Positions 1 through 64,000 of a DNA stretch of 64,000 nt are shown piece by piece. A program made the position numbers and the translations under genes. The notes below the pieces were generated by a model. The model was given only the letters and a program-made list of their open reading frames with translations, did not search any database and had not been told where the DNA came from. How positions within the stretch are numbered: position 1 is the first letter of the stretch; each line of letters opens with the position of its first letter. This DNA is from a virus (Duplodnaviria > Caudoviricetes). The stretch spans positions 4,702 to 68,701 of the IMG/VR virus record IMGVR_UViG_3300044719_000205; one strand, 5' to 3'.

Positions 1-2
1 TC

Positions 3-443
3 GCCATCTCGGAATCCTCTGCTGACACTGTCGCCTCGGCGCTGCTCGAAGGCCGCTTCGAGTTCTTCATGGACCAGCTGCCGACCTCTGAGGCATACAA
101 GGGCAACGCGCTGGAGATCAACCGGGTGGAGGAATATCGCAGGGTCCTCAATGACCTCCTCACCCGCACGGATCGCAACTCCGGCGCGTGCAACATCAGT
201 CGGGATGAACTCAGGACCGTCTTCGACTACACCGTGGGCGGTATCCCCAACACGCCGAACAAGTTCACGACGTACCTGAAGCACCACCGCATCCACATCG
301 GCAAGGTGTGGCTCCATGGCTCGACGGTGAATGGGCTCAAGCTCATGTGGCAGGACACCGACAAATGGAACACGTACCTCAAGACGTTCGCACCGGCCAA
401 GACCAGCGCGCAACCGAAGCGCAAACTGATGGCAGCGAAGTAA
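3..443 (+). CDS. 3' end of a gene that begins before the window; possibly the C-terminal domain of the primase/helicase
   Basis: Frame is open from base 3 (AISESSADTVASALLEGRFEFFMDQLP...). The primase guess is positional only: no primase is seen elsewhere in the window. Confidence 0.45.
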   Translation, partial: AISESSADTVASALLEGRFEFFMDQLPTSEAYKGNALEINRVEEYRRVLNDLLTRTDRNSGACNISRDELRTVFDYTVGGIPNTPNKFTTYLKHHRIHIGKVWLHGSTVNGLKLMWQDTDKWNTYLKTFAPAKTSAQPKRKLMAAK

Positions 444-700
444 GACTCAAGCTCACGATCAAGTACGACCTGCCGCGCGAAGACCGTTATCGCCATCGCG
501 GCACGTGGTGCAGCGCGCTGGTCAAGGGCGGCGGCGAATATGGCTCCATCGACGGCATCTGCATCGTCATCGTGCAGCTCGTTGACCGCACGGGCTGGTG
601 GATCGTGCCGGATAGTAAAGATGACGAAGCCAAGTTCACCGACCGCGGCCCATTCGATACACCCGAAGCTGCGATCGCTTACTTGAGGCTGGTGTCATGA
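308..700 (+). CDS. Small early protein, 'DRGP...RL' paralog family (true start uncertain, 368-440)
   Basis: Ends KFTDRGPFDTPEAAIAYLRLVS; ATGA overlap with the next gene. Confidence 0.6.
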   Translation: MAPWLDGEWAQAHVAGHRQMEHVPQDVRTGQDQRATEAQTDGSEVRLKLTIKYDLPREDRYRHRGTWCSALVKGGGEYGSIDGICIVIVQLVDRTGWWIVPDSKDDEAKFTDRGPFDTPEAAIAYLRLVS

Positions 701-957
701 GCCTCGACTTCACGGTCCCGCTCGACGTAATCGACACGGAGCGCACTGAACGAGGCGCAGGCCAATGGCTCCTACCAAGCCACAGCACTCGCTGGCTATA
801 CGACGGCGTCCATGTGATGCTGTTCAAGCGCAAGGCCAATGACACCTACTGGATCACCTCGCGATGGACCGACGACGAACGCCGTTTCTCCGACCGAGGC
901 CCATACACCAGGACCGAGGTCATCACTCTTCTCCGACTGCAAGGCAACAAGGTATGA
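697..957 (+). CDS. Small early protein, 'DRGP...RL' paralog family
   Basis: Ends RFSDRGPYTRTEVITLLRLQGNKV; ATGA overlaps at both ends. Confidence 0.75.
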   Translation: MSLDFTVPLDVIDTERTERGAGQWLLPSHSTRWLYDGVHVMLFKRKANDTYWITSRWTDDERRFSDRGPYTRTEVITLLRLQGNKV

Positions 958-1289
958 ACAAGCAATCCCTCATCGACGCATTCAAGTCCAACTTCGGCCA
1001 CATGCTGGGCCCGAACATCATCGAAGGCCTCGCCGAGGTCGCGCTGAAGCTCCAGCAGAAGCCGGCCGAGACCTACACCTACACAGCGGTGTATAGCGGA
1101 AACGGTGGTGCGCTCTTCGATAGCATCACCTACGATACGCCGCACGAGGCATGGCGCAAGTCGATGGACCATCCTGACCAGATTGGCATCATGCGCACGC
1201 TGAGCGCCGGCAAGACGGTCAAGGCGATCGAGTTCTTCGCTCGCGGGGACATCCTCAAGCGGGGGCAGCAGTGCCTGGACGAGATCTGA
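954..1289 (+). CDS. Hypothetical protein (MNKQSLIDAF...)
   Basis: ATGA-coupled start at 954 with AAGG upstream. Confidence 0.7.
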   Translation: MNKQSLIDAFKSNFGHMLGPNIIEGLAEVALKLQQKPAETYTYTAVYSGNGGALFDSITYDTPHEAWRKSMDHPDQIGIMRTLSAGKTVKAIEFFARGDILKRGQQCLDEI

Positions 1290-1537
1290 CGGTCTCCAAC
1301 GAACGCCTCGATGCACTGGAAGGCCTGGCTTCCGATCACGCGGACTACGACCTCGTCACGCTGCCAGCCGGGTATTACGACAGCTTCCTCGCCTGCCGTG
1401 GCGAGCGGCTGATCCTCACTCATCTCCGGCCCAGCTACAAGGTCTACGCCCGCGACATCCGCATCGCGGTTTCGCACTATCGGTGCGTGACGAGCAATGA
1501 AATGAAAGCTCGCCTCCTGGGCAGCAAGAAGCAGTAA
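1271..1537 (+). CDS. Hypothetical protein with C-terminal RL tag
   Basis: GTG start after GGGGG; ends NEMKARLLGSKKQ. Confidence 0.65.
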   Translation: MPGRDLTVSNERLDALEGLASDHADYDLVTLPAGYYDSFLACRGERLILTHLRPSYKVYARDIRIAVSHYRCVTSNEMKARLLGSKKQ

Positions 1538-1559
1538 ACTCGCCGTCCCCGGAGGACCC

Positions 1560-1811
1560 ATGCGACGCACCGACAAGCAATTCCTCGACCAGATCCGAGC
1601 GCTGATCGACGCCAATACACGCTATGGCCGGATCACCCTGAGTCCCGCGGATTACGAGGACCTCGCTGACCTTGTTGGCATCGCGAACCCGCGACCAGCC
1701 TCCGCTCCCGGCCTGCACGTCACTCTCGATCTGGTCACCGCCACGATCCTACTCGGCCAAGCCAAGCAGGGCCTCGCTACCGCCATCAAGAACCGCCTCA
1801 CACCAGCATGA
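1560..1811 (+). CDS. Hypothetical protein with C-terminal RL tag
   Basis: GGAGG Shine-Dalgarno (SD); ends LATAIKNRLTPA. Confidence 0.75.
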   Translation: MRRTDKQFLDQIRALIDANTRYGRITLSPADYEDLADLVGIANPRPASAPGLHVTLDLVTATILLGQAKQGLATAIKNRLTPA

Positions 1812-1993
1812 TTACCATCCCTGAACCGATAGCGGGCCAACTTGCTTATTGGATCGCACGTAACAAGAAAGGTGAGCTGGTTCATGGCACACCACTATGG
1901 GAGGAATTCAAGAACTGGGTGTACGTCAACCGCATACACCACTATGTCTTCGATCCCAAATACCAAGAGCACCTTAAACTGCTGCTGCGCTGA
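1808..1993 (+). CDS. Hypothetical protein
   Basis: ATGA-coupled; ends EHLKLLLR (possible tag variant). Confidence 0.65.
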   Translation: MITIPEPIAGQLAYWIARNKKGELVHGTPLWEEFKNWVYVNRIHHYVFDPKYQEHLKLLLR

Positions 1994-2005
1994 AAGACAA
2001 AACCA

Positions 2006-2287
2006 ATGAGCGCGAAAGCCGACATCGAGCAGCTCAAGGAGCAGGTCCTGGGTAACCTCAAAGTCATCGACGATGAGATCAACTACATCCTCGGTGGTGG
2101 CGCCATAGGCAACATGCCTGAGCAACGCATCAGCGACCGAGACCTACGCGAAGCCATGGCCGGCCTCGAGACCTTCATTGCGATCGCACTGCGCGTCTTC
2201 GCCAAGACCAATCCGAGCAAGATCCGCAGCGAGGCGATCACGCAAGAGATCGCCAGCCGAATCAGCGGCAAGACTCTGATCATCTGA
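2006..2287 (+). CDS. Hypothetical helical protein
   Basis: ORF with phage-like codon use; C-terminal EIASRISGK. Confidence 0.7.
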   Translation: MSAKADIEQLKEQVLGNLKVIDDEINYILGGGAIGNMPEQRISDRDLREAMAGLETFIAIALRVFAKTNPSKIRSEAITQEIASRISGKTLII

Positions 2288-2298
2288 TTCGACTCAGG

Positions 2299-2440
2299 AC
2301 AGAAGCCCAGCACTCAAGGTACCACGAGGCTAACAGCTAGGCTTCTGTGCTGGGTCGATCCGCGTTTGCGCGGCAACGCGCAGCACACGAGCACACAAAC
2401 GGACTATGCGGCTTTGTCCCCCGTGCGTTTCGACCCAGCA
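2299..2440 (+). ncRNA. Putative structured RNA / leader upstream of the AAA+ gene
   Basis: 11-bp inverted repeat 2348-2358/2430-2440 encloses two hairpins; a competing strand at 2299-2313 is complementary to 2340-2354. Confidence 0.3.
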
Positions 2441-2445
2441 TCTAA

Positions 2446-2460
2446 TCTCTAACTTCGATC
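2446..2460. promoter_or_regulatory. Palindromic operator-like site (TCTCTAA-C-TTCGATC)
   Basis: Member of the recurring GATCKAA-N-TTMGATC motif; about 20 bp upstream of the AAA+ ATG. Confidence 0.55.
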
Positions 2461-2481
2461 TACTCTGCAAGGAAGACACTA

Positions 2482-3504
2482 ATGCGCCCCTCTTCGATCG
2501 CCCGCACCGTCACCCTCCTGACCAAGAAGCAGCGTCCGTGCTTCATCTGGGGCCCGCCCGGCGTTGGCAAGTCCGATGTGATCGCCCAGGTCGCTGAGGC
2601 CAACGAGATGGAGCTGCGCGACGTGCGGCTGAACCTGCTCGACCCGGTCGACCTGAAGGGCTTCCCGGTGCCGGACCACGAGACCAAGCAGATGTCCTGG
2701 TACCCGCCTGACTTCTTGCCGCCGATGCACGTGAAGAAGGGCAACAAGATGGTGCCCAATCCCTCGAAGGGCATCCTGTTCCTGGACGAGCTGACCTCCG
2801 CCGAACGCTCGGTGCAGGCCGCCTCCTACCAGCTGATGCTCAACCGTGCGATCGGTGACTACAAGCTGCCCGACGGCTGGTCGATCGTCGCTGCGGGCAA
2901 CCGCGCCAGCGACCGCTCTGTCGTTCACGCCATGCCAGCGGCGCTGTCCAATCGTCTTGTCCACCTCGACTACGAGGTGAACCTCGACGACTGGTGCCAG
3001 TGGGCGCTGAAGAACGGCATCAAACCCGAGGTGCTGGCGTTCATTCGTTTCAAGTCGAACCTGCTGCACGACTTCAAGCCCAGCGACAACCCGCGTGCGT
3101 TTCCCACGCCGCGCAGCTGGATGTTCGTCAACGAGATCATCGGCGAGGGCCTGCCGGCCGATGAGGAGTTCGAGACCATCAAGGGCACCGTCGGCGAAGG
3201 TGCGGCCGGCGAGTTCCTCGCGTTCCTGCGCGTGATCCGCGACATGCCGAACCCGGACGAGATCCTGGTCAATCCGAAGGGTGCGCCGGTGCCCGAGCAG
3301 CCGTCGGTGCTCTACGCGCTCACCACATCCTTGGCGATCCGTGCCACGAAGGACAACTTTGACCGGCTGATGCAGTACACCGACCGGCTGCCCACCGAGT
3401 TCCAGGTGGTCTTCGTGCGCGACAGCGTCAAGCGCTGCGACGACGTGAGCAAGTCGCAGGCGTTCACGAAGTGGGCCATCGCGAATAGCGACGTGCTGAT
3501 GTGA
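2482..3504 (+). CDS. MoxR-like AAA+ ATPase (AAA_5 type)
   Basis: Walker A GPPGVGKS, Walker B ILFLDE, sensor-1 AAGN, arginine finger ALSNRL, PTPRSW. Confidence 0.9.
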   Translation: MRPSSIARTVTLLTKKQRPCFIWGPPGVGKSDVIAQVAEANEMELRDVRLNLLDPVDLKGFPVPDHETKQMSWYPPDFLPPMHVKKGNKMVPNPSKGILFLDELTSAERSVQAASYQLMLNRAIGDYKLPDGWSIVAAGNRASDRSVVHAMPAALSNRLVHLDYEVNLDDWCQWALKNGIKPEVLAFIRFKSNLLHDFKPSDNPRAFPTPRSWMFVNEIIGEGLPADEEFETIKGTVGEGAAGEFLAFLRVIRDMPNPDEILVNPKGAPVPEQPSVLYALTTSLAIRATKDNFDRLMQYTDRLPTEFQVVFVRDSVKRCDDVSKSQAFTKWAIANSDVLM

Positions 3505-3698
3505 ACGACGATGAACTGGTACGGGCGGCCACGTCCGCACCACTTTCTGTTGTCTACGACGTGTGGTGCCGCATCGACCATCATCCGTATGGAAGCTTAA
3601 GCGACTGGTACAAGCACCTTCAACAACGCAATGTGCATGCGCTTGAAGTCGCTGAAAGGATGCTGCCATTGATCGTCGAAGCGAGGCTGAAGCAATGA
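3501..3698 (+). CDS. Small helical protein with RL tag
   Basis: GTGA-coupled; ends LIVEARLKQ. Confidence 0.75.
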   Translation: MNDDELVRAATSAPLSVVYDVWCRIDHHPYGSLSDWYKHLQQRNVHALEVAERMLPLIVEARLKQ

Positions 3699-3910
3699 AC
3701 CGCATCCCGAAGACCGCGCCACCACTGCCCGATCTCGCGATCTGGAAAGAACTCTGGACTTCGGGCAGCCACAACTACGGCAAGCGCATGCGCGGGCTTC
3801 GTGCCTGCGCACGCGACGCCGCCAACGGCAACCGGCGCGCGAAGGAGATCATGGCGCAGGTGTGGGAAGAGCACGCACGCCGTGTCGTTCTGGCGAGGTT
3901 GAAGTCATGA
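3695..3910 (+). CDS. Small helical protein with RL tag
   Basis: Ends ANGNRRAKEIMAQVWEEHARRVVLARLKS. Confidence 0.75.
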   Translation: MNRIPKTAPPLPDLAIWKELWTSGSHNYGKRMRGLRACARDAANGNRRAKEIMAQVWEEHARRVVLARLKS

Positions 3911-4113
3911 GCAGCTGGAACTTCATGAAGGCCATCGACGAGATGGGCCCAGCCAACTTCCGCATCTGGGAGCGCGTGCGCAAGGGCACGCCCTTCAAGG
4001 ATCAGTGCACGCCGCGCGGTGCGATGTACCGCGCAGCCCGCGGCGACGAAGCAGCCAGGGCGATCGTCGAGCAGTACAAGGCCGAGCTGGTAAAAGCGAG
4101 GCTGAAGTCATGA
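3907..4113 (+). CDS. Small helical protein with RL tag
   Basis: ATGA start 3907; ends ARGDEAARAIVEQYKAELVKARLKS. Confidence 0.75.
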   Translation: MSSWNFMKAIDEMGPANFRIWERVRKGTPFKDQCTPRGAMYRAARGDEAARAIVEQYKAELVKARLKS

Positions 4114-4328
4114 CCTGCACTGCGATTGACTCGGTGATGGAAAACTGCATCGCAGATGCAGCCGCGGAGGTATACGGGCGCTACTGGTGGCTCAGGAAAT
4201 TCTGTCCAGACACTCACGAACAATGGCAAGCATTCCTCCACCGCGTCCAAAGGGGCGCAAACGATCCGAGGCGGCGCACGTTGCGCCGGATCTGGCTCCG
4301 CGCCGTCGCACTAAGACTGAGTCGGTGA
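4110..4328 (+). CDS. Small protein with RL tag
   Basis: ATGA start 4110; ends WLRAVALRLSR. Confidence 0.7.
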   Translation: MTCTAIDSVMENCIADAAAEVYGRYWWLRKFCPDTHEQWQAFLHRVQRGANDPRRRTLRRIWLRAVALRLSR

Positions 4329-4606
4329 CGCCGGAGTGGGAGTGGGAGTGGGATGGTGAGCACCGACCTGTACTGATCATGGACGAGGTCTCGCGCATCC
4401 ACACCACGCGCCACGAGATGTTCATTCGCGCTTGCGAGGCCACGCACGGCAACGCCATCAGCCCCAAGACTGTCGCTCGCCTCGATGCCCAGGAGATCGA
4501 AAACCTCATCACCAAGATGCAGCGCTACGCGCGCAGCTCCGATCCGAAGAAAGCACCATGGAAACGACTGAACGCGGCGTTCGTGAAGCTGCTCTTGAAC
4601 TGCTGA
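4325..4606 (+). CDS. Hypothetical protein
   Basis: GTGA-coupled start 4325; ends AFVKLLLNC. Confidence 0.6.
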   Translation: MTPEWEWEWDGEHRPVLIMDEVSRIHTTRHEMFIRACEATHGNAISPKTVARLDAQEIENLITKMQRYARSSDPKKAPWKRLNAAFVKLLLNC

Positions 4607-4863
4607 AGAAAGTGCTTCAAGGCTATAAAGCAGATGGCATCTTGGACGACACGTTCCGCAATCTGTGGCGCGAGTACCTCTACGAGCTGTATGGCCCGCT
4701 CATGAGTCGCGAAAACCACCCGTACCGCAAGTTTGACAGCACTTGGACTGACGACATACGCACACTCAAAGCTGACCTCCGTGCCAATGATCCGAGCGCG
4801 CTGGACTTTGCTGAAAAGTGGCTCACGTGGTGCACCGCTCAACGACTCAAAGGAGAATCCTGA
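4558..4863 (+). CDS. Small helical protein with RL tag
   Basis: Ends ANDPSALDFAEKWLTWCTAQRLKGES; TGATG-coupled to the next gene. Confidence 0.7.
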   Translation: METTERGVREAALELLKKVLQGYKADGILDDTFRNLWREYLYELYGPLMSRENHPYRKFDSTWTDDIRTLKADLRANDPSALDFAEKWLTWCTAQRLKGES

Positions 4864-5687
4864 TGTCCCTCAACACCCAGGCAATGCTGGCGAACCTCAA
4901 CATCAGCCAGTGGACCGCCCGCAAGCACGACCGCAAGGCCACGGCCGAGGTCGAGCAGAACCACGCGGCCAAGGACGCCGGCCGCTTTAACAAGCTCCTC
5001 ATCGACAAGTCCGCGCTGGAAGCGATCCAGAAGGTCGCCAGCGCCGCGCGTGACCACCACTACAAGGTCACGCTGCCCTGGGGCGACAACGGCGACCGGC
5101 TGCTCCCGAGCAAGCTCTACCTCACCTACACCCAGGACATGCGGCTGTTCCGCCAGCAGTTCGAGAGCGAGGTCAACATCTTCGTGCGCGACTACCCGCA
5201 CCTCGTGCAGAGCGCGCGCCAGCGCTTGGGCACGCTGTACGACCCGGCGGACTACCCGATGGACATCCGCGACCGGTTCTCCTTCTCCACCGCCTTCACA
5301 CCAGTCCCCGATGCCAAGGACTTTCGTGTCGATGTGGCCGCCGAGGATGCCGAACGCATCCGCAGCGACATCGAGCGCATGGTGCAGGACCGGCAGGCCC
5401 AGGCCGTACGCGACGCGTTTGACCGGGCCAGGGACATCGTGCTGCGCGTGCGGGACCGCTGCAGCGCCGAGAAGCCAATCATTCGCGAGTCCCTGATGGG
5501 CAACGTGCAGGAACTGATCGACATGCTGCCAGCGTTCAACCTGACCAAGGACCCGAAACTCGACGAGCTGGCCCGCGATCTCAAGGGCCTCGTCAAGCAT
5601 CCCGACGCTCTGCGGACGCGAGCGGACGTGCGCGAGGACACGGCCAAGGCAGCGAGCGACATCCTGTCGAAGATGGGGTGGAACTGA
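4863..5687 (+). CDS. DUF3150-like protein
   Basis: MLxxLxISxWTARK start, TLPWxDNGxRLLP and LGxLYDPADYP patterns typical of the family that accompanies MoxR/vWA genes in mobile elements; AAGGAG SD. Confidence 0.7.
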   Translation: MSLNTQAMLANLNISQWTARKHDRKATAEVEQNHAAKDAGRFNKLLIDKSALEAIQKVASAARDHHYKVTLPWGDNGDRLLPSKLYLTYTQDMRLFRQQFESEVNIFVRDYPHLVQSARQRLGTLYDPADYPMDIRDRFSFSTAFTPVPDAKDFRVDVAAEDAERIRSDIERMVQDRQAQAVRDAFDRARDIVLRVRDRCSAEKPIIRESLMGNVQELIDMLPAFNLTKDPKLDELARDLKGLVKHPDALRTRADVREDTAKAASDILSKMGWN

Positions 5688-5905
5688 GGACGACCCCTTC
5701 AGGTTCGGGCGACACGATCCTCTGGGATGACCGTCCGATCATCTACGCCGCGATCGGCAACTTGCGCTGTCAGTTCCCGGATGTGCACAGCAAGTGGTCA
5801 AGCTCTCGCCATGACAATGCAGTGATCGACGCATTCAAGGACGACCCCAAATTCCGCGAGGCGTTGACGGCCGAGATCATCAAGCTGAGGTTGGAATGGA
5901 GCTGA
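5678..5905 (+). CDS. Small protein, 'DPxFRE' pair, RL tag
   Basis: Ends FKDDPKFREALTAEIIKLRLEWS. Confidence 0.7.
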   Translation: MELRTTPSGSGDTILWDDRPIIYAAIGNLRCQFPDVHSKWSSSRHDNAVIDAFKDDPKFREALTAEIIKLRLEWS

Positions 5906-6171
5906 AGTTCAACAGCGTCAACACAACGGCGCGAGATTATCCGTATCGACCGATCGTCGTTCGCCTGTTCTGTGAAGACAAAGCCCCTCGTACCTTGTTT
6001 GTTGCTGCTGCCGAACGCCTTTACAACTACTACCCCGAAGTGATCGACACGTGGCGCAACGAAAGCGGCGATGGCGTGATTGAAGACCGATACAACAACG
6101 ATCCAGCCTTTCGCGAGATGCTCGTTGAAGCGCTTACTGCCATCTTGGTCAAGCACAAGCTCGTGAGCTGA
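5896..6171 (+). CDS. Small protein, 'DPxFRE' pair
   Basis: Ends YNNDPAFREMLVEALTAILVKHKLVS. Confidence 0.7.
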   Translation: MELKFNSVNTTARDYPYRPIVVRLFCEDKAPRTLFVAAAERLYNYYPEVIDTWRNESGDGVIEDRYNNDPAFREMLVEALTAILVKHKLVS

Positions 6172-6173
6172 TC

Positions 6174-6404
6174 ATGCACTTCGCCAAAGGCAGGATGGAC
6201 GACAAGCAGCGGCTCTATTACGACGCGCTGCGTGCGCTCGCGATCGGGCACGACATCTACCGCAAGAACCTCGTCACATTCACCAACGCCGATGAGCGTT
6301 GGCGCAACCGCTTCATCGCCCACATCGAACGACAATCCGAAGCCGGCCTGCCCTTTGCGGTAGAGCTGGTGCAAGCCGTCACTCTACTCAGGTTGAAAGC
6401 ATGA
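6174..6404 (+). CDS. Small helical protein with RL tag
   Basis: Ends SEAGLPFAVELVQAVTLLRLKA. Confidence 0.75.
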   Translation: MHFAKGRMDDKQRLYYDALRALAIGHDIYRKNLVTFTNADERWRNRFIAHIERQSEAGLPFAVELVQAVTLLRLKA

Positions 6405-7579
6405 CCACCAAGACCCCCGACGCCGAAGTCCTCAAGAAGCTCACCAAGGCACGCGCCACGCTGATCATCGACCAGCCGTTCTTCGGCACGCTGGCGCTGC
6501 GGCTGAAGCTCGTGCCGATGCCCGATGAGCTGGAGGCCATGCAGAAGGCCCGTGGCATGAAGCCCACACTGGCGGTCGATGGCGAGCATATCTACTACTG
6601 CGAAGACTTCATCCGTGACCTCGACCTGCCGCTGGTGAAGTCCGCCTTGGCGCACGAAGTCGGCCACTGCGTGTTCGACCACATCGGCCGCCGCGGGCAC
6701 CGCGATCCGACCGGCTGGAACATGGCCGGCGACTACGTCATCAACGACATGCTCAAGGATGCCGGCTTCCCGCTCGGCGAGGGCTGGCTGTGGAACGCGG
6801 CCTACAAAGGCATGAGCGCGGACCAGATCTACAACCAGCTGCCGAAGAATCCGCAGGGCGGCCAGGGCCAGGGTCAAGGCAAGGGCAACTCCCAGGGCGG
6901 CAACCAACCGCTGTGCGACATCCTCGACGGCAAGCAGGACCCGGCCGACAAGGCGATGCAGCAGAACGACTGGAAGGTGGCGACCATCCAGGCGGCCAAT
7001 GCAGCGAAGCAGCAGGGCAAGCTGCCCGGCTCTCTCGCACGCTTCGTCGAGGAGATGACGGCGAGCAAGGTGGATTGGCGCGACAAGCTGCGCCGCTTCA
7101 TTACCGAGCGCGCCAAGGACGAGTACAACTGGCATCGCCCGAACCGCCGCTACCTGAGCGCAGGCTTGTACCTGCCGAGCCTGTACAGCGAGCACCTGGG
7201 CACGATCGTCGTGGTGACCGATGACTCGGGCTCGATCGGTGACGACATGCTCAAGGCCTTCGCCTCCGAGATCGGCGCGATCCGTGACAGCACGCTGCCC
7301 AAGAAGACCATCCACATCTCCTGCGACGCTCGCGTCAACCACGTGGCCGAGTTCGAGCAGCACGACGAGTTCAAGCTCGTCAGCAAGGGCGGTGGTGGCA
7401 CCGACTTCCGCCCGCCCTTCGACTGGCTCGACAAGCGCGGCATCAAGCCGGCATGCCTCGTGTACCTCACGGACATGTACGGCAGTTTCCCGCAGCAGGC
7501 GCCGGATTACCCGGTGCTGTGGTGCGCCACGACCGGACAGGTGGGGCCATGGGGCGAGACGGTGAAGATCGAGTTGTAA
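6401..7579 (+). CDS. Metallopeptidase + vWA domain protein (DUF2201-like)
   Basis: HExxH (AHEVGHC), MIDAS DxSxS (TDDSGSI), GGGGTDF, LTDMYG; ATGA start at 6401. Confidence 0.85.
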   Translation: MTTKTPDAEVLKKLTKARATLIIDQPFFGTLALRLKLVPMPDELEAMQKARGMKPTLAVDGEHIYYCEDFIRDLDLPLVKSALAHEVGHCVFDHIGRRGHRDPTGWNMAGDYVINDMLKDAGFPLGEGWLWNAAYKGMSADQIYNQLPKNPQGGQGQGQGKGNSQGGNQPLCDILDGKQDPADKAMQQNDWKVATIQAANAAKQQGKLPGSLARFVEEMTASKVDWRDKLRRFITERAKDEYNWHRPNRRYLSAGLYLPSLYSEHLGTIVVVTDDSGSIGDDMLKAFASEIGAIRDSTLPKKTIHISCDARVNHVAEFEQHDEFKLVSKGGGGTDFRPPFDWLDKRGIKPACLVYLTDMYGSFPQQAPDYPVLWCATTGQVGPWGETVKIEL

Positions 7580-7806
7580 AGGCTTCGATACCGTTCACGC
7601 ATCGTCAGCTGCGCTGCTTTGCGTACCTCGCCAATGACGAACGAGGCATGGCGCTTTTTGAGCATGCAGGAGCACAACGTGTCGCGTTACAGGACCAACA
7701 CGGTCAGTGGTTCCTTGTATGCAATGAAGGCTCTAGCGAACACGGAGACATCGGGCCGGTGCCTTTCGAAGTGGCACTGGCCCTCGTTCGATTGAAAGGA
7801 ACATGA
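7549..7806 (+). CDS. Small protein, 'DxGP...RL' paralog family
   Basis: Ends EHGDIGPVPFEVALALVRLKGT; ATG 7549 preceded by AGGTG. Confidence 0.65.
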   Translation: MGRDGEDRVVKASIPFTHRQLRCFAYLANDERGMALFEHAGAQRVALQDQHGQWFLVCNEGSSEHGDIGPVPFEVALALVRLKGT

Positions 7807-8285
7807 ACATGGGATGCGACATCCACCTTGTGCTGGAGCGCAAGGACAAGGAGCGCGACCGCTGGGTCGGCGTGCGGAGCTACCGCTACTTCGCAGCGAG
7901 CCTGCTGTACCGCGTGAAGATCACCAGCAACTACGCCGGATACGTCCTCAAGCAGCGCGACTACAGTCTCTTCAACGACCTCTGTGGTGTGCGCGGCGAC
8001 GGCTCCGAGTTCGGCTACGAGCCCAAGGGCTTGCCCGATGACATGTCGGACCTGACAGCAATGGAGCTGAGCGACGACAGCGACCTGCACAGCCATTCCT
8101 GGCTCAGCATGGCCGAGCTACGGCCGGTGATGGAGAAGCACTTCGGTCCGCAGCTCGTTGCCGGTCGGCTCAAGGACGAAGTGCGTGCCGGTGCCGACGT
8201 GCTGCGCACGTTCGTCGACGACGACATCGGCGATGAGTACGCACCTGAAGAAAACTGGCGTCTGGTGTTCGCCTTCGACAATTGA
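7803..8285 (+). CDS. Conserved phage protein (MGCDIH...AFDN type)
   Basis: MGCDIH, RDYSLF, PKGLPDD, HSHSWL, RLVFAFDN motifs. Confidence 0.75.
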   Translation: MNMGCDIHLVLERKDKERDRWVGVRSYRYFAASLLYRVKITSNYAGYVLKQRDYSLFNDLCGVRGDGSEFGYEPKGLPDDMSDLTAMELSDDSDLHSHSWLSMAELRPVMEKHFGPQLVAGRLKDEVRAGADVLRTFVDDDIGDEYAPEENWRLVFAFDN

Positions 8286-8449
8286 TGGGCAAGCCGCTTC
8301 CGCCCGGCCCGGTGTGGGAGTGCCCGGGGTGCCAGCGCGCCTACGGGCACTACTTCACCCAGTGCGCCTACTGCAAGCCCACCATCTACAGGCCAGGACA
8401 TGAAGTTCAGCGAACTGCCCGACAACGTAAAGGACCGCCTACGCGATGA
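8285..8449 (+). CDS. Small C4 zinc-ribbon protein (54 aa, below the ORF-track cutoff)
   Basis: TGATG-coupled; MGKPLPPGPVWECPGCQRAYGHYFTQCAYCKP... Confidence 0.6.
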   Translation: MGKPLPPGPVWECPGCQRAYGHYFTQCAYCKPTIYRPGHEVQRTARQRKGPPTR

Positions 8450-9005
8450 AAGGCGTGACTGGAACGTGCAGGACAGCGACTGGTGGAGCAGCGTCTACGA
8501 CGACTTTCTCGTCATCGCTGACCTGATCGGCCTCGTCACCCACAAGGGCGCCATCTCGTTCTCCGGCTTCTGGAGCCAGGGCGATGGCGCGAGCTTCGTT
8601 GGTTCCTGGACACCCGAGGAAGGCATGCTCGAAGCCGTCAAGGCGCATGCGCCCGAGGACAAGGCCTTGCACGCGCTCGTCGAGCGCCTCGTCACCGTGG
8701 TGGTGCGCCAGCGCCTGCGCAGCAACGAGAAGATCGCCGTCGAAATCGGCCGCACCGGCGGCCACTACGTGCACTCCGGGTGCATGACGGTCACCACGCA
8801 GCTCATCGACGACAGCAGCCCCGAGTACGAGGTTCACACGGACCCCGAGGAGGAAGACGAGCACGAGCTGAAGTGGACCTTCCGCGGCCTCGCTGACTGG
8901 CTGTACCGGCAGCTCGAGAAGGAGCACGAGTACCTCACCTCGGACGAAGTCGTCGATCAGAGCTTCGACGGCGAGGAGTTCGACGAAGCTGGCGAGCCGA
9001 TCTAA
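8400..9005 (+). CDS. Conserved acidic phage protein
   Basis: WWxxVYDDF, FSGFWSQGDGASF, LYRQLEKEHEYLTSDE. Confidence 0.75.
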   Translation: MKFSELPDNVKDRLRDERRDWNVQDSDWWSSVYDDFLVIADLIGLVTHKGAISFSGFWSQGDGASFVGSWTPEEGMLEAVKAHAPEDKALHALVERLVTVVVRQRLRSNEKIAVEIGRTGGHYVHSGCMTVTTQLIDDSSPEYEVHTDPEEEDEHELKWTFRGLADWLYRQLEKEHEYLTSDEVVDQSFDGEEFDEAGEPI

Positions 9006-9013
9006 GTTAGATG
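8999..9013. promoter_or_regulatory. Palindromic operator-like site (GATCTAA-G-TTAGATG)
   Basis: Motif copy at the end of the 8400 gene, upstream of the nuclease. Confidence 0.55.
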
Positions 9014-9047
9014 TAAGATCGCGGCCTCTACCCATTAAGGACATTCC

Positions 9048-9773
9048 ATGGATGCACGCGTCGCGGGCCCGATCAAGTCGTGGTCCCACTCCAAGCTCGT
9101 CGAGTTCGACAAGTGCAAGCGCCGGGTGTGGCTCATGCACGTGCAGCGCATCCCCGAACCACAGCGCCCGCTGCCGCCGGGTAAGACTGAGCACGCCAAC
9201 GACCGTGGCTCCCGCGTCCACGACAATGCCGAACGCTACGTGCGCGGCGACGATCACGTGCTATGCATCGAAGCCGAGAAGCACTTCGGCCCACAGATCG
9301 ACTTCCTGCGCGTGCTCTACCAGGAAGGGCTCGTCTCCCTCGAAGGCGAGTGGGGCGTCGACCAGGACTGGAACCCGTGCGACTACAAGAGCGCATGGCA
9401 TCGCTCCAAGCTCGATGCGATCGTGTTCTGGGACAAGACCCACGCCACGGTCATCGACTACAAGACCGGCAAGAAATTCGGCAACGAGGTCAAGCACGGC
9501 GAGCAGATGCAGCTCTACCAGCTCAACGCGTTCCTGCGCTACCCCGAGCTGGAGGAGATCACGTGCGAGCTGTGGTACCTCGACGTGAATGAGGTGACCA
9601 GCCGCACCTTCACCCGCTCGCAAGGCCTGCGCTTCAAGGACAACTTCCATCGCCGCGGCATGGCGATGACCAGCTGCACGGAGTTCCCGCCCAATGCCAA
9701 CGTCTTCTCCTGTCAATACTGCATGTACGGCTCCTGGGGCACCGGACACTGCGAAGTCGGAGTCAAGCGCTGA
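9048..9773 (+). CDS. PD-(D/E)XK exonuclease, Cas4/RecB-like, with four-Cys cluster
   Basis: WSHSKL..F.KC, G..VH, KLD, VIDYKTGK, QMQLY, C-terminal CQYC...C. Confidence 0.85.
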   Translation: MDARVAGPIKSWSHSKLVEFDKCKRRVWLMHVQRIPEPQRPLPPGKTEHANDRGSRVHDNAERYVRGDDHVLCIEAEKHFGPQIDFLRVLYQEGLVSLEGEWGVDQDWNPCDYKSAWHRSKLDAIVFWDKTHATVIDYKTGKKFGNEVKHGEQMQLYQLNAFLRYPELEEITCELWYLDVNEVTSRTFTRSQGLRFKDNFHRRGMAMTSCTEFPPNANVFSCQYCMYGSWGTGHCEVGVKR

Positions 9774-9909
9774 GGTTGTTCACGCGCTGGGCGACCCGTT
9801 TCAACCGAGCAAAACGTGGTCCTTATGTGGCGGTCATGGACCCGTTGCTTGGCCGTTGAGGGAGATAGTGACCTGTCCTCAGTGCATCAAGGCAAGGCTC
9901 CTGCGATGA
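9694..9909 (+). CDS. Small Zn-finger protein with RL tag (start uncertain, coding-like from about 9775)
   Basis: H...LCGG...VTCPQCIKARLLR. Confidence 0.55.
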   Translation: MPTSSPVNTACTAPGAPDTAKSESSAEVVHALGDPFQPSKTWSLCGGHGPVAWPLREIVTCPQCIKARLLR

Positions 9910-10091
9910 ACGAACCCACTCCCCTGCACTACGCACCGCTGCCCGGCCCCTACCGTGCGTACTGCGGCTCCGAGAGCAAGCGCTGCACACGCATGCCGCA
10001 GTTCATCACGTGCCCGACATGTCGTGAACACCAGACGGCGGCCGAGGTGTACGCACGAATCATCGGCGCTGCACAAGGACAAGGTCGATGA
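9906..10091 (+). CDS. Small Zn-finger protein
   Basis: LHY...YCGS...ITCPTC; ATGA-coupled. Confidence 0.7.
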   Translation: MNEPTPLHYAPLPGPYRAYCGSESKRCTRMPQFITCPTCREHQTAAEVYARIIGAAQGQGR

Positions 10092-10300
10092 AGAAGCACA
10101 CCCGATTGCAGAAGCGCCTCGCCAAGAAGATCCACATGCGCAACCCGGCTAACCGGCTGTACCCAAGCAACTTCACGGCGACATGGTGCGGCGCGTGGAT
10201 CACTGCCGAAGCGCGCTTCACGAGCAAGGCCGAAGGTGTCACGTGCCACATCTGCAAACGCAACGCTCGCGAATTCGCTTTGGCAAGGTTGACCAAATGA
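10088..10300 (+). CDS. Small Zn-finger protein with RL tag
   Basis: IH...WCGA...VTCHIC...EFALARLTK. Confidence 0.7.
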   Translation: MKKHTRLQKRLAKKIHMRNPANRLYPSNFTATWCGAWITAEARFTSKAEGVTCHICKRNAREFALARLTK

Positions 10301-10452
10301 AGTGGCTCGTCAGCGTCTGGAGCAATCCGAACTGTCCGCCGGTGATGGCTTTCAGCAGCCGCTGGCTGTGGCTCGCGCGCTGGCGTGCCGTGCGCTGGGC
10401 TGAGCGCAATCGCCTCGGCTTCTACTACTTCGAAACCACCCGCAAGCCATGA
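10297..10452 (+). CDS. Small Trp/Arg-rich protein
   Basis: ATGA-coupled at both ends; MKWLVSVWSNP... Confidence 0.6.
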   Translation: MKWLVSVWSNPNCPPVMAFSSRWLWLARWRAVRWAERNRLGFYYFETTRKP

Positions 10453-11900
10453 TCAAGTCCCGCGCCAAAGCTCAAGCCATCAAGGCAATGGCCCACCAGG
10501 AAGTCTCGATCAAGCACAGCAACAAGACGAACATCGTCTTCGACTGCAGCGATCCGGGCACCGGCAAGACCTTCGTGCGCATCGCCGTGTTCGCTGAGCG
10601 CCGGCGCAAGAAGAAAGCCGGCTGTGCGCTGGTGCTTGCTCCGCGCTCCCTGCTGAAGACCACCTGGGCCGACGACTTCAAGAAGTTCGCCCCGGACATG
10701 AAGGTCTCGGTGGCGCGCGCCGAGAACCGCGAGGAAGCGTTCAAGGCCGATGCTGACGTGTACGTGACCAACCACGACGGTGTGAAGTGGCTCAAGACCC
10801 AGCCCAAGGCTTTCTGGGCGAAGTTCGAGGAACTCATCATCGACGAGTCCACGGCGTACAAGCACCACACCAGCCAGCGCAGCAAGGCTGTCGCCAAGAT
10901 CGCCCACCAGAAGATCGCGAGCAAGCCCGTCTTCAAGTACCGCTCGGCGATGACCGGCACGCCGAATTCCAGATCCATCACCGACGTGTGGCATCAGGCG
11001 TACATCCTCGACGAGGGCGCGCGCTTGGGCCCGAACTTCTACCAATTCCGCAACGCCGTCTCCATCCCCGAGCAGGTTGGCCGGCGCGCCGAGGCTGTGC
11101 GCTGGGTCGACAAGCCCGGCGCCGAGGAAGCGGTGTTCGGCCTGCTCAACGACATCGTCATCCGGCACAAGTTCGAGGACTGCGTCGACATCCCCGAGAA
11201 CCACGAGTACACGCTCGACTTCGAGCTGACGCCGAAGATGCGCAAGGCCTACGAGCAGCTGGAACGCGATGCGATCCTGCCGCTGCTCGGCGACAAGGTC
11301 GCCCAGGCACGGGCGCGGCTCAAGGGCCTACCCACCGAGCTGACCGCTGTCAACGCAGCCGCGGTGATGACCAAGATGCTGCAGGTCTGCAGCGGTGCGG
11401 TGTACGACAACGACCGGCAGTATCACTGGGTCGACGATGCGCGCTATGAGCTGGTGATGGACCTCGTCGAAGAGCGCGAGGGCCGCCACCCGCTGGTGTT
11501 CTTCTACTGGCAGCACCAGCGCGACTTCCTCAGCCAGGAGGCCGAGAAACGCGGCCTAGCCTGGGCGGTGATCGATGGCAACAGCACCGACAAGGAGCGC
11601 GACGCTACGGTCTATGCGTACAACCAGGGCAAGTACGACGTGCTGTTCGCGCACCCGCTCGCGGTAGCGCACGGTATGACCCTCATCAAGGGCACGTCGA
11701 CGATCTGGACCGGGCCGACCTACAACGCCGAGTGGTACAAGCAGGGCTCGCGCCGGCAGTACCGCATCGGCCAGAAGAAGAAGACCGAGAACGTCATGGT
11801 GTTGGCGGCCGACACCCGCGAGCACGACGTGTACCAGATCCTGCTGGGCAAGAATGCCCGCATGAAGTCCCTGCTCGACCTCTTCCAGACTGCGGTATGA
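10449..11900 (+). CDS. SNF2-like (SF2) DNA helicase
   Basis: SDPGTGKT, LIIDES, MTGTP, HGMTL, RQYRIGQ. Confidence 0.88.
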   Translation: MIKSRAKAQAIKAMAHQEVSIKHSNKTNIVFDCSDPGTGKTFVRIAVFAERRRKKKAGCALVLAPRSLLKTTWADDFKKFAPDMKVSVARAENREEAFKADADVYVTNHDGVKWLKTQPKAFWAKFEELIIDESTAYKHHTSQRSKAVAKIAHQKIASKPVFKYRSAMTGTPNSRSITDVWHQAYILDEGARLGPNFYQFRNAVSIPEQVGRRAEAVRWVDKPGAEEAVFGLLNDIVIRHKFEDCVDIPENHEYTLDFELTPKMRKAYEQLERDAILPLLGDKVAQARARLKGLPTELTAVNAAAVMTKMLQVCSGAVYDNDRQYHWVDDARYELVMDLVEEREGRHPLVFFYWQHQRDFLSQEAEKRGLAWAVIDGNSTDKERDATVYAYNQGKYDVLFAHPLAVAHGMTLIKGTSTIWTGPTYNAEWYKQGSRRQYRIGQKKKTENVMVLAADTREHDVYQILLGKNARMKSLLDLFQTAV

Positions 11901-12130
11901 CGAATGCCGAACTCCTCACGGTGTTCGCTGCGCGAATCGACGCGGCGGGCACGACGATGTTCATGCCAGCCGATGAGTTTCGGCAGCTCATCGAGTTGAT
12001 CGGCTACATCGGATTTGATTACGAGTGTGTCGGGAAAACAGTAGCGATCTACCTGACGGAAGCACGCCGCGCGCTCGACATGGCGCGTACTCAACTGGCC
12101 TTGCAAGTCAAACAACGCATTACCCAATGA
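11897..12130 (+). CDS. Hypothetical protein
   Basis: ATGA start 11897; ends LALQVKQRITQ. Confidence 0.65.
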   Translation: MTNAELLTVFAARIDAAGTTMFMPADEFRQLIELIGYIGFDYECVGKTVAIYLTEARRALDMARTQLALQVKQRITQ

Positions 12131-12444
12131 GCAACACGAACACCGGCGCAATGATGCAGGCGCAACAAGGCGGCATCACTCCTGAGGGCAAGCTACGTGA
12201 GTTGTTCCGCGACGAATTCCGCATGAAGGTGCTGCGCGCCTCGGTACCGGAGTTCGTGATGCTGGTCGAGCTGTTGCTCAACGACCTGGATCGCCAACGC
12301 AAAGAGCAAGCGAAATACGCGCAGATCAGCACCCTCGAGATCGAACGCCTGAGGCAGCAGATACTGCAGGAGGCGCAGAAGAAGGAAGCCGGGAGGACTA
12401 CTGTCCCTTGGTGGGAAGCAAGTACGGGGAAATGGGTGCCATGA
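12127..12444 (+). CDS. Hypothetical coiled-coil protein
   Basis: ATGA-coupled at both ends. Confidence 0.65.
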   Translation: MSNTNTGAMMQAQQGGITPEGKLRELFRDEFRMKVLRASVPEFVMLVELLLNDLDRQRKEQAKYAQISTLEIERLRQQILQEAQKKEAGRTTVPWWEASTGKWVP

Positions 12445-12764
12445 AACGCCGCGCTCCTGCCCGCGTCAACGCCAAGTCGACGGCGGTGATGCTCAGCTCG
12501 ATGATGCACCGGGCACGCACGGTGGCGCAGCTCGTGGAAGACACGGGCCTTGCCGTCTGCACCGTGCGTCGCTATATCCGCGCGCTGCACGAGCACAACC
12601 CGAAGGTGGTGTTTATCGCGATGCGCGTGCCGGATCAGCACGGCAAGATGAACACCAAGGCCTACATGGTCGGCGATGCACCGGATGCACCGCCGTGCCC
12701 AAAGACGGCCAAGCAAAACGAAGCCGCGTATGCCGAGCGCAAACGCAAGAAAGGAACACGCTGA
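12441..12764 (+). CDS. Putative helix-turn-helix DNA-binding protein
   Basis: TVAQLVEDTGLAVCTVRRYIRAL fits an HTH pattern; basic C-terminus. Confidence 0.6.
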   Translation: MKRRAPARVNAKSTAVMLSSMMHRARTVAQLVEDTGLAVCTVRRYIRALHEHNPKVVFIAMRVPDQHGKMNTKAYMVGDAPDAPPCPKTAKQNEAAYAERKRKKGTR

Positions 12765-14812
12765 TGGGCTGGGGCTCCGCACTGAAGAAGGCTCGCACCT
12801 TCGAGACCGAGTCGGCCATCCGGCCGCAGATTAGCAACGAGCAGATCGACTGGGACCGGCTGGTCTCGCTCGACTTCGAGTCGTACTACGACAGCGACTA
12901 CACGCTCAGGAAGCTCTCGACCTCCGAGTACATCCGCGATCCGCGCTTCGAGGCGCTGATGTGCGGCATCAAGGTCGGGCGCAGGAAGACCAAGCTCGTG
13001 CACGGCCCCAAGATCGCTGAGGAGCTGCGCAAGATCAATTGGGACACCCATTCCCTGCTCGCCCACCATGCGCAGTTCGACGGCTTCATCCTGAGCCACC
13101 ACTACGGCGTCAAGCCCAGGCGCATCTACTGCACGCTGTCGATGGCGCGCGGGCTGCACTCGACCGAGATCGGCGCCGGCCTCGACGAGGTGAGCCAGTT
13201 CTATGGCGGCCGCGGCAAGATCGCCGGCGGCGTCGAGAACATGGCGGGCCTGCACTACAAGGACCTCGTCAAGGACAAGGCGAAGTGGCAGGCCGCAGCC
13301 GACTACTGCGTCAACGACGTGGAGGAGATGTACCGGATCTTCCAGGCCATGCACCCGCAGATGCCCGCCGAGGAGATGGACATCATCGACATCACGTGCC
13401 GGCTGTTCACGGACCCGGTGCTGCTGGTTGATGAAGAGCGCGTCACCAAGGAACTCGAGCGCGAGCTGGAGGAGAAAAAGCAGCTGCTGATCTCCATCAT
13501 CGGTACGCCCAAGGTGGTCAAGGCCCGGCTCACCCAGATCCTCGACGACAAGAAGCTCCAGGCGAAGAAGCAGTTCCAGGGCTGGACCGCCGAGGAGATC
13601 CTGCTCGAGGAAGCGCGCAAGATGATCTCGAGCAACGAGAGCTTCGCGGACCTCCTGCGCGCCGAAGGCGTCGAGCCGCCGGTGAAGATCAGCCCGGCGT
13701 ACTTCAAGCACCGCGACGAATCCAAGAAGTGGGCCTATGCGTTCGCCAAGACCGATCTCAACTTCACCCAGCTCAGCGAGCACCCGAAGAAGCGCGTGCG
13801 TGACCTCGTCGAGTGCCGGTTGAGTGTGAAGAGCACGATCGACGAGACACGTGCCGGTCGGCTGCTGCAGGCCGGCAAGGGCGGCCTGCCGCTGCCGGTG
13901 TATCTGCGCTACTACGGCGCTCACACCGGCCGCTGGTCGGGCGGCAACAAGATGAACCTGCAGAACCTGCGCCGAGGCGGGGAGCTGCGCAAGTCGATCA
14001 AGGCGCCGAAGGGCCACATGGTCCTGGTCGCCGACTCGGGCCAGATCGAGGCGCGCGTCAACGCGTGGCTGTGGGGTCAGGAAGACCTCTTGGAGGCATT
14101 CCTGCGCGGCGACCGCAAGGAAGACCGCGACGTGTACTGCAAGTTCGCCGACGAGATCTATGGTCGCGAGATCAAGAAAGGCGTCGACGACCTGGAGCGC
14201 TTCGTCGGCAAGATCGCCGTGCTCGGCCTCGGGTACCAGATGGGCGCGCCGAAGTTCCAGAACACCCTCGCGCTCGGCACGATGGGGCCGCCGGTGTACT
14301 TCGAGCTGGACATGTGCCAGAAGATCGTCAACGCGTACCGGCGCAAGAACTACAAGATCCAGCAGGGCTGGGGCATCTGCACACGGATCATCCACGACAT
14401 GGCCGCTGGGCGCTGCGGCACGCACGGGCCGATCTCCTGGGAGAAGGAGACGATCTGGTTGCCCAATGGCATGGCCTTGAAGTACCCGGACCTGAAACTC
14501 AAGGTCGACGGGGAGTTCGAGGAGTGGAGCTACTCCCGCAAGGGCGAGCGCGCCAAGATCTACGGCGGCCTGCTGTGCGAGAACATCGTGCAGGCGCTGG
14601 CGCGGATCATCGTCGGCTGGCAGCTGCTGCAGATCGCCAAACTGATGCGCGTCGTCATGACCACGCACGATGAGGTGGTGGCGATCGAGAAGGCCAAGGC
14701 CGCGCAGAAGAGCTTCGACCGCATGATCCAGATCATGCGCACGCCGCCCGAGTGGTGCGCCGACATCCCGCTCAATGCGGAAGGCGGTTTCGATGTCATC
14801 TACTCGAAATGA
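12764..14812 (+). CDS. polA: DNA polymerase, family A, with 3'-5' exonuclease domain
   Basis: ExoI DFESY, HTGRWSG, NLQNL, motif A DSGQIEAR, motif B KIAVLGLGY, motif C THDEV; TGATG start 12764. Confidence 0.92.
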   Translation: MGWGSALKKARTFETESAIRPQISNEQIDWDRLVSLDFESYYDSDYTLRKLSTSEYIRDPRFEALMCGIKVGRRKTKLVHGPKIAEELRKINWDTHSLLAHHAQFDGFILSHHYGVKPRRIYCTLSMARGLHSTEIGAGLDEVSQFYGGRGKIAGGVENMAGLHYKDLVKDKAKWQAAADYCVNDVEEMYRIFQAMHPQMPAEEMDIIDITCRLFTDPVLLVDEERVTKELERELEEKKQLLISIIGTPKVVKARLTQILDDKKLQAKKQFQGWTAEEILLEEARKMISSNESFADLLRAEGVEPPVKISPAYFKHRDESKKWAYAFAKTDLNFTQLSEHPKKRVRDLVECRLSVKSTIDETRAGRLLQAGKGGLPLPVYLRYYGAHTGRWSGGNKMNLQNLRRGGELRKSIKAPKGHMVLVADSGQIEARVNAWLWGQEDLLEAFLRGDRKEDRDVYCKFADEIYGREIKKGVDDLERFVGKIAVLGLGYQMGAPKFQNTLALGTMGPPVYFELDMCQKIVNAYRRKNYKIQQGWGICTRIIHDMAAGRCGTHGPISWEKETIWLPNGMALKYPDLKLKVDGEFEEWSYSRKGERAKIYGGLLCENIVQALARIIVGWQLLQIAKLMRVVMTTHDEVVAIEKAKAAQKSFDRMIQIMRTPPEWCADIPLNAEGGFDVIYSK

Positions 14813-14996
14813 TGCGCTGCGCCAATACATCCGCGAGCTGGCCGTGCTCGAGTATTTCGTCGTGTTGCGCCTCAATACACTAGTGAATGGTTACGACGGG
14901 CTCATCACTAGTTCGAAGTTCCGTGCGCTGCGCTGGCTCATCACGAACTGGCGCGAGCACCAGCAGAAGGCCGTCCTCGCCCGACTGCAATCCTGA
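14793..14996 (+). CDS. Small protein with RL tag
   Basis: Ends EHQQKAVLARLQS. Confidence 0.55.
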   Translation: MSSTRNDALRQYIRELAVLEYFVVLRLNTLVNGYDGLITSSKFRALRWLITNWREHQQKAVLARLQS

Positions 14997-15073
14997 GTGA
15001 TCTACTCAGGTTCACCCGCCCTGGCTGAATGATTCATTAGACTTCGTTTGACGAAGCGTTCAGTGGGCCTTTA

Positions 15074-15099
15074 CGTCTATCTTCGATCGAAGTACGATC
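15074..15099. promoter_or_regulatory. Tandem operator-like sites (15074-15088 and 15085-15099)
   Basis: CGTCTAT-C-TTCGATC overlapping GATCGAA-G-TACGATC, offset 11 bp, upstream of 15121. Confidence 0.6.
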
Positions 15100-15120
15100 G
15101 AATCTCACCAAGGAGCAAGC

Positions 15121-15546
15121 ATGGCACGAGCCGCAGTGAAGGACGCCGCCACCGCCAAAGCCGTGAAGCTGCGGCTGGTCGGCACCATCGGTGGCATGAC
15201 CGACGAGATGTTCGACTTGCGCGAGAAGAAGCGCGCACTCGAAGCCCAGATCGCCGAGATCGAAGAGCAGTACAAGGCGATCGAGGAGAAGCTCATGGAG
15301 CGCCTCGAAGCCGAGGGCACCGACAAGGGCGCGGGCAAGAAGGCCTCGTGCTCGATCACCAGCTCGGTGGTCGCCAACGTCACCGACTGGGACGAGTTCG
15401 GCGCCTTCATCCTCAAGCACAAGTACCTCCACCTTCTGCAGCGGCGGGTCTCCGATCCGGCGGTGCGTGAGCTGTTCGAGACCAAGGGCAAGGTGCCCGG
15501 TGTCGAGCCGTTCACCAAGAAGAAGCTCAACCTCCGCGTCATCTGA
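15121..15546 (+). CDS. Coiled-coil protein, Gam/Gp157-like
   Basis: N-terminal heptad helix, VTDWDEF..F, LLQRRVS, VPGV; AAGGAG SD. Confidence 0.55.
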   Translation: MARAAVKDAATAKAVKLRLVGTIGGMTDEMFDLREKKRALEAQIAEIEEQYKAIEEKLMERLEAEGTDKGAGKKASCSITSSVVANVTDWDEFGAFILKHKYLHLLQRRVSDPAVRELFETKGKVPGVEPFTKKKLNLRVI

Positions 15547-15559
15547 AAGGACCGCATCC

Positions 15560-16351
15560 ATGGCAACCGCCAAGAAGGCCGCTGCGTCGGCCAAGACCTC
15601 CAGTTCGACCGCCGTGGCGGTCAAGAAGACCGGCCAGCTCGCCGACGTGAAGTCGATCCAGGAGGCGCTCAAGAAGCAGGCCGCCGATCTCGCCAACAAG
15701 GTCGCGCCGGCTTCGGGCATCACCATCCAGGTCACCCAGAGCAAGCAGTTCAAGTTCCCCGACGGCAACACTGCCGACACCTTCCAGGGCGTGATCGTCG
15801 ACTTCGTCTCGGCCAACCTCTTCTACGAAGGCGCCTACGACAAGGACAACATCCAGCCGCCGGCCTGCTTCGCCATTGGCGAGAGCCCGCTGACCCTGGT
15901 GCCCTCCGACAACTCGCCGGTCAAGCAGAGCGACCAGTGCAAGGGCTGCCCGATGAACGACTTCGGCTCGGCCGGCAAGGGCAAGGCGTGCAAGAACACG
16001 CGCGTGCTGGCCGTGCTGCCGCCGGATGCCGACGCCGACACGCCGATCTGGCTGCTCAAGGTGAGCCCGACTGCGTTGAAGCGCTTCGACAGCTATGTGC
16101 GCAGCGTGGCCTCGGCGTTCGGCATGCCGCCGGTGGCCGTGGTGACCACGTTCGGCTTCGACGAGGGCAGCGACTACGCCTCCCTCACCTTCAGCGACCC
16201 GCAGGCCAACGAGAACATCGCCATCTGCTACGAGCGCCAGGAGGAAGCGAAGAAGCTGCTGTTCACCGAGCCCGACGTGAGCCAGTTCCAGGCCGAGCAG
16301 CCCAAGGGCAAGGCTCCGGCCAAGAAGGTTGCCGCCGGCGGCCGTCGCTGA
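15560..16351 (+). CDS. Putative single-stranded DNA-binding / recombination protein
   Basis: PACF...C..CPMN.FGS.GKGKACKN motif, location in the replication module. Confidence 0.55.
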   Translation: MATAKKAAASAKTSSSTAVAVKKTGQLADVKSIQEALKKQAADLANKVAPASGITIQVTQSKQFKFPDGNTADTFQGVIVDFVSANLFYEGAYDKDNIQPPACFAIGESPLTLVPSDNSPVKQSDQCKGCPMNDFGSAGKGKACKNTRVLAVLPPDADADTPIWLLKVSPTALKRFDSYVRSVASAFGMPPVAVVTTFGFDEGSDYASLTFSDPQANENIAICYERQEEAKKLLFTEPDVSQFQAEQPKGKAPAKKVAAGGRR

Positions 16352-16367
16352 TCGATGACGGGCGTGC

Positions 16368-16382
16368 GATCGAAGGTAGATC
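16368..16382. promoter_or_regulatory. Palindromic operator-like site (GATCGAA-G-GTAGATC)
   Basis: Intergenic copy of the motif. Confidence 0.55.
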
Positions 16383-16448
16383 GTAGACAACACGCCCGTT
16401 TCTTTGTACTCTCACGCCCCTCCGCTTATGGCAGTCCGCAAATGGCAC

Positions 16449-16694
16449 ATGACGCGCGCACTGGAGAGCTACTCCGCGCTCAACGAGGTCATCGGCGAGC
16501 TGACCGAAGAGGAAGTGCTGGCGTGCCTCGAACTCGAGGCCGCCACACGCCGCAGGCGGTCGGTGATCGACCGTCTGATTTCCAGAGCCGTGCGCTTGCA
16601 CGAGATCCCCTACGCCACCTACCTCAAGGAGAAATTCTGTGGCACGTACCCCCAAGACCCTGTCCCCCGAAGAGCTGAAGGCCAAGAAGGCTGA
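16449..16694 (+). CDS. Conserved small phage protein
   Basis: S..ALNE....LTEEEVL..LE.E...RRR.SVI.RL pattern. Confidence 0.65.
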   Translation: MTRALESYSALNEVIGELTEEEVLACLELEAATRRRRSVIDRLISRAVRLHEIPYATYLKEKFCGTYPQDPVPRRAEGQEG

Positions 16695-16974
16695 CCTGAA
16701 GAAGGCGCTCGCCAACCAGAAGGCCGAAGTCGCCAAGGTCGAGAAGGAGAAGTCCGCCGCGGCCAAGGCCTACGACGCCGCGAAGAAGGAAGCCGGCAAG
16801 GCCCTGGCTGCCGCGCAGAAGGCGCACGACGCTGCGGTGAAGGAAGCGACCAAGGCTTACGACGCCGTGGTGAAGAAGACCACCAAGCTGCTCGAAGCCG
16901 GCGCCAAGGGCGTTGCCAAGGTCGAGAGCCAGCTGGCTGCGCTGGAGCCCACCGGCGCCGGCGAAGCGGCGTAA
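16639..16974 (+). CDS. Lys/Ala-rich helical protein, possibly nucleic-acid binding
   Basis: GTG after AAGGAG; K/A-rich throughout. Confidence 0.7.
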   Translation: MARTPKTLSPEELKAKKADLKKALANQKAEVAKVEKEKSAAAKAYDAAKKEAGKALAAAQKAHDAAVKEATKAYDAVVKKTTKLLEAGAKGVAKVESQLAALEPTGAGEAA

Positions 16975-17003
16975 GCTGACGATCTCGGCAGTGCACGGCT
17001 TCT

Positions 17004-17035
17004 GGCCCCTGGGCCGTGAACCAGGGGCCGTTCTT
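17004..17035 (+). terminator. Terminator-like hairpin
   Basis: GGCCCCTGG-8nt-CCAGGGGCC followed by GTTCTT. Confidence 0.5.
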
Positions 17036-17059
17036 CATCGCAACAAGAAGCTGGGAACC

Positions 17060-17632
17060 ATGAACCACGTGATGCTGGATCTGGAGACATTGGGGACGAC
17101 CGCCGACGCGGCCGTGCTGAGCATCGGCGCTGTGCGTTTCGACCCGCACGCGGACAAGTTGGGCGAACGCCCTGACGACAAGTTCTACGCGTCGATCTCG
17201 ATCGACTCGAATCAAGTCCTGGGCCGCCGCATCCAGGAGGACACGATGCTGTGGTGGCTCACACAGTCGCGCGAGGCCCAGCAGGTGTTCCACGAACCGA
17301 AGCAGACGCTCGAAGCAGCGCTGCTCGCCCTGACGGACTGGCTGGCGCCGATCGGCGACAAGATCGAAGTCTGGGCCAAGCCGGCGAAGTTCGACATCGC
17401 CATCCTCGAGCACGCATTCGCGCAGGTCAACCTCGATTGCCCCTGGCCGCACTGGGCCTCGAACTGCCTCGCGAGCTTCAAGAAGCGGGTCTATGAACTC
17501 GATGCAGTCGGCGTGCCGTCGGCCCCGAAGCCCGAGATCGCCCACAACGCCCTGCATGATGCGATCGCCCAGGCGAAGTACGTGCAGCTCCTCATCGCCC
17601 ATCGTCGGCATCTCCTGAACCTTGCAGCATGA
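17060..17632 (+). CDS. DEDD 3'-5' exoribonuclease (Rv2179c/DUF5051-like)
   Basis: HVMLDLETLG, VLSIGAV.FD, T..WW..QS.EA, FDIAIL, HNALHDA. Confidence 0.85.
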   Translation: MNHVMLDLETLGTTADAAVLSIGAVRFDPHADKLGERPDDKFYASISIDSNQVLGRRIQEDTMLWWLTQSREAQQVFHEPKQTLEAALLALTDWLAPIGDKIEVWAKPAKFDIAILEHAFAQVNLDCPWPHWASNCLASFKKRVYELDAVGVPSAPKPEIAHNALHDAIAQAKYVQLLIAHRRHLLNLAA

Positions 17633-17928
17633 GCAGCATGAGCAGCATCACCGACACCCTGACCCAGCGCGGCGCGCGCTATGGCGAGTTCATCGAGAAC
17701 GCCGTCATCGCCCAGAAGCTCAAGGAGGCCATGGCCTCCCACGAGGGCTGGACGCGGCTCAAGCCGGACCAGCGCGAGGCCCTGGAGGTCATCGCGCAGA
17801 AGATGTCGCGCATCGTCACCGGCGATGGCGACTACCACGACAACTGGCACGACATCATGGGCTACGCCAAGCTCGTCGAGGATCGCATCCACAAGCTGGC
17901 CGCGCCCGCGGCGAAGAAGGGCCGTTGA
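17629..17928 (+). CDS. DUF6378-like conserved phage protein
   Basis: L..RG.RYG.F, QREALE.I..K..RI..GD..Y.DNW.DI.GYA.LV. Confidence 0.75.
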   Translation: MSSMSSITDTLTQRGARYGEFIENAVIAQKLKEAMASHEGWTRLKPDQREALEVIAQKMSRIVTGDGDYHDNWHDIMGYAKLVEDRIHKLAAPAAKKGR

Positions 17929-18356
17929 TGGCGAAGCCCGAGAACCAGTTCATCTCGGGCGTCCACAAGTACCTGCCTTCGATCGGGGTGCTCCATCGCG
18001 AGAAGATGGCGAACCCCTATCGGGGCGGGACGGCGGACTGGTGGTACTCAGGCCGTGGCAAAAAGAGCCGCGATCTGTGGATCGAATGGAAGTTCTTACA
18101 GCGGGTCCCCGTCAAGGTAGGGATTGATCTAGTATCGAAGGGCGACATCATCAGCCCACTGCAGAGGCAGTGGCTGCGCAACCGGCACGAAGAGGGGCGC
18201 AATGTCTGGGTCGGCGTGGGTTGCGCCGACGGTGGAGTCTTACTTCGATCTATGGCATGGGAGTTGCTGATCAACCCACAAGCCTTTCGAGATCAACTCG
18301 TAGATCGTCGAACTCTCGCCCAGCAGATCGAATCTTTTACCCTCGGAGGCCCATGA
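17928..18356 (+). CDS. VRR-NUC / Holliday-junction resolvase-like PD-(D/E)XK nuclease
   Basis: E..F, G.AD, WIEWK, SPLQ..W...R...G..V.V. Confidence 0.65.
   Translation: MAKPENQFISGVHKYLPSIGVLHREKMANPYRGGTADWWYSGRGKKSRDLWIEWKFLQRVPVKVGIDLVSKGDIISPLQRQWLRNRHEEGRNVWVGVGCADGGVLLRSMAWELLINPQAFRDQLVDRRTLAQQIESFTLGGP
18236..18250. promoter_or_regulatory. Operator-like site inside the nuclease gene (AGTCTTA-C-TTCGATC)
   Basis: Motif copy about 100 bp upstream of 18353; local codon use turns atypical. Confidence 0.4.
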
Positions 18357-18571
18357 ACTTCCAACCCTTGTTCACCACCGCGCGTGTGATGCGCGCGGTC
18401 TACCAGATCGCAACGACATCGTTGTTGCTGGTCTACTTGGTTCGACGCGGCACGAGTGACACGAATGGACGAGAAGTACATCGAGATGGCTGGGGAGATC
18501 AGCGAGGCAGAAGTCGCCGCCGCTCGATCGAAGCTACAGAGGGCTGCACAGGTGCGTCCCGAAGACTTTGA
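18353..18571 (+). CDS. Small protein with a hydrophobic N-terminal segment
   Basis: GGAGG SD, ATGA overlap; ...YQIATTSLLLVYLVRR. Confidence 0.45.
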   Translation: MNFQPLFTTARVMRAVYQIATTSLLLVYLVRRGTSDTNGREVHRDGWGDQRGRSRRRSIEATEGCTGASRRL

Positions 18572-18689
18572 CGGACGTTGTGAGTGCGGGGAGGCAGTGC
18601 CCGAGAAGCGAATAGCTCTCGGATTCTTCAACTGCGTGCCTTGTCAGGAAGCAAAGGAACGGCGAGGCCGCATCTACAAAGCGGACTGA
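18465..18689 (+). CDS. TraR/DksA-family C4 zinc-finger protein
   Basis: C.CGE.VP.KR......CV.CQ pattern with an acidic N-terminal helix. Confidence 0.7.
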   Translation: MDEKYIEMAGEISEAEVAAARSKLQRAAQVRPEDFDGRCECGEAVPEKRIALGFFNCVPCQEAKERRGRIYKAD

Positions 18690-18692
18690 ATC

Positions 18693-19133
18693 ATGCCCAG
18701 GAGCGAGCAAGGACTGTTTCAAGCTCTGGAACAAGAGCTGAAGCAGAGCAAGGAACCCATGGACTGTCACATGCTGTTCGAGCGGGAGTCGGTGCGCCAG
18801 TTTGCGCAAACCGTCAACCGGGTCTCGGATTACCTCGGCGGCTTGTGGCGTAAAGGCAAGGTCGTGCGCTTGGCAGCACCACGTGTCGACAACTCGCGCT
18901 CGCGCTGGATGTACCAGTGGAAGGACACGCGTCGCCGACACACCAACGACGCAGCGCTGCATGTCGTGGCACCGACACCGGCGTCGTCGAAGCCGGAAGC
19001 TGCCGCAGTCCGCATGGCGCGTCCGATCTTGCAGAAACAGAGGATCGAGATCACCGAGGACGGCGAGGTGGTCACGATCGAGCTTCCGAACGCGACCATT
19101 GTCATCCGACCAAAGGCAGCAAGCGTCACCTGA
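18693..19133 (+). CDS. Putative winged-helix DNA-binding protein
   Basis: L.Q.L......M....L......VSDYL..LWR.G.V.R pattern. Confidence 0.5.
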   Translation: MPRSEQGLFQALEQELKQSKEPMDCHMLFERESVRQFAQTVNRVSDYLGGLWRKGKVVRLAAPRVDNSRSRWMYQWKDTRRRHTNDAALHVVAPTPASSKPEAAAVRMARPILQKQRIEITEDGEVVTIELPNATIVIRPKAASVT

Positions 19134-19146
19134 GCTTTCTTTCAAC

Positions 19147-19332
19147 CTGCTCGGCAAGGATTACCTGACTGAGCAAGAGGCGGCACACTACTGCTGTGTG
19201 TCGCTTTCTCAATTCCGCAAACGCATGGCTGAGTTCTCCATCGTGCCTGGAGTGTTCATGGGCAAGAAGGTGTACCGCCGTGCAGACCTGTCCAAAGCGA
19301 TGGAGCGATCGTGGCTACTGTACGAGCAGTAG
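19147..19332 (+). CDS. Excisionase-like HTH protein (no canonical start; start approximate)
   Basis: YLT..EAA.Y..VS...F............KVYRR.DL pattern, directly upstream of int. Confidence 0.6.
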   Translation: MLGKDYLTEQEAAHYCCVSLSQFRKRMAEFSIVPGVFMGKKVYRRADLSKAMERSWLLYEQ

Positions 19333-20318
19333 ACAAGGCCTGGGTGCTGTCCTGGGTGCAGAATGGCAAGCAGCGCCGCAAGGTCGTGGGCCGGCTCACC
19401 ACCATGAGCAAGCGCGAGGCTGAACTGGTGCGCAAGGCCAAGGAGCTGGAGCTTGCCACCGGCAAGAAGCTCCTGAATGTCTCTGTGCGCTCGATCCTCT
19501 GGACCACGTTCTGCGATCAGTACCTTGACTGGAGAGTGCGCGAATTCCCGTCGTCCGCGGTGCAGGTCAAGAGCCTAGTGGATGGGCACCTTCGCCCGAA
19601 GTTCGAACATCTAACGTTGGATCGAATCACCAGCGATTCGATCGAAGAATACAAGGCCGAGCGGCTCGAGGAAGTGCGCGCAGCGACAGTGGTGAAGGAA
19701 CTCAACACCCTGCGCGCGATGTTCGAATACGCGATCACCAAGAAGCTGGTGCAGGTCAACCCGGGCCGGGTCATTCCGAACCCGCAGCTGCTCAACAGCG
19801 TGCCGCGCGAGTTCTACACGCTGGAGCAGCTGAAGCAGCTCTACGCCGCCGAGATCAACGCCGGCTACGACGCGATGTGGAAGCTCTTCGCCAACACCGG
19901 CATGCGCCGCAAGGAAGGGCTGCAGCTGAAGTGGACGCACGTGACGGCGAAGTCGATCCGCATCCTGTCGACTGAGGAGGCGCGCACCAAGAGCGCGAAG
20001 TGGCGCGAGGTGCCGCTCACCGAGTCGGGCATCGAGGCGCTGATGAAACTGCGCGTGTACAACCAGAACGAGTTCGTGCTGCCGCGCATGGAGCTGTCGA
20101 GCCTGTCGCGGGCGTTCACGCGCACCGCCAAACGCGCGCTGCTGCCGGGCTCGATCCACTGGTTGCGCCACACGTTCATCAGCCACCTCGTAATGGCCGG
20201 GCGGCCGCTGCGCACCGTGCAGGTGCTCGCCGGGCATAGCACGATCGCGGTGACGGAGAAGTACGCGCACCTCGCGCCGGACTACATGGCAGACGTGATG
20301 AAGGGAATCAATCTGTGA
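19311..20318 (+). CDS. int: Tyrosine recombinase (phage integrase)
   Basis: Catalytic R (TGMRRKE), K (TKS), HxxR (HWLRH), H (LAGH), Y (TEKYAH). Confidence 0.92.
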   Translation: MATVRAVDKAWVLSWVQNGKQRRKVVGRLTTMSKREAELVRKAKELELATGKKLLNVSVRSILWTTFCDQYLDWRVREFPSSAVQVKSLVDGHLRPKFEHLTLDRITSDSIEEYKAERLEEVRAATVVKELNTLRAMFEYAITKKLVQVNPGRVIPNPQLLNSVPREFYTLEQLKQLYAAEINAGYDAMWKLFANTGMRRKEGLQLKWTHVTAKSIRILSTEEARTKSAKWREVPLTESGIEALMKLRVYNQNEFVLPRMELSSLSRAFTRTAKRALLPGSIHWLRHTFISHLVMAGRPLRTVQVLAGHSTIAVTEKYAHLAPDYMADVMKGINL

Positions 20319-20590
20319 GCGAGCTATCGGACACCCAGCGCAAGCTACGCGAGTTGGGTTGGCAGCGTTGGGACTACGATCGCGCCCGCATGGAAGGCTG
20401 GCGCCTGGATGCGTTGTGGGGCGGTCGAGGCCGTGTGCTCGTTGCCCGCCACACCCACATCCCCGGCGACGTATCGCGCTTCGGATCTCGCAAGGAAGCT
20501 GAGGCTCACGTGATGAAGAAGGCGTCTGAAGGCTCGCAACTGCACATGCACGCGCTCGCCATCATCGCCAAAGCGAGGCTCTTGAAATGA
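20315..20590 (+). CDS. Small protein with RL tag
   Basis: Ends ASEGSQLHMHALAIIAKARLLK. Confidence 0.7.
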   Translation: MSELSDTQRKLRELGWQRWDYDRARMEGWRLDALWGGRGRVLVARHTHIPGDVSRFGSRKEAEAHVMKKASEGSQLHMHALAIIAKARLLK

Positions 20591-20832
20591 CGCTCACCGA
20601 CGAGCAAAAGAAGCTGGCCGCGGCCGAAGGCTGGGGTCTCTTCAATGTGATCGAGAACGGGTCCAACGTGGTCTCGCTGCGCATCCTGGCCGACGGCAAG
20701 CTCAAGCATGCGCCGGCTGCTGAGGCACTCGTACTCGCGCAGGCCAAGAAGAACTCTCGCCTGCACATCGATGTGCTCAAGGCGGTGATGCTGGACCGCG
20801 CCGCCGCGGGGATGAAGGGGAAACGGAGATGA
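20587..20832 (+). CDS. Small protein, partly similar to the 20315 protein
   Basis: AAEGW at the N-terminus and AEA.V...A...S.LH...L..., as in its neighbour. Confidence 0.7.
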   Translation: MTLTDEQKKLAAAEGWGLFNVIENGSNVVSLRILADGKLKHAPAAEALVLAQAKKNSRLHIDVLKAVMLDRAAAGMKGKRR

Positions 20833-21101
20833 CGTTCGACGAAGCCAAAGCCGAGTTCATGACTGCGGTGCGCGGGTTGAGCCCACACTCGGTCGCTGTT
20901 GCCCTCGGCGAGTTCACGTTCGGCGTCAACTGGCGGCGATGCCCGAAGGGGCACATGGCCGAGCAGTACGCACGCGCCGTCGTCGGTGGTCCGAAGTACA
21001 TCCCCTCGCACCCGCGGCTTGCGTACATCGACCTACAGCGGCTTGCGCGCGTTGCCCGCGCCTGGGAGAACAAGGAACCGATGTGGAGGCACACCGAGTA
21101 G
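20829..21101 (+). CDS. Hypothetical protein
   Basis: ATGA-coupled with GGAG SD. Confidence 0.65.
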   Translation: MTFDEAKAEFMTAVRGLSPHSVAVALGEFTFGVNWRRCPKGHMAEQYARAVVGGPKYIPSHPRLAYIDLQRLARVARAWENKEPMWRHTE

Positions 21102-21126
21102 TCGCTGCTATTTTTCTGCTATTTCC

Positions 21127-21154
21127 GTACCAAACAGTACCACTCAGTACCACT
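21127..21154 (+). repeat. Probable integrase arm-type sites
   Basis: GTACCA x3 at 10-bp period; CAGTACCACT x2, about 27 bp from the att core. Confidence 0.55.
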
Positions 21155-21181
21155 CCCTGCTTTTCCAAGTGCTTGATTCGG

Positions 21182-21227
21182 TGGCGTCCCCAAGGGGATT
21201 CGAACCCCTGTACTCACCGTGAAAGGG
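21182..21227 (-). mobile_element. attP core = 3' half of tRNA-Glu(UUC)
   Basis: Minus strand CC-CTTTCAC-GGTGAGTAC-AGGGG-TTCGAAT-CCCCT-TGGGGAC-GCCA: anticodon loop, T arm, acceptor strand and CCA are present; no D arm or 5' half. Confidence 0.85.
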
Positions 21228-21283
21228 CGCGCGTAGCGCCTTGAGGATCAAGACCTTGGAGGGGCAGCTGCTAGAAAGCTGCT

Positions 21284-22192
21284 ATGTCCTTCAAGCCGAT
21301 GCTCGCCGCCGCAGCCGATCTCGAGAAGCTGCGCTTCCCACTCTACGCCTCACCGAAGCTCGACGGCATCCGTGCCATCGTGCGCGACGGCGTGGTCCTC
21401 TCCCGCACGCTCAAGCCGATCCCGAACGCGCACGTGCAGCGCGTTTTCGGCAATCAGGCCTACAACGGCGTCGATGGTGAGCTGATCGTCGGGCCGCCCA
21501 CCAGCAAGACCGTCTACCAGGACACCGTCAGTGGCGTCATGAGCCGCGACGGCGAACCCGACGTGACGTTCTATGCGTTCGACTATCTGCCCACCGACGG
21601 CTGGACCGAGTACCCGTGGCTGCATCGCTTCACGGAGCTGAAGCGGCGCATCAACTACGTGCTCATCGAGCCGCTGGACCACTGGGAGATCACGAACCAC
21701 GGCGGGCTTTTCGGGACCGAGGAGAAGGTCATCGAGCGCGGCTACGAAGGCCTGATCCTGCGCCATCCACAGGCGACGTACAAGTTCGGCCGCAGCACCG
21801 TCAACGAGGGCTACCTGCTCAAGCTCAAGCGCTTCCAGGACAGCGACGCGATCGTGCTCGACGTGATCGAGGAGATGTTCAACGGCAACGAGGCGACCAA
21901 GGACGAGCTTGGTAGGACCAAGCGCTCCAGCGCCAAGGCCGGCAAGGTCGGCAAGGGCACGATGGGCGCGCTCAAGGTGATGGACATCCACACCGGTGTC
22001 GAATTCGAGTGCGGTGCGGGCTTCACAGCCGAGCAGCGCGCGAAGTTCTACACGGACCCGCCGAAGCTCATCAAGTACAAGTTCTTCCCGATCGGCGTCA
22101 AGGACAAGCCGCGGCACCCGGTGTTCCTCGGTGCGCGTGATCCGAGTGATGTCGAGTTGAGCACGGCGATGCGTACGAGGCTGCGGAAATGA
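21284..22192 (+). CDS. lig: ATP-dependent DNA ligase (minimal type)
   Basis: Motif I SPKLDGIR, DGEL, YAFD, EGLILR, LLKLK, C-terminal PRHPVF. Confidence 0.9.
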   Translation: MSFKPMLAAAADLEKLRFPLYASPKLDGIRAIVRDGVVLSRTLKPIPNAHVQRVFGNQAYNGVDGELIVGPPTSKTVYQDTVSGVMSRDGEPDVTFYAFDYLPTDGWTEYPWLHRFTELKRRINYVLIEPLDHWEITNHGGLFGTEEKVIERGYEGLILRHPQATYKFGRSTVNEGYLLKLKRFQDSDAIVLDVIEEMFNGNEATKDELGRTKRSSAKAGKVGKGTMGALKVMDIHTGVEFECGAGFTAEQRAKFYTDPPKLIKYKFFPIGVKDKPRHPVFLGARDPSDVELSTAMRTRLRK

Positions 22193-22464
22193 GCAAGACC
22201 GAACAGATTGAGCTTGAGTTCGAGCGCCAGCTTGGCATCGGCTCTTACCGCACGCTGCACTGGGGCGGTCTCCGCTTGGCCTCTGGTACCGCGGGGGCGA
22301 TCTGGACGTTCTTCACCTACCTGCGCGCCATATTCGGGGCCATGGACGGCTCTGGCTACCTGATGGCGATCTTCTCGCTCGCTGCGATGTGCGTGTGCTG
22401 GTACGCCGAACGGCGCCACCAGCGGTGCGTCGCCGAGGACGTGAAAGCGAGGCTGCTGTCGTGA
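22189..22464 (+). CDS. Small two-TM membrane protein with RL tag
   Basis: Two hydrophobic segments; ends AEDVKARLLS. Confidence 0.7.
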   Translation: MSKTEQIELEFERQLGIGSYRTLHWGGLRLASGTAGAIWTFFTYLRAIFGAMDGSGYLMAIFSLAAMCVCWYAERRHQRCVAEDVKARLLS

Positions 22465-22649
22465 ACATCTCCCGCATCATCAAAGAGCGCCTTCTCGGGA
22501 GCAAAGGTCCGTCGATCATCGACAAGGCGCCCGAAGGTCTGTACGTGCGCATCGACTACATGGCGTTTGATGGCAAGACGTTGCAACTGCTCAACGGGAG
22601 CCACGTCATAAAGACCTACGACATCCGCTTCGTACCGGGGACGTGGTGA
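22461..22649 (+). CDS. Small protein, RL motif near the N-terminus
   Basis: GTGA start; SRIIKERLLGSK. Confidence 0.6.
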   Translation: MNISRIIKERLLGSKGPSIIDKAPEGLYVRIDYMAFDGKTLQLLNGSHVIKTYDIRFVPGTW

Positions 22650-22689
22650 ACATCTGTTTCGACGACTGCTTCATGAAGGTGAACCTCGA

Positions 22690-22977
22690 ATGACCGCCGT
22701 CCCGATCGTCACCCACGTCGCCGGCGCGACTGACGAATACCTCTACCCTGCCCTCGGCGACCCGAAGCCGCCGGGCGGGGCCAAGGTCCTGCTGCTCACC
22801 AAGGGCGGCATCTGCGTGACGGGTCCCTGGACCGGGGACTCGTTCTATCTCGGCTGGGCACCGATGCCCAAGCGCAACAAGGAAAAGGAAGCACTGCTCC
22901 ATGAACCGCATCACCAAGCCGCAGCTGGTCGACATGCTGACCCTGCAGAACACCCTCAATCAGCTGGTCAACCCTGA
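22690..22977 (+). CDS. Conserved small phage protein (DUF551-like)
   Basis: P.G.KVLLL..GG....G.W......W.PMPK. Confidence 0.65.
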   Translation: MTAVPIVTHVAGATDEYLYPALGDPKPPGGAKVLLLTKGGICVTGPWTGDSFYLGWAPMPKRNKEKEALLHEPHHQAAAGRHADPAEHPQSAGQP

Positions 22978-23590
22978 CTGGCTCGCTGCCAACTACGCCT
23001 GGGCTCGCGCCATCCGCGTCGAGTGCGCGGAGCTGAGCGACCACCTCGGCTGGAAGTGGTGGAAGAAGCAGGAGCCCAACCTCCCGCAGGCCCAGATCGA
23101 GATGGTCGACATCTGGCACTTCATGCTCTCGCACACGCTCAACGGCGCGGCGCAGGGCGACGCCGGCAAGGCCGCCGACGAGATCCTGAACAACCTCGTC
23201 GAGGCCGACGGCGAGCCCGGCCCGATCATCCCGATCGCCAATCGCGTGTTCGTGCTCAACCAGATGACGATGCACGAGCGCGTCGACCTCATGGGCGCGC
23301 TCGCTGGCCTGGGCTACAGCTTCCCGGCGGTGTTCGAGCGCCTGATGGCGGACGTGGGCCTCACCTGGGAGACGCTGCACAAGCAGTACGTCGCCAAGAA
23401 CGTGCTCAACATCTTCCGCCAGCGCAACGGCTACAAGGACGGCACGTACATCAAGGACTGGCACGGCGAGGAGGACAACGTCCACCTCGAGCGTTTCATG
23501 GTGACGTTCCCCGACGACACGCCGGAGCAGCTGCTCGACCGCCTGGGCTATGCGTACGGCGAGGTCCTCGTCGGGAGGACCATGGCATGA
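22901..23590 (+). CDS. dut: Dimeric (all-alpha) dUTPase
   Basis: E..EL.DH.GWKWWKK, E.VDIWHF, KN.LN.FRQ..GYK.G.Y.K.W.G.EDN. Confidence 0.88.
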   Translation: MNRITKPQLVDMLTLQNTLNQLVNPDWLAANYAWARAIRVECAELSDHLGWKWWKKQEPNLPQAQIEMVDIWHFMLSHTLNGAAQGDAGKAADEILNNLVEADGEPGPIIPIANRVFVLNQMTMHERVDLMGALAGLGYSFPAVFERLMADVGLTWETLHKQYVAKNVLNIFRQRNGYKDGTYIKDWHGEEDNVHLERFMVTFPDDTPEQLLDRLGYAYGEVLVGRTMA

Positions 23591-23865
23591 AGATCTACCG
23601 CCGCCGCTACACCGGCGAGCCGTTCGCCGAGAGCGCGCCGATCTACACGCCCGTGTACTTCGGCACCAAGGACGAGGCACACCGGCACGTCCGCGAGAAC
23701 GACAAGCAGTTCTGGAACGACCTCGTGATCGAGGAGATCACGGTGCGCGACGACAAGGTCGGCCTCATCGCCGCGCTCAACGGCGCGCCCGAGGTCGCTG
23801 AGCCCGCCAACCGCCGCTGGGGCATCACGAACCGCGGCGGCCTGCACGAGGAGGATGTGGAATGA
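23587..23865 (+). CDS. Hypothetical protein
   Basis: ATGA-coupled at both ends. Confidence 0.7.
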   Translation: MKIYRRRYTGEPFAESAPIYTPVYFGTKDEAHRHVRENDKQFWNDLVIEEITVRDDKVGLIAALNGAPEVAEPANRRWGITNRGGLHEEDVE

Positions 23866-24245
23866 AGACCGAAGGCGCGCGAGAAGTTGCGCGTGCCTTC
23901 CGTGAGGGACGTTGCCTGACCAAGGGCAACGCCCGCACGGACGGGACGACGTACTACCTCTTCGGCAATCCGATCGCCCGCATCGGGTCGCACGACACGG
24001 TCGAGCAGGTGAAGAGCCGGCTCGTTGGTGGCAACGACAAGCTGCTGCACCTGTCGTGGGCCGGCTGGGTGACCAAGAGCACCGAGCGGCACCTGAACAC
24101 CATCCTCGAGGTCTTCTGGCGGCGGCCCTGCGCGTGGTGCGCTCACCCGCACGCGAACCCGACGCCGCACTGGACGCGCGATGTTGCCGACGACATCGAG
24201 GCCGACCCGCACCGCTGGTACCCGATCACGGAGCTTGTTGCATGA
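23862..24245 (+). CDS. Hypothetical protein, internal RL motif
   Basis: GAGGAGG SD; VEQVKSRLVGG. Confidence 0.7.
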   Translation: MKTEGAREVARAFREGRCLTKGNARTDGTTYYLFGNPIARIGSHDTVEQVKSRLVGGNDKLLHLSWAGWVTKSTERHLNTILEVFWRRPCAWCAHPHANPTPHWTRDVADDIEADPHRWYPITELVA

Positions 24246-24547
24246 ACGTCGAAGCCACCACCGATCTCGTGCGCGCCGTCACGGCGCGCCTCAAGGACGA
24301 GCCGCAGACCGTGTGGCTCCTTCACACGCAGACGAAGCATGGCGAAGACATTGAGGTATTCGCCACCGAGGCCGCCGCACGCGAAGAGGCGATCCGCTGG
24401 TGGAGCAAGGACGTGATGGACGGCGACGAAGCGGAAGACGACCCGTACCGCAAAGCGCTGGAGGAATTCGTCAACGGCGACGACTCGGCCGGGGTCGACG
24501 GCACGGACTACTGGATGCGCGTCGTAGAGCGCATCGTGAGGACCTGA
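24242..24547 (+). CDS. Acidic hypothetical protein, N-terminal RL motif
   Basis: ATGA start; LVRAVTARLKDE. Confidence 0.7.
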   Translation: MNVEATTDLVRAVTARLKDEPQTVWLLHTQTKHGEDIEVFATEAAAREEAIRWWSKDVMDGDEAEDDPYRKALEEFVNGDDSAGVDGTDYWMRVVERIVRT

Positions 24548-24566
24548 CGGTCCTCTTTTTCTTTTT
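24538..24566 (+). terminator. Rho-independent terminator of the early arm
   Basis: GAGGACC-TGAC-GGTCCTC followed by TTTTTCTTTTT. Confidence 0.85.
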
Positions 24567-24629
24567 GCTGAGTGCAGCACTGGGCGACTCTTTTTAGCGT
24601 CGCGGCGAAGAGCCCCGAACTGTGCAGCA

Positions 24630-24810
24630 CACCTCCTTCCAACTTCCGCTTCCAAAGCGACTTTCTTCTCTTCATCCTTTATATAGGTACTACTTACATT
24701 CTTGTTTTCTTTCTAGAAGAAGAGAAGAATGGAATGGAAGAATGGAAGAGCTAGTAACCACGCGGGTTAGCGGCCGATTTGGTCCTTCCAACTTCCACTC
24801 CTAGATCGTA
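24630..24810. other. Candidate replication origin at the convergence of the two arms
   Basis: AT-rich core 24678-24715 flanked by CTTCC units on the left and TGGAA units on the right; 11-bp inverted repeat 24663-24673/24719-24729. Confidence 0.4.
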
Positions 24811-24814
24811 ATTC

Positions 24815-27800
24815 TCAGTCCGCGAACGTCGGGTCCGTCGCCTGCCCGCCCGCGAGCCCTGCGTACAGCGCGTTCGCCGGCATGGATTTCAGAAGGAAGT
24901 GCTTGAACATCTCGTGCCCGTCGAGCACGTCGACGGCATCAGCGAGCTGCTCCACCGTGGGCCCGGCGAGCGCGCCGATCCCAGCGTGGCCCATGCCGTC
25001 GGCAATGAACTGGCCGGTGCCCAGCAGGCCCGCGCGCTGCACGCCGCTCCACACGTAGTCGCCCGCGTCCCACTTGTCTTTCCAGTCGGGCTGCGAGCCA
25101 CCGCCCTGGATCATGCCCTTCGCCATGTCGGCGGCGATCATGATCGGCACGTAAGAGGCGAGCGCCATCGCCGGCGTGTAGTTGCCGTTCTGGTACTCGT
25201 GCATCACGCGCTTGAGGATCGTTTCGTGGAAGCTGTACACGAACTGCTTCAGGTGCGCGATGAGTGCGAAGTGCGGGTCGTTCATCCAGATCGGCTTGTC
25301 CGCCGCGTCGGGCCGCAGGATCGCCCCGTCCACCCACTTGTTGACCGCGAGGCGCATCTTCGAAGCCTGCTCCGGCGTGAGGCCGTCGCCCTCGGTGAGC
25401 TTCACACGGCCGGTGACATCGCGCTGCACGTCCGAGGGCTTCAGACCCAGCTCGTCCATCCAGCGCGCGCTGTGTGGAGACGCGCTGCCATCGGCGTGCT
25501 TGTCGATGAACTTCAGCGCCGCTTCGGTGGCCGCCACCCGCATGGACTGGTTGAACCGCTCCATCAGGTTGTAGCGGAAGAACGTGTCGTTGATCTTGCG
25601 CGCGGTGGCGCCCACCATGCCCTGTGAGTACCCCGTTCCGATCGAGTGCACCAGAGCTGCGTTGTCGATCGTGCCCAGGGTCTCGGCCAGCTCGGTGGCT
25701 GCGTCCTTGTCCTGGCGCTTGAAGTTGCCGGCGATCTCCTTGATGCCGCGCTTGTAGGCGTTCCAGGCATCGTGCACGTCGCCGCCGCGCACGATGATGC
25801 CCATCGGGTCCACCGCACTGCTGAAGATCGCCAGCGGCAGGAGCCGGATATTCTGGTAGACGATCATGTTGCCCATCAGGCGGCGCGCCGTGGGGTTCAG
25901 GTTGTCGCCCAGCGTGCCGTCGACGCCGCGCACGAACTTGTCGGCCGCGTCGAGCTGCTCCTTCGTGGCGCCCTGCGCCTTTGCCTTGGCGAAGAGGTCG
26001 AGCACCCCTTTCCCGTCGTCACCGAACCGCCGCGCCCACTCCGCACGGCGCGCGGCCTGCGTGAGGTACGAGTTCATGATGTCGTGCAGGTCCTTCTTCA
26101 TGAAGGGCGCCAGCTCGTTGTCGGGCACGTTCTTGAGCTTGCGCTCCTTCGCGAACTGCATGCCGGGCTTCAAGGTCTGGACCTGGAACTCGTTGCCGTC
26201 GGAGGTGATCAGCCGGTGCAGGATGTCGTTCGCCTCCGTGCGGTTGATGCCGTGCTTCTCCAGCACGTCGGTGAAGGCCTTCTGGTTGCGGCTGATGTAG
26301 TCCGGGTCGTACACGCGTGGGAAGTAGTCCTTGCCCACACCCAGGTCATCGACCTTCACGCCGGCGTCCTTCATGAACCCGTAGGCCTTGTCGAGCACGC
26401 TGCGCACGGCGCGCGCCGCGAGGCGCGCTTCGGGCGAGCCCGCGGTGCCCTTCTTCTGCAGCGCCTCCAGCGCCTCGGCGATGTGGGCCTTCGAGAACCC
26501 TGCGAGCTTGTCGCCCAGCTCGTTCATCATCCGGGTGCGCTCCACGCGCGCCGCGGGGATGAAGCCCGGGTCCTCGCCCTCGCCGTGACTCTGCAGCTTC
26601 ATCTTGTCGGCAAGCTGCTGCAGCGCCGGGATGCCGGTGTCGCGCATGCGCTGGCCGCCCGCCGTCGCCACGGCGTCGGCCATGCGCGCGAAGGGCTCGG
26701 TCATCGCCCGCGCCTTGTCGAGCGCCGCGCTGCGGCCCTGCTCCATTACGTCGTGCGCGAATGCGCCCGGCGCCTTGGCGAACTCGCCCCTCTGGAACTC
26801 CTCCATGATGTGCAGCGCGCGCTGGTCGTTCGACCAGATCCCGAGGGTCTTCAGGATCATGTCCTTGATCTTGCCCAGCACGCCCTTGGCGCCGTCGCCG
26901 ACCTTGAGCTTGCCGTCGGCCCAGAACTGGTACATGTACGCCGCGCGCTCGTACGGGTCCTGCAGCTGCTTTAGCGCCTCGGGCTCGTTGGCGAGGAGCT
27001 TGGCGAGCTGGCGACGTACTGGTGCGGTCTCGGCCGCGCGGAACAGCGTGCTGGTCACGTCGTGCGCGCCAGCATCTTCCAGGCGCCGCATCAGCGCGTG
27101 CATCGACTCGTGGTAGGCGGCCGACAGCGGGTTGAGCGCGTGCACCGAGACGCGGATGATGTCCTGCCCCAGCTCGCGCGAATACTCGCCCGCGTGGCTC
27201 ATCGCCTTGAAGGCGACCTGCACGGCGTTGCCCAGGGTCTTGTGGATGTAGTCCATCACATCCGTCTTCTCCTGCGCCGTGATGCGCCCCTGGCGCGCCG
27301 CGGTCTGCATGGAGTAGGCCGCGTCGGGGCTCTCCTTCACGATCTCGCCGATGCGGTCGTTGATCGCATGGATCGACGCATCGACCTTCGGCGACGAGGC
27401 GTCCTTCAGCGCGGCGAGGTGCAGCGCGCCGCGCGCCAGGGAAGCCGGGTCCGTCTCCTTGGCCGCGGCCTTCGCCACGTCACCAGAACGGGCTAGGTTC
27501 TCGAGCGCTTTTGGGCCTTGGGCCGGCACCTCCTTGGCCGGCATGGTCAGGCTGTCGGCGAACTTCAGTAGGCGATCCTGCTCGGTCTGCGGCAGTTTGT
27601 TGAAACCTGCGGCCTCAGTGAAGAACGTGCGCAGGTCGCTGTGCTCGCTGAAGAGCTGCTCCAGGTTGTGCATGACCTTCTGCAGGCCGTTGGGCAGATC
27701 TTCGTAGCCGCCGGCTTTGTACGCGCTGCGCAGCTCTTCGAGCCGGCTCTTGGCTGCGGTCAGGAAGCTCTCAGCCTTCGCGGGTGTGTTGATCGACTCG

Positions 27801-30800
27801 TAGTTTTCCTTGGCGGCGAGCGCATCGACCCGGGCAGAGACCTTTGGAGCTTCAGCCTTTGCCGCGAACCGCTCCGCGAGGCCATTGATCGTGTCCGCGC
27901 CGGCCGACAGCTTGCCCTGGTCCTTGATGCTCTTCAGCGCTACGGTGAGCGCACCCTTGGCGTTGTCCGGGAGCGCATCGAAGTTGCTCAGCAGCTTGCC
28001 GGCCTTCTCGGCGAGCGCGCGGGCCGGCGCGGTGCGTCCTTCAGCCATGCGCTTGACGATCGAGTCGAGCGCGCCGCGCATCCCTTCCGGCGAGGCCGAG
28101 GTGTCGTAGCGCAGCGGCACGCCGTCGGGGCCGACCTTCAGGTACGTGCCGTCCTCGCCCAGCGCGGCCTTGGCGACGTGGATGTTGTCGTTGAAGGGGT
28201 CGGCCTCGGTCTTGCCGGCTTCCTCCAGGAAGTCCTCGACCGGTTTCCTGGTCCCTCCTTCGCTGATGATCGACTCGTCGCGGGCGTCGCTCACCTTCTG
28301 CGCGCGGGCCACGATGTCATCGAGCTTGGCCTTCGAAGCGCCCTGGCTCTTGGCGTCGCGGTATTCGTTGCGCAGGCTCTCCAGCTCACCGGTGAAATCG
28401 CGGCCGGTGTCGGGGCCGAACTTGAGCTTCTTCACGTCGCCGTAGGTGAGGCCCTTGGCGATCTGCGTCTCATCGGGGATGTCGAAGGACTTGCCCAGGT
28501 GCTCCTGCAGCTTCGCCACACCTTCCATGAACATGCGCGCCTGCCGGTACTGGCGGCCGCGGTCGTCGGAGGCGGTGTAGGGCTCCGACGCGTCCATGGT
28601 GCGCGTGATCTTCATCGCGTCGAACGGCGGCGAGCCCTCAACCCGGATGGCACTCTTCGAGTTCTCGATGTTGCCCTTGGTCCGGTCGAACTGCATCGCC
28701 CGGCGCTGGCCCTCGGTGAGCGCATCGTTCTCCTTCAGGCTCTCCCCCACGACGAAGCCCTGGCCCTTGGGCACGTCACCCGGGTCCTTGCCCGTCATGC
28801 TGCGGTACTCGTCGGGCGAGACGAAGCGCGCCTTCATGCCGGGGTTCTTGGCCTCGGCCTCGCGCATGATCCGCTCGGCTTGGCTCTCGTTGCCGAACTG
28901 GGCACGGTGCGCCTCCGGGCTCGGCAGGGGCTTGTCGTGCAGCACGGTGGCGGCCGGCGCCGTCTCGCTCAGTCCTGCAGCGTCGGCCTGCTCGCCGTCG
29001 GCGTGCTCATCCAGGCCCAGGTCGCTCGCCGAGCGGTCGATGCCGCCCGCGTCGAGCGCAGCCTTGTCGCGCTGCGGCTCGAAGGCCTTCAGCACGGAGT
29101 CCAGCTTGTCCGAGCCGCCGAAGAGGCCCTCCAGCTGCCGGCGCGCCTGCTTCTCGGTGTAGCGCGCCTCCTCCGGCCCCATACCGGCGGTGTGCTGGCC
29201 CTTGGCGTACATGTCGAGCGCGTCGGAGATCGCACGGATCTGGTCGTCCGAGTAGTCGGCGCCCTGCCCCTCCGGGTGCGGCAGCGCCTTGCGCACGGCA
29301 TCGGCCTTGCTGGTGAGGTCCGTGCTGCGGTCGTCCATCCGGTTGAGCGCGGCGAACATGTTCTGCCGCCCGGTCTCGTCGCCCTGGTCGGCGATCGCAC
29401 CGTGCAGCTCCTGCAGCACCTTGGGCGTGTCCTCGCCGAAGATCGCCTGGAGGTGGTCATGCACGCTGTCGGGGATCTGGCCGTCCGTGGTGGCCTTGTC
29501 CATCACCACACGCAGCGAATCGCCGAGCTGGCCCAGCGCCTTTGGGTCGTCGAAGATCTCCGGCGCGCGCTCCTTCAGCACCGGGGTGACGGTGTCGAGG
29601 ATGGTCTGCCGCACGCCCGAATAGTCGGCGCTCTTCTGCGCGGCGCCGGCCTCGGCCGTGTCCTTCGCGCCGCTGGTGAGGTCGTCGTAGAGGCTGCCGA
29701 CCTTGCCGGCCAGCTCCTTGGCGCGGTCGCGCCCGGCCTTGATCGCGGCGATCGTGGTCTGCGCGCCCTCATTGCCGAGGTTCTTCACCGCCTCGGCGAC
29801 CTGCTGCCACTTCTCCTGGCTCAGGCCCTTGTCGTTGAGCAGCTCGTTGGCCCAGTCCTGGGCCTGCCGCATGCGGCTCTTCTCGACCTGGGCGCCCAGC
29901 TCGGGCATCTGGTCCGCTCCGGCCTGGGCGATCTGGGCGTCGAGTTCGGGATTACCCGAGGATTCGCCCTTCTGGAAGCGCTCCAGGAGGTCATCCTTGG
30001 CCTGCCCCGCCCGCTGCATCAGGTCCGCGAACCGGGCGGAAACCGCCTTGGCTGCGCCAGCGCCGGTGCCCGAGCCCTGCGGAGCCTCCCCGGCCGGCGG
30101 CGCGCTTTCCTCCGCGCCACCAACACGTTGCTGCAACGCATCCTTGACCTTGCTGGCGGCCGCGGCCAGCGCGCTCCTGGCGCCGTCGCCCGCCCCGCCA
30201 GCGGCCGCGCGGGCGTTGCCGACGGCATGCAGGCCAGCGAAGGGGATCGCACCCACGGCCCCGCCCACGGCGGCCTCCTTGAGCTGCTGCGGGTCCACCT
30301 CGCCGTTGGTACCCATCTCCTTGGCCGCCTCGCCGGCCGTGCCGGCAGCGGCTTGCTCGGGGATTGCCGCCAACGCGCTGCTGCGAGCCACCTTGCCGGC
30401 GAGCTTGGCGCGGCCCAGGCCCGGGATGATGTTCTGGGCAAGCGCCGAGGCTCCACCGGCCAGCGCCGCCTTGCCCAAGTCCACGTCCTCGCCGGCCGCG
30501 CGCTGGCGCCCCACCACGTCGCCGATCTCGAACGGCGCGGTCGCCGCGGTGCCGGCCAGGATCGCCGGGATCGCCGCACCATCGGTAGCGGCCGCGGCCG
30601 CGAGGCCGGCGCCGGCCACCGGCAGGGAGCTGCCGAGCACGCCCGCGCCGTAGTTGAGCGCATCACGCAGGCCGTGCACCTGGGTGTAGGAGCCCACGCT
30701 GGGCGCGGCCTGCGCCGCCTGCCCCTTCAGCTGGTCCGCCTCGTTGAAAGCGCCGTTGGCGAAGTCCTGCGCGCCCAGGCCCTGGGCCACGGCACCGCCC

Positions 30801-30934
30801 GCGTTGGCGAGCATGGAGCCCGCCTGCAGCGCGCCGGAGCGCAGCCCCTTGCCGAACGCGTCGGGGACGGTCTCGCGCTGATCCACCGCCCCTTGTGGGG
30901 CGAGATCGCGCATGGCGTCGGTGAGGATGCCCAT
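24815..30934 (-). CDS. Giant internal virion (DNA ejection) protein, 2039 aa, with an HExxH metallopeptidase-like motif
   Basis: Size, helical Ala-rich composition, last gene of a podovirus structural arm; YHESMHAL at 27098-27112. Confidence 0.75.
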   Translation of the reverse strand: MGILTDAMRDLAPQGAVDQRETVPDAFGKGLRSGALQAGSMLANAGGAVAQGLGAQDFANGAFNEADQLKGQAAQAAPSVGSYTQVHGLRDALNYGAGVLGSSLPVAGAGLAAAAATDGAAIPAILAGTAATAPFEIGDVVGRQRAAGEDVDLGKAALAGGASALAQNIIPGLGRAKLAGKVARSSALAAIPEQAAAGTAGEAAKEMGTNGEVDPQQLKEAAVGGAVGAIPFAGLHAVGNARAAAGGAGDGARSALAAAASKVKDALQQRVGGAEESAPPAGEAPQGSGTGAGAAKAVSARFADLMQRAGQAKDDLLERFQKGESSGNPELDAQIAQAGADQMPELGAQVEKSRMRQAQDWANELLNDKGLSQEKWQQVAEAVKNLGNEGAQTTIAAIKAGRDRAKELAGKVGSLYDDLTSGAKDTAEAGAAQKSADYSGVRQTILDTVTPVLKERAPEIFDDPKALGQLGDSLRVVMDKATTDGQIPDSVHDHLQAIFGEDTPKVLQELHGAIADQGDETGRQNMFAALNRMDDRSTDLTSKADAVRKALPHPEGQGADYSDDQIRAISDALDMYAKGQHTAGMGPEEARYTEKQARRQLEGLFGGSDKLDSVLKAFEPQRDKAALDAGGIDRSASDLGLDEHADGEQADAAGLSETAPAATVLHDKPLPSPEAHRAQFGNESQAERIMREAEAKNPGMKARFVSPDEYRSMTGKDPGDVPKGQGFVVGESLKENDALTEGQRRAMQFDRTKGNIENSKSAIRVEGSPPFDAMKITRTMDASEPYTASDDRGRQYRQARMFMEGVAKLQEHLGKSFDIPDETQIAKGLTYGDVKKLKFGPDTGRDFTGELESLRNEYRDAKSQGASKAKLDDIVARAQKVSDARDESIISEGGTRKPVEDFLEEAGKTEADPFNDNIHVAKAALGEDGTYLKVGPDGVPLRYDTSASPEGMRGALDSIVKRMAEGRTAPARALAEKAGKLLSNFDALPDNAKGALTVALKSIKDQGKLSAGADTINGLAERFAAKAEAPKVSARVDALAAKENYESINTPAKAESFLTAAKSRLEELRSAYKAGGYEDLPNGLQKVMHNLEQLFSEHSDLRTFFTEAAGFNKLPQTEQDRLLKFADSLTMPAKEVPAQGPKALENLARSGDVAKAAAKETDPASLARGALHLAALKDASSPKVDASIHAINDRIGEIVKESPDAAYSMQTAARQGRITAQEKTDVMDYIHKTLGNAVQVAFKAMSHAGEYSRELGQDIIRVSVHALNPLSAAYHESMHALMRRLEDAGAHDVTSTLFRAAETAPVRRQLAKLLANEPEALKQLQDPYERAAYMYQFWADGKLKVGDGAKGVLGKIKDMILKTLGIWSNDQRALHIMEEFQRGEFAKAPGAFAHDVMEQGRSAALDKARAMTEPFARMADAVATAGGQRMRDTGIPALQQLADKMKLQSHGEGEDPGFIPAARVERTRMMNELGDKLAGFSKAHIAEALEALQKKGTAGSPEARLAARAVRSVLDKAYGFMKDAGVKVDDLGVGKDYFPRVYDPDYISRNQKAFTDVLEKHGINRTEANDILHRLITSDGNEFQVQTLKPGMQFAKERKLKNVPDNELAPFMKKDLHDIMNSYLTQAARRAEWARRFGDDGKGVLDLFAKAKAQGATKEQLDAADKFVRGVDGTLGDNLNPTARRLMGNMIVYQNIRLLPLAIFSSAVDPMGIIVRGGDVHDAWNAYKRGIKEIAGNFKRQDKDAATELAETLGTIDNAALVHSIGTGYSQGMVGATARKINDTFFRYNLMERFNQSMRVAATEAALKFIDKHADGSASPHSARWMDELGLKPSDVQRDVTGRVKLTEGDGLTPEQASKMRLAVNKWVDGAILRPDAADKPIWMNDPHFALIAHLKQFVYSFHETILKRVMHEYQNGNYTPAMALASYVPIMIAADMAKGMIQGGGSQPDWKDKWDAGDYVWSGVQRAGLLGTGQFIADGMGHAGIGALAGPTVEQLADAVDVLDGHEMFKHFLLKSMPANALYAGLAGGQATDPTFAD

Positions 30935-32484
30935 CAGCGGAGTCCTTTCTTGGTGCCAAGCTCCTGCTGCTCCTGCAGCGTCGGGCCGAGCGCGGTGGTG
31001 GGGGTCTTGAACCAGTCGGGCAGGATCGCGTTGGCCGGCTCGTTGTAGCGCAGGTCGTTCTGGCCGATGCTCTGGCCGCCGGCCATCGTGAAGCGCTTCT
31101 GCGCGAGGCCGTTGTCGGTGCCGTTGATCTGGTAGTCGAACAGGTCGTTCGACACCGGACCCGAGCCCGAGAACGGGCCCACGCCGCGGGTCTGCTGGAA
31201 GCGTTCACGGCGGTCGTACAGCGTGCGCAGCGTGGCGAGGTCCTGGGAGTCGAGCGCGCCCAGGCCCTTGCTCTGCAGCTCCTGCGCCTTCTGCAGGCTG
31301 CTCGGGTCGCCCCTCTGCTGCAGGCGCGTGATCAGGTTGCCGATCGTCTGCTGCGCGACGTTGGTGAAGTCGGCCGCCTTCTGGCGGTCAGGCACCTGCT
31401 TGCCGTCCTTGTCGGTCGTGGTGAACTGCTTCTCGGCCCAGTCGTTGTAGTTCTTCTGTGCGCTCTCGCGCTCGTTGAACAGCTGCTGCGCGCGCTCCTG
31501 GCCGAACTTCGCCACGTCGAGACCGAACTGGCGATCCTTGTTGAACTGTTCGAACTTCGCCAGCGCGCGCTGGTTCGCCGCGGTGATCTGGTGCTCGAGC
31601 AGGCCCACGTCCTGGCCGCGCAGCCCCAGCTCGCGCTGCACGTCCTGGCCGCGCGCCTGGATGCCCTGCTCGCCGGCCTGGGTGGCAGCGTTGATGTCCT
31701 GACCGCGCGAGCCGAGCACCGCGTTGAGGCCGCCCACGGTGAGGTGGCCGTGCTGGGCGAGGTTGAGCACATCCTGCTGGCTGAGGCCGCCGCCACCGCC
31801 CAGGCTCATCGCGCCGGCCGGCGCTTGAGCCGGCGCCGGACCGGGTTGCGCCTGCTGCATGCGCGCGGCGAGTGCCGGGTCCAGGCCGGGCATCACGTTG
31901 GTGCTCACCGGCCCGCTGCGCAAGCCCGTGCCGGCGTCCTGGTAGCTGAAGCCGTCGGTGATGTTCTGGCCGGAGAAGCTGTTGCCGTTGCGCAGTACGG
32001 TGTTCGGCTGCACACCGGCCGCGGGCGCTGCCACGCCGGGCTGGGTGGTGGCTGCGGCCGCCGGCACGCTGCTGGTGGGTGCGCCCGCACCCGGGGTGGT
32101 GTTGGGCGCGGTCTTGGGGATCGACGGCGAGCTGCTCGGGCTGTTGTCCATGCCGGCAAGGGCGCTGCCGAAGTCCTTCAGCCCGGGCACCACGGCGCGG
32201 ATGCCGCGTCCCACGGTGTCGTCGAGCACTCCGGCACCAGTGGCGAGCGTGCCGCGCAGCAGGTTACCGGCTGCAGCACCGTAGCGGCCCTGGTTGAAGG
32301 CGCTGCTCACATCGTCGGCCGTGCCGGTGGCAGCGGCCATCGTGCCGGGCGCCGCGCTGGTGAGTGCACGGCGCAGGCCGCCGGGCTGCATCGGCGCGGT
32401 CGAGCCGGCAGCAGCGAGGGGGTCGGAGCCGCCCGCCGCGGCCAGGGCGTTCTGGTCGGGATCACGAAGAGGAGAGACAGGCAT
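30934..32484 (-). CDS. Internal virion/ejection protein
   Basis: A/G/Q-rich; ATQAGEQG/ARGQD repeats; position. Confidence 0.65.
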   Translation of the reverse strand: MPVSPLRDPDQNALAAAGGSDPLAAAGSTAPMQPGGLRRALTSAAPGTMAAATGTADDVSSAFNQGRYGAAAGNLLRGTLATGAGVLDDTVGRGIRAVVPGLKDFGSALAGMDNSPSSSPSIPKTAPNTTPGAGAPTSSVPAAAATTQPGVAAPAAGVQPNTVLRNGNSFSGQNITDGFSYQDAGTGLRSGPVSTNVMPGLDPALAARMQQAQPGPAPAQAPAGAMSLGGGGGLSQQDVLNLAQHGHLTVGGLNAVLGSRGQDINAATQAGEQGIQARGQDVQRELGLRGQDVGLLEHQITAANQRALAKFEQFNKDRQFGLDVAKFGQERAQQLFNERESAQKNYNDWAEKQFTTTDKDGKQVPDRQKAADFTNVAQQTIGNLITRLQQRGDPSSLQKAQELQSKGLGALDSQDLATLRTLYDRRERFQQTRGVGPFSGSGPVSNDLFDYQINGTDNGLAQKRFTMAGGQSIGQNDLRYNEPANAILPDWFKTPTTALGPTLQEQQELGTKKGLR

Positions 32485-32494
32485 AGTGGGCTCC

Positions 32495-34435
32495 TTATTG
32501 GCTGTCCGAAGTCGGTTGGTACTGCCACTGCTCGGCCGCGCTCTGGCTGAAGCCGTAGCTGACGCTGGTGCTGTCGCCCGAGCTGGCGCTGATCGACGCC
32601 TGCACGTGCTGCGCAGCCATCGCGCCGGCGCCCAGTGTCGCAGCGATCTGGCCCGCGCTCTGCAGCGCGCTGGTCTTGAGCTGCGCTTCCTGCAGCACCT
32701 TCTCCATCGAGACCTTGAAGCGCTCGATCTGGGTGTTGGTGATGGCGATGTTGGTCTGCAGCTGCTGCTCGCCGATGCGGATCTCGGCCTCGGCCTTCTT
32801 GGCGTTGGCGTCGCTCTGCACGCCCAGGTACTGGATGTTGAGGCCCTGGACCTGCGCCTGCGCCTGGATCTGCGCGAGCTTGGCCTGCAGCTCGGTCTTC
32901 GTGCGGTCGAGCTGCGCCGCGAAGCGCTGGGTGACCGCCTGCATCTGCGCGATCTGCGCGTCGATGCCCTTGAGCTGGATGTCGGCCTTCATCTGCTCGG
33001 CGCTCATCAGCGTGGCGAAGGTGCGGGCCTCCGCGTCGACGATGCCGACCTTGGCGACCTCGCCCTGCACCTGGGCGATGTAGGCGTCGAACACGACCTT
33101 CTGCGCTGAGATCTTCTCGGCGTAGGCCTGCACGTCCGTGCGGTACGCCTCGATCTGCGTGCGCGCGACCTCGGTCTGGATCTGCGCGCCCTGCATCTGC
33201 GCCTTGTAGACCTCGACCTGGGCGAGCAGGCTCTGCACCTGGGCGTTGTACTGCTGCACCTTCTGGGTGTTGATCTCGCTGACCAGCTTCTGGCCTTCCA
33301 GCTCGATGCGGTAGGCGTCGAGTGCGGCGAGCTGGGCGTCGATCTGGATCTTGAAGACCTGGGCGCGCGTGTTGTAGGCGCTGGTGAGCGCGTTGAACAC
33401 GCTGACCTGGGCCTGATACAGCTCGATCTGCGCCTGCACCGTGAACTTCGCGATCTCGTAGCTGCGCGTGGCGGCGTTGTTGAAGATGTTGAAGATGATG
33501 TTCTCGGCGGCGATGCCCTGGCGCACGGCCTCGCGCAGGTTCTCGATCTCCACGTCGGCGATCTTCACCATCCACTCGCGCTGCAGCGCGTTGGCCTGCA
33601 GCTGGTTCTGCTCGAGCGCGGCGTTGACCTGGGCAGTGAGCATCCCAGGCGGCGCGGTGAAGCCGCGGTTGGCGAAGGTGTCGAATGCCTCGGCCACGGC
33701 CTTGTTCGCCGTGATGTCCTCGCGCGCCCGCGCCCGGTCGAACAGCTGCTGCTCGATCACCGCCGGCAGGCCGGTGGAGGTCGCCGCGTTGAGCATGTCG
33801 GCGATCTTCTGCTTGACGAGGTCGAAGTTCTCCGACGCGTAGGTGGGCTCGACCCAGTTGATGAGCGCGTTGGGTGCAGCCGCATCGAAGGTCGGCGCGG
33901 CGTCGGTGAACGTGCCCAGGGTCGGGAACACGAACGTCGGGATCGTCACGTCGCTGAGCGAGGCGAGCGCCGGGAAGGCGAGGCTCGGCGCCGCCGGCAG
34001 CGTCACGTTGGTGTCGACTGCCGGCCGGTCGGGCAGGCCCGAGGTGTCGATCGCGCCCGGTGCCGTCGGCACGTTGATGCTGACGATCGACGGGTTGTAG
34101 GTCGGCGGGTTGATCGTGACCGTGGTGTTGATGTCGGGCACACCCGGATCGTCGGGCACGGATGCCGACAGGTCGTTCATGCCGGTGATGTCCACCGGCG
34201 TGGGCGCGGGCCACTCCAGCCCGGTGTTCGAGCGCGTGATGCTGATGTCGGGCAGCTGCCCCACATCGGGCACGGTCAGGCTCTGCAGCGCGCTGAGGAT
34301 CGAGCTGGCCTGGGCGTTGAAGCCCTGCATCGCCGACTGCAGGTTCGACATTACGGTCTGTACCTGGGTCACGGCGGCCGAAGGGCCGATCGGGATCGGC
34401 GGTTGATCCGGCCCGTCGTAGTGGTTCCATCCCAT
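32495..34435 (-). CDS. Virion protein, Pro-rich N-terminal half and long coiled coil (ejection/pilot-like)
   Basis: GGAGG SD before ATG 34435; Q/A-rich heptads. Confidence 0.7.
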   Translation of the reverse strand: MGWNHYDGPDQPPIPIGPSAAVTQVQTVMSNLQSAMQGFNAQASSILSALQSLTVPDVGQLPDISITRSNTGLEWPAPTPVDITGMNDLSASVPDDPGVPDINTTVTINPPTYNPSIVSINVPTAPGAIDTSGLPDRPAVDTNVTLPAAPSLAFPALASLSDVTIPTFVFPTLGTFTDAAPTFDAAAPNALINWVEPTYASENFDLVKQKIADMLNAATSTGLPAVIEQQLFDRARAREDITANKAVAEAFDTFANRGFTAPPGMLTAQVNAALEQNQLQANALQREWMVKIADVEIENLREAVRQGIAAENIIFNIFNNAATRSYEIAKFTVQAQIELYQAQVSVFNALTSAYNTRAQVFKIQIDAQLAALDAYRIELEGQKLVSEINTQKVQQYNAQVQSLLAQVEVYKAQMQGAQIQTEVARTQIEAYRTDVQAYAEKISAQKVVFDAYIAQVQGEVAKVGIVDAEARTFATLMSAEQMKADIQLKGIDAQIAQMQAVTQRFAAQLDRTKTELQAKLAQIQAQAQVQGLNIQYLGVQSDANAKKAEAEIRIGEQQLQTNIAITNTQIERFKVSMEKVLQEAQLKTSALQSAGQIAATLGAGAMAAQHVQASISASSGDSTSVSYGFSQSAAEQWQYQPTSDSQ

Positions 34436-34436
34436 G

Positions 34437-35600
34437 TCAGATCCTCCGGGTGTTGGACGGCGCCACATCGACCGTGGCCGAGTCGACGCCGAAACTCGAG
34501 CCGTCCTTGTTCAGGAACTCGAACTGGAAGTAGCGCGAGGCGAGGCCCTTGCCGAGCTTCACGCGATTGGCGCGTGGTGCAGCAGCCTCGACCTTCGGCA
34601 GGTCGTAGGTGTAAGTCCCGTCCTGGCCGTGGCCGTAGGTCGAGATCTTCACCGTCATGGTCCCTGAGCAGACGTAGCTCACGATGAGGTCGGCGACGCG
34701 CTTGATCGCCGGCAGGCCCAGCGTCGAGCGCCCGGTCTTCACCGAGGCCTGGATCGCCGCGCCGTCATCCGTCGCGCCGGTGAACTCGTAGAGGCCGCCG
34801 TCACCCAGCGCGAAGTAGCGCCCGCCGATCACTGCGATCGACTGCACCGGCAAGCCCTCGTAGCGGCTCATCGCCGTGCTCTCGGTGTTCATCACCCAGG
34901 CTTCGCGCAGCACCGGATACAGCGCCGAGTCCGTAGCTAGCGCACTGTCGGCGAGGTCTGCGGTGCGCGTGGCCTGGGAGCTGAGGCTACTCGCCGCCGT
35001 GCCATTCGACACAAGGTCATTCGCGGCCGTGCCGTCGATCGTGGGCGCGTCGGTCGCGGTGGCCTGCTCGGTGACAGTGAGCTGCTTGATCGTGCTCAGG
35101 ATCACCGCGCTGGTGGCGTCCACCGTCTCGGTGAGCAGCACGTCGTTGAAGCCGAACAGCGCGCTCAATGCGCTACCCGTGCTCAGCGCATCCAGGTGCG
35201 TCGAGCGCACCGCGGACGGCGTGGCACTCGCGCTCGCCTGCTCCACCACGCTGGTCGTGCGCGCGATCAGCACCGCGTCGGTGCCGCTCACCGCACTGAG
35301 CGCGTCGGAGGTCGGGTTGTTGAGCAGCGTGCTCGCCGCCGTGCCGCCGGTCACCGCGTCGGTGAAGCCGTGCAGCTGCGTGCTTGCGCTGTCGGTGGCG
35401 GTGGCGGACTCAACGACATCGCGGGCGTAGATGCCGGTGGCAGCGTCGGTGGCGCTCACCGTATCGGCATAGGCCGTCGTCACGCCGAGCAGCGCGATGC
35501 TCACCGCCGTGACCAGTTGCACGATGGTGTTGGTGAAGCCGGCAGTCCAGCTCTCGGTCGCAGTGGCCGTGTCGTTCACGTCACAGGTCTGGATGGTCAT
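34437..35600 (-). CDS. Tail/virion structural protein with Thr/Ala/Asp-rich repeats
   Basis: Repeated D.A.ATD units followed by a beta-rich C-terminal domain. Confidence 0.65.
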   Translation of the reverse strand: MTIQTCDVNDTATATESWTAGFTNTIVQLVTAVSIALLGVTTAYADTVSATDAATGIYARDVVESATATDSASTQLHGFTDAVTGGTAASTLLNNPTSDALSAVSGTDAVLIARTTSVVEQASASATPSAVRSTHLDALSTGSALSALFGFNDVLLTETVDATSAVILSTIKQLTVTEQATATDAPTIDGTAANDLVSNGTAASSLSSQATRTADLADSALATDSALYPVLREAWVMNTESTAMSRYEGLPVQSIAVIGGRYFALGDGGLYEFTGATDDGAAIQASVKTGRSTLGLPAIKRVADLIVSYVCSGTMTVKISTYGHGQDGTYTYDLPKVEAAAPRANRVKLGKGLASRYFQFEFLNKDGSSFGVDSATVDVAPSNTRRI

Positions 35601-37849
35601 AGGACCCCGATGAAGTCGTAGTTGAAGTGGCCCGAGCCGTCGTTGATGATCAGGTTGCCCAGGCGCGACTGCGCGCCGTCGATCTCTTCGTCATAGGCGA
35701 CCTGCAGCGCGCCGAAGCAGCTCCAGGTAGCGAACATGAACTGGATGTTGTCGAACTCATCCGGCGACTTCGCGAGCCAGCGATCGGGCGTGCCTTGCGG
35801 CTTGAGTTGGATGATCCCCTGGTCGTTGTCGCACACGAGATAGGCCGTGACCTTCTGGGTGTCCGGGTCGCTGACCGTGGTGCTGGTAGCAAGCGGTACT
35901 GGCGGGGGCTTCGGCAGCAGGTCGGCGTTGTCGCACAGATTGAGCCAGCTGTCGTCACCGAGCATGTCGATCGTGCACGTATCGTCGGTGGTCGAATACT
36001 CGCTATAGACCTTGCGGTCGTATTGCGTGTAGCAACCCGTGCCCGGCCCCGGCGGGTGGTAGAAGGTGCGGTACGTGAGGTAGCCCTTGGGGTGCAGCAA
36101 CGACTTGTTGTAGTCGATGGTCGTCGCCGTCGTGCCACCCGAGTTGAAATCGAGGTTGGCGTAGACGTAGCCGTCGCGCATGCCGGCCGGGACCACGATC
36201 GCACCGCGGTTGTAGTGCCCCGCGGGGAACTTCGTCGTGGTGACGGTGCGGTAGCGCCGCGACTTCTGTGCGAAGCCCCAGCACGGGATTGGCGACATGT
36301 CCAGCTCGTCCCCCACGGAGTAGAACCACTTGCCCATGTCCGAGCTGGTGATATCCGTGCGCTGAGTGGTCGAGTCCGGCGGTGCGCGGTCGTCGAAGTC
36401 CGTGGTGTGGAACGTCGGTGGGATCGCAACGAAGGTCTGGTCGGTCTCGCTGTACCACGAGCCGATGAACATGCAGTCGGTGAAGTCGTTCGTGGTCTTC
36501 GGTGCGGGGTTCGTCACCGTCCGGTCCCAGAAATACTTCACCAGCTTGAGCTGGCCGTTTACGTGACACACGTGCATCGTGCAATCACATAGCGGCACAC
36601 CGGCCGCGCTCGTGTCCGGCGTGAAGTCGGTGTTCGACGCAAGCATCTCCACCGAGAGCAGTCCCGGCAGCAGAGGCTCGTAGAACTTGATCGGCGGCGG
36701 CGAGTTCTTTGAGGGATGGTAGAGCTTGCCCTCGCTCACCAGCGTGAGGACCGCACTACCGTCGGCGATCGGTTCGTTCGGCTGCAGGTCAGTCTTCAAC
36801 GCGCCGATGTGGATCTGCAGGCTGTAGTGGCGCGCCCGACGGATGTTGTCATCGCCCCAGGTCCAGCCGGTGTTGTGCGCCTCGCTACCGTCGTCGCTGA
36901 AGCTCCAGCCCATGGCGGTCGAGTAGGCGGCCATCGAGTAGAAGTCACTCAGCGCCGAGGCTGGCGCGAGCTGGATCACCGTGCCTGCTTTGATCGCCTT
37001 CTGCAGCGCGGACCCGGTGGGGAAAGCGAGCCCACTCGGCAGGCCCTTGAACTCGTGCGCGGCCTGCGCGCGGGCGTCACCGTTCGGGTCAGCGAGGTGT
37101 GCCGTGTTGGGGGCAAGCGGCAGCGGCGTGGCGATCACGCCGTTGGAGATGCCGATCTCCACCAGCCACAGCTTGTCGTCAGCCGCCTTGACGATGCCGT
37201 GCGTGCGCATCCAACGGTAGTCGTAGCGGATCTGCACGCCGTACTGCTGGTACAGCTGCTTGTCCCGGCCGGTGACTGGGATCTGCACCGTTGGCAGGAA
37301 GCCATAGCCCAGCACGACCTGCACACACTTGCGCATCAGCCCCGAGTACATCGCCGGCTTGAGCGCGCTGTACTGGCTGGTGCGGCCGTTGGGGTCCGCG
37401 TACTCGAAGAACGCCGACCAGGGTGCCACGCCCAGGCGCGGCGACAGCGCGTAGCCGCCCTTCAGGTGGAAGCGCTCGGCGCAGGCCGCGGTGGGCTTGA
37501 ACGAGTCGAGTTGCTTGATGGTCCGGGTCGAGCCGTCGGCGAGCGGGATCACTTTGGTCTGCAGCGTGCCGCCGCGAGTGACCCCGGAGAGGAAGTCGAG
37601 CGGAAACTGCGCGGTGGGCTCTTCGAAGGAGACCTCACTCTGCGGTGCGACGAAGACATGCACCACCTCGGTCTCGCCCACCTTGAGGACGTAGATGTAG
37701 CCATCATCGTCCAGGGCGCTGTTCAGGCCGGCGACGCCCGTGCCCGAAGTCGCCGCCATCGTCCGCACCTTGTACAGCAGGTTCTGCGCTGTGGAGAGAT
37801 GCTGATGGGCGGCGTCTTCGTCACCTTCGTAGATGAAGCGCGCCGGCAT
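35597..37849 (-). CDS. Tail-associated virion protein
   Basis: 750 aa beta-rich ORF in the tail module. Confidence 0.65.
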   Translation of the reverse strand: MPARFIYEGDEDAAHQHLSTAQNLLYKVRTMAATSGTGVAGLNSALDDDGYIYVLKVGETEVVHVFVAPQSEVSFEEPTAQFPLDFLSGVTRGGTLQTKVIPLADGSTRTIKQLDSFKPTAACAERFHLKGGYALSPRLGVAPWSAFFEYADPNGRTSQYSALKPAMYSGLMRKCVQVVLGYGFLPTVQIPVTGRDKQLYQQYGVQIRYDYRWMRTHGIVKAADDKLWLVEIGISNGVIATPLPLAPNTAHLADPNGDARAQAAHEFKGLPSGLAFPTGSALQKAIKAGTVIQLAPASALSDFYSMAAYSTAMGWSFSDDGSEAHNTGWTWGDDNIRRARHYSLQIHIGALKTDLQPNEPIADGSAVLTLVSEGKLYHPSKNSPPPIKFYEPLLPGLLSVEMLASNTDFTPDTSAAGVPLCDCTMHVCHVNGQLKLVKYFWDRTVTNPAPKTTNDFTDCMFIGSWYSETDQTFVAIPPTFHTTDFDDRAPPDSTTQRTDITSSDMGKWFYSVGDELDMSPIPCWGFAQKSRRYRTVTTTKFPAGHYNRGAIVVPAGMRDGYVYANLDFNSGGTTATTIDYNKSLLHPKGYLTYRTFYHPPGPGTGCYTQYDRKVYSEYSTTDDTCTIDMLGDDSWLNLCDNADLLPKPPPVPLATSTTVSDPDTQKVTAYLVCDNDQGIIQLKPQGTPDRWLAKSPDEFDNIQFMFATWSCFGALQVAYDEEIDGAQSRLGNLIINDGSGHFNYDFIGVL

Positions 37850-37855
37850 GACACA

Positions 37856-38461
37856 TCAGGACGAGGCGAGCGTCACGCGGTAGCCGCAGTTGAACACGTC
37901 GGTGTTGTTGAGCACGCGCGTCGAGCTGAACTTCGTGGCCGAGGCGAGCGTGCCGGAGGTGTCGCCGCGCACGTTCGAGGACAGCAGCGCTGCACCGGTG
38001 ACGTTGAGCTGGCTCGCGGTGGCGATGGTGAACGCAGCGCGCGCCGCGGTGTTGTCGATCGCGTCAGCGCTCGGTGCCGCCGGCGTGAAGGCCTGCCGCG
38101 TAGTCTCGGTGTAGCCCTCGGTGGTGCTGGTGATCTCGCTCGCGGTGGAGGCGAAGTTCGCCGCGGTCCAGTTGTTGGCCGGGCTCACGCTGCCGTTGAA
38201 CAGCGCGATGTACCAGTTGTTGATCTTGGCGTCGGTGTAGAACATCACACCGAGCATCTTGATCAGGCCCTGGTCGACCAGCAGGTTGTGGTCGACCCGC
38301 TCGTCCTGGCCGTTCACGTCGTGCACGTACTCGCCACGGGCGAACGCACGCGCGGCCGGGAAGTACAGCCCGTCTTCGGTGCGCTCGTACTTGAAGTTGC
38401 GCAGGTAGCGCAGGAACTCACCGGCGTGCCGGACCATATCAGCGGGGAGGATGGATCGCAT
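37856..38461 (-). CDS. Virion structural protein
   Basis: HNLLVDQGL, WYIALF, F.I.....V.GAAL pattern seen in phage tail-associated proteins. Confidence 0.65.
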   Translation of the reverse strand: MRSILPADMVRHAGEFLRYLRNFKYERTEDGLYFPAARAFARGEYVHDVNGQDERVDHNLLVDQGLIKMLGVMFYTDAKINNWYIALFNGSVSPANNWTAANFASTASEITSTTEGYTETTRQAFTPAAPSADAIDNTAARAAFTIATASQLNVTGAALLSSNVRGDTSGTLASATKFSSTRVLNNTDVFNCGYRVTLASS

Positions 38462-38471
38462 TTCGAACTCC

Positions 38472-38486
38472 GATCGAAGTTAGACG
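38472..38486. promoter_or_regulatory. Operator-like site (GATCGAA-G-TTAGACG)
   Basis: Motif copy about 10 bp upstream of ATG 38461. Confidence 0.55.
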
Positions 38487-39739
38487 TTAGAGTCCACCGC
38501 AGAACCAAGCCCGGCGGAACGGGGGGATTCTACGATGGAAAGGACCTGCTTGACACCGTCCTTAGAGAACGCTACGGCGCCGCCGGAATCAAAGATTGGA
38601 AGGGCGATGCGGTCCTCCTGGAGGTCGTGGACCTGCCCGTTGGGCATGCCCAGCGACCAGCCCAGGCGGCCCAGCCACATCGCGACGAGCCCATCGACGG
38701 TGGCCGCGATCTTGGGCGGCAGCACCGCGCCGTGCACCAGGGTGCTGGCGTAGGGCGTGGGGATGTTGACGCAGGCGATGCTCTGGGTGAAGTCTCCAGG
38801 GCCGGTGCCGGCGAGGAAGTACACCGCTTCGTTGGTGCCTACATACACCCCACCATCCACCGGCTCGATCATCACGATCTCGGTGTTGAAGTTCACGAAG
38901 TCGCTGCGCGGGTCGGTGAGGCCGTAGCGGAACGGTTGGCTGAAGACCAGCGTGTTGCCCACCGCGACCAGGACGCGCCCATGGAACACACGCACGATCG
39001 AGCCCGCCGGCATGCGGTGCAGGTTGCGGTTGTCCGCCATCTTCGTGGGGTTCGCCGACAGCAGCTGGGCGATGTCGTTCGTGGTGTATTCGGCGACCTG
39101 ATAGAGCACGTCGCCATTGACGGGCGTGCAGTACACGCGCAGGGTCGCCACTCCGGTCGGGAACGGCGGCGTGTACAGGCTGAAGCCGCCCTGGGAATCG
39201 AGCGTCACCGAGGTCATCGGCGAGAGGCCGCTCTCCTCGCCGCTGGGCAGCAGGTAGCTGCAGGCGAGGGTGTAGTTGCCCGCCGGGAGCGTGCCAGTGC
39301 CCAGGGGGATCACGCTGAGGGCTGGCGGGTCCTGCACGCCCAGCAGCCGGCAGCTCGTGCGCGTCACGACACCCAGCTCGCGGCCGTTGGTGAAGAACAC
39401 CTCGTCGGCGTGCTCGAAGTAGCTCATGCGCAGGTTCGGCGTCACGCCCAGAATCGTCGCCGTCAGTGTCGAGCCGTCGTCACCGAGCACCATGCGCTTC
39501 AGACTCGAGCCTTGCACGTACAAGCCGAAGCTCTGGTCCCGCGCACCGAACAGGTCGTGCGCATCGTCCAGCGCGGCGAGCTTGGTGAAGCCGTCGCGCG
39601 TGCGGAAGTTGCCGTACACGTCGAAGTCGACGTTGACGGCATCGCGCGCCCCGCCCTTCGGGATCGAGGTCTCGTCGGACATCATGTCGATGCCGAGCTT
39701 GAAGTCGGTGAGATTGAGGTCCTGCTTCAGCATGCGCAT
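38480..39739 (-). CDS. Tail nozzle / tail tubular B-like protein
   Basis: G....DE.S......RDA.NVD, beta-propeller-like composition, GR..VA.GN.L.FS.P. Confidence 0.65.
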   Translation of the reverse strand: MRMLKQDLNLTDFKLGIDMMSDETSIPKGGARDAVNVDFDVYGNFRTRDGFTKLAALDDAHDLFGARDQSFGLYVQGSSLKRMVLGDDGSTLTATILGVTPNLRMSYFEHADEVFFTNGRELGVVTRTSCRLLGVQDPPALSVIPLGTGTLPAGNYTLACSYLLPSGEESGLSPMTSVTLDSQGGFSLYTPPFPTGVATLRVYCTPVNGDVLYQVAEYTTNDIAQLLSANPTKMADNRNLHRMPAGSIVRVFHGRVLVAVGNTLVFSQPFRYGLTDPRSDFVNFNTEIVMIEPVDGGVYVGTNEAVYFLAGTGPGDFTQSIACVNIPTPYASTLVHGAVLPPKIAATVDGLVAMWLGRLGWSLGMPNGQVHDLQEDRIALPIFDSGGAVAFSKDGVKQVLSIVESPRSAGLGSAVDSNV

Positions 39740-42700
39740 GCTCCTACGCGAGGTTTGCCATAGTTCGAAGTGTCGCCGAGGCCAGCCACGGCGCCGCGGA
39801 AGTTCGGGTCGATACCCACGAGCGGTGCTGGCACCAGCTCTTCGTCAATGCCCAGCGGCGCCGGGGTGTAGCGCAGCCACACGTGCATCGGTGCGAAGAT
39901 GCCAGAGCCGACCTCGTAATCCCACTGCTCCATGTCGAAGCCCTCGGTGTCAACGTTGCGGATGCGGAACGAGGCCCAGGTCGTGCCAAAGAGGCTCGTG
40001 TCCGTGCCCGTCGGGTAGACCACCACCGGCGGGTGCACTGAGGTGTCGCCGGTCACCTGGAAACCGTAGTAGCCCGGCACGCTGATGGTGCGGTTGAACA
40101 GCTCCACGTCGGCGGTGCCGAAGCTACCCATGCTGTTGCCGATCGGGTTCACATAGGGGCTCGTGTTGGGCGCGAACGCGACCGTGGCGTTGCCCCACTG
40201 TGTGCCGATCGGCGTGGTCGGATTGAGCGGATCCGTAGTGGAGTCGTCGTACTCCCAGTAGACATCGACCTCCTGGTCGCCACCGAGCAGCGTCGCGAAA
40301 CCGAACTTGCCCGCCCATCCGGTCAGGAAGAGGGTGCGCCGCGCGAGGGCCACCATGCCCTGCCCCATCTGCTCGCCCACGGTGGCGTCGTACGTCTGGT
40401 CATTAGTGATGTGGTACTGCGCGATCGTGCGGTTGGCATTGGTCACCACCGGCGAGCCGAACACTGGCCGGTGGAACGGGTCGATCGGGTTGTCGGCGCA
40501 ATCGACGATCGCCTCTGGGAGAACCAGCAGACCGTTGAAGTCTTCGGAGATGCGCAGGTAGAACGGCCAGAGGTGATGCGTCTGCGGGAAGAACGTCTCG
40601 CACGGGTCGAGATTGTTCATGTACGTCGGGTTGGTGACGTACTGCGTCGGGTTGAGCGACGGTCGCCCCACCGAGTAGTCCTCGTCGAGCGGCACCGAGG
40701 TCGGCGCGATGACGTTGGTGCGCACGCTCGGGCGGCCCCACGCTGTGGGGTTGCCACCGTTCTGGTACGGGTCCCACGGCGGCACGCGGATACTGCGGAT
40801 GTTGAACACTGGCGTGCCGTACTGCGCCGGGTCGAGCGTGATGCCAAAGCCAGGGAACGGCTGCACCAGCACCGTTTGCTGCGGCGGGATCTGCGGCGCG
40901 TCGAAGTGCACGTCGTGCGTGAGCGGGATCTTCAGGCCCAGGATGCCGTTGGGCAACACGTAGCGCGTGCGCGGGCCGACGTAGGTCGAGCCGAACTGCG
41001 TGCTAGTGATCCCCTGCCCTGCCACGTCGAGCGTGCGCGTGTAGAGCCCGACATAGGCGCGACCGAAGCCTTCCTCGATCCACGGCCATACTTGCAGCTC
41101 CGGCGTCACGTTGTGCACGTAGGGGCTGCCGAAGACCGACCAGTCGACGCCGTGCGTGCCGATGATGTTCCAGTGGATCTCCAGCACCGCGCCGCCGGGC
41201 ACGCCCGAGGCGATCCCCGGCGGCGCCACATACTGCGTCCACAGCGCGGCGGTCGGCTGCGGGAAGAACCCAGCCGGGATACCGCGGTTGTGGTCATCGA
41301 GCGTGATCGTGCGGATCGCGTAGGCGACCATCGCGTCACCGAACTCGGTGAACAGCGTGCGCGTACCGTTGAGGTCGACGGTCTGATCGTCGCGGAATGC
41401 GTACGGCGTGCCAGGGTAGCCGTGCGGGATGCCACTCGGATACAGCACCGAGCTGGCGTTGTACACCGCGTGCCAAGGCACGAAGTACGACATGTCGTCG
41501 CCTTCGGGCTGCAGATAGCGCACCGCGAAGGAGACGAACTGGGTGCCGAACAGCGTGAGGTCGTTGCCCTCGGGAGCAAGTACGCGGGCGTTGTTCGCCA
41601 CCAGCGCGCCGGTGGGCACCTTCGATGTGTCCGTGCCGTAGGCGAGGATGACCTTGTTGCGGTTTTCGACGTATGGTGTGCCCGGCTGGCCTTGCAGCAG
41701 GTGCGTGGGCTCGTCGAAGACCTCGGTGACGAACTGCAGGCTGTTGAAGACGAGCGCGGTGCCGAAAGCTGACAGGTCGCCGCTGTCGCGCACACCGACG
41801 TAGCGTCGGTACAGCTCCACATCCGGCACGCCGAGCGCACCCAGGATCGGCGAGGGCGTGAGCAGACGCTCGTTGCGCGCGATCGTGAGCAGGCCGAAGT
41901 CGCCCGGCGGCACGCCCCACGTGCCCTCGTCGATGGTCTGCAGCGCCTGCTGGACCTTCGGGCCGCCGAACTGCAGGTTCGAATACTGCCAGCCGATGCC
42001 CGCCGGAGCGAGGCTGCGCACGACGAAGGACGCCCAGGCAGTACCGAAGGCCTCCTCGTTGATCTTGCCGACCTCGCTGACCGTGCGCACGGTCGACTCG
42101 ACATCCGGCGTGCCGTAGGTCGACACATCGCCCGCGCCGATGTTGGTGAACGTGCGCGTGTAGAACGAGACCCAGGTGGTACTTGCGAACCCGGAGGTGT
42201 CGCCGAGCCCCACGTTCTGCAGGTAGCGGATCGCCGGTGCGATGAAGTCGAGGTGCGGGTCGGCAACCGGCGCGATGCCCGGCGGCGCAACCGTGGCAGC
42301 GAGATTGACGATCGACGCACCAGTGGGGACCGTGCCCGGGGCGATCTGCGTCGGGTAGACGTAGCGCACGTAGGCGCCAACGTCAGCAGTACCGAAGGTG
42401 AGCGAGTCGAACCCGGGTGGCGCCAGCGTCGGCGCGTAGTTCCAGATCTCAGTCGCCCGGGTGGCGAAGCCCGGATGGTGCACCACCAGCATCGTGGCCG
42501 GGTCCACCACCCAGTCGACGCTCGTGTGCGGCACCGTGCAGAGATAGCCGTTGACCGCCTCCAAGCCGATCTGCTGCCCGGCCACCATCGCCTCGGCGGT
42601 CGCGAGCTGTAGCGGGCCGCCGTTCTGCACCAGCGTCGTCGCGTCGTAGCGATACAGGAAGCTATCCTGCATCACGAAGACGTTGCTGCCGATCTTGCGT

Positions 42701-44493
42701 CGTGGGTAGCTCTCCAGGCCCGTCGGCGCCGTGCCCATCAGCGCGGCGTTGAACGCGTCGATGGAGGCCGTGTCGTTATTGAACCCGGTGATCCCACTAC
42801 CGAACGCGTAGTGGAAGACGATGCCGTCGAAGTAGAAGTCGAAGCCGGCGCCGGTCGCCAGGAGCGATACGCGGACAACGTCCGTACCACTGATCCACGT
42901 CTCGGTGGCGTTCAGCAGATAGTTCGATCCGTCGGCGTCATTCGCCGTCAGGATGAGGGTGTCGTCGCCTTTCGCCGTCGCCGTGACCGTGCCGTAGTCT
43001 GCGCCGCCGCGCACCATGTGCACGGTGACTTTGACGATCGGGATGCCGGTGATGTTGTCGAAGGTGACCGAGCGCTGCAGTAGCCCGAACACTGCCCCCG
43101 ACGTGGCCGCGCTCTCGTAGCCGTCAGAGGAAGTGCCCTCGGGGGTGCTTCCTGTGACGTAGCGGTACGGCGTGATGGCGGTAACCGCGTCGTTGCTGAC
43201 CAGGGCCGTGACCGGCTGCGCGAGCAGCGGCAGCAGGTTCGAGTAGCTCGAAGCCGGTGCACCGAAGTCGTCGATGCCGTACGGCAGCAGGACGCGGTTC
43301 TTGTTCTCGACATCGGCGAACTCGGAAACTGCGCCGTCGTTGGCGCCGGCTGGCGCGACGAACTGGTCGAGGTTCTTGACCGTGATGTCGCCGAAGATCC
43401 CTGCTTCCACCAGCGACGGCGGGTACAGGTACACCCGCATGACCGTGGCCGTGGGCTGGCCCAGGTCGCCGAGGATCGGATCAGGCGTGATGTACTGCTG
43501 GTTGCCGCCGATAGTCGGCGTGCCATACGCGTCGGACTCGAAGCCTTGCGGGTGCGGGTTCGGCTGCACCGCCGGGCCGCCCCACGCGAGGCCTGAGAAG
43601 CCCGTCGCGTACAGGATGCGCGGGCTGACGTTGACGCTGCCGAACGAACCTGGGGCGATACCGCTGGGCGCGAGCGTGAAGGTCGGGAACAGCGGCGTGC
43701 CGAATGCCTGCGAGACCCAGCCAGTGGGCGTGACGTACTGATGCCAGTTCGAGACCCAGGTCGTGCCGGCCGCGAAAGAACCGAGGCCGCTCGGCTTGAT
43801 CCACTGCTGGCCGAGCCACACGCGCCCAGTGCCGAAGCTGCCCGGGCCGATGCCCTGCCCGCTCGCATCAACTGCCTGCTCGGCGTTGATGATCGCCGGC
43901 GCGCCGAAAGCCTCGTCCTGCCAGCCCTGCTCGAACGCCCCCTGCGCGACGTTGTAGACCGTCGCCGTGCCGAAGGAACCGCTGGCGACGCCGTTTGGTG
44001 CCAGCTGCCTGAACACGTGCGTGTTCTGGAAGTCGATCGGCAGGTTGTTTCCCGTCGGCGGGGTATAGCCGCCGACGAAGTTGAAAGGAACGGCGTGACC
44101 GTACGGCGGGGAGTAGTAGCCGAGGACGATACTGAAGATCGACCCAACGGTTTCACCACCGAACCCGGAGGCTGCCACCGTGCGGACATTCGAAGCGCGC
44201 GCCGACCCGAACAGATCGTTGAGCGTCCACTGCGTGATGACCTGCCGCCCCTTGAGGGTCGCAGTTGGCGTGCCGTAGCTCGACTGGTCAGTACCGGTTG
44301 GTACTACGCTAGGAGATACGTTCCCGCAGATCGCTGCGCCGACACCGCTCGGTGCGATGCCGATTGCGCCGATGTAGGCAGCATTCGGCAACGAGCCGAA
44401 GTCGCCAGAGACGGCCGACCCTCCCGGCGGCGTGTACGCGCTGCCGTGAAAATCGAGCGGTACGTTCGTACCGACAGGCGGCGCGTAGCTCAC
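39727..44493 (-). CDS. Large repetitive tail fibre/spike protein (1588 aa)
   Basis: Many imperfect ~45-aa 'P.G.....FG...V.N' units; non-repetitive central insert. Confidence 0.7.
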   Translation of the reverse strand: MSYAPPVGTNVPLDFHGSAYTPPGGSAVSGDFGSLPNAAYIGAIGIAPSGVGAAICGNVSPSVVPTGTDQSSYGTPTATLKGRQVITQWTLNDLFGSARASNVRTVAASGFGGETVGSIFSIVLGYYSPPYGHAVPFNFVGGYTPPTGNNLPIDFQNTHVFRQLAPNGVASGSFGTATVYNVAQGAFEQGWQDEAFGAPAIINAEQAVDASGQGIGPGSFGTGRVWLGQQWIKPSGLGSFAAGTTWVSNWHQYVTPTGWVSQAFGTPLFPTFTLAPSGIAPGSFGSVNVSPRILYATGFSGLAWGGPAVQPNPHPQGFESDAYGTPTIGGNQQYITPDPILGDLGQPTATVMRVYLYPPSLVEAGIFGDITVKNLDQFVAPAGANDGAVSEFADVENKNRVLLPYGIDDFGAPASSYSNLLPLLAQPVTALVSNDAVTAITPYRYVTGSTPEGTSSDGYESAATSGAVFGLLQRSVTFDNITGIPIVKVTVHMVRGGADYGTVTATAKGDDTLILTANDADGSNYLLNATETWISGTDVVRVSLLATGAGFDFYFDGIVFHYAFGSGITGFNNDTASIDAFNAALMGTAPTGLESYPRRKIGSNVFVMQDSFLYRYDATTLVQNGGPLQLATAEAMVAGQQIGLEAVNGYLCTVPHTSVDWVVDPATMLVVHHPGFATRATEIWNYAPTLAPPGFDSLTFGTADVGAYVRYVYPTQIAPGTVPTGASIVNLAATVAPPGIAPVADPHLDFIAPAIRYLQNVGLGDTSGFASTTWVSFYTRTFTNIGAGDVSTYGTPDVESTVRTVSEVGKINEEAFGTAWASFVVRSLAPAGIGWQYSNLQFGGPKVQQALQTIDEGTWGVPPGDFGLLTIARNERLLTPSPILGALGVPDVELYRRYVGVRDSGDLSAFGTALVFNSLQFVTEVFDEPTHLLQGQPGTPYVENRNKVILAYGTDTSKVPTGALVANNARVLAPEGNDLTLFGTQFVSFAVRYLQPEGDDMSYFVPWHAVYNASSVLYPSGIPHGYPGTPYAFRDDQTVDLNGTRTLFTEFGDAMVAYAIRTITLDDHNRGIPAGFFPQPTAALWTQYVAPPGIASGVPGGAVLEIHWNIIGTHGVDWSVFGSPYVHNVTPELQVWPWIEEGFGRAYVGLYTRTLDVAGQGITSTQFGSTYVGPRTRYVLPNGILGLKIPLTHDVHFDAPQIPPQQTVLVQPFPGFGITLDPAQYGTPVFNIRSIRVPPWDPYQNGGNPTAWGRPSVRTNVIAPTSVPLDEDYSVGRPSLNPTQYVTNPTYMNNLDPCETFFPQTHHLWPFYLRISEDFNGLLVLPEAIVDCADNPIDPFHRPVFGSPVVTNANRTIAQYHITNDQTYDATVGEQMGQGMVALARRTLFLTGWAGKFGFATLLGGDQEVDVYWEYDDSTTDPLNPTTPIGTQWGNATVAFAPNTSPYVNPIGNSMGSFGTADVELFNRTISVPGYYGFQVTGDTSVHPPVVVYPTGTDTSLFGTTWASFRIRNVDTEGFDMEQWDYEVGSGIFAPMHVWLRYTPAPLGIDEELVPAPLVGIDPNFRGAVAGLGDTSNYGKPRVGACAC

Positions 44494-44501
44494 GGAGGTC
44501 C

Positions 44502-44906
44502 TTACACGGGCGTCAGCCTATCGAAGATGATGGCGTTGTACTGCGTGCCGCCGTCAGGGTCGAAGGCGATCACGAAGAAGGCAGTGGTGTCGGTGGCGTC
44601 GAGACCCGGAAAGCTAAACGAGCCGTCCGAAGCCGTCCACGTCGAAGCGATCAGCTGCCCGCCCGGCCGGTAATAGCACCGTACTAAGGCATGCGAGACC
44701 GGCGTACCGTTGTCGCTGACGACGCCCGACAGCGTACCGCTCGTGTTCGACCACACAACGCCGTGTTGGTCATACCATTTGTACGGCGACGACAGCTTTG
44801 TCATCGGACCCGTCTTAGCGACAACAGCACCGACGAAAGGATTCAGCGACAGCGTCGAGACTGTTCGCTTGAGGTAGTTGTTGGCCGAGTACGGAAGCGC
44901 CGCCAT
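44502..44906 (-). CDS. Tail accessory protein with an Ig/carboxypeptidase-regulatory-like domain
   Basis: LSG.V...G.PV....VR.Y....G.LI.ST.T..DG.FSF; TGATG start 44906. Confidence 0.65.
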   Translation of the reverse strand: MAALPYSANNYLKRTVSTLSLNPFVGAVVAKTGPMTKLSSPYKWYDQHGVVWSNTSGTLSGVVSDNGTPVSHALVRCYYRPGGQLIASTWTASDGSFSFPGLDATDTTAFFVIAFDPDGGTQYNAIIFDRLTPV

Positions 44907-45817
44907 CAGCTGTACCAAGTGTCTGAGGTCTCGAGCACGAATGCGTAGCTGTTGCCGAGCGGCATGTAGACGAACGTACGCCCGGCGAGATCACCGGCAC
45001 CGGAGAACGTATCGAGCGCATTCGCTTGATTAACGGCGTGCATCCAGGCCCATGCGCCGGGCATGTACCCACGACGCCCTGCGCTCGCTTCCCCGATGAA
45101 CAGGCGCGCGAGGTTGATGCCTCCGTCGATCGGGGAGGGGTACGGAATCGTCCCTTGCAGGTTGCTCATACCGCCGCCACCGGCATAGTCGGTGAATCGC
45201 GCAAAACCGGTCGACGTACCGATTTGCGTGTTCGCCCGCATCATGTAGGAGCCTCCACTCAGGGAGTTGAAGGCCGACGACAGGTTGACGAACTGGATGC
45301 TGCTGGACGTAGCGCTCGCCGACGTGTCACCAACGACCAGGGTGTTGTACGCATCGCCTGATTTGTACGACTTGAAGTCGCCGAATGCGTAGGCGTTGTT
45401 GGCCGTGCCCCAGGTGGACGGGGTAGTGCCGGCCGGAGAAGTTACGAGGTAGAACATCTTCCCGTCGGAGATGAAGTACCACGGACGGGTCGTTGACGAA
45501 GCAGCCGAACTCTTGTAGAGGTGAAGACCGCCGGACAACTGCACGTCTGTTGGCACCGGCCCTGTGCCCGACGAGATCGAGGACATCGTCTCGTAGGCAC
45601 GGAAGCGCGCGTCCTGACCACCGGTGTCGTCGACGTACAGGTAAAAGCCGTTCGAGCCCGCTGGCTGCTTGTATGCAGCGAGGTTGGTACTCGAGTACGG
45701 CTTCGTCCAGCCAAGCGTTGTGACCAGACAGAAGTCCAGCACCGCGATCAACGAACCGGCGATGCCGGTGAGCGAAGGCGCGCTGGCGGTCTGGTTCGTG
45801 ATGACGGTGATGGTCAT
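44906..45817 (-). CDS. Tail structural protein
   Basis: APSL.G..GSLI.VLD.CLV..GW; S/T/G-rich. Confidence 0.65.
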   Translation of the reverse strand: MTITVITNQTASAPSLTGIAGSLIAVLDFCLVTTLGWTKPYSSTNLAAYKQPAGSNGFYLYVDDTGGQDARFRAYETMSSISSGTGPVPTDVQLSGGLHLYKSSAASSTTRPWYFISDGKMFYLVTSPAGTTPSTWGTANNAYAFGDFKSYKSGDAYNTLVVGDTSASATSSSIQFVNLSSAFNSLSGGSYMMRANTQIGTSTGFARFTDYAGGGGMSNLQGTIPYPSPIDGGINLARLFIGEASAGRRGYMPGAWAWMHAVNQANALDTFSGAGDLAGRTFVYMPLGNSYAFVLETSDTWYS

Positions 45818-45834
45818 GACCTACTCCTAGCCGA

Positions 45835-46242
45835 TCAGAGCTTGAAGATCTTGTTCGGGCCGTTGTCCCAGGTCACGATGATGTCGCCGCCGTTGGGCGT
45901 GATCGGCAGGCCCGTCGCGGTGTCGATGTAGGCGATCAGCGGGCTGGTCGATTCGACGCCGGTGTCCTTGTACAGGATGATCGCCTCGATCGAGGGCCCG
46001 CTCACCGCGCTGAAGGTCACGTCCGCCGCGTCCGCTGCGCCGCCCGTGGTGGTCTTCGAGGTCAGCGTCACCGGCGTGGTGACGCGCGCACCGCTCGACA
46101 CGTCCGAGAGGTACTGGTGCGTGGAGAGGTTCACGGTGTACGAGCCGGCGTCGATCAGGATCGCCTTGACCGTGTCGGTGAGCCAGTTGAACGAGCCTTC
46201 CAGGAAACGCTGGCGGCCGTAGTCGTAGAGAGCATTTGCCAT
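45835..46242 (-). CDS. Virion structural protein
   Basis: MANALY, DA.DVTF..V.G..IEAI.LY, LP.TPNGGDI...W; AGGAG SD. Confidence 0.75.
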   Translation of the reverse strand: MANALYDYGRQRFLEGSFNWLTDTVKAILIDAGSYTVNLSTHQYLSDVSSGARVTTPVTLTSKTTTGGAADAADVTFSAVSGPSIEAIILYKDTGVESTSPLIAYIDTATGLPITPNGGDIIVTWDNGPNKIFKL

Positions 46243-46268
46243 GGTTGGCTCCTATCTCGGGATGTTGA

Positions 46269-46294
46269 AGTCTAACGTAGATCGAAGTTCGATC
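46269..46294. promoter_or_regulatory. Tandem operator-like sites; perfect palindrome GATCGAA-G-TTCGATC at 46280-46294
   Basis: Intergenic, upstream of the tail operon; second copy offset 11 bp. Confidence 0.65.
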
Positions 46295-46301
46295 CAAAGG
46301 T

Positions 46302-46340
46302 GCGCCCCGGGGCCGGGGCAAGGTCCCTCCCCGGGGCGCG
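46302..46340. other. GC-rich hairpin downstream of the lysis genes
   Basis: GCGCCCCGGGG ... CCCCGGGGCGC. Confidence 0.45.
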
Positions 46341-46412
46341 GTAGAGGGTTGGGTAACGAGGAACAAGGACCCCGCACAGCGACAGCACCCCCTACTGGCC
46401 GTCGTCGCTGAT

Positions 46413-46907
46413 TCATTGCGCAGCCGGCACCGGTCCGCTGCGTTTGTCTTCGATGTCGAGGATCGCGTCGAGCTGATCCTTCACTTTGGCGTACTCGCCG
46501 CGGCAGACGGCGAGGGCGTCCCCGACATCACGATCGGTGGCAACGCCTTGGGGCGCACTCGCAGCGCCGCTGGCAGCGGCTGGCACACGGGTTGAGGCCC
46601 CGATAGCGTTGAGCACGCCGACAGCATCAGCAGTAAGGCAAGCCCGACCAGTGGTGAGCGAACGAACTTGTGCACGAGCATCTCCTAGCTGACGGTTGAG
46701 TTGGTCGATCACCTGGGCGTGTTCGAGTGAGGCCGCGTCAGCAACGGCCTGCACTTCCTTGAGCTTGTCGTCGTACTTCTTCTGCTGCGCATCAGCGGCG
46801 ATCGCGTCCTGCCCGCGCTGGAAGCGCTCACCCAGGTTGAAGGCAGCGAAGGTGTAGCCGACGACGGCCAGGATCACCACGGTGATCTCAATGAGCAGGC
46901 GGTTCAT
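46413..46907 (-). CDS. Rz: Rz-like inner-membrane spanin
   Basis: N-terminal TM helix, periplasmic coiled coil, follows the endolysin with an ATGA overlap. Confidence 0.8.
   Translation of the reverse strand: MNRLLIEITVVILAVVGYTFAAFNLGERFQRGQDAIAADAQQKKYDDKLKEVQAVADAASLEHAQVIDQLNRQLGDARAQVRSLTTGRACLTADAVGVLNAIGASTRVPAAASGAASAPQGVATDRDVGDALAVCRGEYAKVKDQLDAILDIEDKRSGPVPAAQ
46481..46681 (-). CDS. Rz1: Rz1-like outer-membrane lipoprotein spanin embedded in Rz
   Basis: Signal peptide with lipobox LSAC, Pro-rich mature part, alternate frame entirely inside Rz. Confidence 0.75.
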   Translation of the reverse strand: MLVHKFVRSPLVGLALLLMLSACSTLSGPQPVCQPLPAALRVRPKALPPIVMSGTPSPSAAASTPK

Positions 46908-47359
46908 ACGGGGGTCACTCCGACGAAGGTGCCCGCCTTGCCGATCGAAATGATGCGGTTCACGAGCTTGTCGGGCTTGCGCGTGCTGGTGTGCACCCAC
47001 GAGCCGAACTCATAGATCAGCTGGCCGATGCCGAGGTCATCGACCGCTGGCGCAAGCGTCGCGGCGAGCTTGAACGGATCGCCGAAAGCCGGCGCGATCC
47101 AGTCCGCGGCCATCGCCTTCGGGTGATCACTCGTCGGACGCGAGCCCACCACCGAGTTGAGCGCGGGGCAGCGGTAACCGCTGGTGACCACGATGGGGAT
47201 GTCGCGCCCCGCTTTCTGGGAGAGGAATGTGCGGATGCGCTCGAGCATCGCGCACGTGTCCTTCGCGACCTGCAGCAGGTTCGGCGGCAGTGCGTTGTCG
47301 ATCCCGCGGTGCTCGGTGGCGACGAACTCTTCCAGGGTGAAGTGCGAACTCAACTGCAT
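46904..47359 (-). CDS. Endolysin, peptidase M15A family
   Basis: LS.HFTL.EF, SGYR...LN..VG....S.H....AAD, W.H. Confidence 0.88.
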   Translation of the reverse strand: MQLSSHFTLEEFVATEHRGIDNALPPNLLQVAKDTCAMLERIRTFLSQKAGRDIPIVVTSGYRCPALNSVVGSRPTSDHPKAMAADWIAPAFGDPFKLAATLAPAVDDLGIGQLIYEFGSWVHTSTRKPDKLVNRIISIGKAGTFVGVTPV

Positions 47360-47883
47360 ACCATCCTCGCGATCTGCGTGACGCGCTCGGTGAGCGCTTT
47401 GAAGCGATGCGAAATGGCGCTCTGCCCGACCCCGTCGGCGTCAGCCATCTCGCTCAGGGTCTTGCCTTCGAGTACGTGCCGCGTGAGCCGACGCTCGTCA
47501 GCGCTGAGGCGCTGCTCGAGAGCACGCAGCAGCATCTGGCGGTCGACTTCGTCCGCGGGGTCGTGCTCGTCGTCGACGAGGTCGGGAATCTCGTCGAGTT
47601 GCGGCATGCGGTGCTGCTCGGACTTGCTGCGGCCGCACCAGCTCGCGGCGCGGCCGGCGTCGATCGCAGCGCCGTAGAGCCGCCGCGAAACGTAGCGCAC
47701 GCGATGCTCGTCGTTCTGGCATGCGGCGATCTGGTCGCGAGCGAGCCACAACGCCAAGCGCAGCTCCTGCGCGAGGTCTTCCGGTTCAACGCCCAGGCGC
47801 GAGGTGTACTTGCGCGCCATGTTGCGCACGTACGGCTCGTACGTGCTGAGCGGCTCAGGGAGTGCTACGAGACCGAGACTCAT
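47350..47883 (-). CDS. ECF-type sigma-70 factor
   Basis: Region 2 YVRNMARKY...EDLAQELRLALW; region 4 LSADERR....LEGKTLSEMA...GV.QSAIS.R; ATGA start 47883. Confidence 0.75.
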   Translation of the reverse strand: MSLGLVALPEPLSTYEPYVRNMARKYTSRLGVEPEDLAQELRLALWLARDQIAACQNDEHRVRYVSRRLYGAAIDAGRAASWCGRSKSEQHRMPQLDEIPDLVDDEHDPADEVDRQMLLRALEQRLSADERRLTRHVLEGKTLSEMADADGVGQSAISHRFKALTERVTQIARMVCS

Positions 47884-48113
47884 TGCCCACTCTCCGGGCG
47901 CAGCTTCAGCGCGAGACCCACACCGGTGAACATGGCGCCCACGCCAATGCCGAACTGCTGCAGGTCGAAGTGGTTGTGCAGCATGATCAGGTCGTAGCCC
48001 GCATACACGAGGCCGACCGGAACCGTCAGCACGGCGAGCACGCGGATGATGTCGTACGACATACCGTCGGCCTCGGTGAGCACGTGCTTGATCATCGTCA
48101 TCAGCGCGTTCAT
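47880..48113 (-). CDS. Putative holin (2 TM)
   Basis: 77 aa with two TM segments in the lysis cassette. Confidence 0.65.
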   Translation of the reverse strand: MNALMTMIKHVLTEADGMSYDIIRVLAVLTVPVGLVYAGYDLIMLHNHFDLQQFGIGVGAMFTGVGLALKLRPESGQ

Positions 48114-48334
48114 TTCTGGTTCTTCCTGATCTCTTCGAGCATGTCGAAGATGCGGTTGAGGGACGACTGCAGCTCAACGCGCGGCACGTAGTTCTCGGCG
48201 AGCTTCACGTTCAGCTCGGTGAGCTGGCGCTGCTGGCTCTGAATCATTTGCCACATGTTGTTGACCCACCAGCCGACGCCGGTCACGACCACCCAGAGCA
48301 GCGCGTGCACTACTGGGCTGTTGAACACTTCCAT
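48110..48334 (-). CDS. Single-TM membrane protein (antiholin/holin-like)
   Basis: One TM segment plus a coiled coil containing YVPR..L; possible second start at 48346. Confidence 0.6.
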   Translation of the reverse strand: MEVFNSPVVHALLWVVVTGVGWWVNNMWQMIQSQQRQLTELNVKLAENYVPRVELQSSLNRIFDMLEEIRKNQK

Positions 48335-48347
48335 TGACGCTCCCATG

Positions 48348-48650
48348 TCACCGCTCCGTGATCTTGAAATACACGGTGCGGTCATCCGTACGCCCCGCCA
48401 CTGTTTGCACGCGCACAGTGACGGAGACCTTCGTGCCCGCTGTACCGCCTGAGAGCCACAGCGTCACTTTCTTGCCCGACACGACCACCGTGTCCTGCAC
48501 CGTCACGCCGTTGGCGCTAGCGATGGCAGTTGCGATCTGGATCGTGTCGGTCCCAACCAGCCAGGACGTGAAGTCGATCGTGTAATCGAGCAGCGCGTCC
48601 GGGTCTTTGTCGATCGTTGCCTTGCCGGCAACCACGTTGAAATCGCTCAT
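48348..48650 (-). CDS. Small beta-rich virion adaptor protein
   Basis: KDP...LDY..D...WL, V.LWLSGG..G....V...V.T..GR.D.R. Confidence 0.7.
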   Translation of the reverse strand: MSDFNVVAGKATIDKDPDALLDYTIDFTSWLVGTDTIQIATAIASANGVTVQDTVVVSGKKVTLWLSGGTAGTKVSVTVRVQTVAGRTDDRTVYFKITER

Positions 48651-51568
48651 GTCGTTCGGTCCTCCGCAGGTACGGTGTAGACGCGGTCCTCAAACGCGAT
48701 CGCGAAGGAGCGGTCCTCGAAAGGGATGGCGTACGTGCGGTCTTCGAAAGGGATCGCATACGTACGATCAGGATCGGGCGGCGCGAGGCGATTCCAGAAC
48801 TGCAGGACGCCGAGCATCGTGCTCACTGCCTGCGCACTCGCCTGGGCGTTGGCGATCGCTGTGAGCGCACCCACCGCCGCGCTCACCGCATCAGCTTCAG
48901 CGATGGCCGCAGCCGTCGAAGCGCCCGCCGCTGCGGCCGCAGCAGCACTCGCGCAGCTGCCCTGCATGAGCGCGAGGCCCTGGATCGCCCCGCTGGCAGC
49001 AGCACCCGCTGTGCACGAGCCGGCCGCACCGATGATTCCGGTGCCCACGGCCTGGGCACTCGCGCCTGCGCTTGCCGAGCCCACCGCCGGCTGCGTGCCA
49101 GTGGCATAGGCCGTGGCGCTGGCCGTGCCAGCAGCGCTACCCGCAGCACGGGCCGTAGCAGCGCCAGCAGCGCTCGCGGCTGCGCCGGCAGGGGCTGAGC
49201 CCGCCGCAGCGGCGATCGCAGCGCCTGTGGCCGTAGCCGTGGCGCTGGCGGTGGCCGAACCCGCCGCGGGGCGTAGCGCGAGGCCAGCGCCAGCTGCCAC
49301 GGCGCTACCGGTGCTGGAGCCGACGCCGGCAGCAGTGGCTGCGCCGGCAGCACTGGCGAGCGCCGCGCCGGCGCTCGAACCTGCGGCCGCGGCGGTGGTC
49401 GCGCCGATGGCGCTCGCCACGCTCTGCGCGCTGCTGGAGCCCGCAGCAGCGGCCGTAGCCGCACCCGCGGCGCTCGCCGCGCTGGTGGCGGCCACAGCAC
49501 CGGTGGCCGTTGTCACACCGACGCCTACCGCACTCGCCGCGCTGGTGGCGCTGCTCGTGCCCGTCGCGGCGACGACGCTGGTGCCGATCGCTGCCGCAGT
49601 GGTCGTGCCAGCGGATGCAGCGATGGAGCTGGTGATCGCCGTGATGACGCCGGCCGCACTCGAAGTGCCAGTGCTGCTACCGGTGCCCGTGGCGGTCGAG
49701 CCGCTCGGCGAAACACCGTCTGCGCTCGAGGTGGCGGCGATCGAGCCCACCGCCGCGGCAGTGGCCGCGCCCACTGCGCTGGCGCTGCTCACCGCTGTGC
49801 TCGAGCCTGCAGCCGCCGTCATGCCGGTGCCGACCGCTGCTGCAGCGCTGCTGCCCGCGCTGCTGCCGATGGCAGCCGCGGTGGCCGCGCCCACGGCGTT
49901 GGCGGTCGTGGTGCCGGCGGTCGAGCCGGTCATCAGCGCACCACCAGAGCTGGCGCCGAAGGCCGTCGTCGTGGTGGTGATCGTGCCGACGGCTGCCGCG
50001 GTCGACGCGCCGGTGGCGCTCGCCGCGCTGTCGGCCGTGCTCGCACCCGCGCCGGCCGCCGTCGCAGCGCCGGTGGCGCTCGCCGCAGCGGAGGCAGCAG
50101 CAGAGCCCGTACCAGCGAACGTCGCCGCGCCGGTGGCGCTCACCGTCGTCGTAGCTGTCGCAGAGCCCGTGGTGGCATCGACGGCAACACCCGTGGCGCT
50201 CGCCGCCGTGGTGGCCGCTGCAGAGCCCGTGGCGATCGCGGTGCATGCGCCCGTGGCGCTCGCCGCCGTGCTACCCGCAGCGGAGCCAGCAGCGGGCGTG
50301 AGGGCCGTCGCCGTCGCGCTGGCGAGCGCCGCGCTGCTGCTTGCGCCCGCACCCGCCGCGGTGCTCGCGCCCGTGCCGCTGGCCGCTGTGGTGCCAGCGA
50401 TCGAGCCCGTCGCTGCGGTGATGCCCACACCAACAGCGCTCGCCGTCGTGGTGGCCGCTGCCGTGCCGGTCGCGGCGTCGGTCGCTGCGGTACTCGCTGT
50501 GGCAGTCGTTGTCGCCGCAGCGCTGCCGACGGCAGCCACCGTGCTGGCGCCGGCGGCAGTGGCGGTCGTCGTTGCCGCAGCGTTGCCGACCGCTGCATCG
50601 GTTGCTACGCCGACCGCGGACGCCGAGGTGGTACCGGCGATCGAGCCCGTCGCTGCTGTGACGCCGACGCCGACAGCACTGGCATCAGAGGTGGTCGTGA
50701 TCGTGCCGGTTGCGGGCGTGATCAGCGTGCCGGCCGCGCTCGCCGCGGTGGTAGTGCTGATCGAGCCCGTGGCCGCCGCCGTGCTGGCGCCGGTGCCTGC
50801 GGCCGCGGTGGTGCCGGTGGCGGTGCCCTTCGCGTTGAAGGTGCTTGCGCCGACGGCGCTCGCCGCTGCCGTGGCCGTGCTGGAGCCGACACCAGTGACC
50901 GTCGAGCCACCACCCGCCGCGGGGCGCAGGGCGATCAGCGTGAGGATGCGGCCCGCGTTCCCGCCGCTGGGGTTCGAGCCGCTGACCTGGACCGTGATCG
51001 CGCCGGCCGTGCTCTGGTTGCACGACGCCGCGGCGATGTTGATGAAGCCGGCGTTGAGGTCCTGGTGCTTAGTCCAGGCGCCGGTGGTGCCCGAGGTGGT
51101 GCTGAACGTGAAGACCGAGTCCTGCGAGGTCGCCACGTCCATGTCGGCGAACGCGAGGATCTGGCAACCGTTCGTACTCGGCGTGATCGAGGCCGAGAGC
51201 GTCCAGGGGCCAGCACCTGTAGCCCCCGACTGCACCGACACCACTGCCACGTCGATCGGTGTCGTGGTGTCGACGCCGGTGAACGCGAGCACGCCGCCGA
51301 TCGAGCCGCCGGTGCTCGTCGCGGTGATCGTGGTCTCGCTGCCCGTCGCGCCGTTCTTCATCGCGACGGCCAGGGTCGAGCCGTCGATCGCGCTGGTCAG
51401 CGTGTTCGATTCTTGCGTGAACCCCGACTGCCACCCCGGGGTGATCGCGCTATTGCTGTCATCACCGAGGTAGAAGAGAAGGCAATCGCCCGCCGCCGGA
51501 GCCGCTGTGATGTTCAGCGGGTCCTGCTGGGTGCTGTTGCTCCAGCCGGCGCGGAAGGCGATTGCCAC
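48647..51568 (-). CDS. Ala/Thr/Ser/Gly-rich fibre-like protein with about 35 20-aa repeats
   Basis: About 215-aa N-terminal domain; 60-bp periodic repeats; C-terminal 9-aa repeats EDRTYAIPF. Confidence 0.75.
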   Translation of the reverse strand: MAIAFRAGWSNSTQQDPLNITAAPAAGDCLLFYLGDDSNSAITPGWQSGFTQESNTLTSAIDGSTLAVAMKNGATGSETTITATSTGGSIGGVLAFTGVDTTTPIDVAVVSVQSGATGAGPWTLSASITPSTNGCQILAFADMDVATSQDSVFTFSTTSGTTGAWTKHQDLNAGFINIAAASCNQSTAGAITVQVSGSNPSGGNAGRILTLIALRPAAGGGSTVTGVGSSTATAAASAVGASTFNAKGTATGTTAAAGTGASTAAATGSISTTTAASAAGTLITPATGTITTTSDASAVGVGVTAATGSIAGTTSASAVGVATDAAVGNAAATTTATAAGASTVAAVGSAAATTTATASTAATDAATGTAAATTTASAVGVGITAATGSIAGTTAASGTGASTAAGAGASSSAALASATATALTPAAGSAAGSTAASATGACTAIATGSAAATTAASATGVAVDATTGSATATTTVSATGAATFAGTGSAAASAAASATGAATAAGAGASTADSAASATGASTAAAVGTITTTTTAFGASSGGALMTGSTAGTTTANAVGAATAAAIGSSAGSSAAAAVGTGMTAAAGSSTAVSSASAVGAATAAAVGSIAATSSADGVSPSGSTATGTGSSTGTSSAAGVITAITSSIAASAGTTTAAAIGTSVVAATGTSSATSAASAVGVGVTTATGAVAATSAASAAGAATAAAAGSSSAQSVASAIGATTAAAAGSSAGAALASAAGAATAAGVGSSTGSAVAAGAGLALRPAAGSATASATATATGAAIAAAAGSAPAGAAASAAGAATARAAGSAAGTASATAYATGTQPAVGSASAGASAQAVGTGIIGAAGSCTAGAAASGAIQGLALMQGSCASAAAAAAAGASTAAAIAEADAVSAAVGALTAIANAQASAQAVSTMLGVLQFWNRLAPPDPDRTYAIPFEDRTYAIPFEDRSFAIAFEDRVYTVPAEDRTT

Positions 51569-51576
51569 GATCTAGC

Positions 51577-51939
51577 TCAGTCGGGGCTGACCACGGTGAG
51601 GGTCGCGTTGAACGCCGAGGGCGCAGTGATCGTGCCCTTCACGTGCGTGGGCACCATGTCGGCCGACCACGAGAAGCCGATGCGCGCCGGGGTCGGCGTG
51701 GGCTGCTTCGTGGTCGGCACGAACGGGTCGATGTGCTGCGGGCCCGCCACCGTCTGGTAGGTCACGCCGCCGTCGTAGGACGCCGACAACGACAGATCGC
51801 AGCCCGCGCTCGGCCAGTTGTCGCGCGTGACATCCACGTCGATCTCGGTGGTGGTGAGGTTGGTGGGGACGGCGAGCGCGGGCGACGTGGTCGTGCCCTT
51901 GGGGATGCGAACGCTGCTCTGGTACAGGACAGTCGGCAT
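51577..51939 (-). CDS. Virion-associated beta-sandwich protein
   Basis: GGAG SD before ATG 51939; T/P/V-rich. Confidence 0.6.
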   Translation of the reverse strand: MPTVLYQSSVRIPKGTTTSPALAVPTNLTTTEIDVDVTRDNWPSAGCDLSLSASYDGGVTYQTVAGPQHIDPFVPTTKQPTPTPARIGFSWSADMVPTHVKGTITAPSAFNATLTVVSPD

Positions 51940-51959
51940 GACGTGCTCCGGCTGGGGGT

Positions 51960-51999
51960 AAAACAAAGGGCGGCGAGCCGGGTGCTCGACTCGCCGCCC
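51960..51999 (-). terminator. Rho-independent terminator
   Basis: GGGCGGCGAG/CTCGCCGCCC stem; TTTGTTTT follows on the minus strand. Confidence 0.75.
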
Positions 52000-52016
52000 C
52001 TACTTCTCCTCGTTGA

Positions 52017-52457
52017 TCAGCCTTCGGTGATCGTCGACGCCGTGGTGAGCTGGGGCGTGACGCCGTTCGACACCGAGATGTTCGGAGTCACGGTGCCCGA
52101 GTACAGGATCTTTCCGGTACCCGAGGCTGCCGTGCCGACCGCCCAGTTGGTGATCGTGTTGGTGCCACCGGTGCAGGCCGGGAAGGTCACCGCGGCGGCC
52201 GGCGCGACTTGCGTCGGGCTCGAGCCCGACACCGTCCAGCCACCGCTCGTGCGGGCCACCGCCACGCGGGCGTAGCCGGTGTAGGTCGCCTCGCTGGAGG
52301 TCTGATTGCCGGTGTCGGTCGGGTCCGCGGTATGCAGCGAGACGTAGAGGTTCGTCAGCGGCGCAGTTGCGGCGTTGTCGGCAATGTTGGCGATCGCTGT
52401 TCCCTGGAAGATCAATTTCAGGATGTCGGATTCGAAGGTCGCGGCTTTTCCGGCCAT
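52017..52457 (-). CDS. Virion (tail-associated) structural protein
   Basis: LY.SLHTADP, E.TYTGYARVAV, VTFP.CTGG, ILYSG. Confidence 0.75.
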   Translation of the reverse strand: MAGKAATFESDILKLIFQGTAIANIADNAATAPLTNLYVSLHTADPTDTGNQTSSEATYTGYARVAVARTSGGWTVSGSSPTQVAPAAAVTFPACTGGTNTITNWAVGTAASGTGKILYSGTVTPNISVSNGVTPQLTTASTITEG

Positions 52458-52473
52458 GGCAGGCTCCTATGAG

Positions 52474-53130
52474 TCAAATTCCACCGTAGGCCACGGTGCG
52501 GGGCTTGTGACGTTTGCGCTCGGCCGCGAGCTTTGCCTTCTGGCAGTACGCGAGGAAGCGCTGCTCGAATTCAGCTGCCTTGGTCTTGTCGAAGGTCTCC
52601 GCGTCCTGCTTCGAGTACGCGAGGTGCTTCATCCACAGCAGCAGCGCACGCTGGTGCTCGGGCTGGATCTCCAGCGCCTGATCCGTGTCGGTGATCGTGT
52701 TGAGCGGGAAGCGGAACACCGTGAGCTGCAGCGTGATCGTCTCGTTGGAGACCGGATGCACGCGCGCCTTGTGCTCTTCCATACCGATGATCAATCGCGA
52801 GACCGGGCCCTGCGCGCCGTCGAACTTCAGGCAGTGCCTGGGCATGTCCTCGCGGTTGATCACCTCGACGCTGTCCGCGCAGGCATCCAGGCGGTACACG
52901 TCGCGGATCTTGATGATCGAGGGGTGCAGATTGACCCAGTCGGTGCTGGGTACGACAGCGATCTGCGTCACGTCGACGTTGGTCGCGTCGGCGATCCCCT
53001 CGGTCTCGAGGCAGAACTGACGCTGCGCCTCGTCCATGAAGCCGAAGACTTCGTCGTCCGCCCAGAGGTACGGCTCGGCGTTGTCGTCGATCTCGCTGCG
53101 GAAGAGGTTGTACAGGTCAGTGCTGTCCAT
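52474..53130 (-). CDS. Head-tail adaptor (tail tubular A-like)
   Basis: L...FR....D...PYLW.D.E......EAQ..FC, H..LL.W....AY.K.DAET.D. Confidence 0.7.
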   Translation of the reverse strand: MDSTDLYNLFRSEIDDNAEPYLWADDEVFGFMDEAQRQFCLETEGIADATNVDVTQIAVVPSTDWVNLHPSIIKIRDVYRLDACADSVEVINREDMPRHCLKFDGAQGPVSRLIIGMEEHKARVHPVSNETITLQLTVFRFPLNTITDTDQALEIQPEHQRALLLWMKHLAYSKQDAETFDKTKAAEFEQRFLAYCQKAKLAAERKRHKPRTVAYGGI

Positions 53131-53137
53131 CTTCAGC

Positions 53138-53518
53138 TCACTCGCCAGAACCTTCGTTCTGCTCGCGCTGCATCATTCCCCACACGCCATCGCGCTCCTT
53201 GTTGTCGACGTTCCAGCCGAGCTTCGCGGAGATGATCTTGGCGTGCGGCGAGCCGGCGGCAGTGAAGTCCTCGCGCCGGCCCAGCTCCAGCAGCTCGGTG
53301 ATGACTGCCTTGATGGCGTTGGCGCGCTCGACCGGATCGGTGGGCTCGGTGGCGCGCTTGGGCGCATCGTCGACCAGCTCTTCCTCGGGGATGCCGCCGG
53401 CAGCGAGCACCTCCTTGTGCATGATCGACGGCACGTGGGTCGCGACGCCCTTCTTGAACTCGACCGCGTGGCCGTACACGGAGGCCACCACACGGTCGCG
53501 GTGCATGACGAATTTCAT
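53138..53518 (-). CDS. Virion-associated protein
   Basis: ORF after the capsid/decoration genes; R.DFTA.G.P. Confidence 0.65.
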   Translation of the reverse strand: MKFVMHRDRVVASVYGHAVEFKKGVATHVPSIMHKEVLAAGGIPEEELVDDAPKRATEPTDPVERANAIKAVITELLELGRREDFTAAGSPHAKIISAKLGWNVDNKERDGVWGMMQREQNEGSGE

Positions 53519-53573
53519 TGCTTCACCTTATGGAGAGACGGGGCCGGTTGGCCCCGTCCTGAACGCCACCAGA

Positions 53574-54011
53574 TCAGCTGACCTGGACCTCGTTGACGCG
53601 GCCAGAGACCACGTACTGCACACGCACGGTGACCGTACCCTGCGTCGCGTCGCCGTTGGCGTTCGCGAGCGTGATGCGGATGTTCTCGCCCGAACCGACA
53701 TAGCCGGTCGGGGTGAGCGCCGTGCGGGCCGCCGACTTCGTCGACACCGCGCTCGCGTAGCGCGTCGCGCTGCCCGAGTCGCCCACGGAGATCGTGGCCG
53801 TGCCCGAGTCGTTCGACGCGGTGCTCACCGTGATGTCGCCGCCGGTGACGGTGGCGTTGGGCGGCAGACCGATGATGTCGTACACCGTGCCGGCGTTGGC
53901 CTTGAAGGCCGTGTCCACGCCGCTGGTGTTGACCATGTCGTCGGTCATGTTGAAGGTGAAGATGGCGACCAGCGGGTACTGGAGGCCGCGATTGGCTTTC
54001 AGGGTTGCCAT
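53574..54011 (-). CDS. Capsid decoration/cement protein
   Basis: LP.NA.V....I.V..A......A.ISVG pattern directly after the capsid gene. Confidence 0.65.
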   Translation of the reverse strand: MATLKANRGLQYPLVAIFTFNMTDDMVNTSGVDTAFKANAGTVYDIIGLPPNATVTGGDITVSTASNDSGTATISVGDSGSATRYASAVSTKSAARTALTPTGYVGSGENIRITLANANGDATQGTVTVRVQYVVSGRVNEVQVS

Positions 54012-54026
54012 GGTGTTGGCCTCCTA

Positions 54027-55139
54027 TTACTCAGCCACGTAGCACGAGATCACGCCGAAGTCTTCGACGGACCCGTTCTCGTAGATGTTGCCGAACTTCG
54101 GCTTCAGGAAGCCGAGGATCTTGCCCACCGAGATGGCCTGCTGGTTCTCGTAGTCGAAGCCCTTCTCGACCCACTCGGGAGCGCCGATGTCAGCCATGCC
54201 CAGGGCTTGCGCGCCGCAGAACAGGACCTGACAGCCTTCCACCGTGCCGCCCGAACCCCACTTCGAGCCGCTGGCAGCAGCACGGGTGTTGTAGACGTGG
54301 CGGAACTCGTGGATGTACAGGCCGTCGACCTTCACCGAGGTACCGGTGAACAACTCGTTGCCCTGACCACGGACACCGGCGGTGCGCAGGTTGAGCATGT
54401 AGTTGTTGTCGAGCTTCAGGCGCGCCATCGCCGTCGGCGTGACGAACACGTGGAAGGTCTCTTCCCCGTTGCCGTCCTTGATGCCGCGGATGTAGCGCTC
54501 CTTGGCGTACGCCTTGAGCTGCACCAGCGTGTTCCACTGCAGGTAGTCGGTCGCAGCGACGGCCGAGGTCGCAGCGCCGCTGACCAGCACTTGGTTGGTC
54601 GCGTCCCAGCGCAGGCGACGGTTGGTCGACGGCGCGGCCACGTCGGCGGCGAACTCGAGGTACGGCAGGTCCGAGCCCACGCGCGGGATGCCGGTGTTCT
54701 TCATGCCGTACGAGACGCCCGACATGGTCAGGAACGCCAGCTGGTCGATGCGGTCGGCGAGCCAGTAGGCCAGCACGTCGCGGCTGTTGCCGCGGAATTC
54801 CACGATCGACTTCTGGTCGGCCATGCGGCCTTCGTGCCGGTTGGCGTGACGCAGCTGGTCGATGCGGATGACCTGATCGAAGGTCTGCATCGCCTCTTCG
54901 TTGCCTTCCAGCGTGCGGTCACCCGCTACACCGTCGCCCTGCAGGTCGGCGAGCAGCGTGATCACCGCTCGTGCGCCCTTCTCGGACTTCTTCAACTCGG
55001 TGATGTGCTGCACCATCGAGTTCGGGCCTTTGCCCAGGAAGCGGTTGATGAACGACTGGTTGCGCGCGTTGCGCCACAGGTCCATCGACCACACGGTCTT
55101 CTGCTCGTTGGTGAGCAGGCCGAAATTGGTAAGTGCCAT
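54027..55139 (-). CDS. Major capsid protein (DUF4043 / N4-gp56-like HK97 fold)
   Basis: L.ADL.GDGV.GD..LEGNEE, IDQLRHA, L..WL...IDQL.F, G..DG..IHE, L.CGAQAL. Confidence 0.85.
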   Translation of the reverse strand: MALTNFGLLTNEQKTVWSMDLWRNARNQSFINRFLGKGPNSMVQHITELKKSEKGARAVITLLADLQGDGVAGDRTLEGNEEAMQTFDQVIRIDQLRHANRHEGRMADQKSIVEFRGNSRDVLAYWLADRIDQLAFLTMSGVSYGMKNTGIPRVGSDLPYLEFAADVAAPSTNRRLRWDATNQVLVSGAATSAVAATDYLQWNTLVQLKAYAKERYIRGIKDGNGEETFHVFVTPTAMARLKLDNNYMLNLRTAGVRGQGNELFTGTSVKVDGLYIHEFRHVYNTRAAASGSKWGSGGTVEGCQVLFCGAQALGMADIGAPEWVEKGFDYENQQAISVGKILGFLKPKFGNIYENGSVEDFGVISCYVAE

Positions 55140-55231
55140 GACAGGCTCTCCCGTAGATCGAGGGTTGAAACGACAGGCTTCCGTCGAATGTCGCTTCGAC
55201 CAGCGAGAGATGCCGGGCCGTATCGTGGCCC

Positions 55232-55257
55232 AAACGAACTTAGATCGAAATGTACTC
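55232..55257. promoter_or_regulatory. Tandem degenerate operator-like sites upstream of the capsid gene
   Basis: AAACGAA-C-TTAGATC and GATCGAA-A-TGTACTC, offset 11 bp. Confidence 0.45.
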
Positions 55258-55258
55258 G

Positions 55259-55288
55259 AAAAAAGAGCCGCTCATCAAGAGCGGCTCT
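55259..55288 (-). terminator. Rho-independent terminator
   Basis: AGAGCCGCTC/GAGCGGCTCT stem followed by a T tract on the minus strand. Confidence 0.75.
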
Positions 55289-55330
55289 GAACGAAACACA
55301 GGAGTGTTACTGCAAGGAGCTTCGATAGTA

Positions 55331-55345
55331 GATCGAAGTTCGATC
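55331..55345. promoter_or_regulatory. Perfect palindromic operator-like site GATCGAA-G-TTCGATC
   Basis: Intergenic; identical to 46280-46294. Confidence 0.65.
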
Positions 55346-55350
55346 CGGCG

Positions 55351-55731
55351 TCAACCGTCCGTGCCGGGAGCGGGCGCCGGAGCGGGGTCGGCCGGCGCGG
55401 GGGCCGGAACCGGATCGGGCGCGGGTGCGGGGGCAGCCGGGGTGTTCGCCGCGACCGCGGCCGCCAGGGCGTCGGCGCTGGACTTGAGGTCCGCGCTGAG
55501 CTGGTCGAGCGCGGCGCTGTTGTCGCCGGCCTTCGCCGCAGCGATGGCGGCGTCCAGGCGCGAGGAGAAGCCGTTGATGAGGGTGACGGCCGAGGCCATG
55601 ACGCTCTTCACGTCGGTGACTTCGGCTTGGAGGGTCTGCAAAGAGTCCATGAGTTCTGCCTTCAGCTGGAGGATCAGGGTGTACAGGCTGCGTTCTTCGT
55701 CCCGCAGCCACCGGAACATGCGGCTCAGCAT
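55351..55731 (-). CDS. Coiled-coil protein with a Pro/Ala tail
   Basis: Heptads then (PA)n; AAAGG SD. Confidence 0.65.
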   Translation of the reverse strand: MLSRMFRWLRDEERSLYTLILQLKAELMDSLQTLQAEVTDVKSVMASAVTLINGFSSRLDAAIAAAKAGDNSAALDQLSADLKSSADALAAAVAANTPAAPAPAPDPVPAPAPADPAPAPAPGTDG

Positions 55732-55793
55732 CGAAGCACCGCCTTTCAGGGAGAGCGAAGCCCGCCTGAAAGCGGGCCTCGACGTGCAGCTTA

Positions 55794-55808
55794 GATCGAA
55801 CTTAGAGC
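55794..55808. promoter_or_regulatory. Operator-like site (GATCGAA-C-TTAGAGC)
   Basis: Motif copy at a gene junction. Confidence 0.55.
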
Positions 55809-56104
55809 CGTGGCAAGAGTTCGACCAACACCCAGCTCAACGGGAACGCCGCGGTGGCGATCGTCTTGGCGATGCACACGGTCATCGTCTCGTGCTCGTG
55901 GTAGTAGTCCCAGGCCTTCTTGCCGCCGCCCAGGAGCAGCATCACCAGCGCGGCGAACAGCGACGGGTGCGCCATGCCGGCGCTCCAGCCCATCAGCCAC
56001 GGAAAGGCGCCGAGCGCGGAATACAGCACGTGGTTGGCCCAGTCGCGCGGTGCCTGCGGCAGCAGCGTGTCGAGCGGGTCGGTTTCGGTGGGGATGGTGC
56101 TCAT
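55802..56104 (-). CDS. Membrane protein (2-3 TM)
   Basis: Hydrophobic segments. Confidence 0.65.
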   Translation of the reverse strand: MSTIPTETDPLDTLLPQAPRDWANHVLYSALGAFPWLMGWSAGMAHPSLFAALVMLLLGGGKKAWDYYHEHETMTVCIAKTIATAAFPLSWVLVELLPRL

Positions 56105-56454
56105 ACGAGGTGCCTCATGGAGTCAATGACTGCTTTGAAGAGGTAGTCCTTGGTCCGCTGCTCGAGCGGCAGTTCGTGGTACGCACAGAAGCACGGGTGG
56201 ATCTTCTGCACCGGGTCCTTGTACACCCCGTAGCTCCACCCTTCCGCGCGCTTTTGCGCGAGCCAGCTCTCGTGGCTCTGCTCCGGCGTCGCGTCGGGGT
56301 TGTCGAGGTGGAACTGGACGCCGTTGACGGCGCTGCTGCGCTGCCAGTCCGGCGCGTCGAGCCACGCCGGCTGGCTGTCATCGCCGATGCTGCGGCAGTA
56401 CGCACGGTTGACCTCGTGCGCGACCCGGGCGATGTCTTCCTTGGTGATGCTCAC
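56101..56454 (-). CDS. RyR-domain protein
   Basis: IAR.AHE, HESW...K...GW.YG..KD...K.HPC...Y.ELP.EQR.KD; GTGA start 56454. Confidence 0.8.
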   Translation of the reverse strand: MSITKEDIARVAHEVNRAYCRSIGDDSQPAWLDAPDWQRSSAVNGVQFHLDNPDATPEQSHESWLAQKRAEGWSYGVYKDPVQKIHPCFCAYHELPLEQRTKDYLFKAVIDSMRHLV

Positions 56455-56798
56455 TTGTTGCCTTTCTTGGGGAGGTGGAGGGTGCCGCTCGTCTGTTGCG
56501 CGGCGGCCTGCGGCGCGGCCTCCGCTTCGTGCTTCTTCGCCTGCCCGAGCTGGTAGGGCATCCACTCGGCGAAGCTCTGGCCGGGCGTGACGTTGTCGCC
56601 CTCCTGCTTGAGCTGCACGCCCTGGCGGAAGTGCGTGCCGCCGTAGTGGTCCGTGACCAGCAGGTTCACGTTGCGCTCGCTGCGCGTGTACAGCACTTGG
56701 GCGGTGAAGGGCTGCTCAACGTCGATCTGGCGCATGGTGGCGAGGTCGAACAGGCTGGGCCAGTACCAGACGACGCGGCCGACGGTGGGGGTGATCAT
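56451..56798 (-). CDS. Conserved phage protein (ITPTVGRVVWY type)
   Basis: PTVGRVVWY, Q...A.V......VNL.V.D..G, AEWMPYQ; ATGA start 56798. Confidence 0.75.
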   Translation of the reverse strand: MITPTVGRVVWYWPSLFDLATMRQIDVEQPFTAQVLYTRSERNVNLLVTDHYGGTHFRQGVQLKQEGDNVTPGQSFAEWMPYQLGQAKKHEAEAAPQAAAQQTSGTLHLPKKGNK

Positions 56799-57004
56799 GC
56801 GAACTCCTTGAGGCGCGCGTCGACGCGCGCAAGACTGTGGCGCCACGACTGCGCGAGCGCCGGCCAGCTCTTGGTGAAGCGCTCGGCGTCCTCGATCCGC
56901 CGCACGCACGTGGCGCGCAGGGCGAGGAGCGTCGAGCGCGTGATGGCCGGGCGCGCGAGCACCCGATCCAGGTCAGTCGACAGGACGAGTGGGCGCTTAG
57001 ACAT
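56795..57004 (-). CDS. Small basic protein
   Basis: Coupled to both neighbours. Confidence 0.55.
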   Translation of the reverse strand: MSKRPLVLSTDLDRVLARPAITRSTLLALRATCVRRIEDAERFTKSWPALAQSWRHSLARVDARLKEFA

Positions 57005-58061
57005 CGTCGCCGCGCAGCTTGGCGAGGTCCGCCTCGTTGAGCTTGGCGAACTCGTCCTGACTCATCTTCATCACCGTCTCGGCGGTGAGCTTGCCGCCGC
57101 CGTTCTTGTCGTGGTCCTGGCCCGCCTTGTTGATGTTCGGCGGCTGCTTGCCGGCGACCTCGGCGTTCTTCTTGAGCTGCGCCTTGCGCCGCTCCTCGGC
57201 CGTGGCCTTGGCGAGGTCTTCCTTGTCGACGCGCACTTCCGCCTCGGTGGCAGTCTTCTGGCGCGTCGTAGCAGCGCCCAGCAGCACCTTGGCGGCCTTC
57301 TGCACAGCTTCAGCGCGCGTGTACTTGCCAGTGGCGACGTAGCCGTCGCGCAACTCGATCATCTCGCCGGCGAGGTCCTCGTCGTAGTCCTCGTGGTCCG
57401 GGTTGATCTGCGGGTACGCCTGCTCCAGGCGCTCCACCGTGGTGTCGTAGCGCACGCGCTCGTAGGCGCGCGCCTCGGCGGCCTGGATCTGCAGCAGCGA
57501 CTTCGTCTCGCTGATCTGGCGCTCGAGCGCGCGGATCTCGCGCATCTTCGCCGTGGCCTTCTCGACTTCACCGTCGACGAGCAGCTTGTTGTACTCGCCC
57601 TCGGCCTTGGTCAGTTTGTCCTCGGCGGCGGTGATGGCCTCGTTGGTGGCCGCAACCTGCTCTGCGCCCTTGGTCTTCGCCAGCTCGCGCTCCAGCGCCT
57701 CGCGGCGCTCGCGCTCCTTGTTGAGGATCTCCTGGTGGCGCTTGAGAGGGATGCGAGAGTCCTTCTTGCCCTTGGGCTTGTCCTTGTCCTCCTCGTCGTC
57801 TTTCTCGTCATCCTCGTCCTTCTTCTCAGGGTCCTCTTCCTCTTCGTCGCCCTTCTTGTCCTTCTTGTCCTTCAGGCCGACGCGTTCCTTGTCCTCGTCG
57901 GTGGGCTCCTTCGGGTCGGGCTTCTTCGCGTCGTCGCCAGTGGGCTCGAAGTCGTCACCGCGGTCGACAGCGCCGCCATCACCGCCACCGCCCCCGCCGG
58001 CGTCGGCCGGGGCCATGTACGTGATGCCGAGAAATTGGCGCAAGAGCCAGTGAACCTTCAT
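56997..58061 (-). CDS. Capsid scaffolding protein
   Basis: Acidic/charged N-terminus, IP..R...I..K coiled coil, between portal and capsid. Confidence 0.8.
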   Translation of the reverse strand: MKVHWLLRQFLGITYMAPADAGGGGGGDGGAVDRGDDFEPTGDDAKKPDPKEPTDEDKERVGLKDKKDKKGDEEEEDPEKKDEDDEKDDEEDKDKPKGKKDSRIPLKRHQEILNKERERREALERELAKTKGAEQVAATNEAITAAEDKLTKAEGEYNKLLVDGEVEKATAKMREIRALERQISETKSLLQIQAAEARAYERVRYDTTVERLEQAYPQINPDHEDYDEDLAGEMIELRDGYVATGKYTRAEAVQKAAKVLLGAATTRQKTATEAEVRVDKEDLAKATAEERRKAQLKKNAEVAGKQPPNINKAGQDHDKNGGGKLTAETVMKMSQDEFAKLNEADLAKLRGDDV

Positions 58062-60208
58062 TGCCGAACTCCTTGTTTGGGCTTGCCGCCCTGGTTGGTG
58101 GTGGGTTGGGGGTTGCGTGCCTGCTGAATGCGCACGGCGCGCTCGGTGGCGGCCTGCTCAGCCTTGAGCTGAGCGTCCTGGGCGGCCTCCTGGCGCTTGA
58201 TCTGCATCTCGAGGGCCAGCTCGCGCTCCTTGATGGAGGCCTCGTGCTGGAACTTCTGTTCGTTGAGCTGGATGTCGGCGTGCGCCTTGAGCATCTGCGC
58301 GCCCACGCCGTTGTCCTCCGGCGGCGCGGAGGCCTCCTTGTGGGCCTTGACCAGCTCGACCTGGGTCTTCGCCTGCTTGAGGCCCGCGTCGGCGTGCTTG
58401 CCAGCAGCCTCGGCCTGCGTCTTGGCGACCTCGGCCTGCTGCGCCTGCAGCTGAAGCTGCTGCTGTTGCTGCGCCTCGGGGCTCTGCGCGGCCGCCTGCA
58501 TCTTGGCGATGATGTCCTTCTTGTTGAGCAGGCGCGAGGAGTCGATCAGCACCTCGTCGGGGATGCCGACACCCAGCTCCTTGAGCGCGATCGCTTGATC
58601 GAACTGCGAGTCCTCGAGCGTCTCGCGCTGCGGCACGCTGCTGATGACCACGTCGTACTCGCCCAGCGTCAGGTCGTTGAGGATCTGGCCTTCCGGGGTC
58701 GGCTGGTTGATGCCGAACGTCTCGGTGTCGCCGGTCACCTTGTCGTGGGTGATCGTCATCAGCCGCGGCTCGGTGTAGAACTCCTGCACGAGGTCAAGCA
58801 CGTTGCGCGCGAGGATGTAGTCGGTGCGCACGAGGCTGTCCAGGGGCTTGGCGAGGTTCGTCGAGCCCGCCTGCCGCTTCGCCTGGATCGCCTTGGCGGC
58901 CACGTCCTCGCGGTCGAAGCCCTGCATGGAATCGGAGATTCCAGAGATCGACTTGATGTGCTCCTCGGACTTGTAGCTGATCCGGTCCAGGCCCGAGGGC
59001 ATCTGGTTGGGCTGGATCTTCTGCACGTCCTTGTCGGGGTCCCCGTTGACCTCCATCACGAGGCCGGTCTCGGCGCCGCGCTGCTCCAGCTCCTCGATCG
59101 ACATGTTCGTGAGCGCGCCGGCCTTGACCTTCCAGCCGGAGTTCGCCGTCGTGTTGAGGACGTGCAGCTCCTGCGAGGAGACCTTGTTGAGCAGCTCCTG
59201 CGGGCCGATCAGGTTCTCGACCAGCCCGACGGTTAGACCGTGGCGGAAGAACGGGAAGTACGGCACCACGGTGAAGTGCTTGTACGGGCTCCAGTCGTCG
59301 AACAGCACGACGTTGTCGGCGATCACCGTCCACTTGATGCGGTGCACGAGCTTCGGGACCACCTTCAGGCCCAGCTTCTCGACGAACCACGCGATCTTGT
59401 TGCGGTCGAAGTCCTTCGGGATCGGCCGCATGTCGCCCGTCTCGGGGAGCAGGAAGTGCTTCTGGTTGTCGAGGATGCGGTACTGGCGCTCGATCACCCG
59501 GATGTTGCGCATCACCGACGACTCGTCGTAGGTGCCGTTGTACATCGGGTTGAAGCGGTCGCCGAAGCGGTCGCGGAAGCTCTGGATCGAGTCGTAGCCG
59601 TACGGGAAGAAGCTCTGCTCGCGGTTGCGCAGGACCTCCGCGTCGTCCGGGTTGTAGAGGATCGCGATGTCGTCCGCGGTCATCCACTTCGTGACGAAGA
59701 CCTCGTTCCAGGTGTCGGGGTCGTAGTCCTCGCCGTCCGGGTCGACGATGACGTTCTTCGGGTTGAGGTTGTCGATCTTCACCTCGCCCTGCATCGACTC
59801 GTTGAACTCGATGCGCACGTCGAGAAAACCGCGGCTGGTGATGATGCCGTCGGCGAAGCAGTCCGAGCGCTTCCAGTCGAGCTGGTTGTCGTCGCTGATC
59901 TGCTTGAACACCTTCACCAGGGTGTCAGCGATCTCCTCGGGCGCGCCGGAGCGCGGGCGGAAGCTGATCTCGGAGCGGTTGTAGATCTGCTCGCCCATGA
60001 CGTTCGCCAGGGTCGAGATGATCTTGTTGATGGTGAGCGCCGGTCGGCGCGCTTGGCGCAGCTTCGCGCGGTCCTTCTCGTCCCACTGGTCGCCGATGAA
60101 GAAGCGGTTGCACGTGTCCGCCTTCTCGACGTACTGCGCATGCCCGTTGTCACGGCACCATGCGTAGCGGTTCCAGATCCGCATCGCGGTGTGGGTGTCA
60201 ATCGGCAT
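58058..60208 (-). CDS. Portal protein (P22/N4-like)
   Basis: G.QW, RP.LTINKI, F.DG.I..RG, PYFP, L..PQ..LNK, SG.AI, D.T.G.YDV, Q-rich tail. Confidence 0.88.
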   Translation of the reverse strand: MPIDTHTAMRIWNRYAWCRDNGHAQYVEKADTCNRFFIGDQWDEKDRAKLRQARRPALTINKIISTLANVMGEQIYNRSEISFRPRSGAPEEIADTLVKVFKQISDDNQLDWKRSDCFADGIITSRGFLDVRIEFNESMQGEVKIDNLNPKNVIVDPDGEDYDPDTWNEVFVTKWMTADDIAILYNPDDAEVLRNREQSFFPYGYDSIQSFRDRFGDRFNPMYNGTYDESSVMRNIRVIERQYRILDNQKHFLLPETGDMRPIPKDFDRNKIAWFVEKLGLKVVPKLVHRIKWTVIADNVVLFDDWSPYKHFTVVPYFPFFRHGLTVGLVENLIGPQELLNKVSSQELHVLNTTANSGWKVKAGALTNMSIEELEQRGAETGLVMEVNGDPDKDVQKIQPNQMPSGLDRISYKSEEHIKSISGISDSMQGFDREDVAAKAIQAKRQAGSTNLAKPLDSLVRTDYILARNVLDLVQEFYTEPRLMTITHDKVTGDTETFGINQPTPEGQILNDLTLGEYDVVISSVPQRETLEDSQFDQAIALKELGVGIPDEVLIDSSRLLNKKDIIAKMQAAAQSPEAQQQQQLQLQAQQAEVAKTQAEAAGKHADAGLKQAKTQVELVKAHKEASAPPEDNGVGAQMLKAHADIQLNEQKFQHEASIKERELALEMQIKRQEAAQDAQLKAEQAATERAVRIQQARNPQPTTNQGGKPKQGVRQ

Positions 60209-60427
60209 CGCCGACCTCCATCTCGATCGGTTTCGGGAGCTTGCCAGTGACGTAGACGCCGAGGTTCAGGTTCGGCAGGAAGAACCCGACCACCATGAAG
60301 ACGGCCAGGGAGATGAGGAAGAGCGGCTCGAACAGCCAGTGGCGCGGCGTGACCTCGAAGTCGACCTCGCCCGCGCCCATGTAGACCGGGCACAGGCCGA
60401 GCCAGCCCTTCTCGATGAAGCGGATGA

Positions 60428-60431
<4 letters not shown>
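60198..60431 (-). CDS. Small membrane protein
   Basis: One hydrophobic segment. Confidence 0.55.
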
Positions 60432-62859
<2,428 letters not shown>

Positions 62860-62860
<1 letters not shown>

Positions 62861-63417
62861 CAGTCGTCTTCCTCTTCGGTGGCTTCATCCTTGATCTCCT
62901 GCTGGATCAGGCGCAGGAGTTCTGCGTCCGACAGCTTGTTCATGCGCTCCATCACGACGTTGCCGTTGAGCGTGATGTCGACCTTCTTCTGCACCGGCTC
63001 GTAGTAGCCGCACATCTTCCCGATCTCGCGCCAGCCGGCGACCATCGTTGACGGCTCGGCGAGCAATTTCGCCATCTCCACCGCCTCCAGCAGCCCGTCC
63101 ATGACCTTCTTGCGGGTCATGCCGGCCGCCTCCTCGTACTTGCGCTTCTCCTCCTGGTAAAGGGCGAGCACTTCGGGGCGCTTCACGAGCTGGTAGGCCG
63201 CCGCAGCGTTGTCGTTGTAGCCCGCGCGCAGGGCCGCCGAGGTGATCGACTCCCCTGCGGCCCAGTGCTTGATGAACGAGCGCTGAAGCTGCGTCAGCGG
63301 ACGGTTCTGAGAGGTGACTGCGGTGTTGTGCGGTAGCCCAGCAACGCGTTCGGACACCTCCGCGGCATAGCCGGCGGGGCGTCCACGGGTACGGGGCTTC
63401 TTCGAGGTCGCGGTCAT
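62860..63417 (-). CDS. terS: Terminase small subunit
   Basis: LT..Q..F...W..G.S...AA..AGY HTH pattern; MTR.KV.DGL; start at ATG 63417. Confidence 0.75.
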
Positions 63418-63420
63418 GGC

Positions 63421-63700
63421 CCGCGAGTGTATCTCAGATCTAAAACCAAGTCGAATTGGAAGTTTGGAAGGTTCGTCTCCGGGAAATTTTCTAAAAAAAA
63501 AAAATCTAGGTGGGCTCCACAGATACGGCGGGGTGAGTCTCCTCTCCCCCGCTCCCTCGCATGCCACCCCCACTTCGGATTCGCATTCGGGTTTGCGTGC
63601 GAAGGGACTCCAGGATCTCCACCGTTGGTGCTTGTCGCGTTCGAGCCGCAAACACCGCGGCTCGAACTCAAGCTGCATGAGTGTCCTCGATCACTCACTG
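63421..63700. promoter_or_regulatory. Divergent intergenic control region / possible packaging site
   Basis: A12 run 63493-63504, TTGGAAGTTTGGAAGG 63456-63471, C-rich tract. Confidence 0.4.
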
Positions 63701-63709
63701 GAGATCCTC

Positions 63710-63796
63710 ATGCTCACGGTATTCATCGCTTGCTGCTTCAGCGGCTACGTCATCTCGCGTCCCATCGTTCACGCTGTGCGCGCGTATGCGCGTTGA
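63710..63796 (+). CDS. 28-aa hydrophobic peptide
   Basis: GGAG SD; MLTVFIACCFSGYVISRPIVHAVRAYAR. Confidence 0.45.
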   Translation: MLTVFIACCFSGYVISRPIVHAVRAYAR

Positions 63797-63809
63797 TGAG
63801 GAGCACATC

Positions 63810-64000
63810 ATGTCTCGCATGACCAAGGCTCAGCTCATCGAAGAGAACGCCAAGCTGCGTGCGCACTGCGACTGGTTGGAGCGCCAAGTTGCGGCACAGG
63901 GTACGGCTGCGAACGAAGTTCGCGGGGCAACTCCGGCGGCGCGGGCTGCGCGCAACGCCAATACCTGGTTCGATGCGTCGTATCGCGCGGAATATCGCGC
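63810..64000 (+). CDS. Early gene running off the window end
   Basis: GAGGAG SD; MSRMTKAQLIEENAKLRAHC... Confidence 0.7.
   Translation, partial: MSRMTKAQLIEENAKLRAHCDWLERQVAAQGTAANEVRGATPAARAARNANTWFDASYRAEYR

Follow-up and report, generated by a model that had tools for sequence, protein, structure and literature searches.

A short C-terminal tail centred on an Arg-Leu (RL) pair recurs on small early proteins of an uncultured temperate phage, represented here by a 64,000-nt stretch of DNA (the window). Comparison with related genomes shows that purifying selection maintains this tail on no fewer than 15 small early proteins that are unrelated in sequence, and on comparable sets in relatives; the tail is likely a functional motif at the protein level. 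RL-tailed small proteins account for about one third of the phage's early genes, and likewise in relatives. No account of the tail was found in the papers searched, just as the preliminary description of this DNA had known of none.

All 21 C-termini quoted in that description, 18 RL tails and three variants, occur letter for letter in the window at the stops given for them. Its consensus, hydrophobic-x-x-R-L, was right about RL and too narrow in extent: the motif covers about ten residues rather than RL alone, closes a C-terminal helix and reads roughly [L/V]-A-x-h-[V/A]-[K/L/E]-A-R-[L/M], followed by 1-6 further residues and the stop. R-M is a variant within the clade.

The carriers all lie on the plus strand; gene calls came from a simple in-house caller, the list then being corrected, and some ORFs have uncertain starts (308/365-700, 7453/7549-7806, 9694-9909, 4005/4110-4328 and 4432/4612-4863). 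The series opens with 365-700 (...AIAYLRLVS; AGG CTG, 8 nt before the ATG at 697), previously given as 308-700, and its paralogue 697-957 (...ITLLRLQGNKV; CGA CTG), modelled at low confidence as beta strands with a C-terminal helix. A second paralogous pair, 1271-1537 (...MKARLLGSKKQ) and 1560-1811 (...AIKNRLTPA), both with CGC CTC, is followed by a weak variant at 2006-2287 (...IASRISGKTLII; CGA ATC, 7 residues past R-I). In 3501-3698 (...IVEARLKQ; AGG CTG), 3695-3910 (...VVLARLKS; AGG TTG) and 3907-4113 (...LVKARLKS; AGG CTG), the tail codons double as the Shine-Dalgarno (SD) site for the starts at 3695, 3907 and 4110, respectively. The gene at 4110-4328 (...AVALRLSR) has AGA CTG, and its orthologue in genome G001 has AGG CTC; 4612-4863 (...TAQRLKGES) has CGA CTC, with the SD shifted into AAA GGA GAA and QL in the G001 orthologue. 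The third paralogous pair comprises 5678-5905 (...IIKLRLEWS; AGG TTG, 5 nt before the ATG at 5896) and 5896-6171, which ends in the K-L variant ...LVKHKLVS. Directly upstream of a peptidase gene lies 6174-6404 ('F1'), a conserved small four-helix protein bearing the archetypal tail (...VTLLRLKA). Farther along are 7549-7806 (...LALVRLKGT; CGA TTG), whose frame is backed by a G001 orthologue; 9694-9909 (CxxC, then ...IKARLLR; AGG CTC), for which no orthologue was found; 10088-10300 (Cys pairs and ...FALARLTK; AGG TTG); and the variant 11897-12130 (...VKQRITQ; CGC ATT), with R-I retained in the G001 orthologue. After the DNA polymerase gene come 14793-14996 (...AVLARLQS; CGA CTG), 20315-20590 (...IAKARLLK; AGG CTC), an ATP-dependent DNA ligase at 21284-22192 (...AMRTRLRK) and 22189-22464 (...DVKARLLS; AGG CTG), which has a hydrophobic, membrane-like middle.

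In the corrected gene list, RL falls within the last 9 residues of 19 of 60 plus-strand genes, against 2.95 expected (p=3.9e-11), and five related genomes pooled hold 60 C-terminal RL pairs against 14.6 expected (p=1.5e-20). When all dipeptides in the 10 C-terminal residues of plus-strand proteins were scanned, RL came top in four of the five genomes, including G000, G001 and G002, with G004 placing it second; at the C-termini of late genes the same scan gave no RL enrichment. The motif is confined to C-termini and to early genes, in keeping with the earlier claim that it is essentially absent from late-gene ends. One of the 19 RL-ending genes, 7803-8285, resembles a chance match.

The bodies of the carriers are largely unrelated, as the preliminary description had stated, although its figure of about 19 comes down to nearer 15-16 independent families here once the three paralogue pairs, the only ones detected by BLAST, are counted. 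With tails removed, hhalign comparison of 32 tail families (496 pairs) yielded a single pair exceeding 20% probability, as did the control, and a deep 6174-6404 profile matched only its own orthologues, with no further members in five genomes. A single paralogous family was rejected, the bodies being dissimilar beyond the tail; the profiles are shallow and may miss distant homology.

The Arg codons of the 18 RL tails are AGG in 11, CGA in four (957, 4863, 7806, 14996), CGC in two (1537, 1811) and AGA in one (4328), which agrees with the seven CGA, CGC or AGA tails counted before. In ten of the 11 tails with AGG, this codon is part of (G/A/C)AGG-NNN-NNN-NNA-TGA and precedes an overlapping ATG or GTG by exactly 8 nt, while the 5905 copy precedes its ATG by 5 nt; the reported double use of the Arg codon as the next gene's SD is thus real, as is the SD shift with RL kept, seen at 4863 and 7806, where the SD sits downstream in AAA-GGA codons. 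SD sites inside the end of an upstream gene are an established form of translational coupling at ATGA overlaps, and the AGG codon is such a site in 10-11 tails; coupling, however, constrains nucleotides in any frame, whereas these amino acids are retained even where the SD has shifted or is lacking. Tails written in SD nucleotides (AGG) and lying at SD distance from the following start number 11 of 18 in the window and 25 of 61 in five genomes; the others are not so written. Across the five genomes, AGR-coded RL tails exceed expectation (25 versus 0.66), 20 of the 25 having exactly two residues after RL, and CGN-coded RL is likewise enriched (36 versus 14.0, 2.6-fold, p=3e-7). In CGN tails, conservation between orthologues reaches 85% for R and 80% for L, against 46% for neighbouring residues; in AGR tails it reaches 92% and 88%, against 53%. 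Within orthologue groups, Arg codons alternate between AGG/AGA and CGG/CGA/CGC, and Leu codons among CTG, TTG, CTT, CTC and TTA. These patterns support selection at the protein level as what probably keeps the RL tail; SD overlap, as argued in the preliminary description, does not account for it. The Arg takes the form AGG where the following gene overlaps as ATGA; because AGG then doubles as an SD 8 nt before the start, translational coupling shapes the codon choice and exact position, not the peptide.

The tailed small genes are concentrated in a block delimited by an ATPase and a peptidase. At its left edge, 2482-3504 encodes a MoxR-type AAA+ ATPase (Pfam AAA_5, E=6.2e-5, above the cut-off; PHROG 1297, E=2.7e-105); the middle module gene, 4863-5687, encodes a DUF3150-like protein (E=3.7e-4, below the Pfam cut-off) whose position is conserved in relatives; and 6401-7579 encodes a zincin metallopeptidase fused to a vWA domain (DUF2201_N, E=1.6e-47; DUF2201, E=3.7e-22; PHROG 1314, E=3.5e-103). 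The zincin HExxH is intact, with H-E-V-x-H conserved, as is the vWA MIDAS DxSxS; D-D-S-G-S, G-G-T and L-T-D are conserved in four aligned orthologues and invariant across the five sequences of alignment A1. The PHROG 1297 and 1314 proteins neighbour each other, an arrangement conserved in relatives. Tails occur on 37 of 72 small genes (51%) inside the AAA+-to-peptidase block and on 36 of 300 (12%) outside (odds ratio 7.8), a test that spans ten genomes, runs in the same direction in each and counts orthologues repeatedly. About half of the window phage's own tails fall outside the block.

Far from being peculiar to the window phage, the tail is common to a clade whose DNA polymerases are 51-91% identical. 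Among more remote relatives and in prophages, R-[L/M] tails are nearly confined to the module: Herminiimonas and Janthinobacterium prophages (L049, L050), L020 and L023 carry them only inside the block, and in L015 they end 1 of the 4 small genes within it and 2 of the 28 elsewhere. The 6174-6404 family comprises at least 100 clusters (102 representatives); 81 of 101 members end in R-[L/M], 58 of these 81 with exactly two further residues, and the tail Arg is the sole invariant column among 30 diverse members.

Peptides are captured for MoxR ATPases by vWA domains, and vWA-MoxR systems are accompanied by zincin peptidases together with small, fast-diverging proteins in which a C-terminal peptide stays conserved (Kaur, Burroughs, Iyer, Aravind 2020, PMC7159879). 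MoxR-type AAA+, MIDAS vWA and zincin peptidase are all present here, and the small, rapidly diverging proteins conserve just a short C-terminal peptide. The published modules, however, are bacterial conflict systems with one precursor, a third component that is VMAP, iSTAND or FtsH, and FxSxx ('FxSxx-COOH'), RxD or acidic peptides, whereas here a phage early/replication operon has dozens of carriers, a peptidase fused to the vWA domain, a DUF3150-like protein and R-[L/M] at a helix end. Because the third component and the described peptide types are both unmatched, the window module is, on its gene content, to be regarded as an analogue of these systems and not a member. A phage MoxR AAA+/metallopeptidase-vWA pair has been described in group 2.2 jumbo phages, with a proposed role in virion assembly and no mention of tagged clients (Iyer et al. 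2021, PMC7824862). Both families of that pair, PHROG 1297 and 1314, are matched by 2482-3504 and 6401-7579, and the order of genes with respect to the DNA polymerase resembles that of N4-like phages, but in the present phage tailed small genes of the early region are interspersed with the pair. The ATPase-peptidase pair also occurs in phage N4 (gp24/gp25), where no shared tail was found; therefore the module does not need the tail array. The T4 capsid-targeting sequence, an N-terminal tag on late, virion-packaged internal proteins that is removed by the prohead protease, is comparable as a phage-specific short tag on unrelated proteins read by a phage machine including a protease; the present tag differs in being C-terminal and on early genes.

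We tentatively propose that the tail is a putative handle read by the phage's own MoxR-type AAA+/DUF3150/zincin-vWA module, a reading that we hold as possible, though short of probable. The conserved 6174-6404 protein, encoded immediately before the peptidase, bears the archetypal tail, and the other early proteins bearing the same tail would be engaged by the same module, either for ATP-driven remodelling or for C-terminal processing and turnover. In favour of this reading are the concentration of tails in the block, their near restriction to it in remote relatives, the invariant Arg of the 6174-6404 family, the intact HExxH and MIDAS motifs and the vWA-MoxR precedent; against it stand the tail-less pair of N4, the tails outside the block and the packed position of RL in the 6174-6404 model. 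The docking, degron or localisation code put forward in the preliminary description is a candidate role.

It is also conceivable, if rather doubtful, that the tail docks early proteins on a protein made by the Burkholderiales host, be it a protease reading it as a degron, RNA polymerase or some other hub, and that the module is a mere neighbour. The evidence for protein-level selection (CGN enrichment, conservation, codon switches) serves this reading equally, some tails lie at a distance from the module (14996, 20590, 22192, 22464), N4 has the module without tails, and a clade-specific motif, with related prophages residing in Oxalobacteraceae and Comamonadaceae genomes, agrees with adaptation to a single group of hosts. 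Host docking leaves unexplained, however, the positional bias towards the module and the conserved module subunit that itself bears the tail. C-terminal degrons such as ssrA (LAA-COOH) or the MuA-type basic tails for ClpX are likewise short signals on many otherwise unrelated proteins, but they are read at the extreme C-terminus, whereas the present tail ends in 1-6 variable residues and has its conserved pair within the helix. An ssrA/MuA-type ClpX degron was rejected, as positions past RL carry only 0.3-0.5 bits and vary in number from 1 to 6.

A common partner may not exist at all: the tail could be the self-contained last turns of a helix that packs, its Arg bordering the apolar face, kept for each protein's own folding and spread as junctions (tail end, SD and start) were reused when small genes were gained, fused or replaced. 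In the 6174-6404 model (pLDDT 92), RL ends helix 4 of a packed four-helix bundle and forms no free peptide. The ligase gained, in G000 and G001 only, an 11-residue C-terminal extension holding RL and the next gene's SD, and at the N-terminus of 22461-22649 there is a tail-like K-E-R-L-L-G-S-K that corresponds to the tail of 1271-1537, as junction reshuffling predicts; the three paralogue pairs and marginal profile matches also fit. Unrelated folds, however, would not all require an identical R-L, we know of no general helix-capping rule that yields it, and KPP25, like N4 similarly compact in its operons, showed no shared tail. Synonymous sites in the tails have diverged, and tail sharing is therefore old and kept by selection. 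We consider this reading unlikely.

That the tail is purely a by-product of translational coupling, a (G)AGG SD 8 nt before ATGA being read as Arg with nucleotides fixing the next codon, is very improbable. It would account for the use of AGG in 11 of 18 tails when AGG, otherwise rare, makes up 3.9% of the Arg codons within the bodies of early genes, for the ten copies at exactly 8 nt, for the AGR excess with its two-residue spacing and for the over-use of TTG and CGA in tails; Vibrio phage pVa5 offers a parallel in an L-L-E-[E/D] tail partly written TGGAGGA. Against it, CGN-coded RL is still enriched and R and L are conserved across codon changes, which already largely refutes it. Moreover, Leu codons vary at first and third positions, yet Phe (TTC) is never seen; late genes in this genome have SDs and overlaps yet lack RL; and for some tails the next 100 nt contain no gene, among them that at 14996, which has no SD role because the next gene is 124 nt away. 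A membrane-targeting amphipathic helix like those of MinD and FtsA, whose C-terminal sequences likewise contain K-R-L, would suit the tail's helical character and net charge of +1.2 over 11 residues but has next to no likelihood and was rejected, since it requires a high hydrophobic moment and the tails average 0.26 (non-tail C-termini 0.31, MinD 0.45, FtsA 0.57), lack aromatic residues and are packed in the single confident model.

The clustering of tailed genes in the AAA+/DUF3150/zincin-vWA module is new here. Because the tail is anchored in one conserved gene module, the list of its candidate readers is narrowed.

Largely unrelated early proteins of this phage share one C-terminal tail, a helix ending in Arg-Leu (RL), which is a protein-level, early-gene-specific motif under purifying selection. 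On the corrected gene list, RL fell within the last nine residues of 19 of 60 plus-strand genes, against 2.95 expected from dipeptide frequency in the same plus-strand proteins (p = 3.9e-11). When all dipeptides in the ten C-terminal residues of plus-strand proteins were scanned without bias, RL ranked first in this phage (G000) and in two related genomes (G001 and G002), and in G004 it came second. Pooling the five related genomes compared (G000-G004) gave 60 occurrences of RL against 14.6 expected (p = 1.5e-20). Every C-terminus and Arg codon quoted in the preliminary description proved correct in the sequence, and its statement that the motif is essentially absent from late-gene ends was borne out by a dipeptide scan of late proteins, which revealed no enrichment. 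Alignment on RL of 35 families, one sequence each, yielded the consensus [L/V]-A-x-h-[V/A]-[K/L/E]-A-R-L, with information only from about -8 to +1 and no conservation farther upstream. The density of matches to a weight matrix derived from the tails was ~60-fold higher at C-termini than inside proteins; training on these very tails inflates the ratio.

Tail-like matches also occur away from C-termini. PolA contains P-K-V-V-K-A-R-L-T-Q (13500-13540, residue ~247), which the relatives' polymerase consensus does not conserve, and A-K-A-V-K-L-R-L-V-G (15148-15190) lies near the N-terminus of the 15121-15546 product. The N-terminus of a 62-aa protein (22461-22649) reads I-I-K-E-R-L-L-G-S-K-G (22461-22520) and copies the tail of 1271-1537, M-K-A-R-L-L-G-S-K-K-Q-stop (1502-1537); 18 of 24 nt are identical and the differences are synonymous. 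It looks like a tail motif at an N-terminus and perhaps stems from an old gene fusion. Genes were called ad hoc with a simple caller (codon log-odds plus Shine-Dalgarno, SD, score), and the starts of small genes are approximate. At 7580-7806 two open frames overlap: the RL frame has a GC3 of 0.55 and an orthologue in G001, and the competing frame (7634-7795), picked by the caller, has a GC3 of 0.75 and no orthologue. The caller's choice is probably wrong.

The window spans bases 4702-68701 of a 68,701-bp record with direct terminal repeats, and its GC content is 60-72%. Codon statistics assign the plus strand, to ~24,550, to replication and early genes and the minus strand to late genes. Recognised plus-strand genes encode a D5/VapE-type primase-helicase, a PD-(D/E)XK nuclease, an SNF2 helicase, PolA, an Rv2179c-like exonuclease, a tyrosine integrase, an ATP-dependent ligase and a dUTPase. 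The closest isolate is Pseudomonas phage KPP25 (39% polymerase identity), and megablast of 8 kb of the window against isolate phages gave no match. Uncultured relatives share 91% (G001) or 57-61% (G002-G004 and L006) polymerase identity, and prophages in Herminiimonas sp. CN (L049), a Janthinobacterium MAG (L050) and a Rhodoferax MAG (L051) share 51-55%. The hosts are therefore probably Burkholderiales, and these prophages, together with the integrase at 19344-20318, point to a temperate phage. Among the late genes, a putative ECF sigma factor (47350-47883, minus strand) scored just below the Pfam Sigma70_r2 threshold (E = 6.4e-5; 23.1 bits, cut-off 24). Some tails bear an apparent resemblance to the beginning of ECF sigma region 2.

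The carriers had been described as unrelated, which holds for most of them by BLAST and hhalign but not for three paralogue pairs in the window (365-700/697-957, 1271-1537/1560-1811 and 5678-5905/5896-6171). Without their last 15 residues, the tailed proteins of the five genomes fell into ~40 families by BLAST. Among 32 tail families compared by hhalign with tails trimmed, one pair exceeded 20% probability, which does not surpass the tail-versus-non-tail controls. Iterating an HMM from the single seed 3907-4113 joined no families together, and a deep profile of the 6174-6404 family retrieved nothing from G000-G004 beyond the orthologue itself. Hidden paralogy was rejected at the sensitivity of hhalign and this deep profile; with profiles this shallow, very distant homology is possible. 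The small tailed proteins matched no Pfam or PHROGs family significantly, the sole match being one sub-threshold Pfam hit. In the 697-957 model, beta strands precede a C-terminal helix containing RL, although a pLDDT of 55 makes this a guide to secondary structure at best. In G000 and G001, the ligase runs 11 residues past the end of its G002-G004 homologues, and RL lies in this extension.

The densest run of tailed genes is broken by three larger genes, which encode a MoxR-type AAA+ protein (2482-3504; Pfam AAA_5, PHROG 1297), a DUF3150-like protein (4863-5687) and a zincin peptidase fused to a vWA domain (6401-7579; Pfam DUF2201_N and DUF2201, PHROG 1314), the last with HExxH and MIDAS residues intact. 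Tails are concentrated in this block. Across ten genomes, R-[L/M] tails occurred on 37 of 72 small genes between ATPase and peptidase, compared with 36 of 300 elsewhere (odds ratio 7.8, in the same direction in all ten; the p-value is no more than indicative because orthologues are counted repeatedly). The tails are confined to the block in the prophages L049 and L050 and in two further relatives (L020 and L023), and in another relative, L015, they occur on 1 of 4 small genes inside it and 2 of 28 outside. The module alone was rejected as a predictor of tails, since phage N4 has the ATPase-peptidase pair without them. The peptidase has homologues in 568 phage records; PHROG 1314 and many GenBank/RefSeq records label its family 'HNH endonuclease', which, given the Pfam assignment and the conserved HExxH and DxSxS, is probably a spread annotation error. 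In the two prophages, small genes in or beside the module (L049 2600-2842 and 5692-5952; L050 397-615 and 4990-5274) encode Gly-Tyr-Gly-Asp or Gly-Asp repeat tails such as …GYGDGYG… and …DGDGDGDG….

All five genomes retain the small tailed gene 6174-6404, which immediately precedes that of the peptidase; RL itself is invariant there and is encoded by differing codons. A word-indexed homologue search returned only the protein itself and its G001 counterpart, and a profile run against 1.84 billion representatives recovered 102 relatives. R-[L/M] ends 81 of 101 short relatives, 58 of them with exactly two further residues, and when 30 diverse members are aligned, the tail Arg is the sole invariant column. 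The tail is thus what defines this conserved subunit of the module. The deep profile found two copies in each prophage (L049 and L050). The predicted structure (pLDDT 92) is a bundle of four helices, the last of which ends with RL, and Foldseek against the PDB gave no match at E<=0.001. The same tail is also present on many unrelated proteins in this clade.

These features raise the possibility that the phage's own module reads the tail. Bacterial vWA-MoxR systems combine a zincin peptidase with small proteins that diverge fast except for a conserved C-terminal peptide, and vWA domains capture peptides for action by MoxR ATPases (PMC7159879). The phage block, with its zincin and conserved C-terminal peptides, is a candidate analogue. 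For the phage MoxR/peptidase-vWA pair itself, a role in assembly and processing has been proposed, with no mention of tagged clients (PMC7824862). We tentatively propose, as a reading we hold to be possible yet rather doubtful, a phage addressing system in which the MoxR AAA+/DUF3150/zincin-vWA machine would recognise the ...R-[L/M]-x-x tail of its own small subunit, copied onto at least 15 unrelated early proteins, even DNA ligase. In that case one machine could act on many early effectors together, by remodelling, processing or clearing them. Against module reading stand the tailless N4 pair and the location of half of this phage's tails outside the block; the tail may instead be read by a host protein or act as a degron. 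Also against it, the one good model (6174-6404) places the tail within a packed helix, and the tail may alternatively be a structural element spread through reuse of gene junctions.

A tail arising purely as an SD by-product is largely refuted, although the tail's Arg codon does double as an SD. AGG accounts for 11 of the 18 tail Arg codons, compared with a 3.9% share in the bodies of early genes, and 10 of these 11 precede an ATGA/GTGA overlap by exactly 8 nt. Over the five genomes, Arg is written AGG or AGA in 25 tails (0.66 expected), 20 of which have exactly two residues after RL. CGN-coded RL is nevertheless also in excess (36 versus 14.0 expected; p = 3e-7, five genomes), lying 1-8 residues from the stop with the SD, if any, in later codons (K-G-E, G-E). 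Comparison of reciprocal-best orthologues put conservation of R and L at 85% and 80% in CGN tails (neighbours 46%) and at 92% and 88% in AGG/AGA tails (neighbours 53%). Within orthologue groups the Arg codon alternates between AGG/AGA and CGG/CGA/CGC, and the Leu codon varies among CTG, TTG, CTT, CTC and TTA. No RL excess was found in the SD-using compact operons of the same genome's late genes, KPP25 or N4; in KPP25, where no module was seen, RL occurred twice against 2.1 expected. Because enrichment and conservation survive exclusion of SD codons, the motif stands at the protein level, in agreement with the earlier view that SD overlap is insufficient; the SD is a partial explanation that applies to codon choice. 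Some nucleotide-level signal remains, in that TTG and CGA are over-used in tails. CGA, 4.9% of Arg codons in gene bodies, occurs in 9 non-AGG tails against 1.03 expected (five genomes), including those ending at 957, 4863, 7806 and 14996 in the window, with no SD role evident. This excess may be a trace of AGG -> AGA -> CGA drift or of slow-codon selection. A membrane helix was rejected, the hydrophobic moment being 0.26 against 0.45-0.57 for MinD and FtsA.

A second, different shared tail occurs in the N4-like Vibrio phage pVa5 (KX889068.2). Its region 3363-12674 holds the same MoxR/metallopeptidase-vWA pair, and 11 of ~25 annotated small proteins there end in L-L-E-[E/D], or more fully h-x-x-[L/I]-[L/M]-E-[E/D/G/A/M]. 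Several of these tails are written CTG-GAG-GA, forming a TGGAGGA SD for the overlapping next gene, and some have no gene within ~70 nt downstream.

Most early phage genes are small ORFans without known function. Short C-terminal recognition peptides and vWA-MoxR peptide systems are known already; the RL tails are a candidate system of that kind, and our literature search turned up no description of a C-terminal tail shared among phage early proteins, and none of DUF3150 or DUF2201 function. The tails offer a clean case of a dual-purpose codon, serving as Arg of a protein motif and as ribosome-binding site of the next gene, and motif searches need to control for such codon/SD overlap. A shared, selected tail would give one experimental handle on a third of the early genes: one bait, one partner, one R-to-A or L-to-A mutation. 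If true, the addressing system would be the first function for the widespread, little-studied phage MoxR/peptidase-vWA pair, and lineage-specific parallel tails such as those of pVa5 would make it a general, undescribed layer of phage gene-product control.

Follow-up and report, generated by a model that had tools for sequence, protein, structure and literature searches.

Arg-Leu endings of small early phage proteins as probable dual-use gene junctions

Within the window, i.e. the whole stretch of 64,000 nt of phage DNA analysed here, small early genes frequently end in Arg-Leu-x-x (RL tail), and we consider it rather likely that this tail represents a dual-use gene junction and not a signal for the AAA+/vWA machine encoded beside it. 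The ending would be shared because its codons serve both as the last turn of a protein's final helix and as the ribosome-binding site of the next gene. RL lies within the last eight residues of 19 of the 55 early genes, compared with 5% of internal 8-mers (binomial p 8e-12); 17 of the 40 small early genes carry the tail, but only 3 of the 36 late genes. The motif [hydrophobic/K/E/Q][A/L]RL[K/T/S/L/Q/R/E] occurs 16 times in all window proteins, 13 times no more than five residues from the C-terminus. The RL ending noted in the preliminary description of this DNA is a real motif, and it is selected at the peptide level, judging by the conservation of its residues despite codon change (see below).

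The window stems from a 69-kb temperate phage. Pfam, phrog and motif matches bear out the identity proposed earlier for a trio of larger genes (AAA+ of the AAA_5/MoxR-midasin clade, DUF3150-like, HExxH-vWA), and the ten small genes interleaved with them were found with the coordinates given at that time:

2482..3504, + strand: AAA+ ATPase, AAA_5 / MoxR-midasin clade; opens the packed gene chain 2482-9005
3501..3698, + strand: small gene, 65 aa, ends ARLKQ; first of three post-AAA paralogues
3695..3910, + strand: small gene, 71 aa, ends ARLKS; GCG AGG TTG AAG TCA TGA
3907..4113, + strand: small gene, 68 aa, ends ARLKS; modelled as four-helix protein
4110..4328, + strand: small gene, 72 aa, ends LRLSR; AGA CTG AGT CGG TGA, GTGA overlap
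4325..4606, + strand: small gene, 93 aa, ends KLLLNC; tail without Arg and without clear Shine-Dalgarno sequence (SD)
4558..4863, + strand: small gene, ends QRLKGES; 101 aa (start ATG 4558) or 83 aa (start GTG 4612)
4863..5687, + strand: DUF3150-like protein, 274 aa; PF11348 E 3.7e-4, 20.3 bits, under the cut-off of 24.9
5678..5905, + strand: small gene, 75 aa, ends LRLEWS; paralogue of the 5896 gene; AGG TTG at codons -5/-4
5896..6171, + strand: small gene, 91 aa, ends HKLVS
6174..6404, + strand: small gene, 76 aa, ends LRLKA; member of the family between DUF3150 and vWA genes
6401..7579, + strand: DUF2201_N (HExxH metallopeptidase-like) + DUF2201 vWA protein; PF13203 1.6e-47, PF09967 3.7e-22
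7549..7806, + strand: small gene, ~85 aa, uncertain start, ends VRLKGT

The AAA+ protein matches Pfam AAA_5 at 23.5 bits (cut-off 22) and phrog_1297 at 2.7e-105, with the proper MoxR model AAA_3 scoring under its own cut-off; it contains Walker A (GPPGVGKS, 2551-2574) and Walker B (ILFLDE, 2773-2790) motifs, and its closest solved sequence is a midasin AAA domain (7.9e-5). The DUF3150-like gene keeps the same position in relatives, and four of ten orthologues match PF11348 (best 4.7e-9). The vWA protein matches phrog_1314 at 3.5e-103 and carries HEVGH (6653-6667) and a MIDAS-like DDSGS (7220-7234). These three genes constitute a separate and widespread phage module; we know of no client of it.

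Eight of the ten small ORFs (3501-7806) indeed end in RL, as stated previously, compared with about one third of the other small early genes; the two lacking it are those at 4325 (KLLLNC) and 5896 (KLVS). All ten are real genes, each having its orthologue in a relative with 93% identity in the AAA protein, and their dN/dS ranges from 0.15 to 0.53 with the sole exception of the 4110 gene, which is under the weakest selection (0.84). For the 3501 gene, the L001 orthologue is 67% identical with a dN/dS of 0.25. The small genes evolve far faster than the trio (dN 0.2-0.55 versus 0.07-0.09), the small proteins being 44% identical where the AAA protein is 93% identical. Start codons at 4558/4612 and 7549 are uncertain. 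The small genes had been described as all translationally coupled; most of their junctions are 4-nt ATGA/GTGA overlaps, and the others are two 10-nt overlaps, one 1-nt TGATG overlap and one 2-nt gap. The chain 2482-9005 has no internal gap above a few bases, and these genes presumably form one operon along which translational coupling probably takes place. Neither promoter-like nor terminator-like signals were found on the + strand between 2200 and 9200.

It is established that ATGA/TGATG overlaps can couple translation when the upstream gene contains the SD (PMC6728339, PMC2784483), and the tail Arg codons are placed accordingly. AGG accounts for 57 of the 1181 Arg codons in the window and AGG/AGA for 13 of the 22 tail Arg codons; 20 of the 57 AGG codons fall in the last eight codons of genes, 13 of them exactly at codon -4. 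The tail Arg is usually this rare AGG, at -11..-9 from the next start, i.e. at the SD position. As the intergenic-gap SDs of this phage (AGGAG, AAGGA, GGAGGA) end at -9..-7, the region -12..-9 is a normal SD place. Duplexes of the junctions with ACCUCCUUA have energies of about -6 to -8 kcal/mol (random mean -3.1). TTG follows AGG in 4 of 12 tails versus 5.6% of all Leu codons, giving AGGU and thus one extra pair with the 16S end; furthermore, the third base of codon -5 is G-rich and codon -6 tends to end in A. An example is the end of the 3501 gene, whose tail codons GCG AGG CTG AAG CAA TGA include the SD of the following gene as well as its start:

3681..3698, + strand: dual-use junction example, (A)AA GCG AGG CTG AAG nnA TGA, with stop/next-start overlap

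Here the duplex between the 16S 3' end and AAG-(C bulge)-GAGG has an energy of -7.8 kcal/mol (random 5th percentile -6.9). The direct-repeat families D7 and D12 lie at 3681, 3893, 4096, 20571 and 22447. Two tails of the trio region are built differently: in the 4558 gene the Arg is CGA (Q in the L001 orthologue) and the next gene's SD, AAAGGAG, reads K-G-E, and in the 7549 gene the Arg is likewise CGA and the SD AAAGGA reads K-G.

One of these tails belongs to the unnamed family of the 6174 gene (143 cluster representatives by profile, 88 at E<=1e-10), which lies between the DUF3150 and vWA genes in 10 of 10 loci with both flanks visible and is a fixed extra component of the trio module in the window's clade. 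Its Arg is near-invariant at codon -4 (93% of members), and the residue after it is L (55%), M (37%) or I (6%), with Phe (TTY) and Val (GTN) almost absent at this position in 141 members, and exactly three residues follow the Arg in 101 of 141. In the window, as in L001 and L013, the place after the AAA gene is taken by a second RL-ended family. AF2 predicts the 6174 protein as a four-helix bundle (pLDDT 91.4, pTM 0.80), the last helix of which (60-75) carries RLK; for the 3907 protein (alignment A1; pLDDT 79.5, pTM 0.65) RLK lies in the last helix 48-67. In these models the tail is the last turn of an ordered helix and not a loose or exposed tag, and its Leu probably packs into the protein core.

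Could the tail be a pure nucleotide by-product, an in-frame translation of SD and spacer whose peptide is not itself selected? The position of AGG at -11..-9, the G-rich third base of codon -5, the A-ending codon -6 and the enriched TTG would all fit, but the codon data largely refute this reading, which we regard as very improbable. Of the 18 genes with a terminal AGG/AGA, 13 have Leu next (among the early genes, 12 of 14; background 8%), yet Leu follows none of 31 internal AGG codons, and late genes with AGG at -4/-5 continue with H, M or K. In all 11 tails compared between the window and a close relative, the residues at -4, -3 and -2 agree, against 69% identity in the gene bodies; the same codon is used in 91% of cases at -4 but only 45% at -3, where residue identity is 100%. 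Tail Arg is spelled CGC, CGG and CGT in three L013 paralogues, which take their SD from K-G codons, CGN in L003, and CGN again in 6 of 19 early-region tails of the window; the CGN tails at 1537 and 14996 have no overlapping downstream gene and that at 1811 no SD. In the post-AAA small genes R-L-K is invariant (nine sequences, three phages), with Arg as AGG in the window. Finally, the near absence of Phe and Val at the Leu position of the 6174-type family is not expected from nucleotides alone, as both share the second-base U.

Most cistrons of the chain begin at the stop of the preceding gene or a few bases ahead of it (ATGA, GTGA, TGATG); according to the dual-use reading, downstream genes would be translated by terminating and re-initiating ribosomes, helped by an SD in the upstream gene's last codons. 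Where the overlap is 4 nt, the reading frame divides the SD core GAGG at -12..-9 into xxG-AGG, so that the fourth codon ahead of the stop encodes Arg; the frequent spelling AAA GCG AGG (K-A-R) approximates AAGGAGG with one bulged base. The small early proteins are mostly short and helical, with a last helix reaching the C-terminus, and selection also keeps Arg, then an aliphatic residue (Leu; Met/Ile in relatives), then a polar or basic residue as the helix's last turn. The tail would then be a helix-compatible spelling of a ribosome-binding site, shared because of tandem duplication in several small-gene families together with the same two constraints at every junction, and probably also because of gene gain and loss at the junctions. 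Indeed, the synteny breaks between the window and the close relative lie no more than a few bases from the stops 4113, 6404, 9773, 10300 and 22192: the relative has a whole extra gene after 4113 and after 6404, and the window has ~147 extra bases at the 9773 junction. Judging by these breakpoint positions, similarity between junctions may promote recombination.

RL tails also occur elsewhere in the window, namely in the genes 697, 1271, 1560, 9694, 10088, 14844, 20315 and 22189 and in a ligase; some of them lie 7-15 kb from the trio, on unrelated proteins including this enzyme:

14844..14996, + strand: possible 50-aa gene ending VLARLQS; Arg = CGA
20315..20590, + strand: small gene ending AKARLLK, unrelated, 13 kb from trio; AAA GCG AGG CTC TTG AAA TGA
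21284..22192, + strand: ATP-dependent DNA ligase, 302 aa, ends ..STAMRTRLRK; phrog_114 at 2e-58
22189..22464, + strand: small gene ending VKARLLS, unrelated; AAA GCG AGG CTG CTG TCG TGA

The ligase has its RL within the last ~12 of its 302 residues, and alignments with homologues extend no further than residue 290; in NP1 the ligase has the end ..MGEVK, GGAGAA being the SD of the next gene there. The tail of the 14844 gene has no SD role, since the next called gene starts at 15136, ~140 nt on; the gene itself is uncertain because it is not conserved in the close relative.

Conversely, the trio often occurs without tails. RL tails are absent from PA5oct and from the N4-like phage Axy13, both of which have the AAA and vWA genes, the IMG/VR loci L050, L053, L057 and L060 have the trio with tails at background level, and enrichment is confined to a clade with at least 57% polymerase identity. 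We found no phage with RL tails that lacks the trio. The preliminary description expected tail and trio to occur independently of each other if its proposal were wrong; as trios without tails were found and tails without a trio were not, only one half of this independence is seen.

That proposal, which makes the RL helix a docking or client signal for the AAA+/DUF3150/HExxH-vWA machine, with the small proteins acting as swappable adaptors that recruit its targets, appears quite unlikely to us. It can draw on the peptide-level selection of R and L, on the frequency of the tail inside the trio (8 of 10 versus about one third of the other small early genes) and on the rapid evolution of the small genes, which matches the expectation for variable adaptors. 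The positional part of the proposed association stands, with a post-AAA and a DUF3150-vWA family at fixed places of the module; the tail as the machine's signal is not supported. The module is widespread in phages without such tails, the trio genes of L005 are almost adjacent with few tails, distant proteins such as the ligase bear the tail, the model (pLDDT 91) has it in an ordered helix instead of an exposed peptide, and the Arg codon is mostly the next gene's SD, to which its choice is adapted. Our analysis gave no indication of the tail being read by the adjacent AAA+/vWA machine. An unlikely alternative reader would be another partner, either a host protease or unfoldase scheduling the turnover of early proteins, or the terminating ribosome, where basic end residues would aid release at the weak UGA forced by the AUGA overlap. 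ClpX is a reader of basic C-terminal motifs, for instance that of MuA, and termination at UGA is sensitive to the last two residues of the nascent chain. Such a partner would account for R, L and the next residue being kept in unrelated families and in tails without an SD role, and for the near restriction to early small proteins, but the helix is predicted to be ordered to the penultimate residue, no candidate reader can be named, and the tail is limited to one phage clade whereas host proteases are general.

Common ancestry of all RL-tailed small proteins, as one fast-evolving helical-bundle superfamily of tandem duplicates from the 6174-type family in which only the most constrained C-terminal residues are still recognisable, is an idea to which we give little credence. 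There are tandem arrays of similar-sized genes, paralogue pairs (5678-5905 vs 5896-6171, blastp 1.8e-8; 308/697, 3.5e-7; 3695/3907, 0.018), four-helix models for both the 3907 and 6174 proteins, a 35% hhalign probability for A1 vs A3 over the last two helices, and the very fast divergence noted above. After removal of the last 10 residues, though, profile comparison detected no homology between tailed families (all probabilities below 10%), so common descent cannot explain the sharing; moreover, some of the tailed proteins clearly differ, those of 9694 and 10088 being CxxC zinc-ribbon-like, those of 308 and 697 having apparently unrelated sequences, and the ligase being an enzyme of 302 aa. 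The dual-use reading has difficulties of its own. An SD alone needs no Leu, and xxG GAG Gxx would be equally strong and also helix-compatible; as other spellings are possible, soft structural constraints would predict less uniformity than the near-exclusive R-L seen in more than 10 apparently unrelated families. In addition, the DNA repeats at the junctions span only ~18-26 nt and occur in only some genes, and two RL-ended families at fixed trio positions across deep divergence leave room for a functional link.

Among known systems, the tail resembles C-terminal degradation and docking tags in being a short C-terminal peptide common to otherwise unrelated proteins. Examples are ssrA, the MuA-type basic C-motif read by ClpX and the acidic tails of T7 gp2.5 and gp4. 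Known tags are exposed and have an identified reader, whereas the phage tail, for which no reader is known, forms the end of an ordered helix in the models and shares its codons with a ribosome-binding site. MoxR-type AAA+ proteins act with vWA partners (RavA-ViaA, CbbQ-CbbO, NorQ-NorD, CoxD-CoxE), as does midasin with its own MIDAS domain; here, too, an AAA_5-clade ATPase gene, closest to the midasin AAA domain among solved sequences, adjoins a gene for a vWA protein with a DxSxS MIDAS-like motif. The phage differs in the N-terminal HExxH DUF2201_N domain of its vWA protein, in the DUF3150-like and 6174-type genes between the two, and in an AAA_3 score under cut-off. With termination-reinitiation coupling the chain shares 4-nt and 1-nt stop/start overlaps, many chained cistrons and an SD-like sequence at the usual distance in the upstream gene's last codons. 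Here, however, the SD codons and the next two residues form a recurring end of more than 10 apparently unrelated proteins that is itself under selection in the window phage; such a shared protein tail is not described in Huber et al. 2019 (PMC6728339) or Palleja et al. 2009 (PMC2784483). Lastly, PeSLs are mobile regulatory cassettes of hyperplastic regions in T4-type phages, intergenic, about 50-60 bp long and each combining a promoter with a stem-loop (Arbiol et al. 2010, PMC2839356; PMC4122927). In both cases short repeats border small, fast-evolving early genes, and indels and replacements between close relatives fall at those borders, but the repeat of the present phage consists of 18-26 nt of coding sequence plus a start codon.

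The RL-containing C-terminal endings of the small early proteins of this phage, which we call tails, are best explained as dual-use junctions, i.e. helix ends that double as ribosome-binding sites. The window covers bases 4702-68701 of an IMG/VR virus record that is 68.7 kb long and has direct terminal repeats. Its first 24.5 kb contain + strand early and replication genes (SNF2 helicase, family-A polymerase, PD-(D/E)XK nuclease, ligase and integrase), and the remainder is mainly taken up by structural genes on the - strand (portal, major head protein and large terminase). Real genes show a GC3 of about 0.85-0.95, which served as an aid in separating them from chance ORFs. An N4-like identity of the phage was dropped, as an integrase is present and a giant virion RNA polymerase was not seen, and an Rfam scan of 1-25000 found no RNA family. 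A long ORF at 308-700 overlaps the 3' end of the 69-443 gene by 136 nt; the conservation it seems to show across this overlap probably belongs to the other frame, which makes a real start after 443 likely. Palindromes of the type ATCTAA..TTAGAT are found at 2441-2462 and 8999-9013, in the two intergenic gaps on either side of the gene chain 2482-9005, and agree with an operator-like motif described before from elsewhere in the genome. For the following three genes, referred to as the trio or module, our analysis confirmed the positions assigned in the preliminary description:

2482-3504, + strand, AAA+ protein
4863-5687, + strand, DUF3150-like protein
6401-7579, + strand, HExxH-vWA protein (DUF2201 gene)

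The AAA+ protein carries a Walker A motif (GPPGVGKS, residues 24-31; criterion GxxGxGK[ST]) and a Walker B motif (ILFLDE, residues 98-103; criterion hhhhDE), matches phrog_1297 'ATPase' at 2.7e-105 and has midasin as its nearest solved sequence. In Pfam it scores just over the cut-off for AAA_5 (23.5 against 22). Its earlier name 'MoxR-like' is fair as a label for the AAA_5/MoxR-midasin-dynein clade; the score for the MoxR family itself, AAA_3, stays under the cut-off (17.4 against 27). The vWA protein shows the domain order DUF2201_N (PF13203, 162.9 bits, residues 12-261, cut-off 23.2) to DUF2201 (PF09967, 79.2 bits, residues 269-391, cut-off 26.4), with HEVGH (HExxH) at residues 85-89 and DDSGS (MIDAS-type DxSxS) at residues 274-278, and is classed as a putative metallopeptidase and vWA-like DUF2201 protein. 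The DUF3150-like protein scores 20.3 for PF11348 (cut-off 24.9), a family matched by four of its ten syntenic orthologues at E≤0.01 (best 4.7e-9), and would be a divergent relative of DUF3150. Relatives of the vWA protein occur in 568 phage records; the trio is a known and widespread phage module.

As described before, ten small ORFs lie between and after the trio genes, with RL within the last six residues in eight of them and the endings KLLLNC and KLVS in the other two. They are real genes, because every one has an orthologue in the close relative G001 (loci L001 and L039; AAA protein 93% identical) and dN/dS values are 0.15-0.53 (0.84 for the gene at 4110). They evolve much faster than the trio (dN 0.2-0.55 vs 0.07-0.09), and searches of Pfam and PHROGs gave no significant match for any of the ten. 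RL is present in the last eight residues of 19 of 55 early genes, compared to 5% of internal 8-mers (p 8e-12), and in 3 of 36 late genes. A five-residue tail motif occurs 16 times across all window proteins, 13 times within five residues of the C-terminus; the three internal copies are all spelled CGN, and the internal 'RL helix' copies noted previously are hence at background level. The RL tail is a property of gene ends, far above chance. Three small genes after the nuclease gene (9694-9909, 9906-10091 and 10088-10300) share TC(P/H)xC zinc-ribbon-like motifs; the start of 9694-9909 is doubtful, since this gene overlaps the nuclease-gene 3' end by about 80 nt and some 147 nt of it are missing from the close relative.

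Stop and start codons are closely spaced between 3501 and 7806, where the preliminary description had the small ORFs translationally coupled. Counting ATGA, GTGA, TGATG or a stop and start a few bases apart, -4 or -1 overlaps (mainly ATGA/GTGA) make up eight of the 13 junctions, and the others comprise two -10 overlaps, one +2 gap and two with uncertain starts. The typical spelling of a tail is GCG AGG YTG AAR nnA TGA. AGG accounts for 4.8% of Arg codons, yet AGG or AGA is used for 13 of 22 tail Arg codons; 20 of the 57 AGG codons fall within the last eight codons, 13 exactly at codon -4 (counted back from the stop). Under an ATGA overlap codon -4 occupies nt -11 to -9, and where genes are separated by gaps, the Shine-Dalgarno (SD) sequences of this phage end at -9 to -7; GAGG or AAGG at -12 to -9 in the last part of the upstream gene is therefore at a working SD distance. 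Duplex energies of the junctions with ACCUCCUUA are mostly -6 to -8 kcal/mol, compared to a random mean of -3.1, with weak duplexes at the junctions 4325 (-2.2) and 6401 (-3.2 kcal/mol). The frequent AAA GCG AGG pairs with the 16S 3' end as AAG-(bulged C)-GAGG (-7.8 kcal/mol; random 5th percentile -6.9), and in 4 of 12 tails AGG is followed by TTG, a rare codon (5.6% of Leu codons), giving AGGU. Judged from the sequence, the tail Arg codon is thus predicted to be the SD of the next gene. A bulged extended SD (AGG-Y-UGA) as the cause of the Leu was ruled out, as orthologues change to CTT, CTC and TTA. Long DNA repeats at gene ends were not found, only junction repeats of 18-26 nt, and the exact motif GAGGYTGAAR occurs only three times, which argues against a single DNA element.

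A tail that is purely a by-product of the SD, as these spellings might suggest, is excluded by the conservation of the Leu, by CGN spellings of the Arg and by tails without a downstream SD role. In 13 of 18 genes with a terminal AGG/AGA (12 of 14 among the early genes) the next residue is Leu, where the background is 8%; for internal AGG codons this holds in 0 of 31 cases. By our own arithmetic the binomial p of this excess is about 1e-10. When the window is compared with G001, all 11 orthologue pairs have the same residues at tail positions -4, -3 and -2, against 69% identity in the bodies. Codon identity is 91% at -4 and only 45% at -3, so that the Leu is kept through synonymous change. A more distant relative, L013 (AAA identity only 42%), contains three tandem paralogues directly after its AAA gene (8980-9697) that align with the three post-AAA genes of the window (3501, 3695 and 3907) and end in RLKGLV, RLKGTL and RLKGTL; here CGC, CGG and CGT encode the Arg, and the K-G codons supply the SD (AAAGGA) instead. 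The same pattern is seen in L003 and L065, with CGA and CGG. Within the window, CGN encodes the Arg in 6 of 19 early-region tails; of the CGN-tailed genes, two (ends 1537 and 14996) are not overlapped by a gene downstream, and one (end 1811) lacks an SD. In the family of post-AAA paralogues R-L-K is invariant in nine sequences from three phages, and the model consists of four helices, the last of which holds the tail. The tail forms the end of a helix with a pLDDT of 77-91 in two AF2 models.

The other tailed family is that of the small gene upstream of the vWA gene, here called 6174-type after its start coordinate. Several relatives carry a further conserved gene between the 6174-type and vWA genes, which the window lacks:

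Window 6174-6404 (+ strand); L002 10485-10712; L073 4995-5225: 6174-type gene, about 75 aa, four helices, between the DUF3150-like and vWA genes
L002 10712-11449; L005 10066-10761; L072 6111-6935; L073 5647-6363: extra gene, about 230-275 aa

In L002, L005 and L072 the extra gene has ..(F/Y)DRLPR.. at or close to its end, and the L073 copy ends differently. A word-indexed search with the 6174-6404 gene returned only itself and one relative, and a search of 1.84 billion proteins with a HMMER profile of six orthologues found 143 cluster representatives (clusters at 50% identity), of which 88 had E≤1e-10. The Arg is among the five best-conserved positions of this family (93% R, 6% K), the residue after it is L (55%), M (37%) or I (6%) and hardly ever V or F. 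In 101 of 141 members the protein ends exactly three residues after the Arg, which places the Arg at codon -4. Even in the extended protein of L005, where RL lies 11 residues from the end, it is conserved. The 6174 protein is confidently modelled by AF2 as a four-helix bundle (pLDDT 91.4, pTM 0.80) whose last helix (residues 60-75) bears RLK. For neither AF2 model did fold searches give a convincing neighbour; Foldseek matches in PDB and BFVD had E>1, the best VIA Z was 5.3, which is noise level for helical bundles, and every score in the ESM Atlas comparison was under 0.9. The 6174-type gene follows the DUF3150-like gene in ten of ten loci with both flanks visible (window, L001, L002, L003, L005, L065, L072, L073, L075 and L076), and on its 3' side the vWA gene follows immediately or is separated from it by a single gene, either one of about 240 aa or another small one. 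In an eleventh locus, the 1-kb fragment L074, only the vWA start is visible downstream. Pattern scans for further family context added only five loci and yielded none in genome_contigs, and for P0022 there was no match among isolated phages. The 6174-type family represents a new, unnamed and consistent fourth member of the module in the clade of the window.

Kinship of the other tailed proteins to these two families is not detectable at the level of sequence profiles: with the last ten residues trimmed, every small ORF has an hhalign probability of <10% against the 143-cluster family, and with tails kept the best values are 30-35%. Detectable paralogue pairs are 5678/5896, 308/697 and 3695/3907, and at least ten families, among them the DNA ligase, have only the ending in common. 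Ligase homologues align to residue 290 of 302. The ligase of phage NP1 ends in ..MGEVK, GGAGAA being the SD of its next gene, and the window ligase ends in ..TRLRK with GAGG, i.e. the two lineages write the same signal as different peptides. The clade-specific ending ..DPSDVELSTAMRTRLRK (window 22145-22192) reaches about 12 residues past the NP1-type alignable part; the close relative keeps it, with AGG TTG instead of AGG CTG.

The preliminary description had taken the RL tail for a tag read by the AAA+/vWA machine and had expected tag and trio to co-occur across genomes. Our survey covered two sets of IMG/VR loci, 19 with the AAA gene as anchor and 31 with the polymerase. It revealed no phage that has tails and lacks the module, but such a sampling was hardly able to reveal one. 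Tails are enriched only in the clade nearest the window (polymerase identity ≥57%), with 11 of 42 genes in L039/G001, 11 of 39 in L065 (p 4e-5), 7 of 34 in L042/G003 and 5 of 27 in L041. The trio-bearing loci L050, L053, L057 and L060 have tails at background level, and PA5oct and the N4-like Achromobacter phage Axy13 possess AAA and vWA genes with other genes between them and no RL tails. In the window itself, tails are also found 0.7-2.2 kb upstream of the trio as well as 2-3 kb (9694 and 10088) and 7-15 kb downstream of it (14844, 20315, ligase 21284 and 22189). Thus the module works without tails and tails are not confined to the module, and the proposed tag is unsupported as stated. Since two RL-ended families, 6174-type and post-AAA, hold fixed places in the module, a slim chance remains that the machine reads the tail.

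The same two families leave some room, still small, for a shared plug of any kind. We consider it unlikely that the RL helix end serves as a genuine interaction motif common to these proteins. In such a scenario fast-evolving small proteins, with the ancient 6174-type family as prototype, would plug into a single partner via one conserved C-terminal turn, hydrophobic-x-x-R-[L/M]-x-x. Either the AAA+/DUF3150/vWA module or a host factor might be this partner. The phage would then maintain a set of exchangeable adaptors or inhibitors, and their common plug would double as the ribosome-binding site of the next gene.

For the favored dual-use junction, a short protein ending can be set by two codes together, helix packing and ribosome binding, and a tail shared among phage proteins should therefore not be called a tag until one has looked at the start of the downstream gene. 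In engineered phages, a recoded tail would also alter the expression of the next gene. The 6174-type family, with its 143 clusters and near-invariant Arg at codon -4, offers a handle on a module found in hundreds of phages.

Whole small genes are also gained and lost right at the junctions, which illustrates the turnover of early-gene repertoires. The window and G001 lose synteny within a few bases of the stops at 4113, 6404, 9773, 10300 and 22192. G001 has an extra 134-aa gene ending in KLRLTR after the 3907-type gene (L001 9629-10033), and an extra 66-aa gene without RL ending between the 6174-type and vWA genes (L001 12586-12795). The 4110-4328 gene is flanked by similar stretches of about 14 nt, (A)TTGACTCGGTGA at 4124-4139 and GACTGAGTCGGTGA at 4313-4328; the first copy is read in another frame in the relative, as the RLTR tail of the inserted gene. 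Promoter-like sites and + strand terminator-like sites were not found in 2200-9200. A role in gene turnover has been proposed for the PeSL cassettes of T4-type phages (PMC2839356), and the insertions, deletions and replacements between the window and its close relative likewise fall at repeats; the window junction repeat, however, is short (18-26 nt) and coding, and not a promoter and stem-loop unit between genes. An SD in the upstream 3' end together with a stop/start overlap is the known arrangement of termination-reinitiation coupling (PMC6728339, PMC2784483). The window junctions resemble such coupled gene pairs in both the overlap and the upstream SD, and coupling itself is predicted for them.
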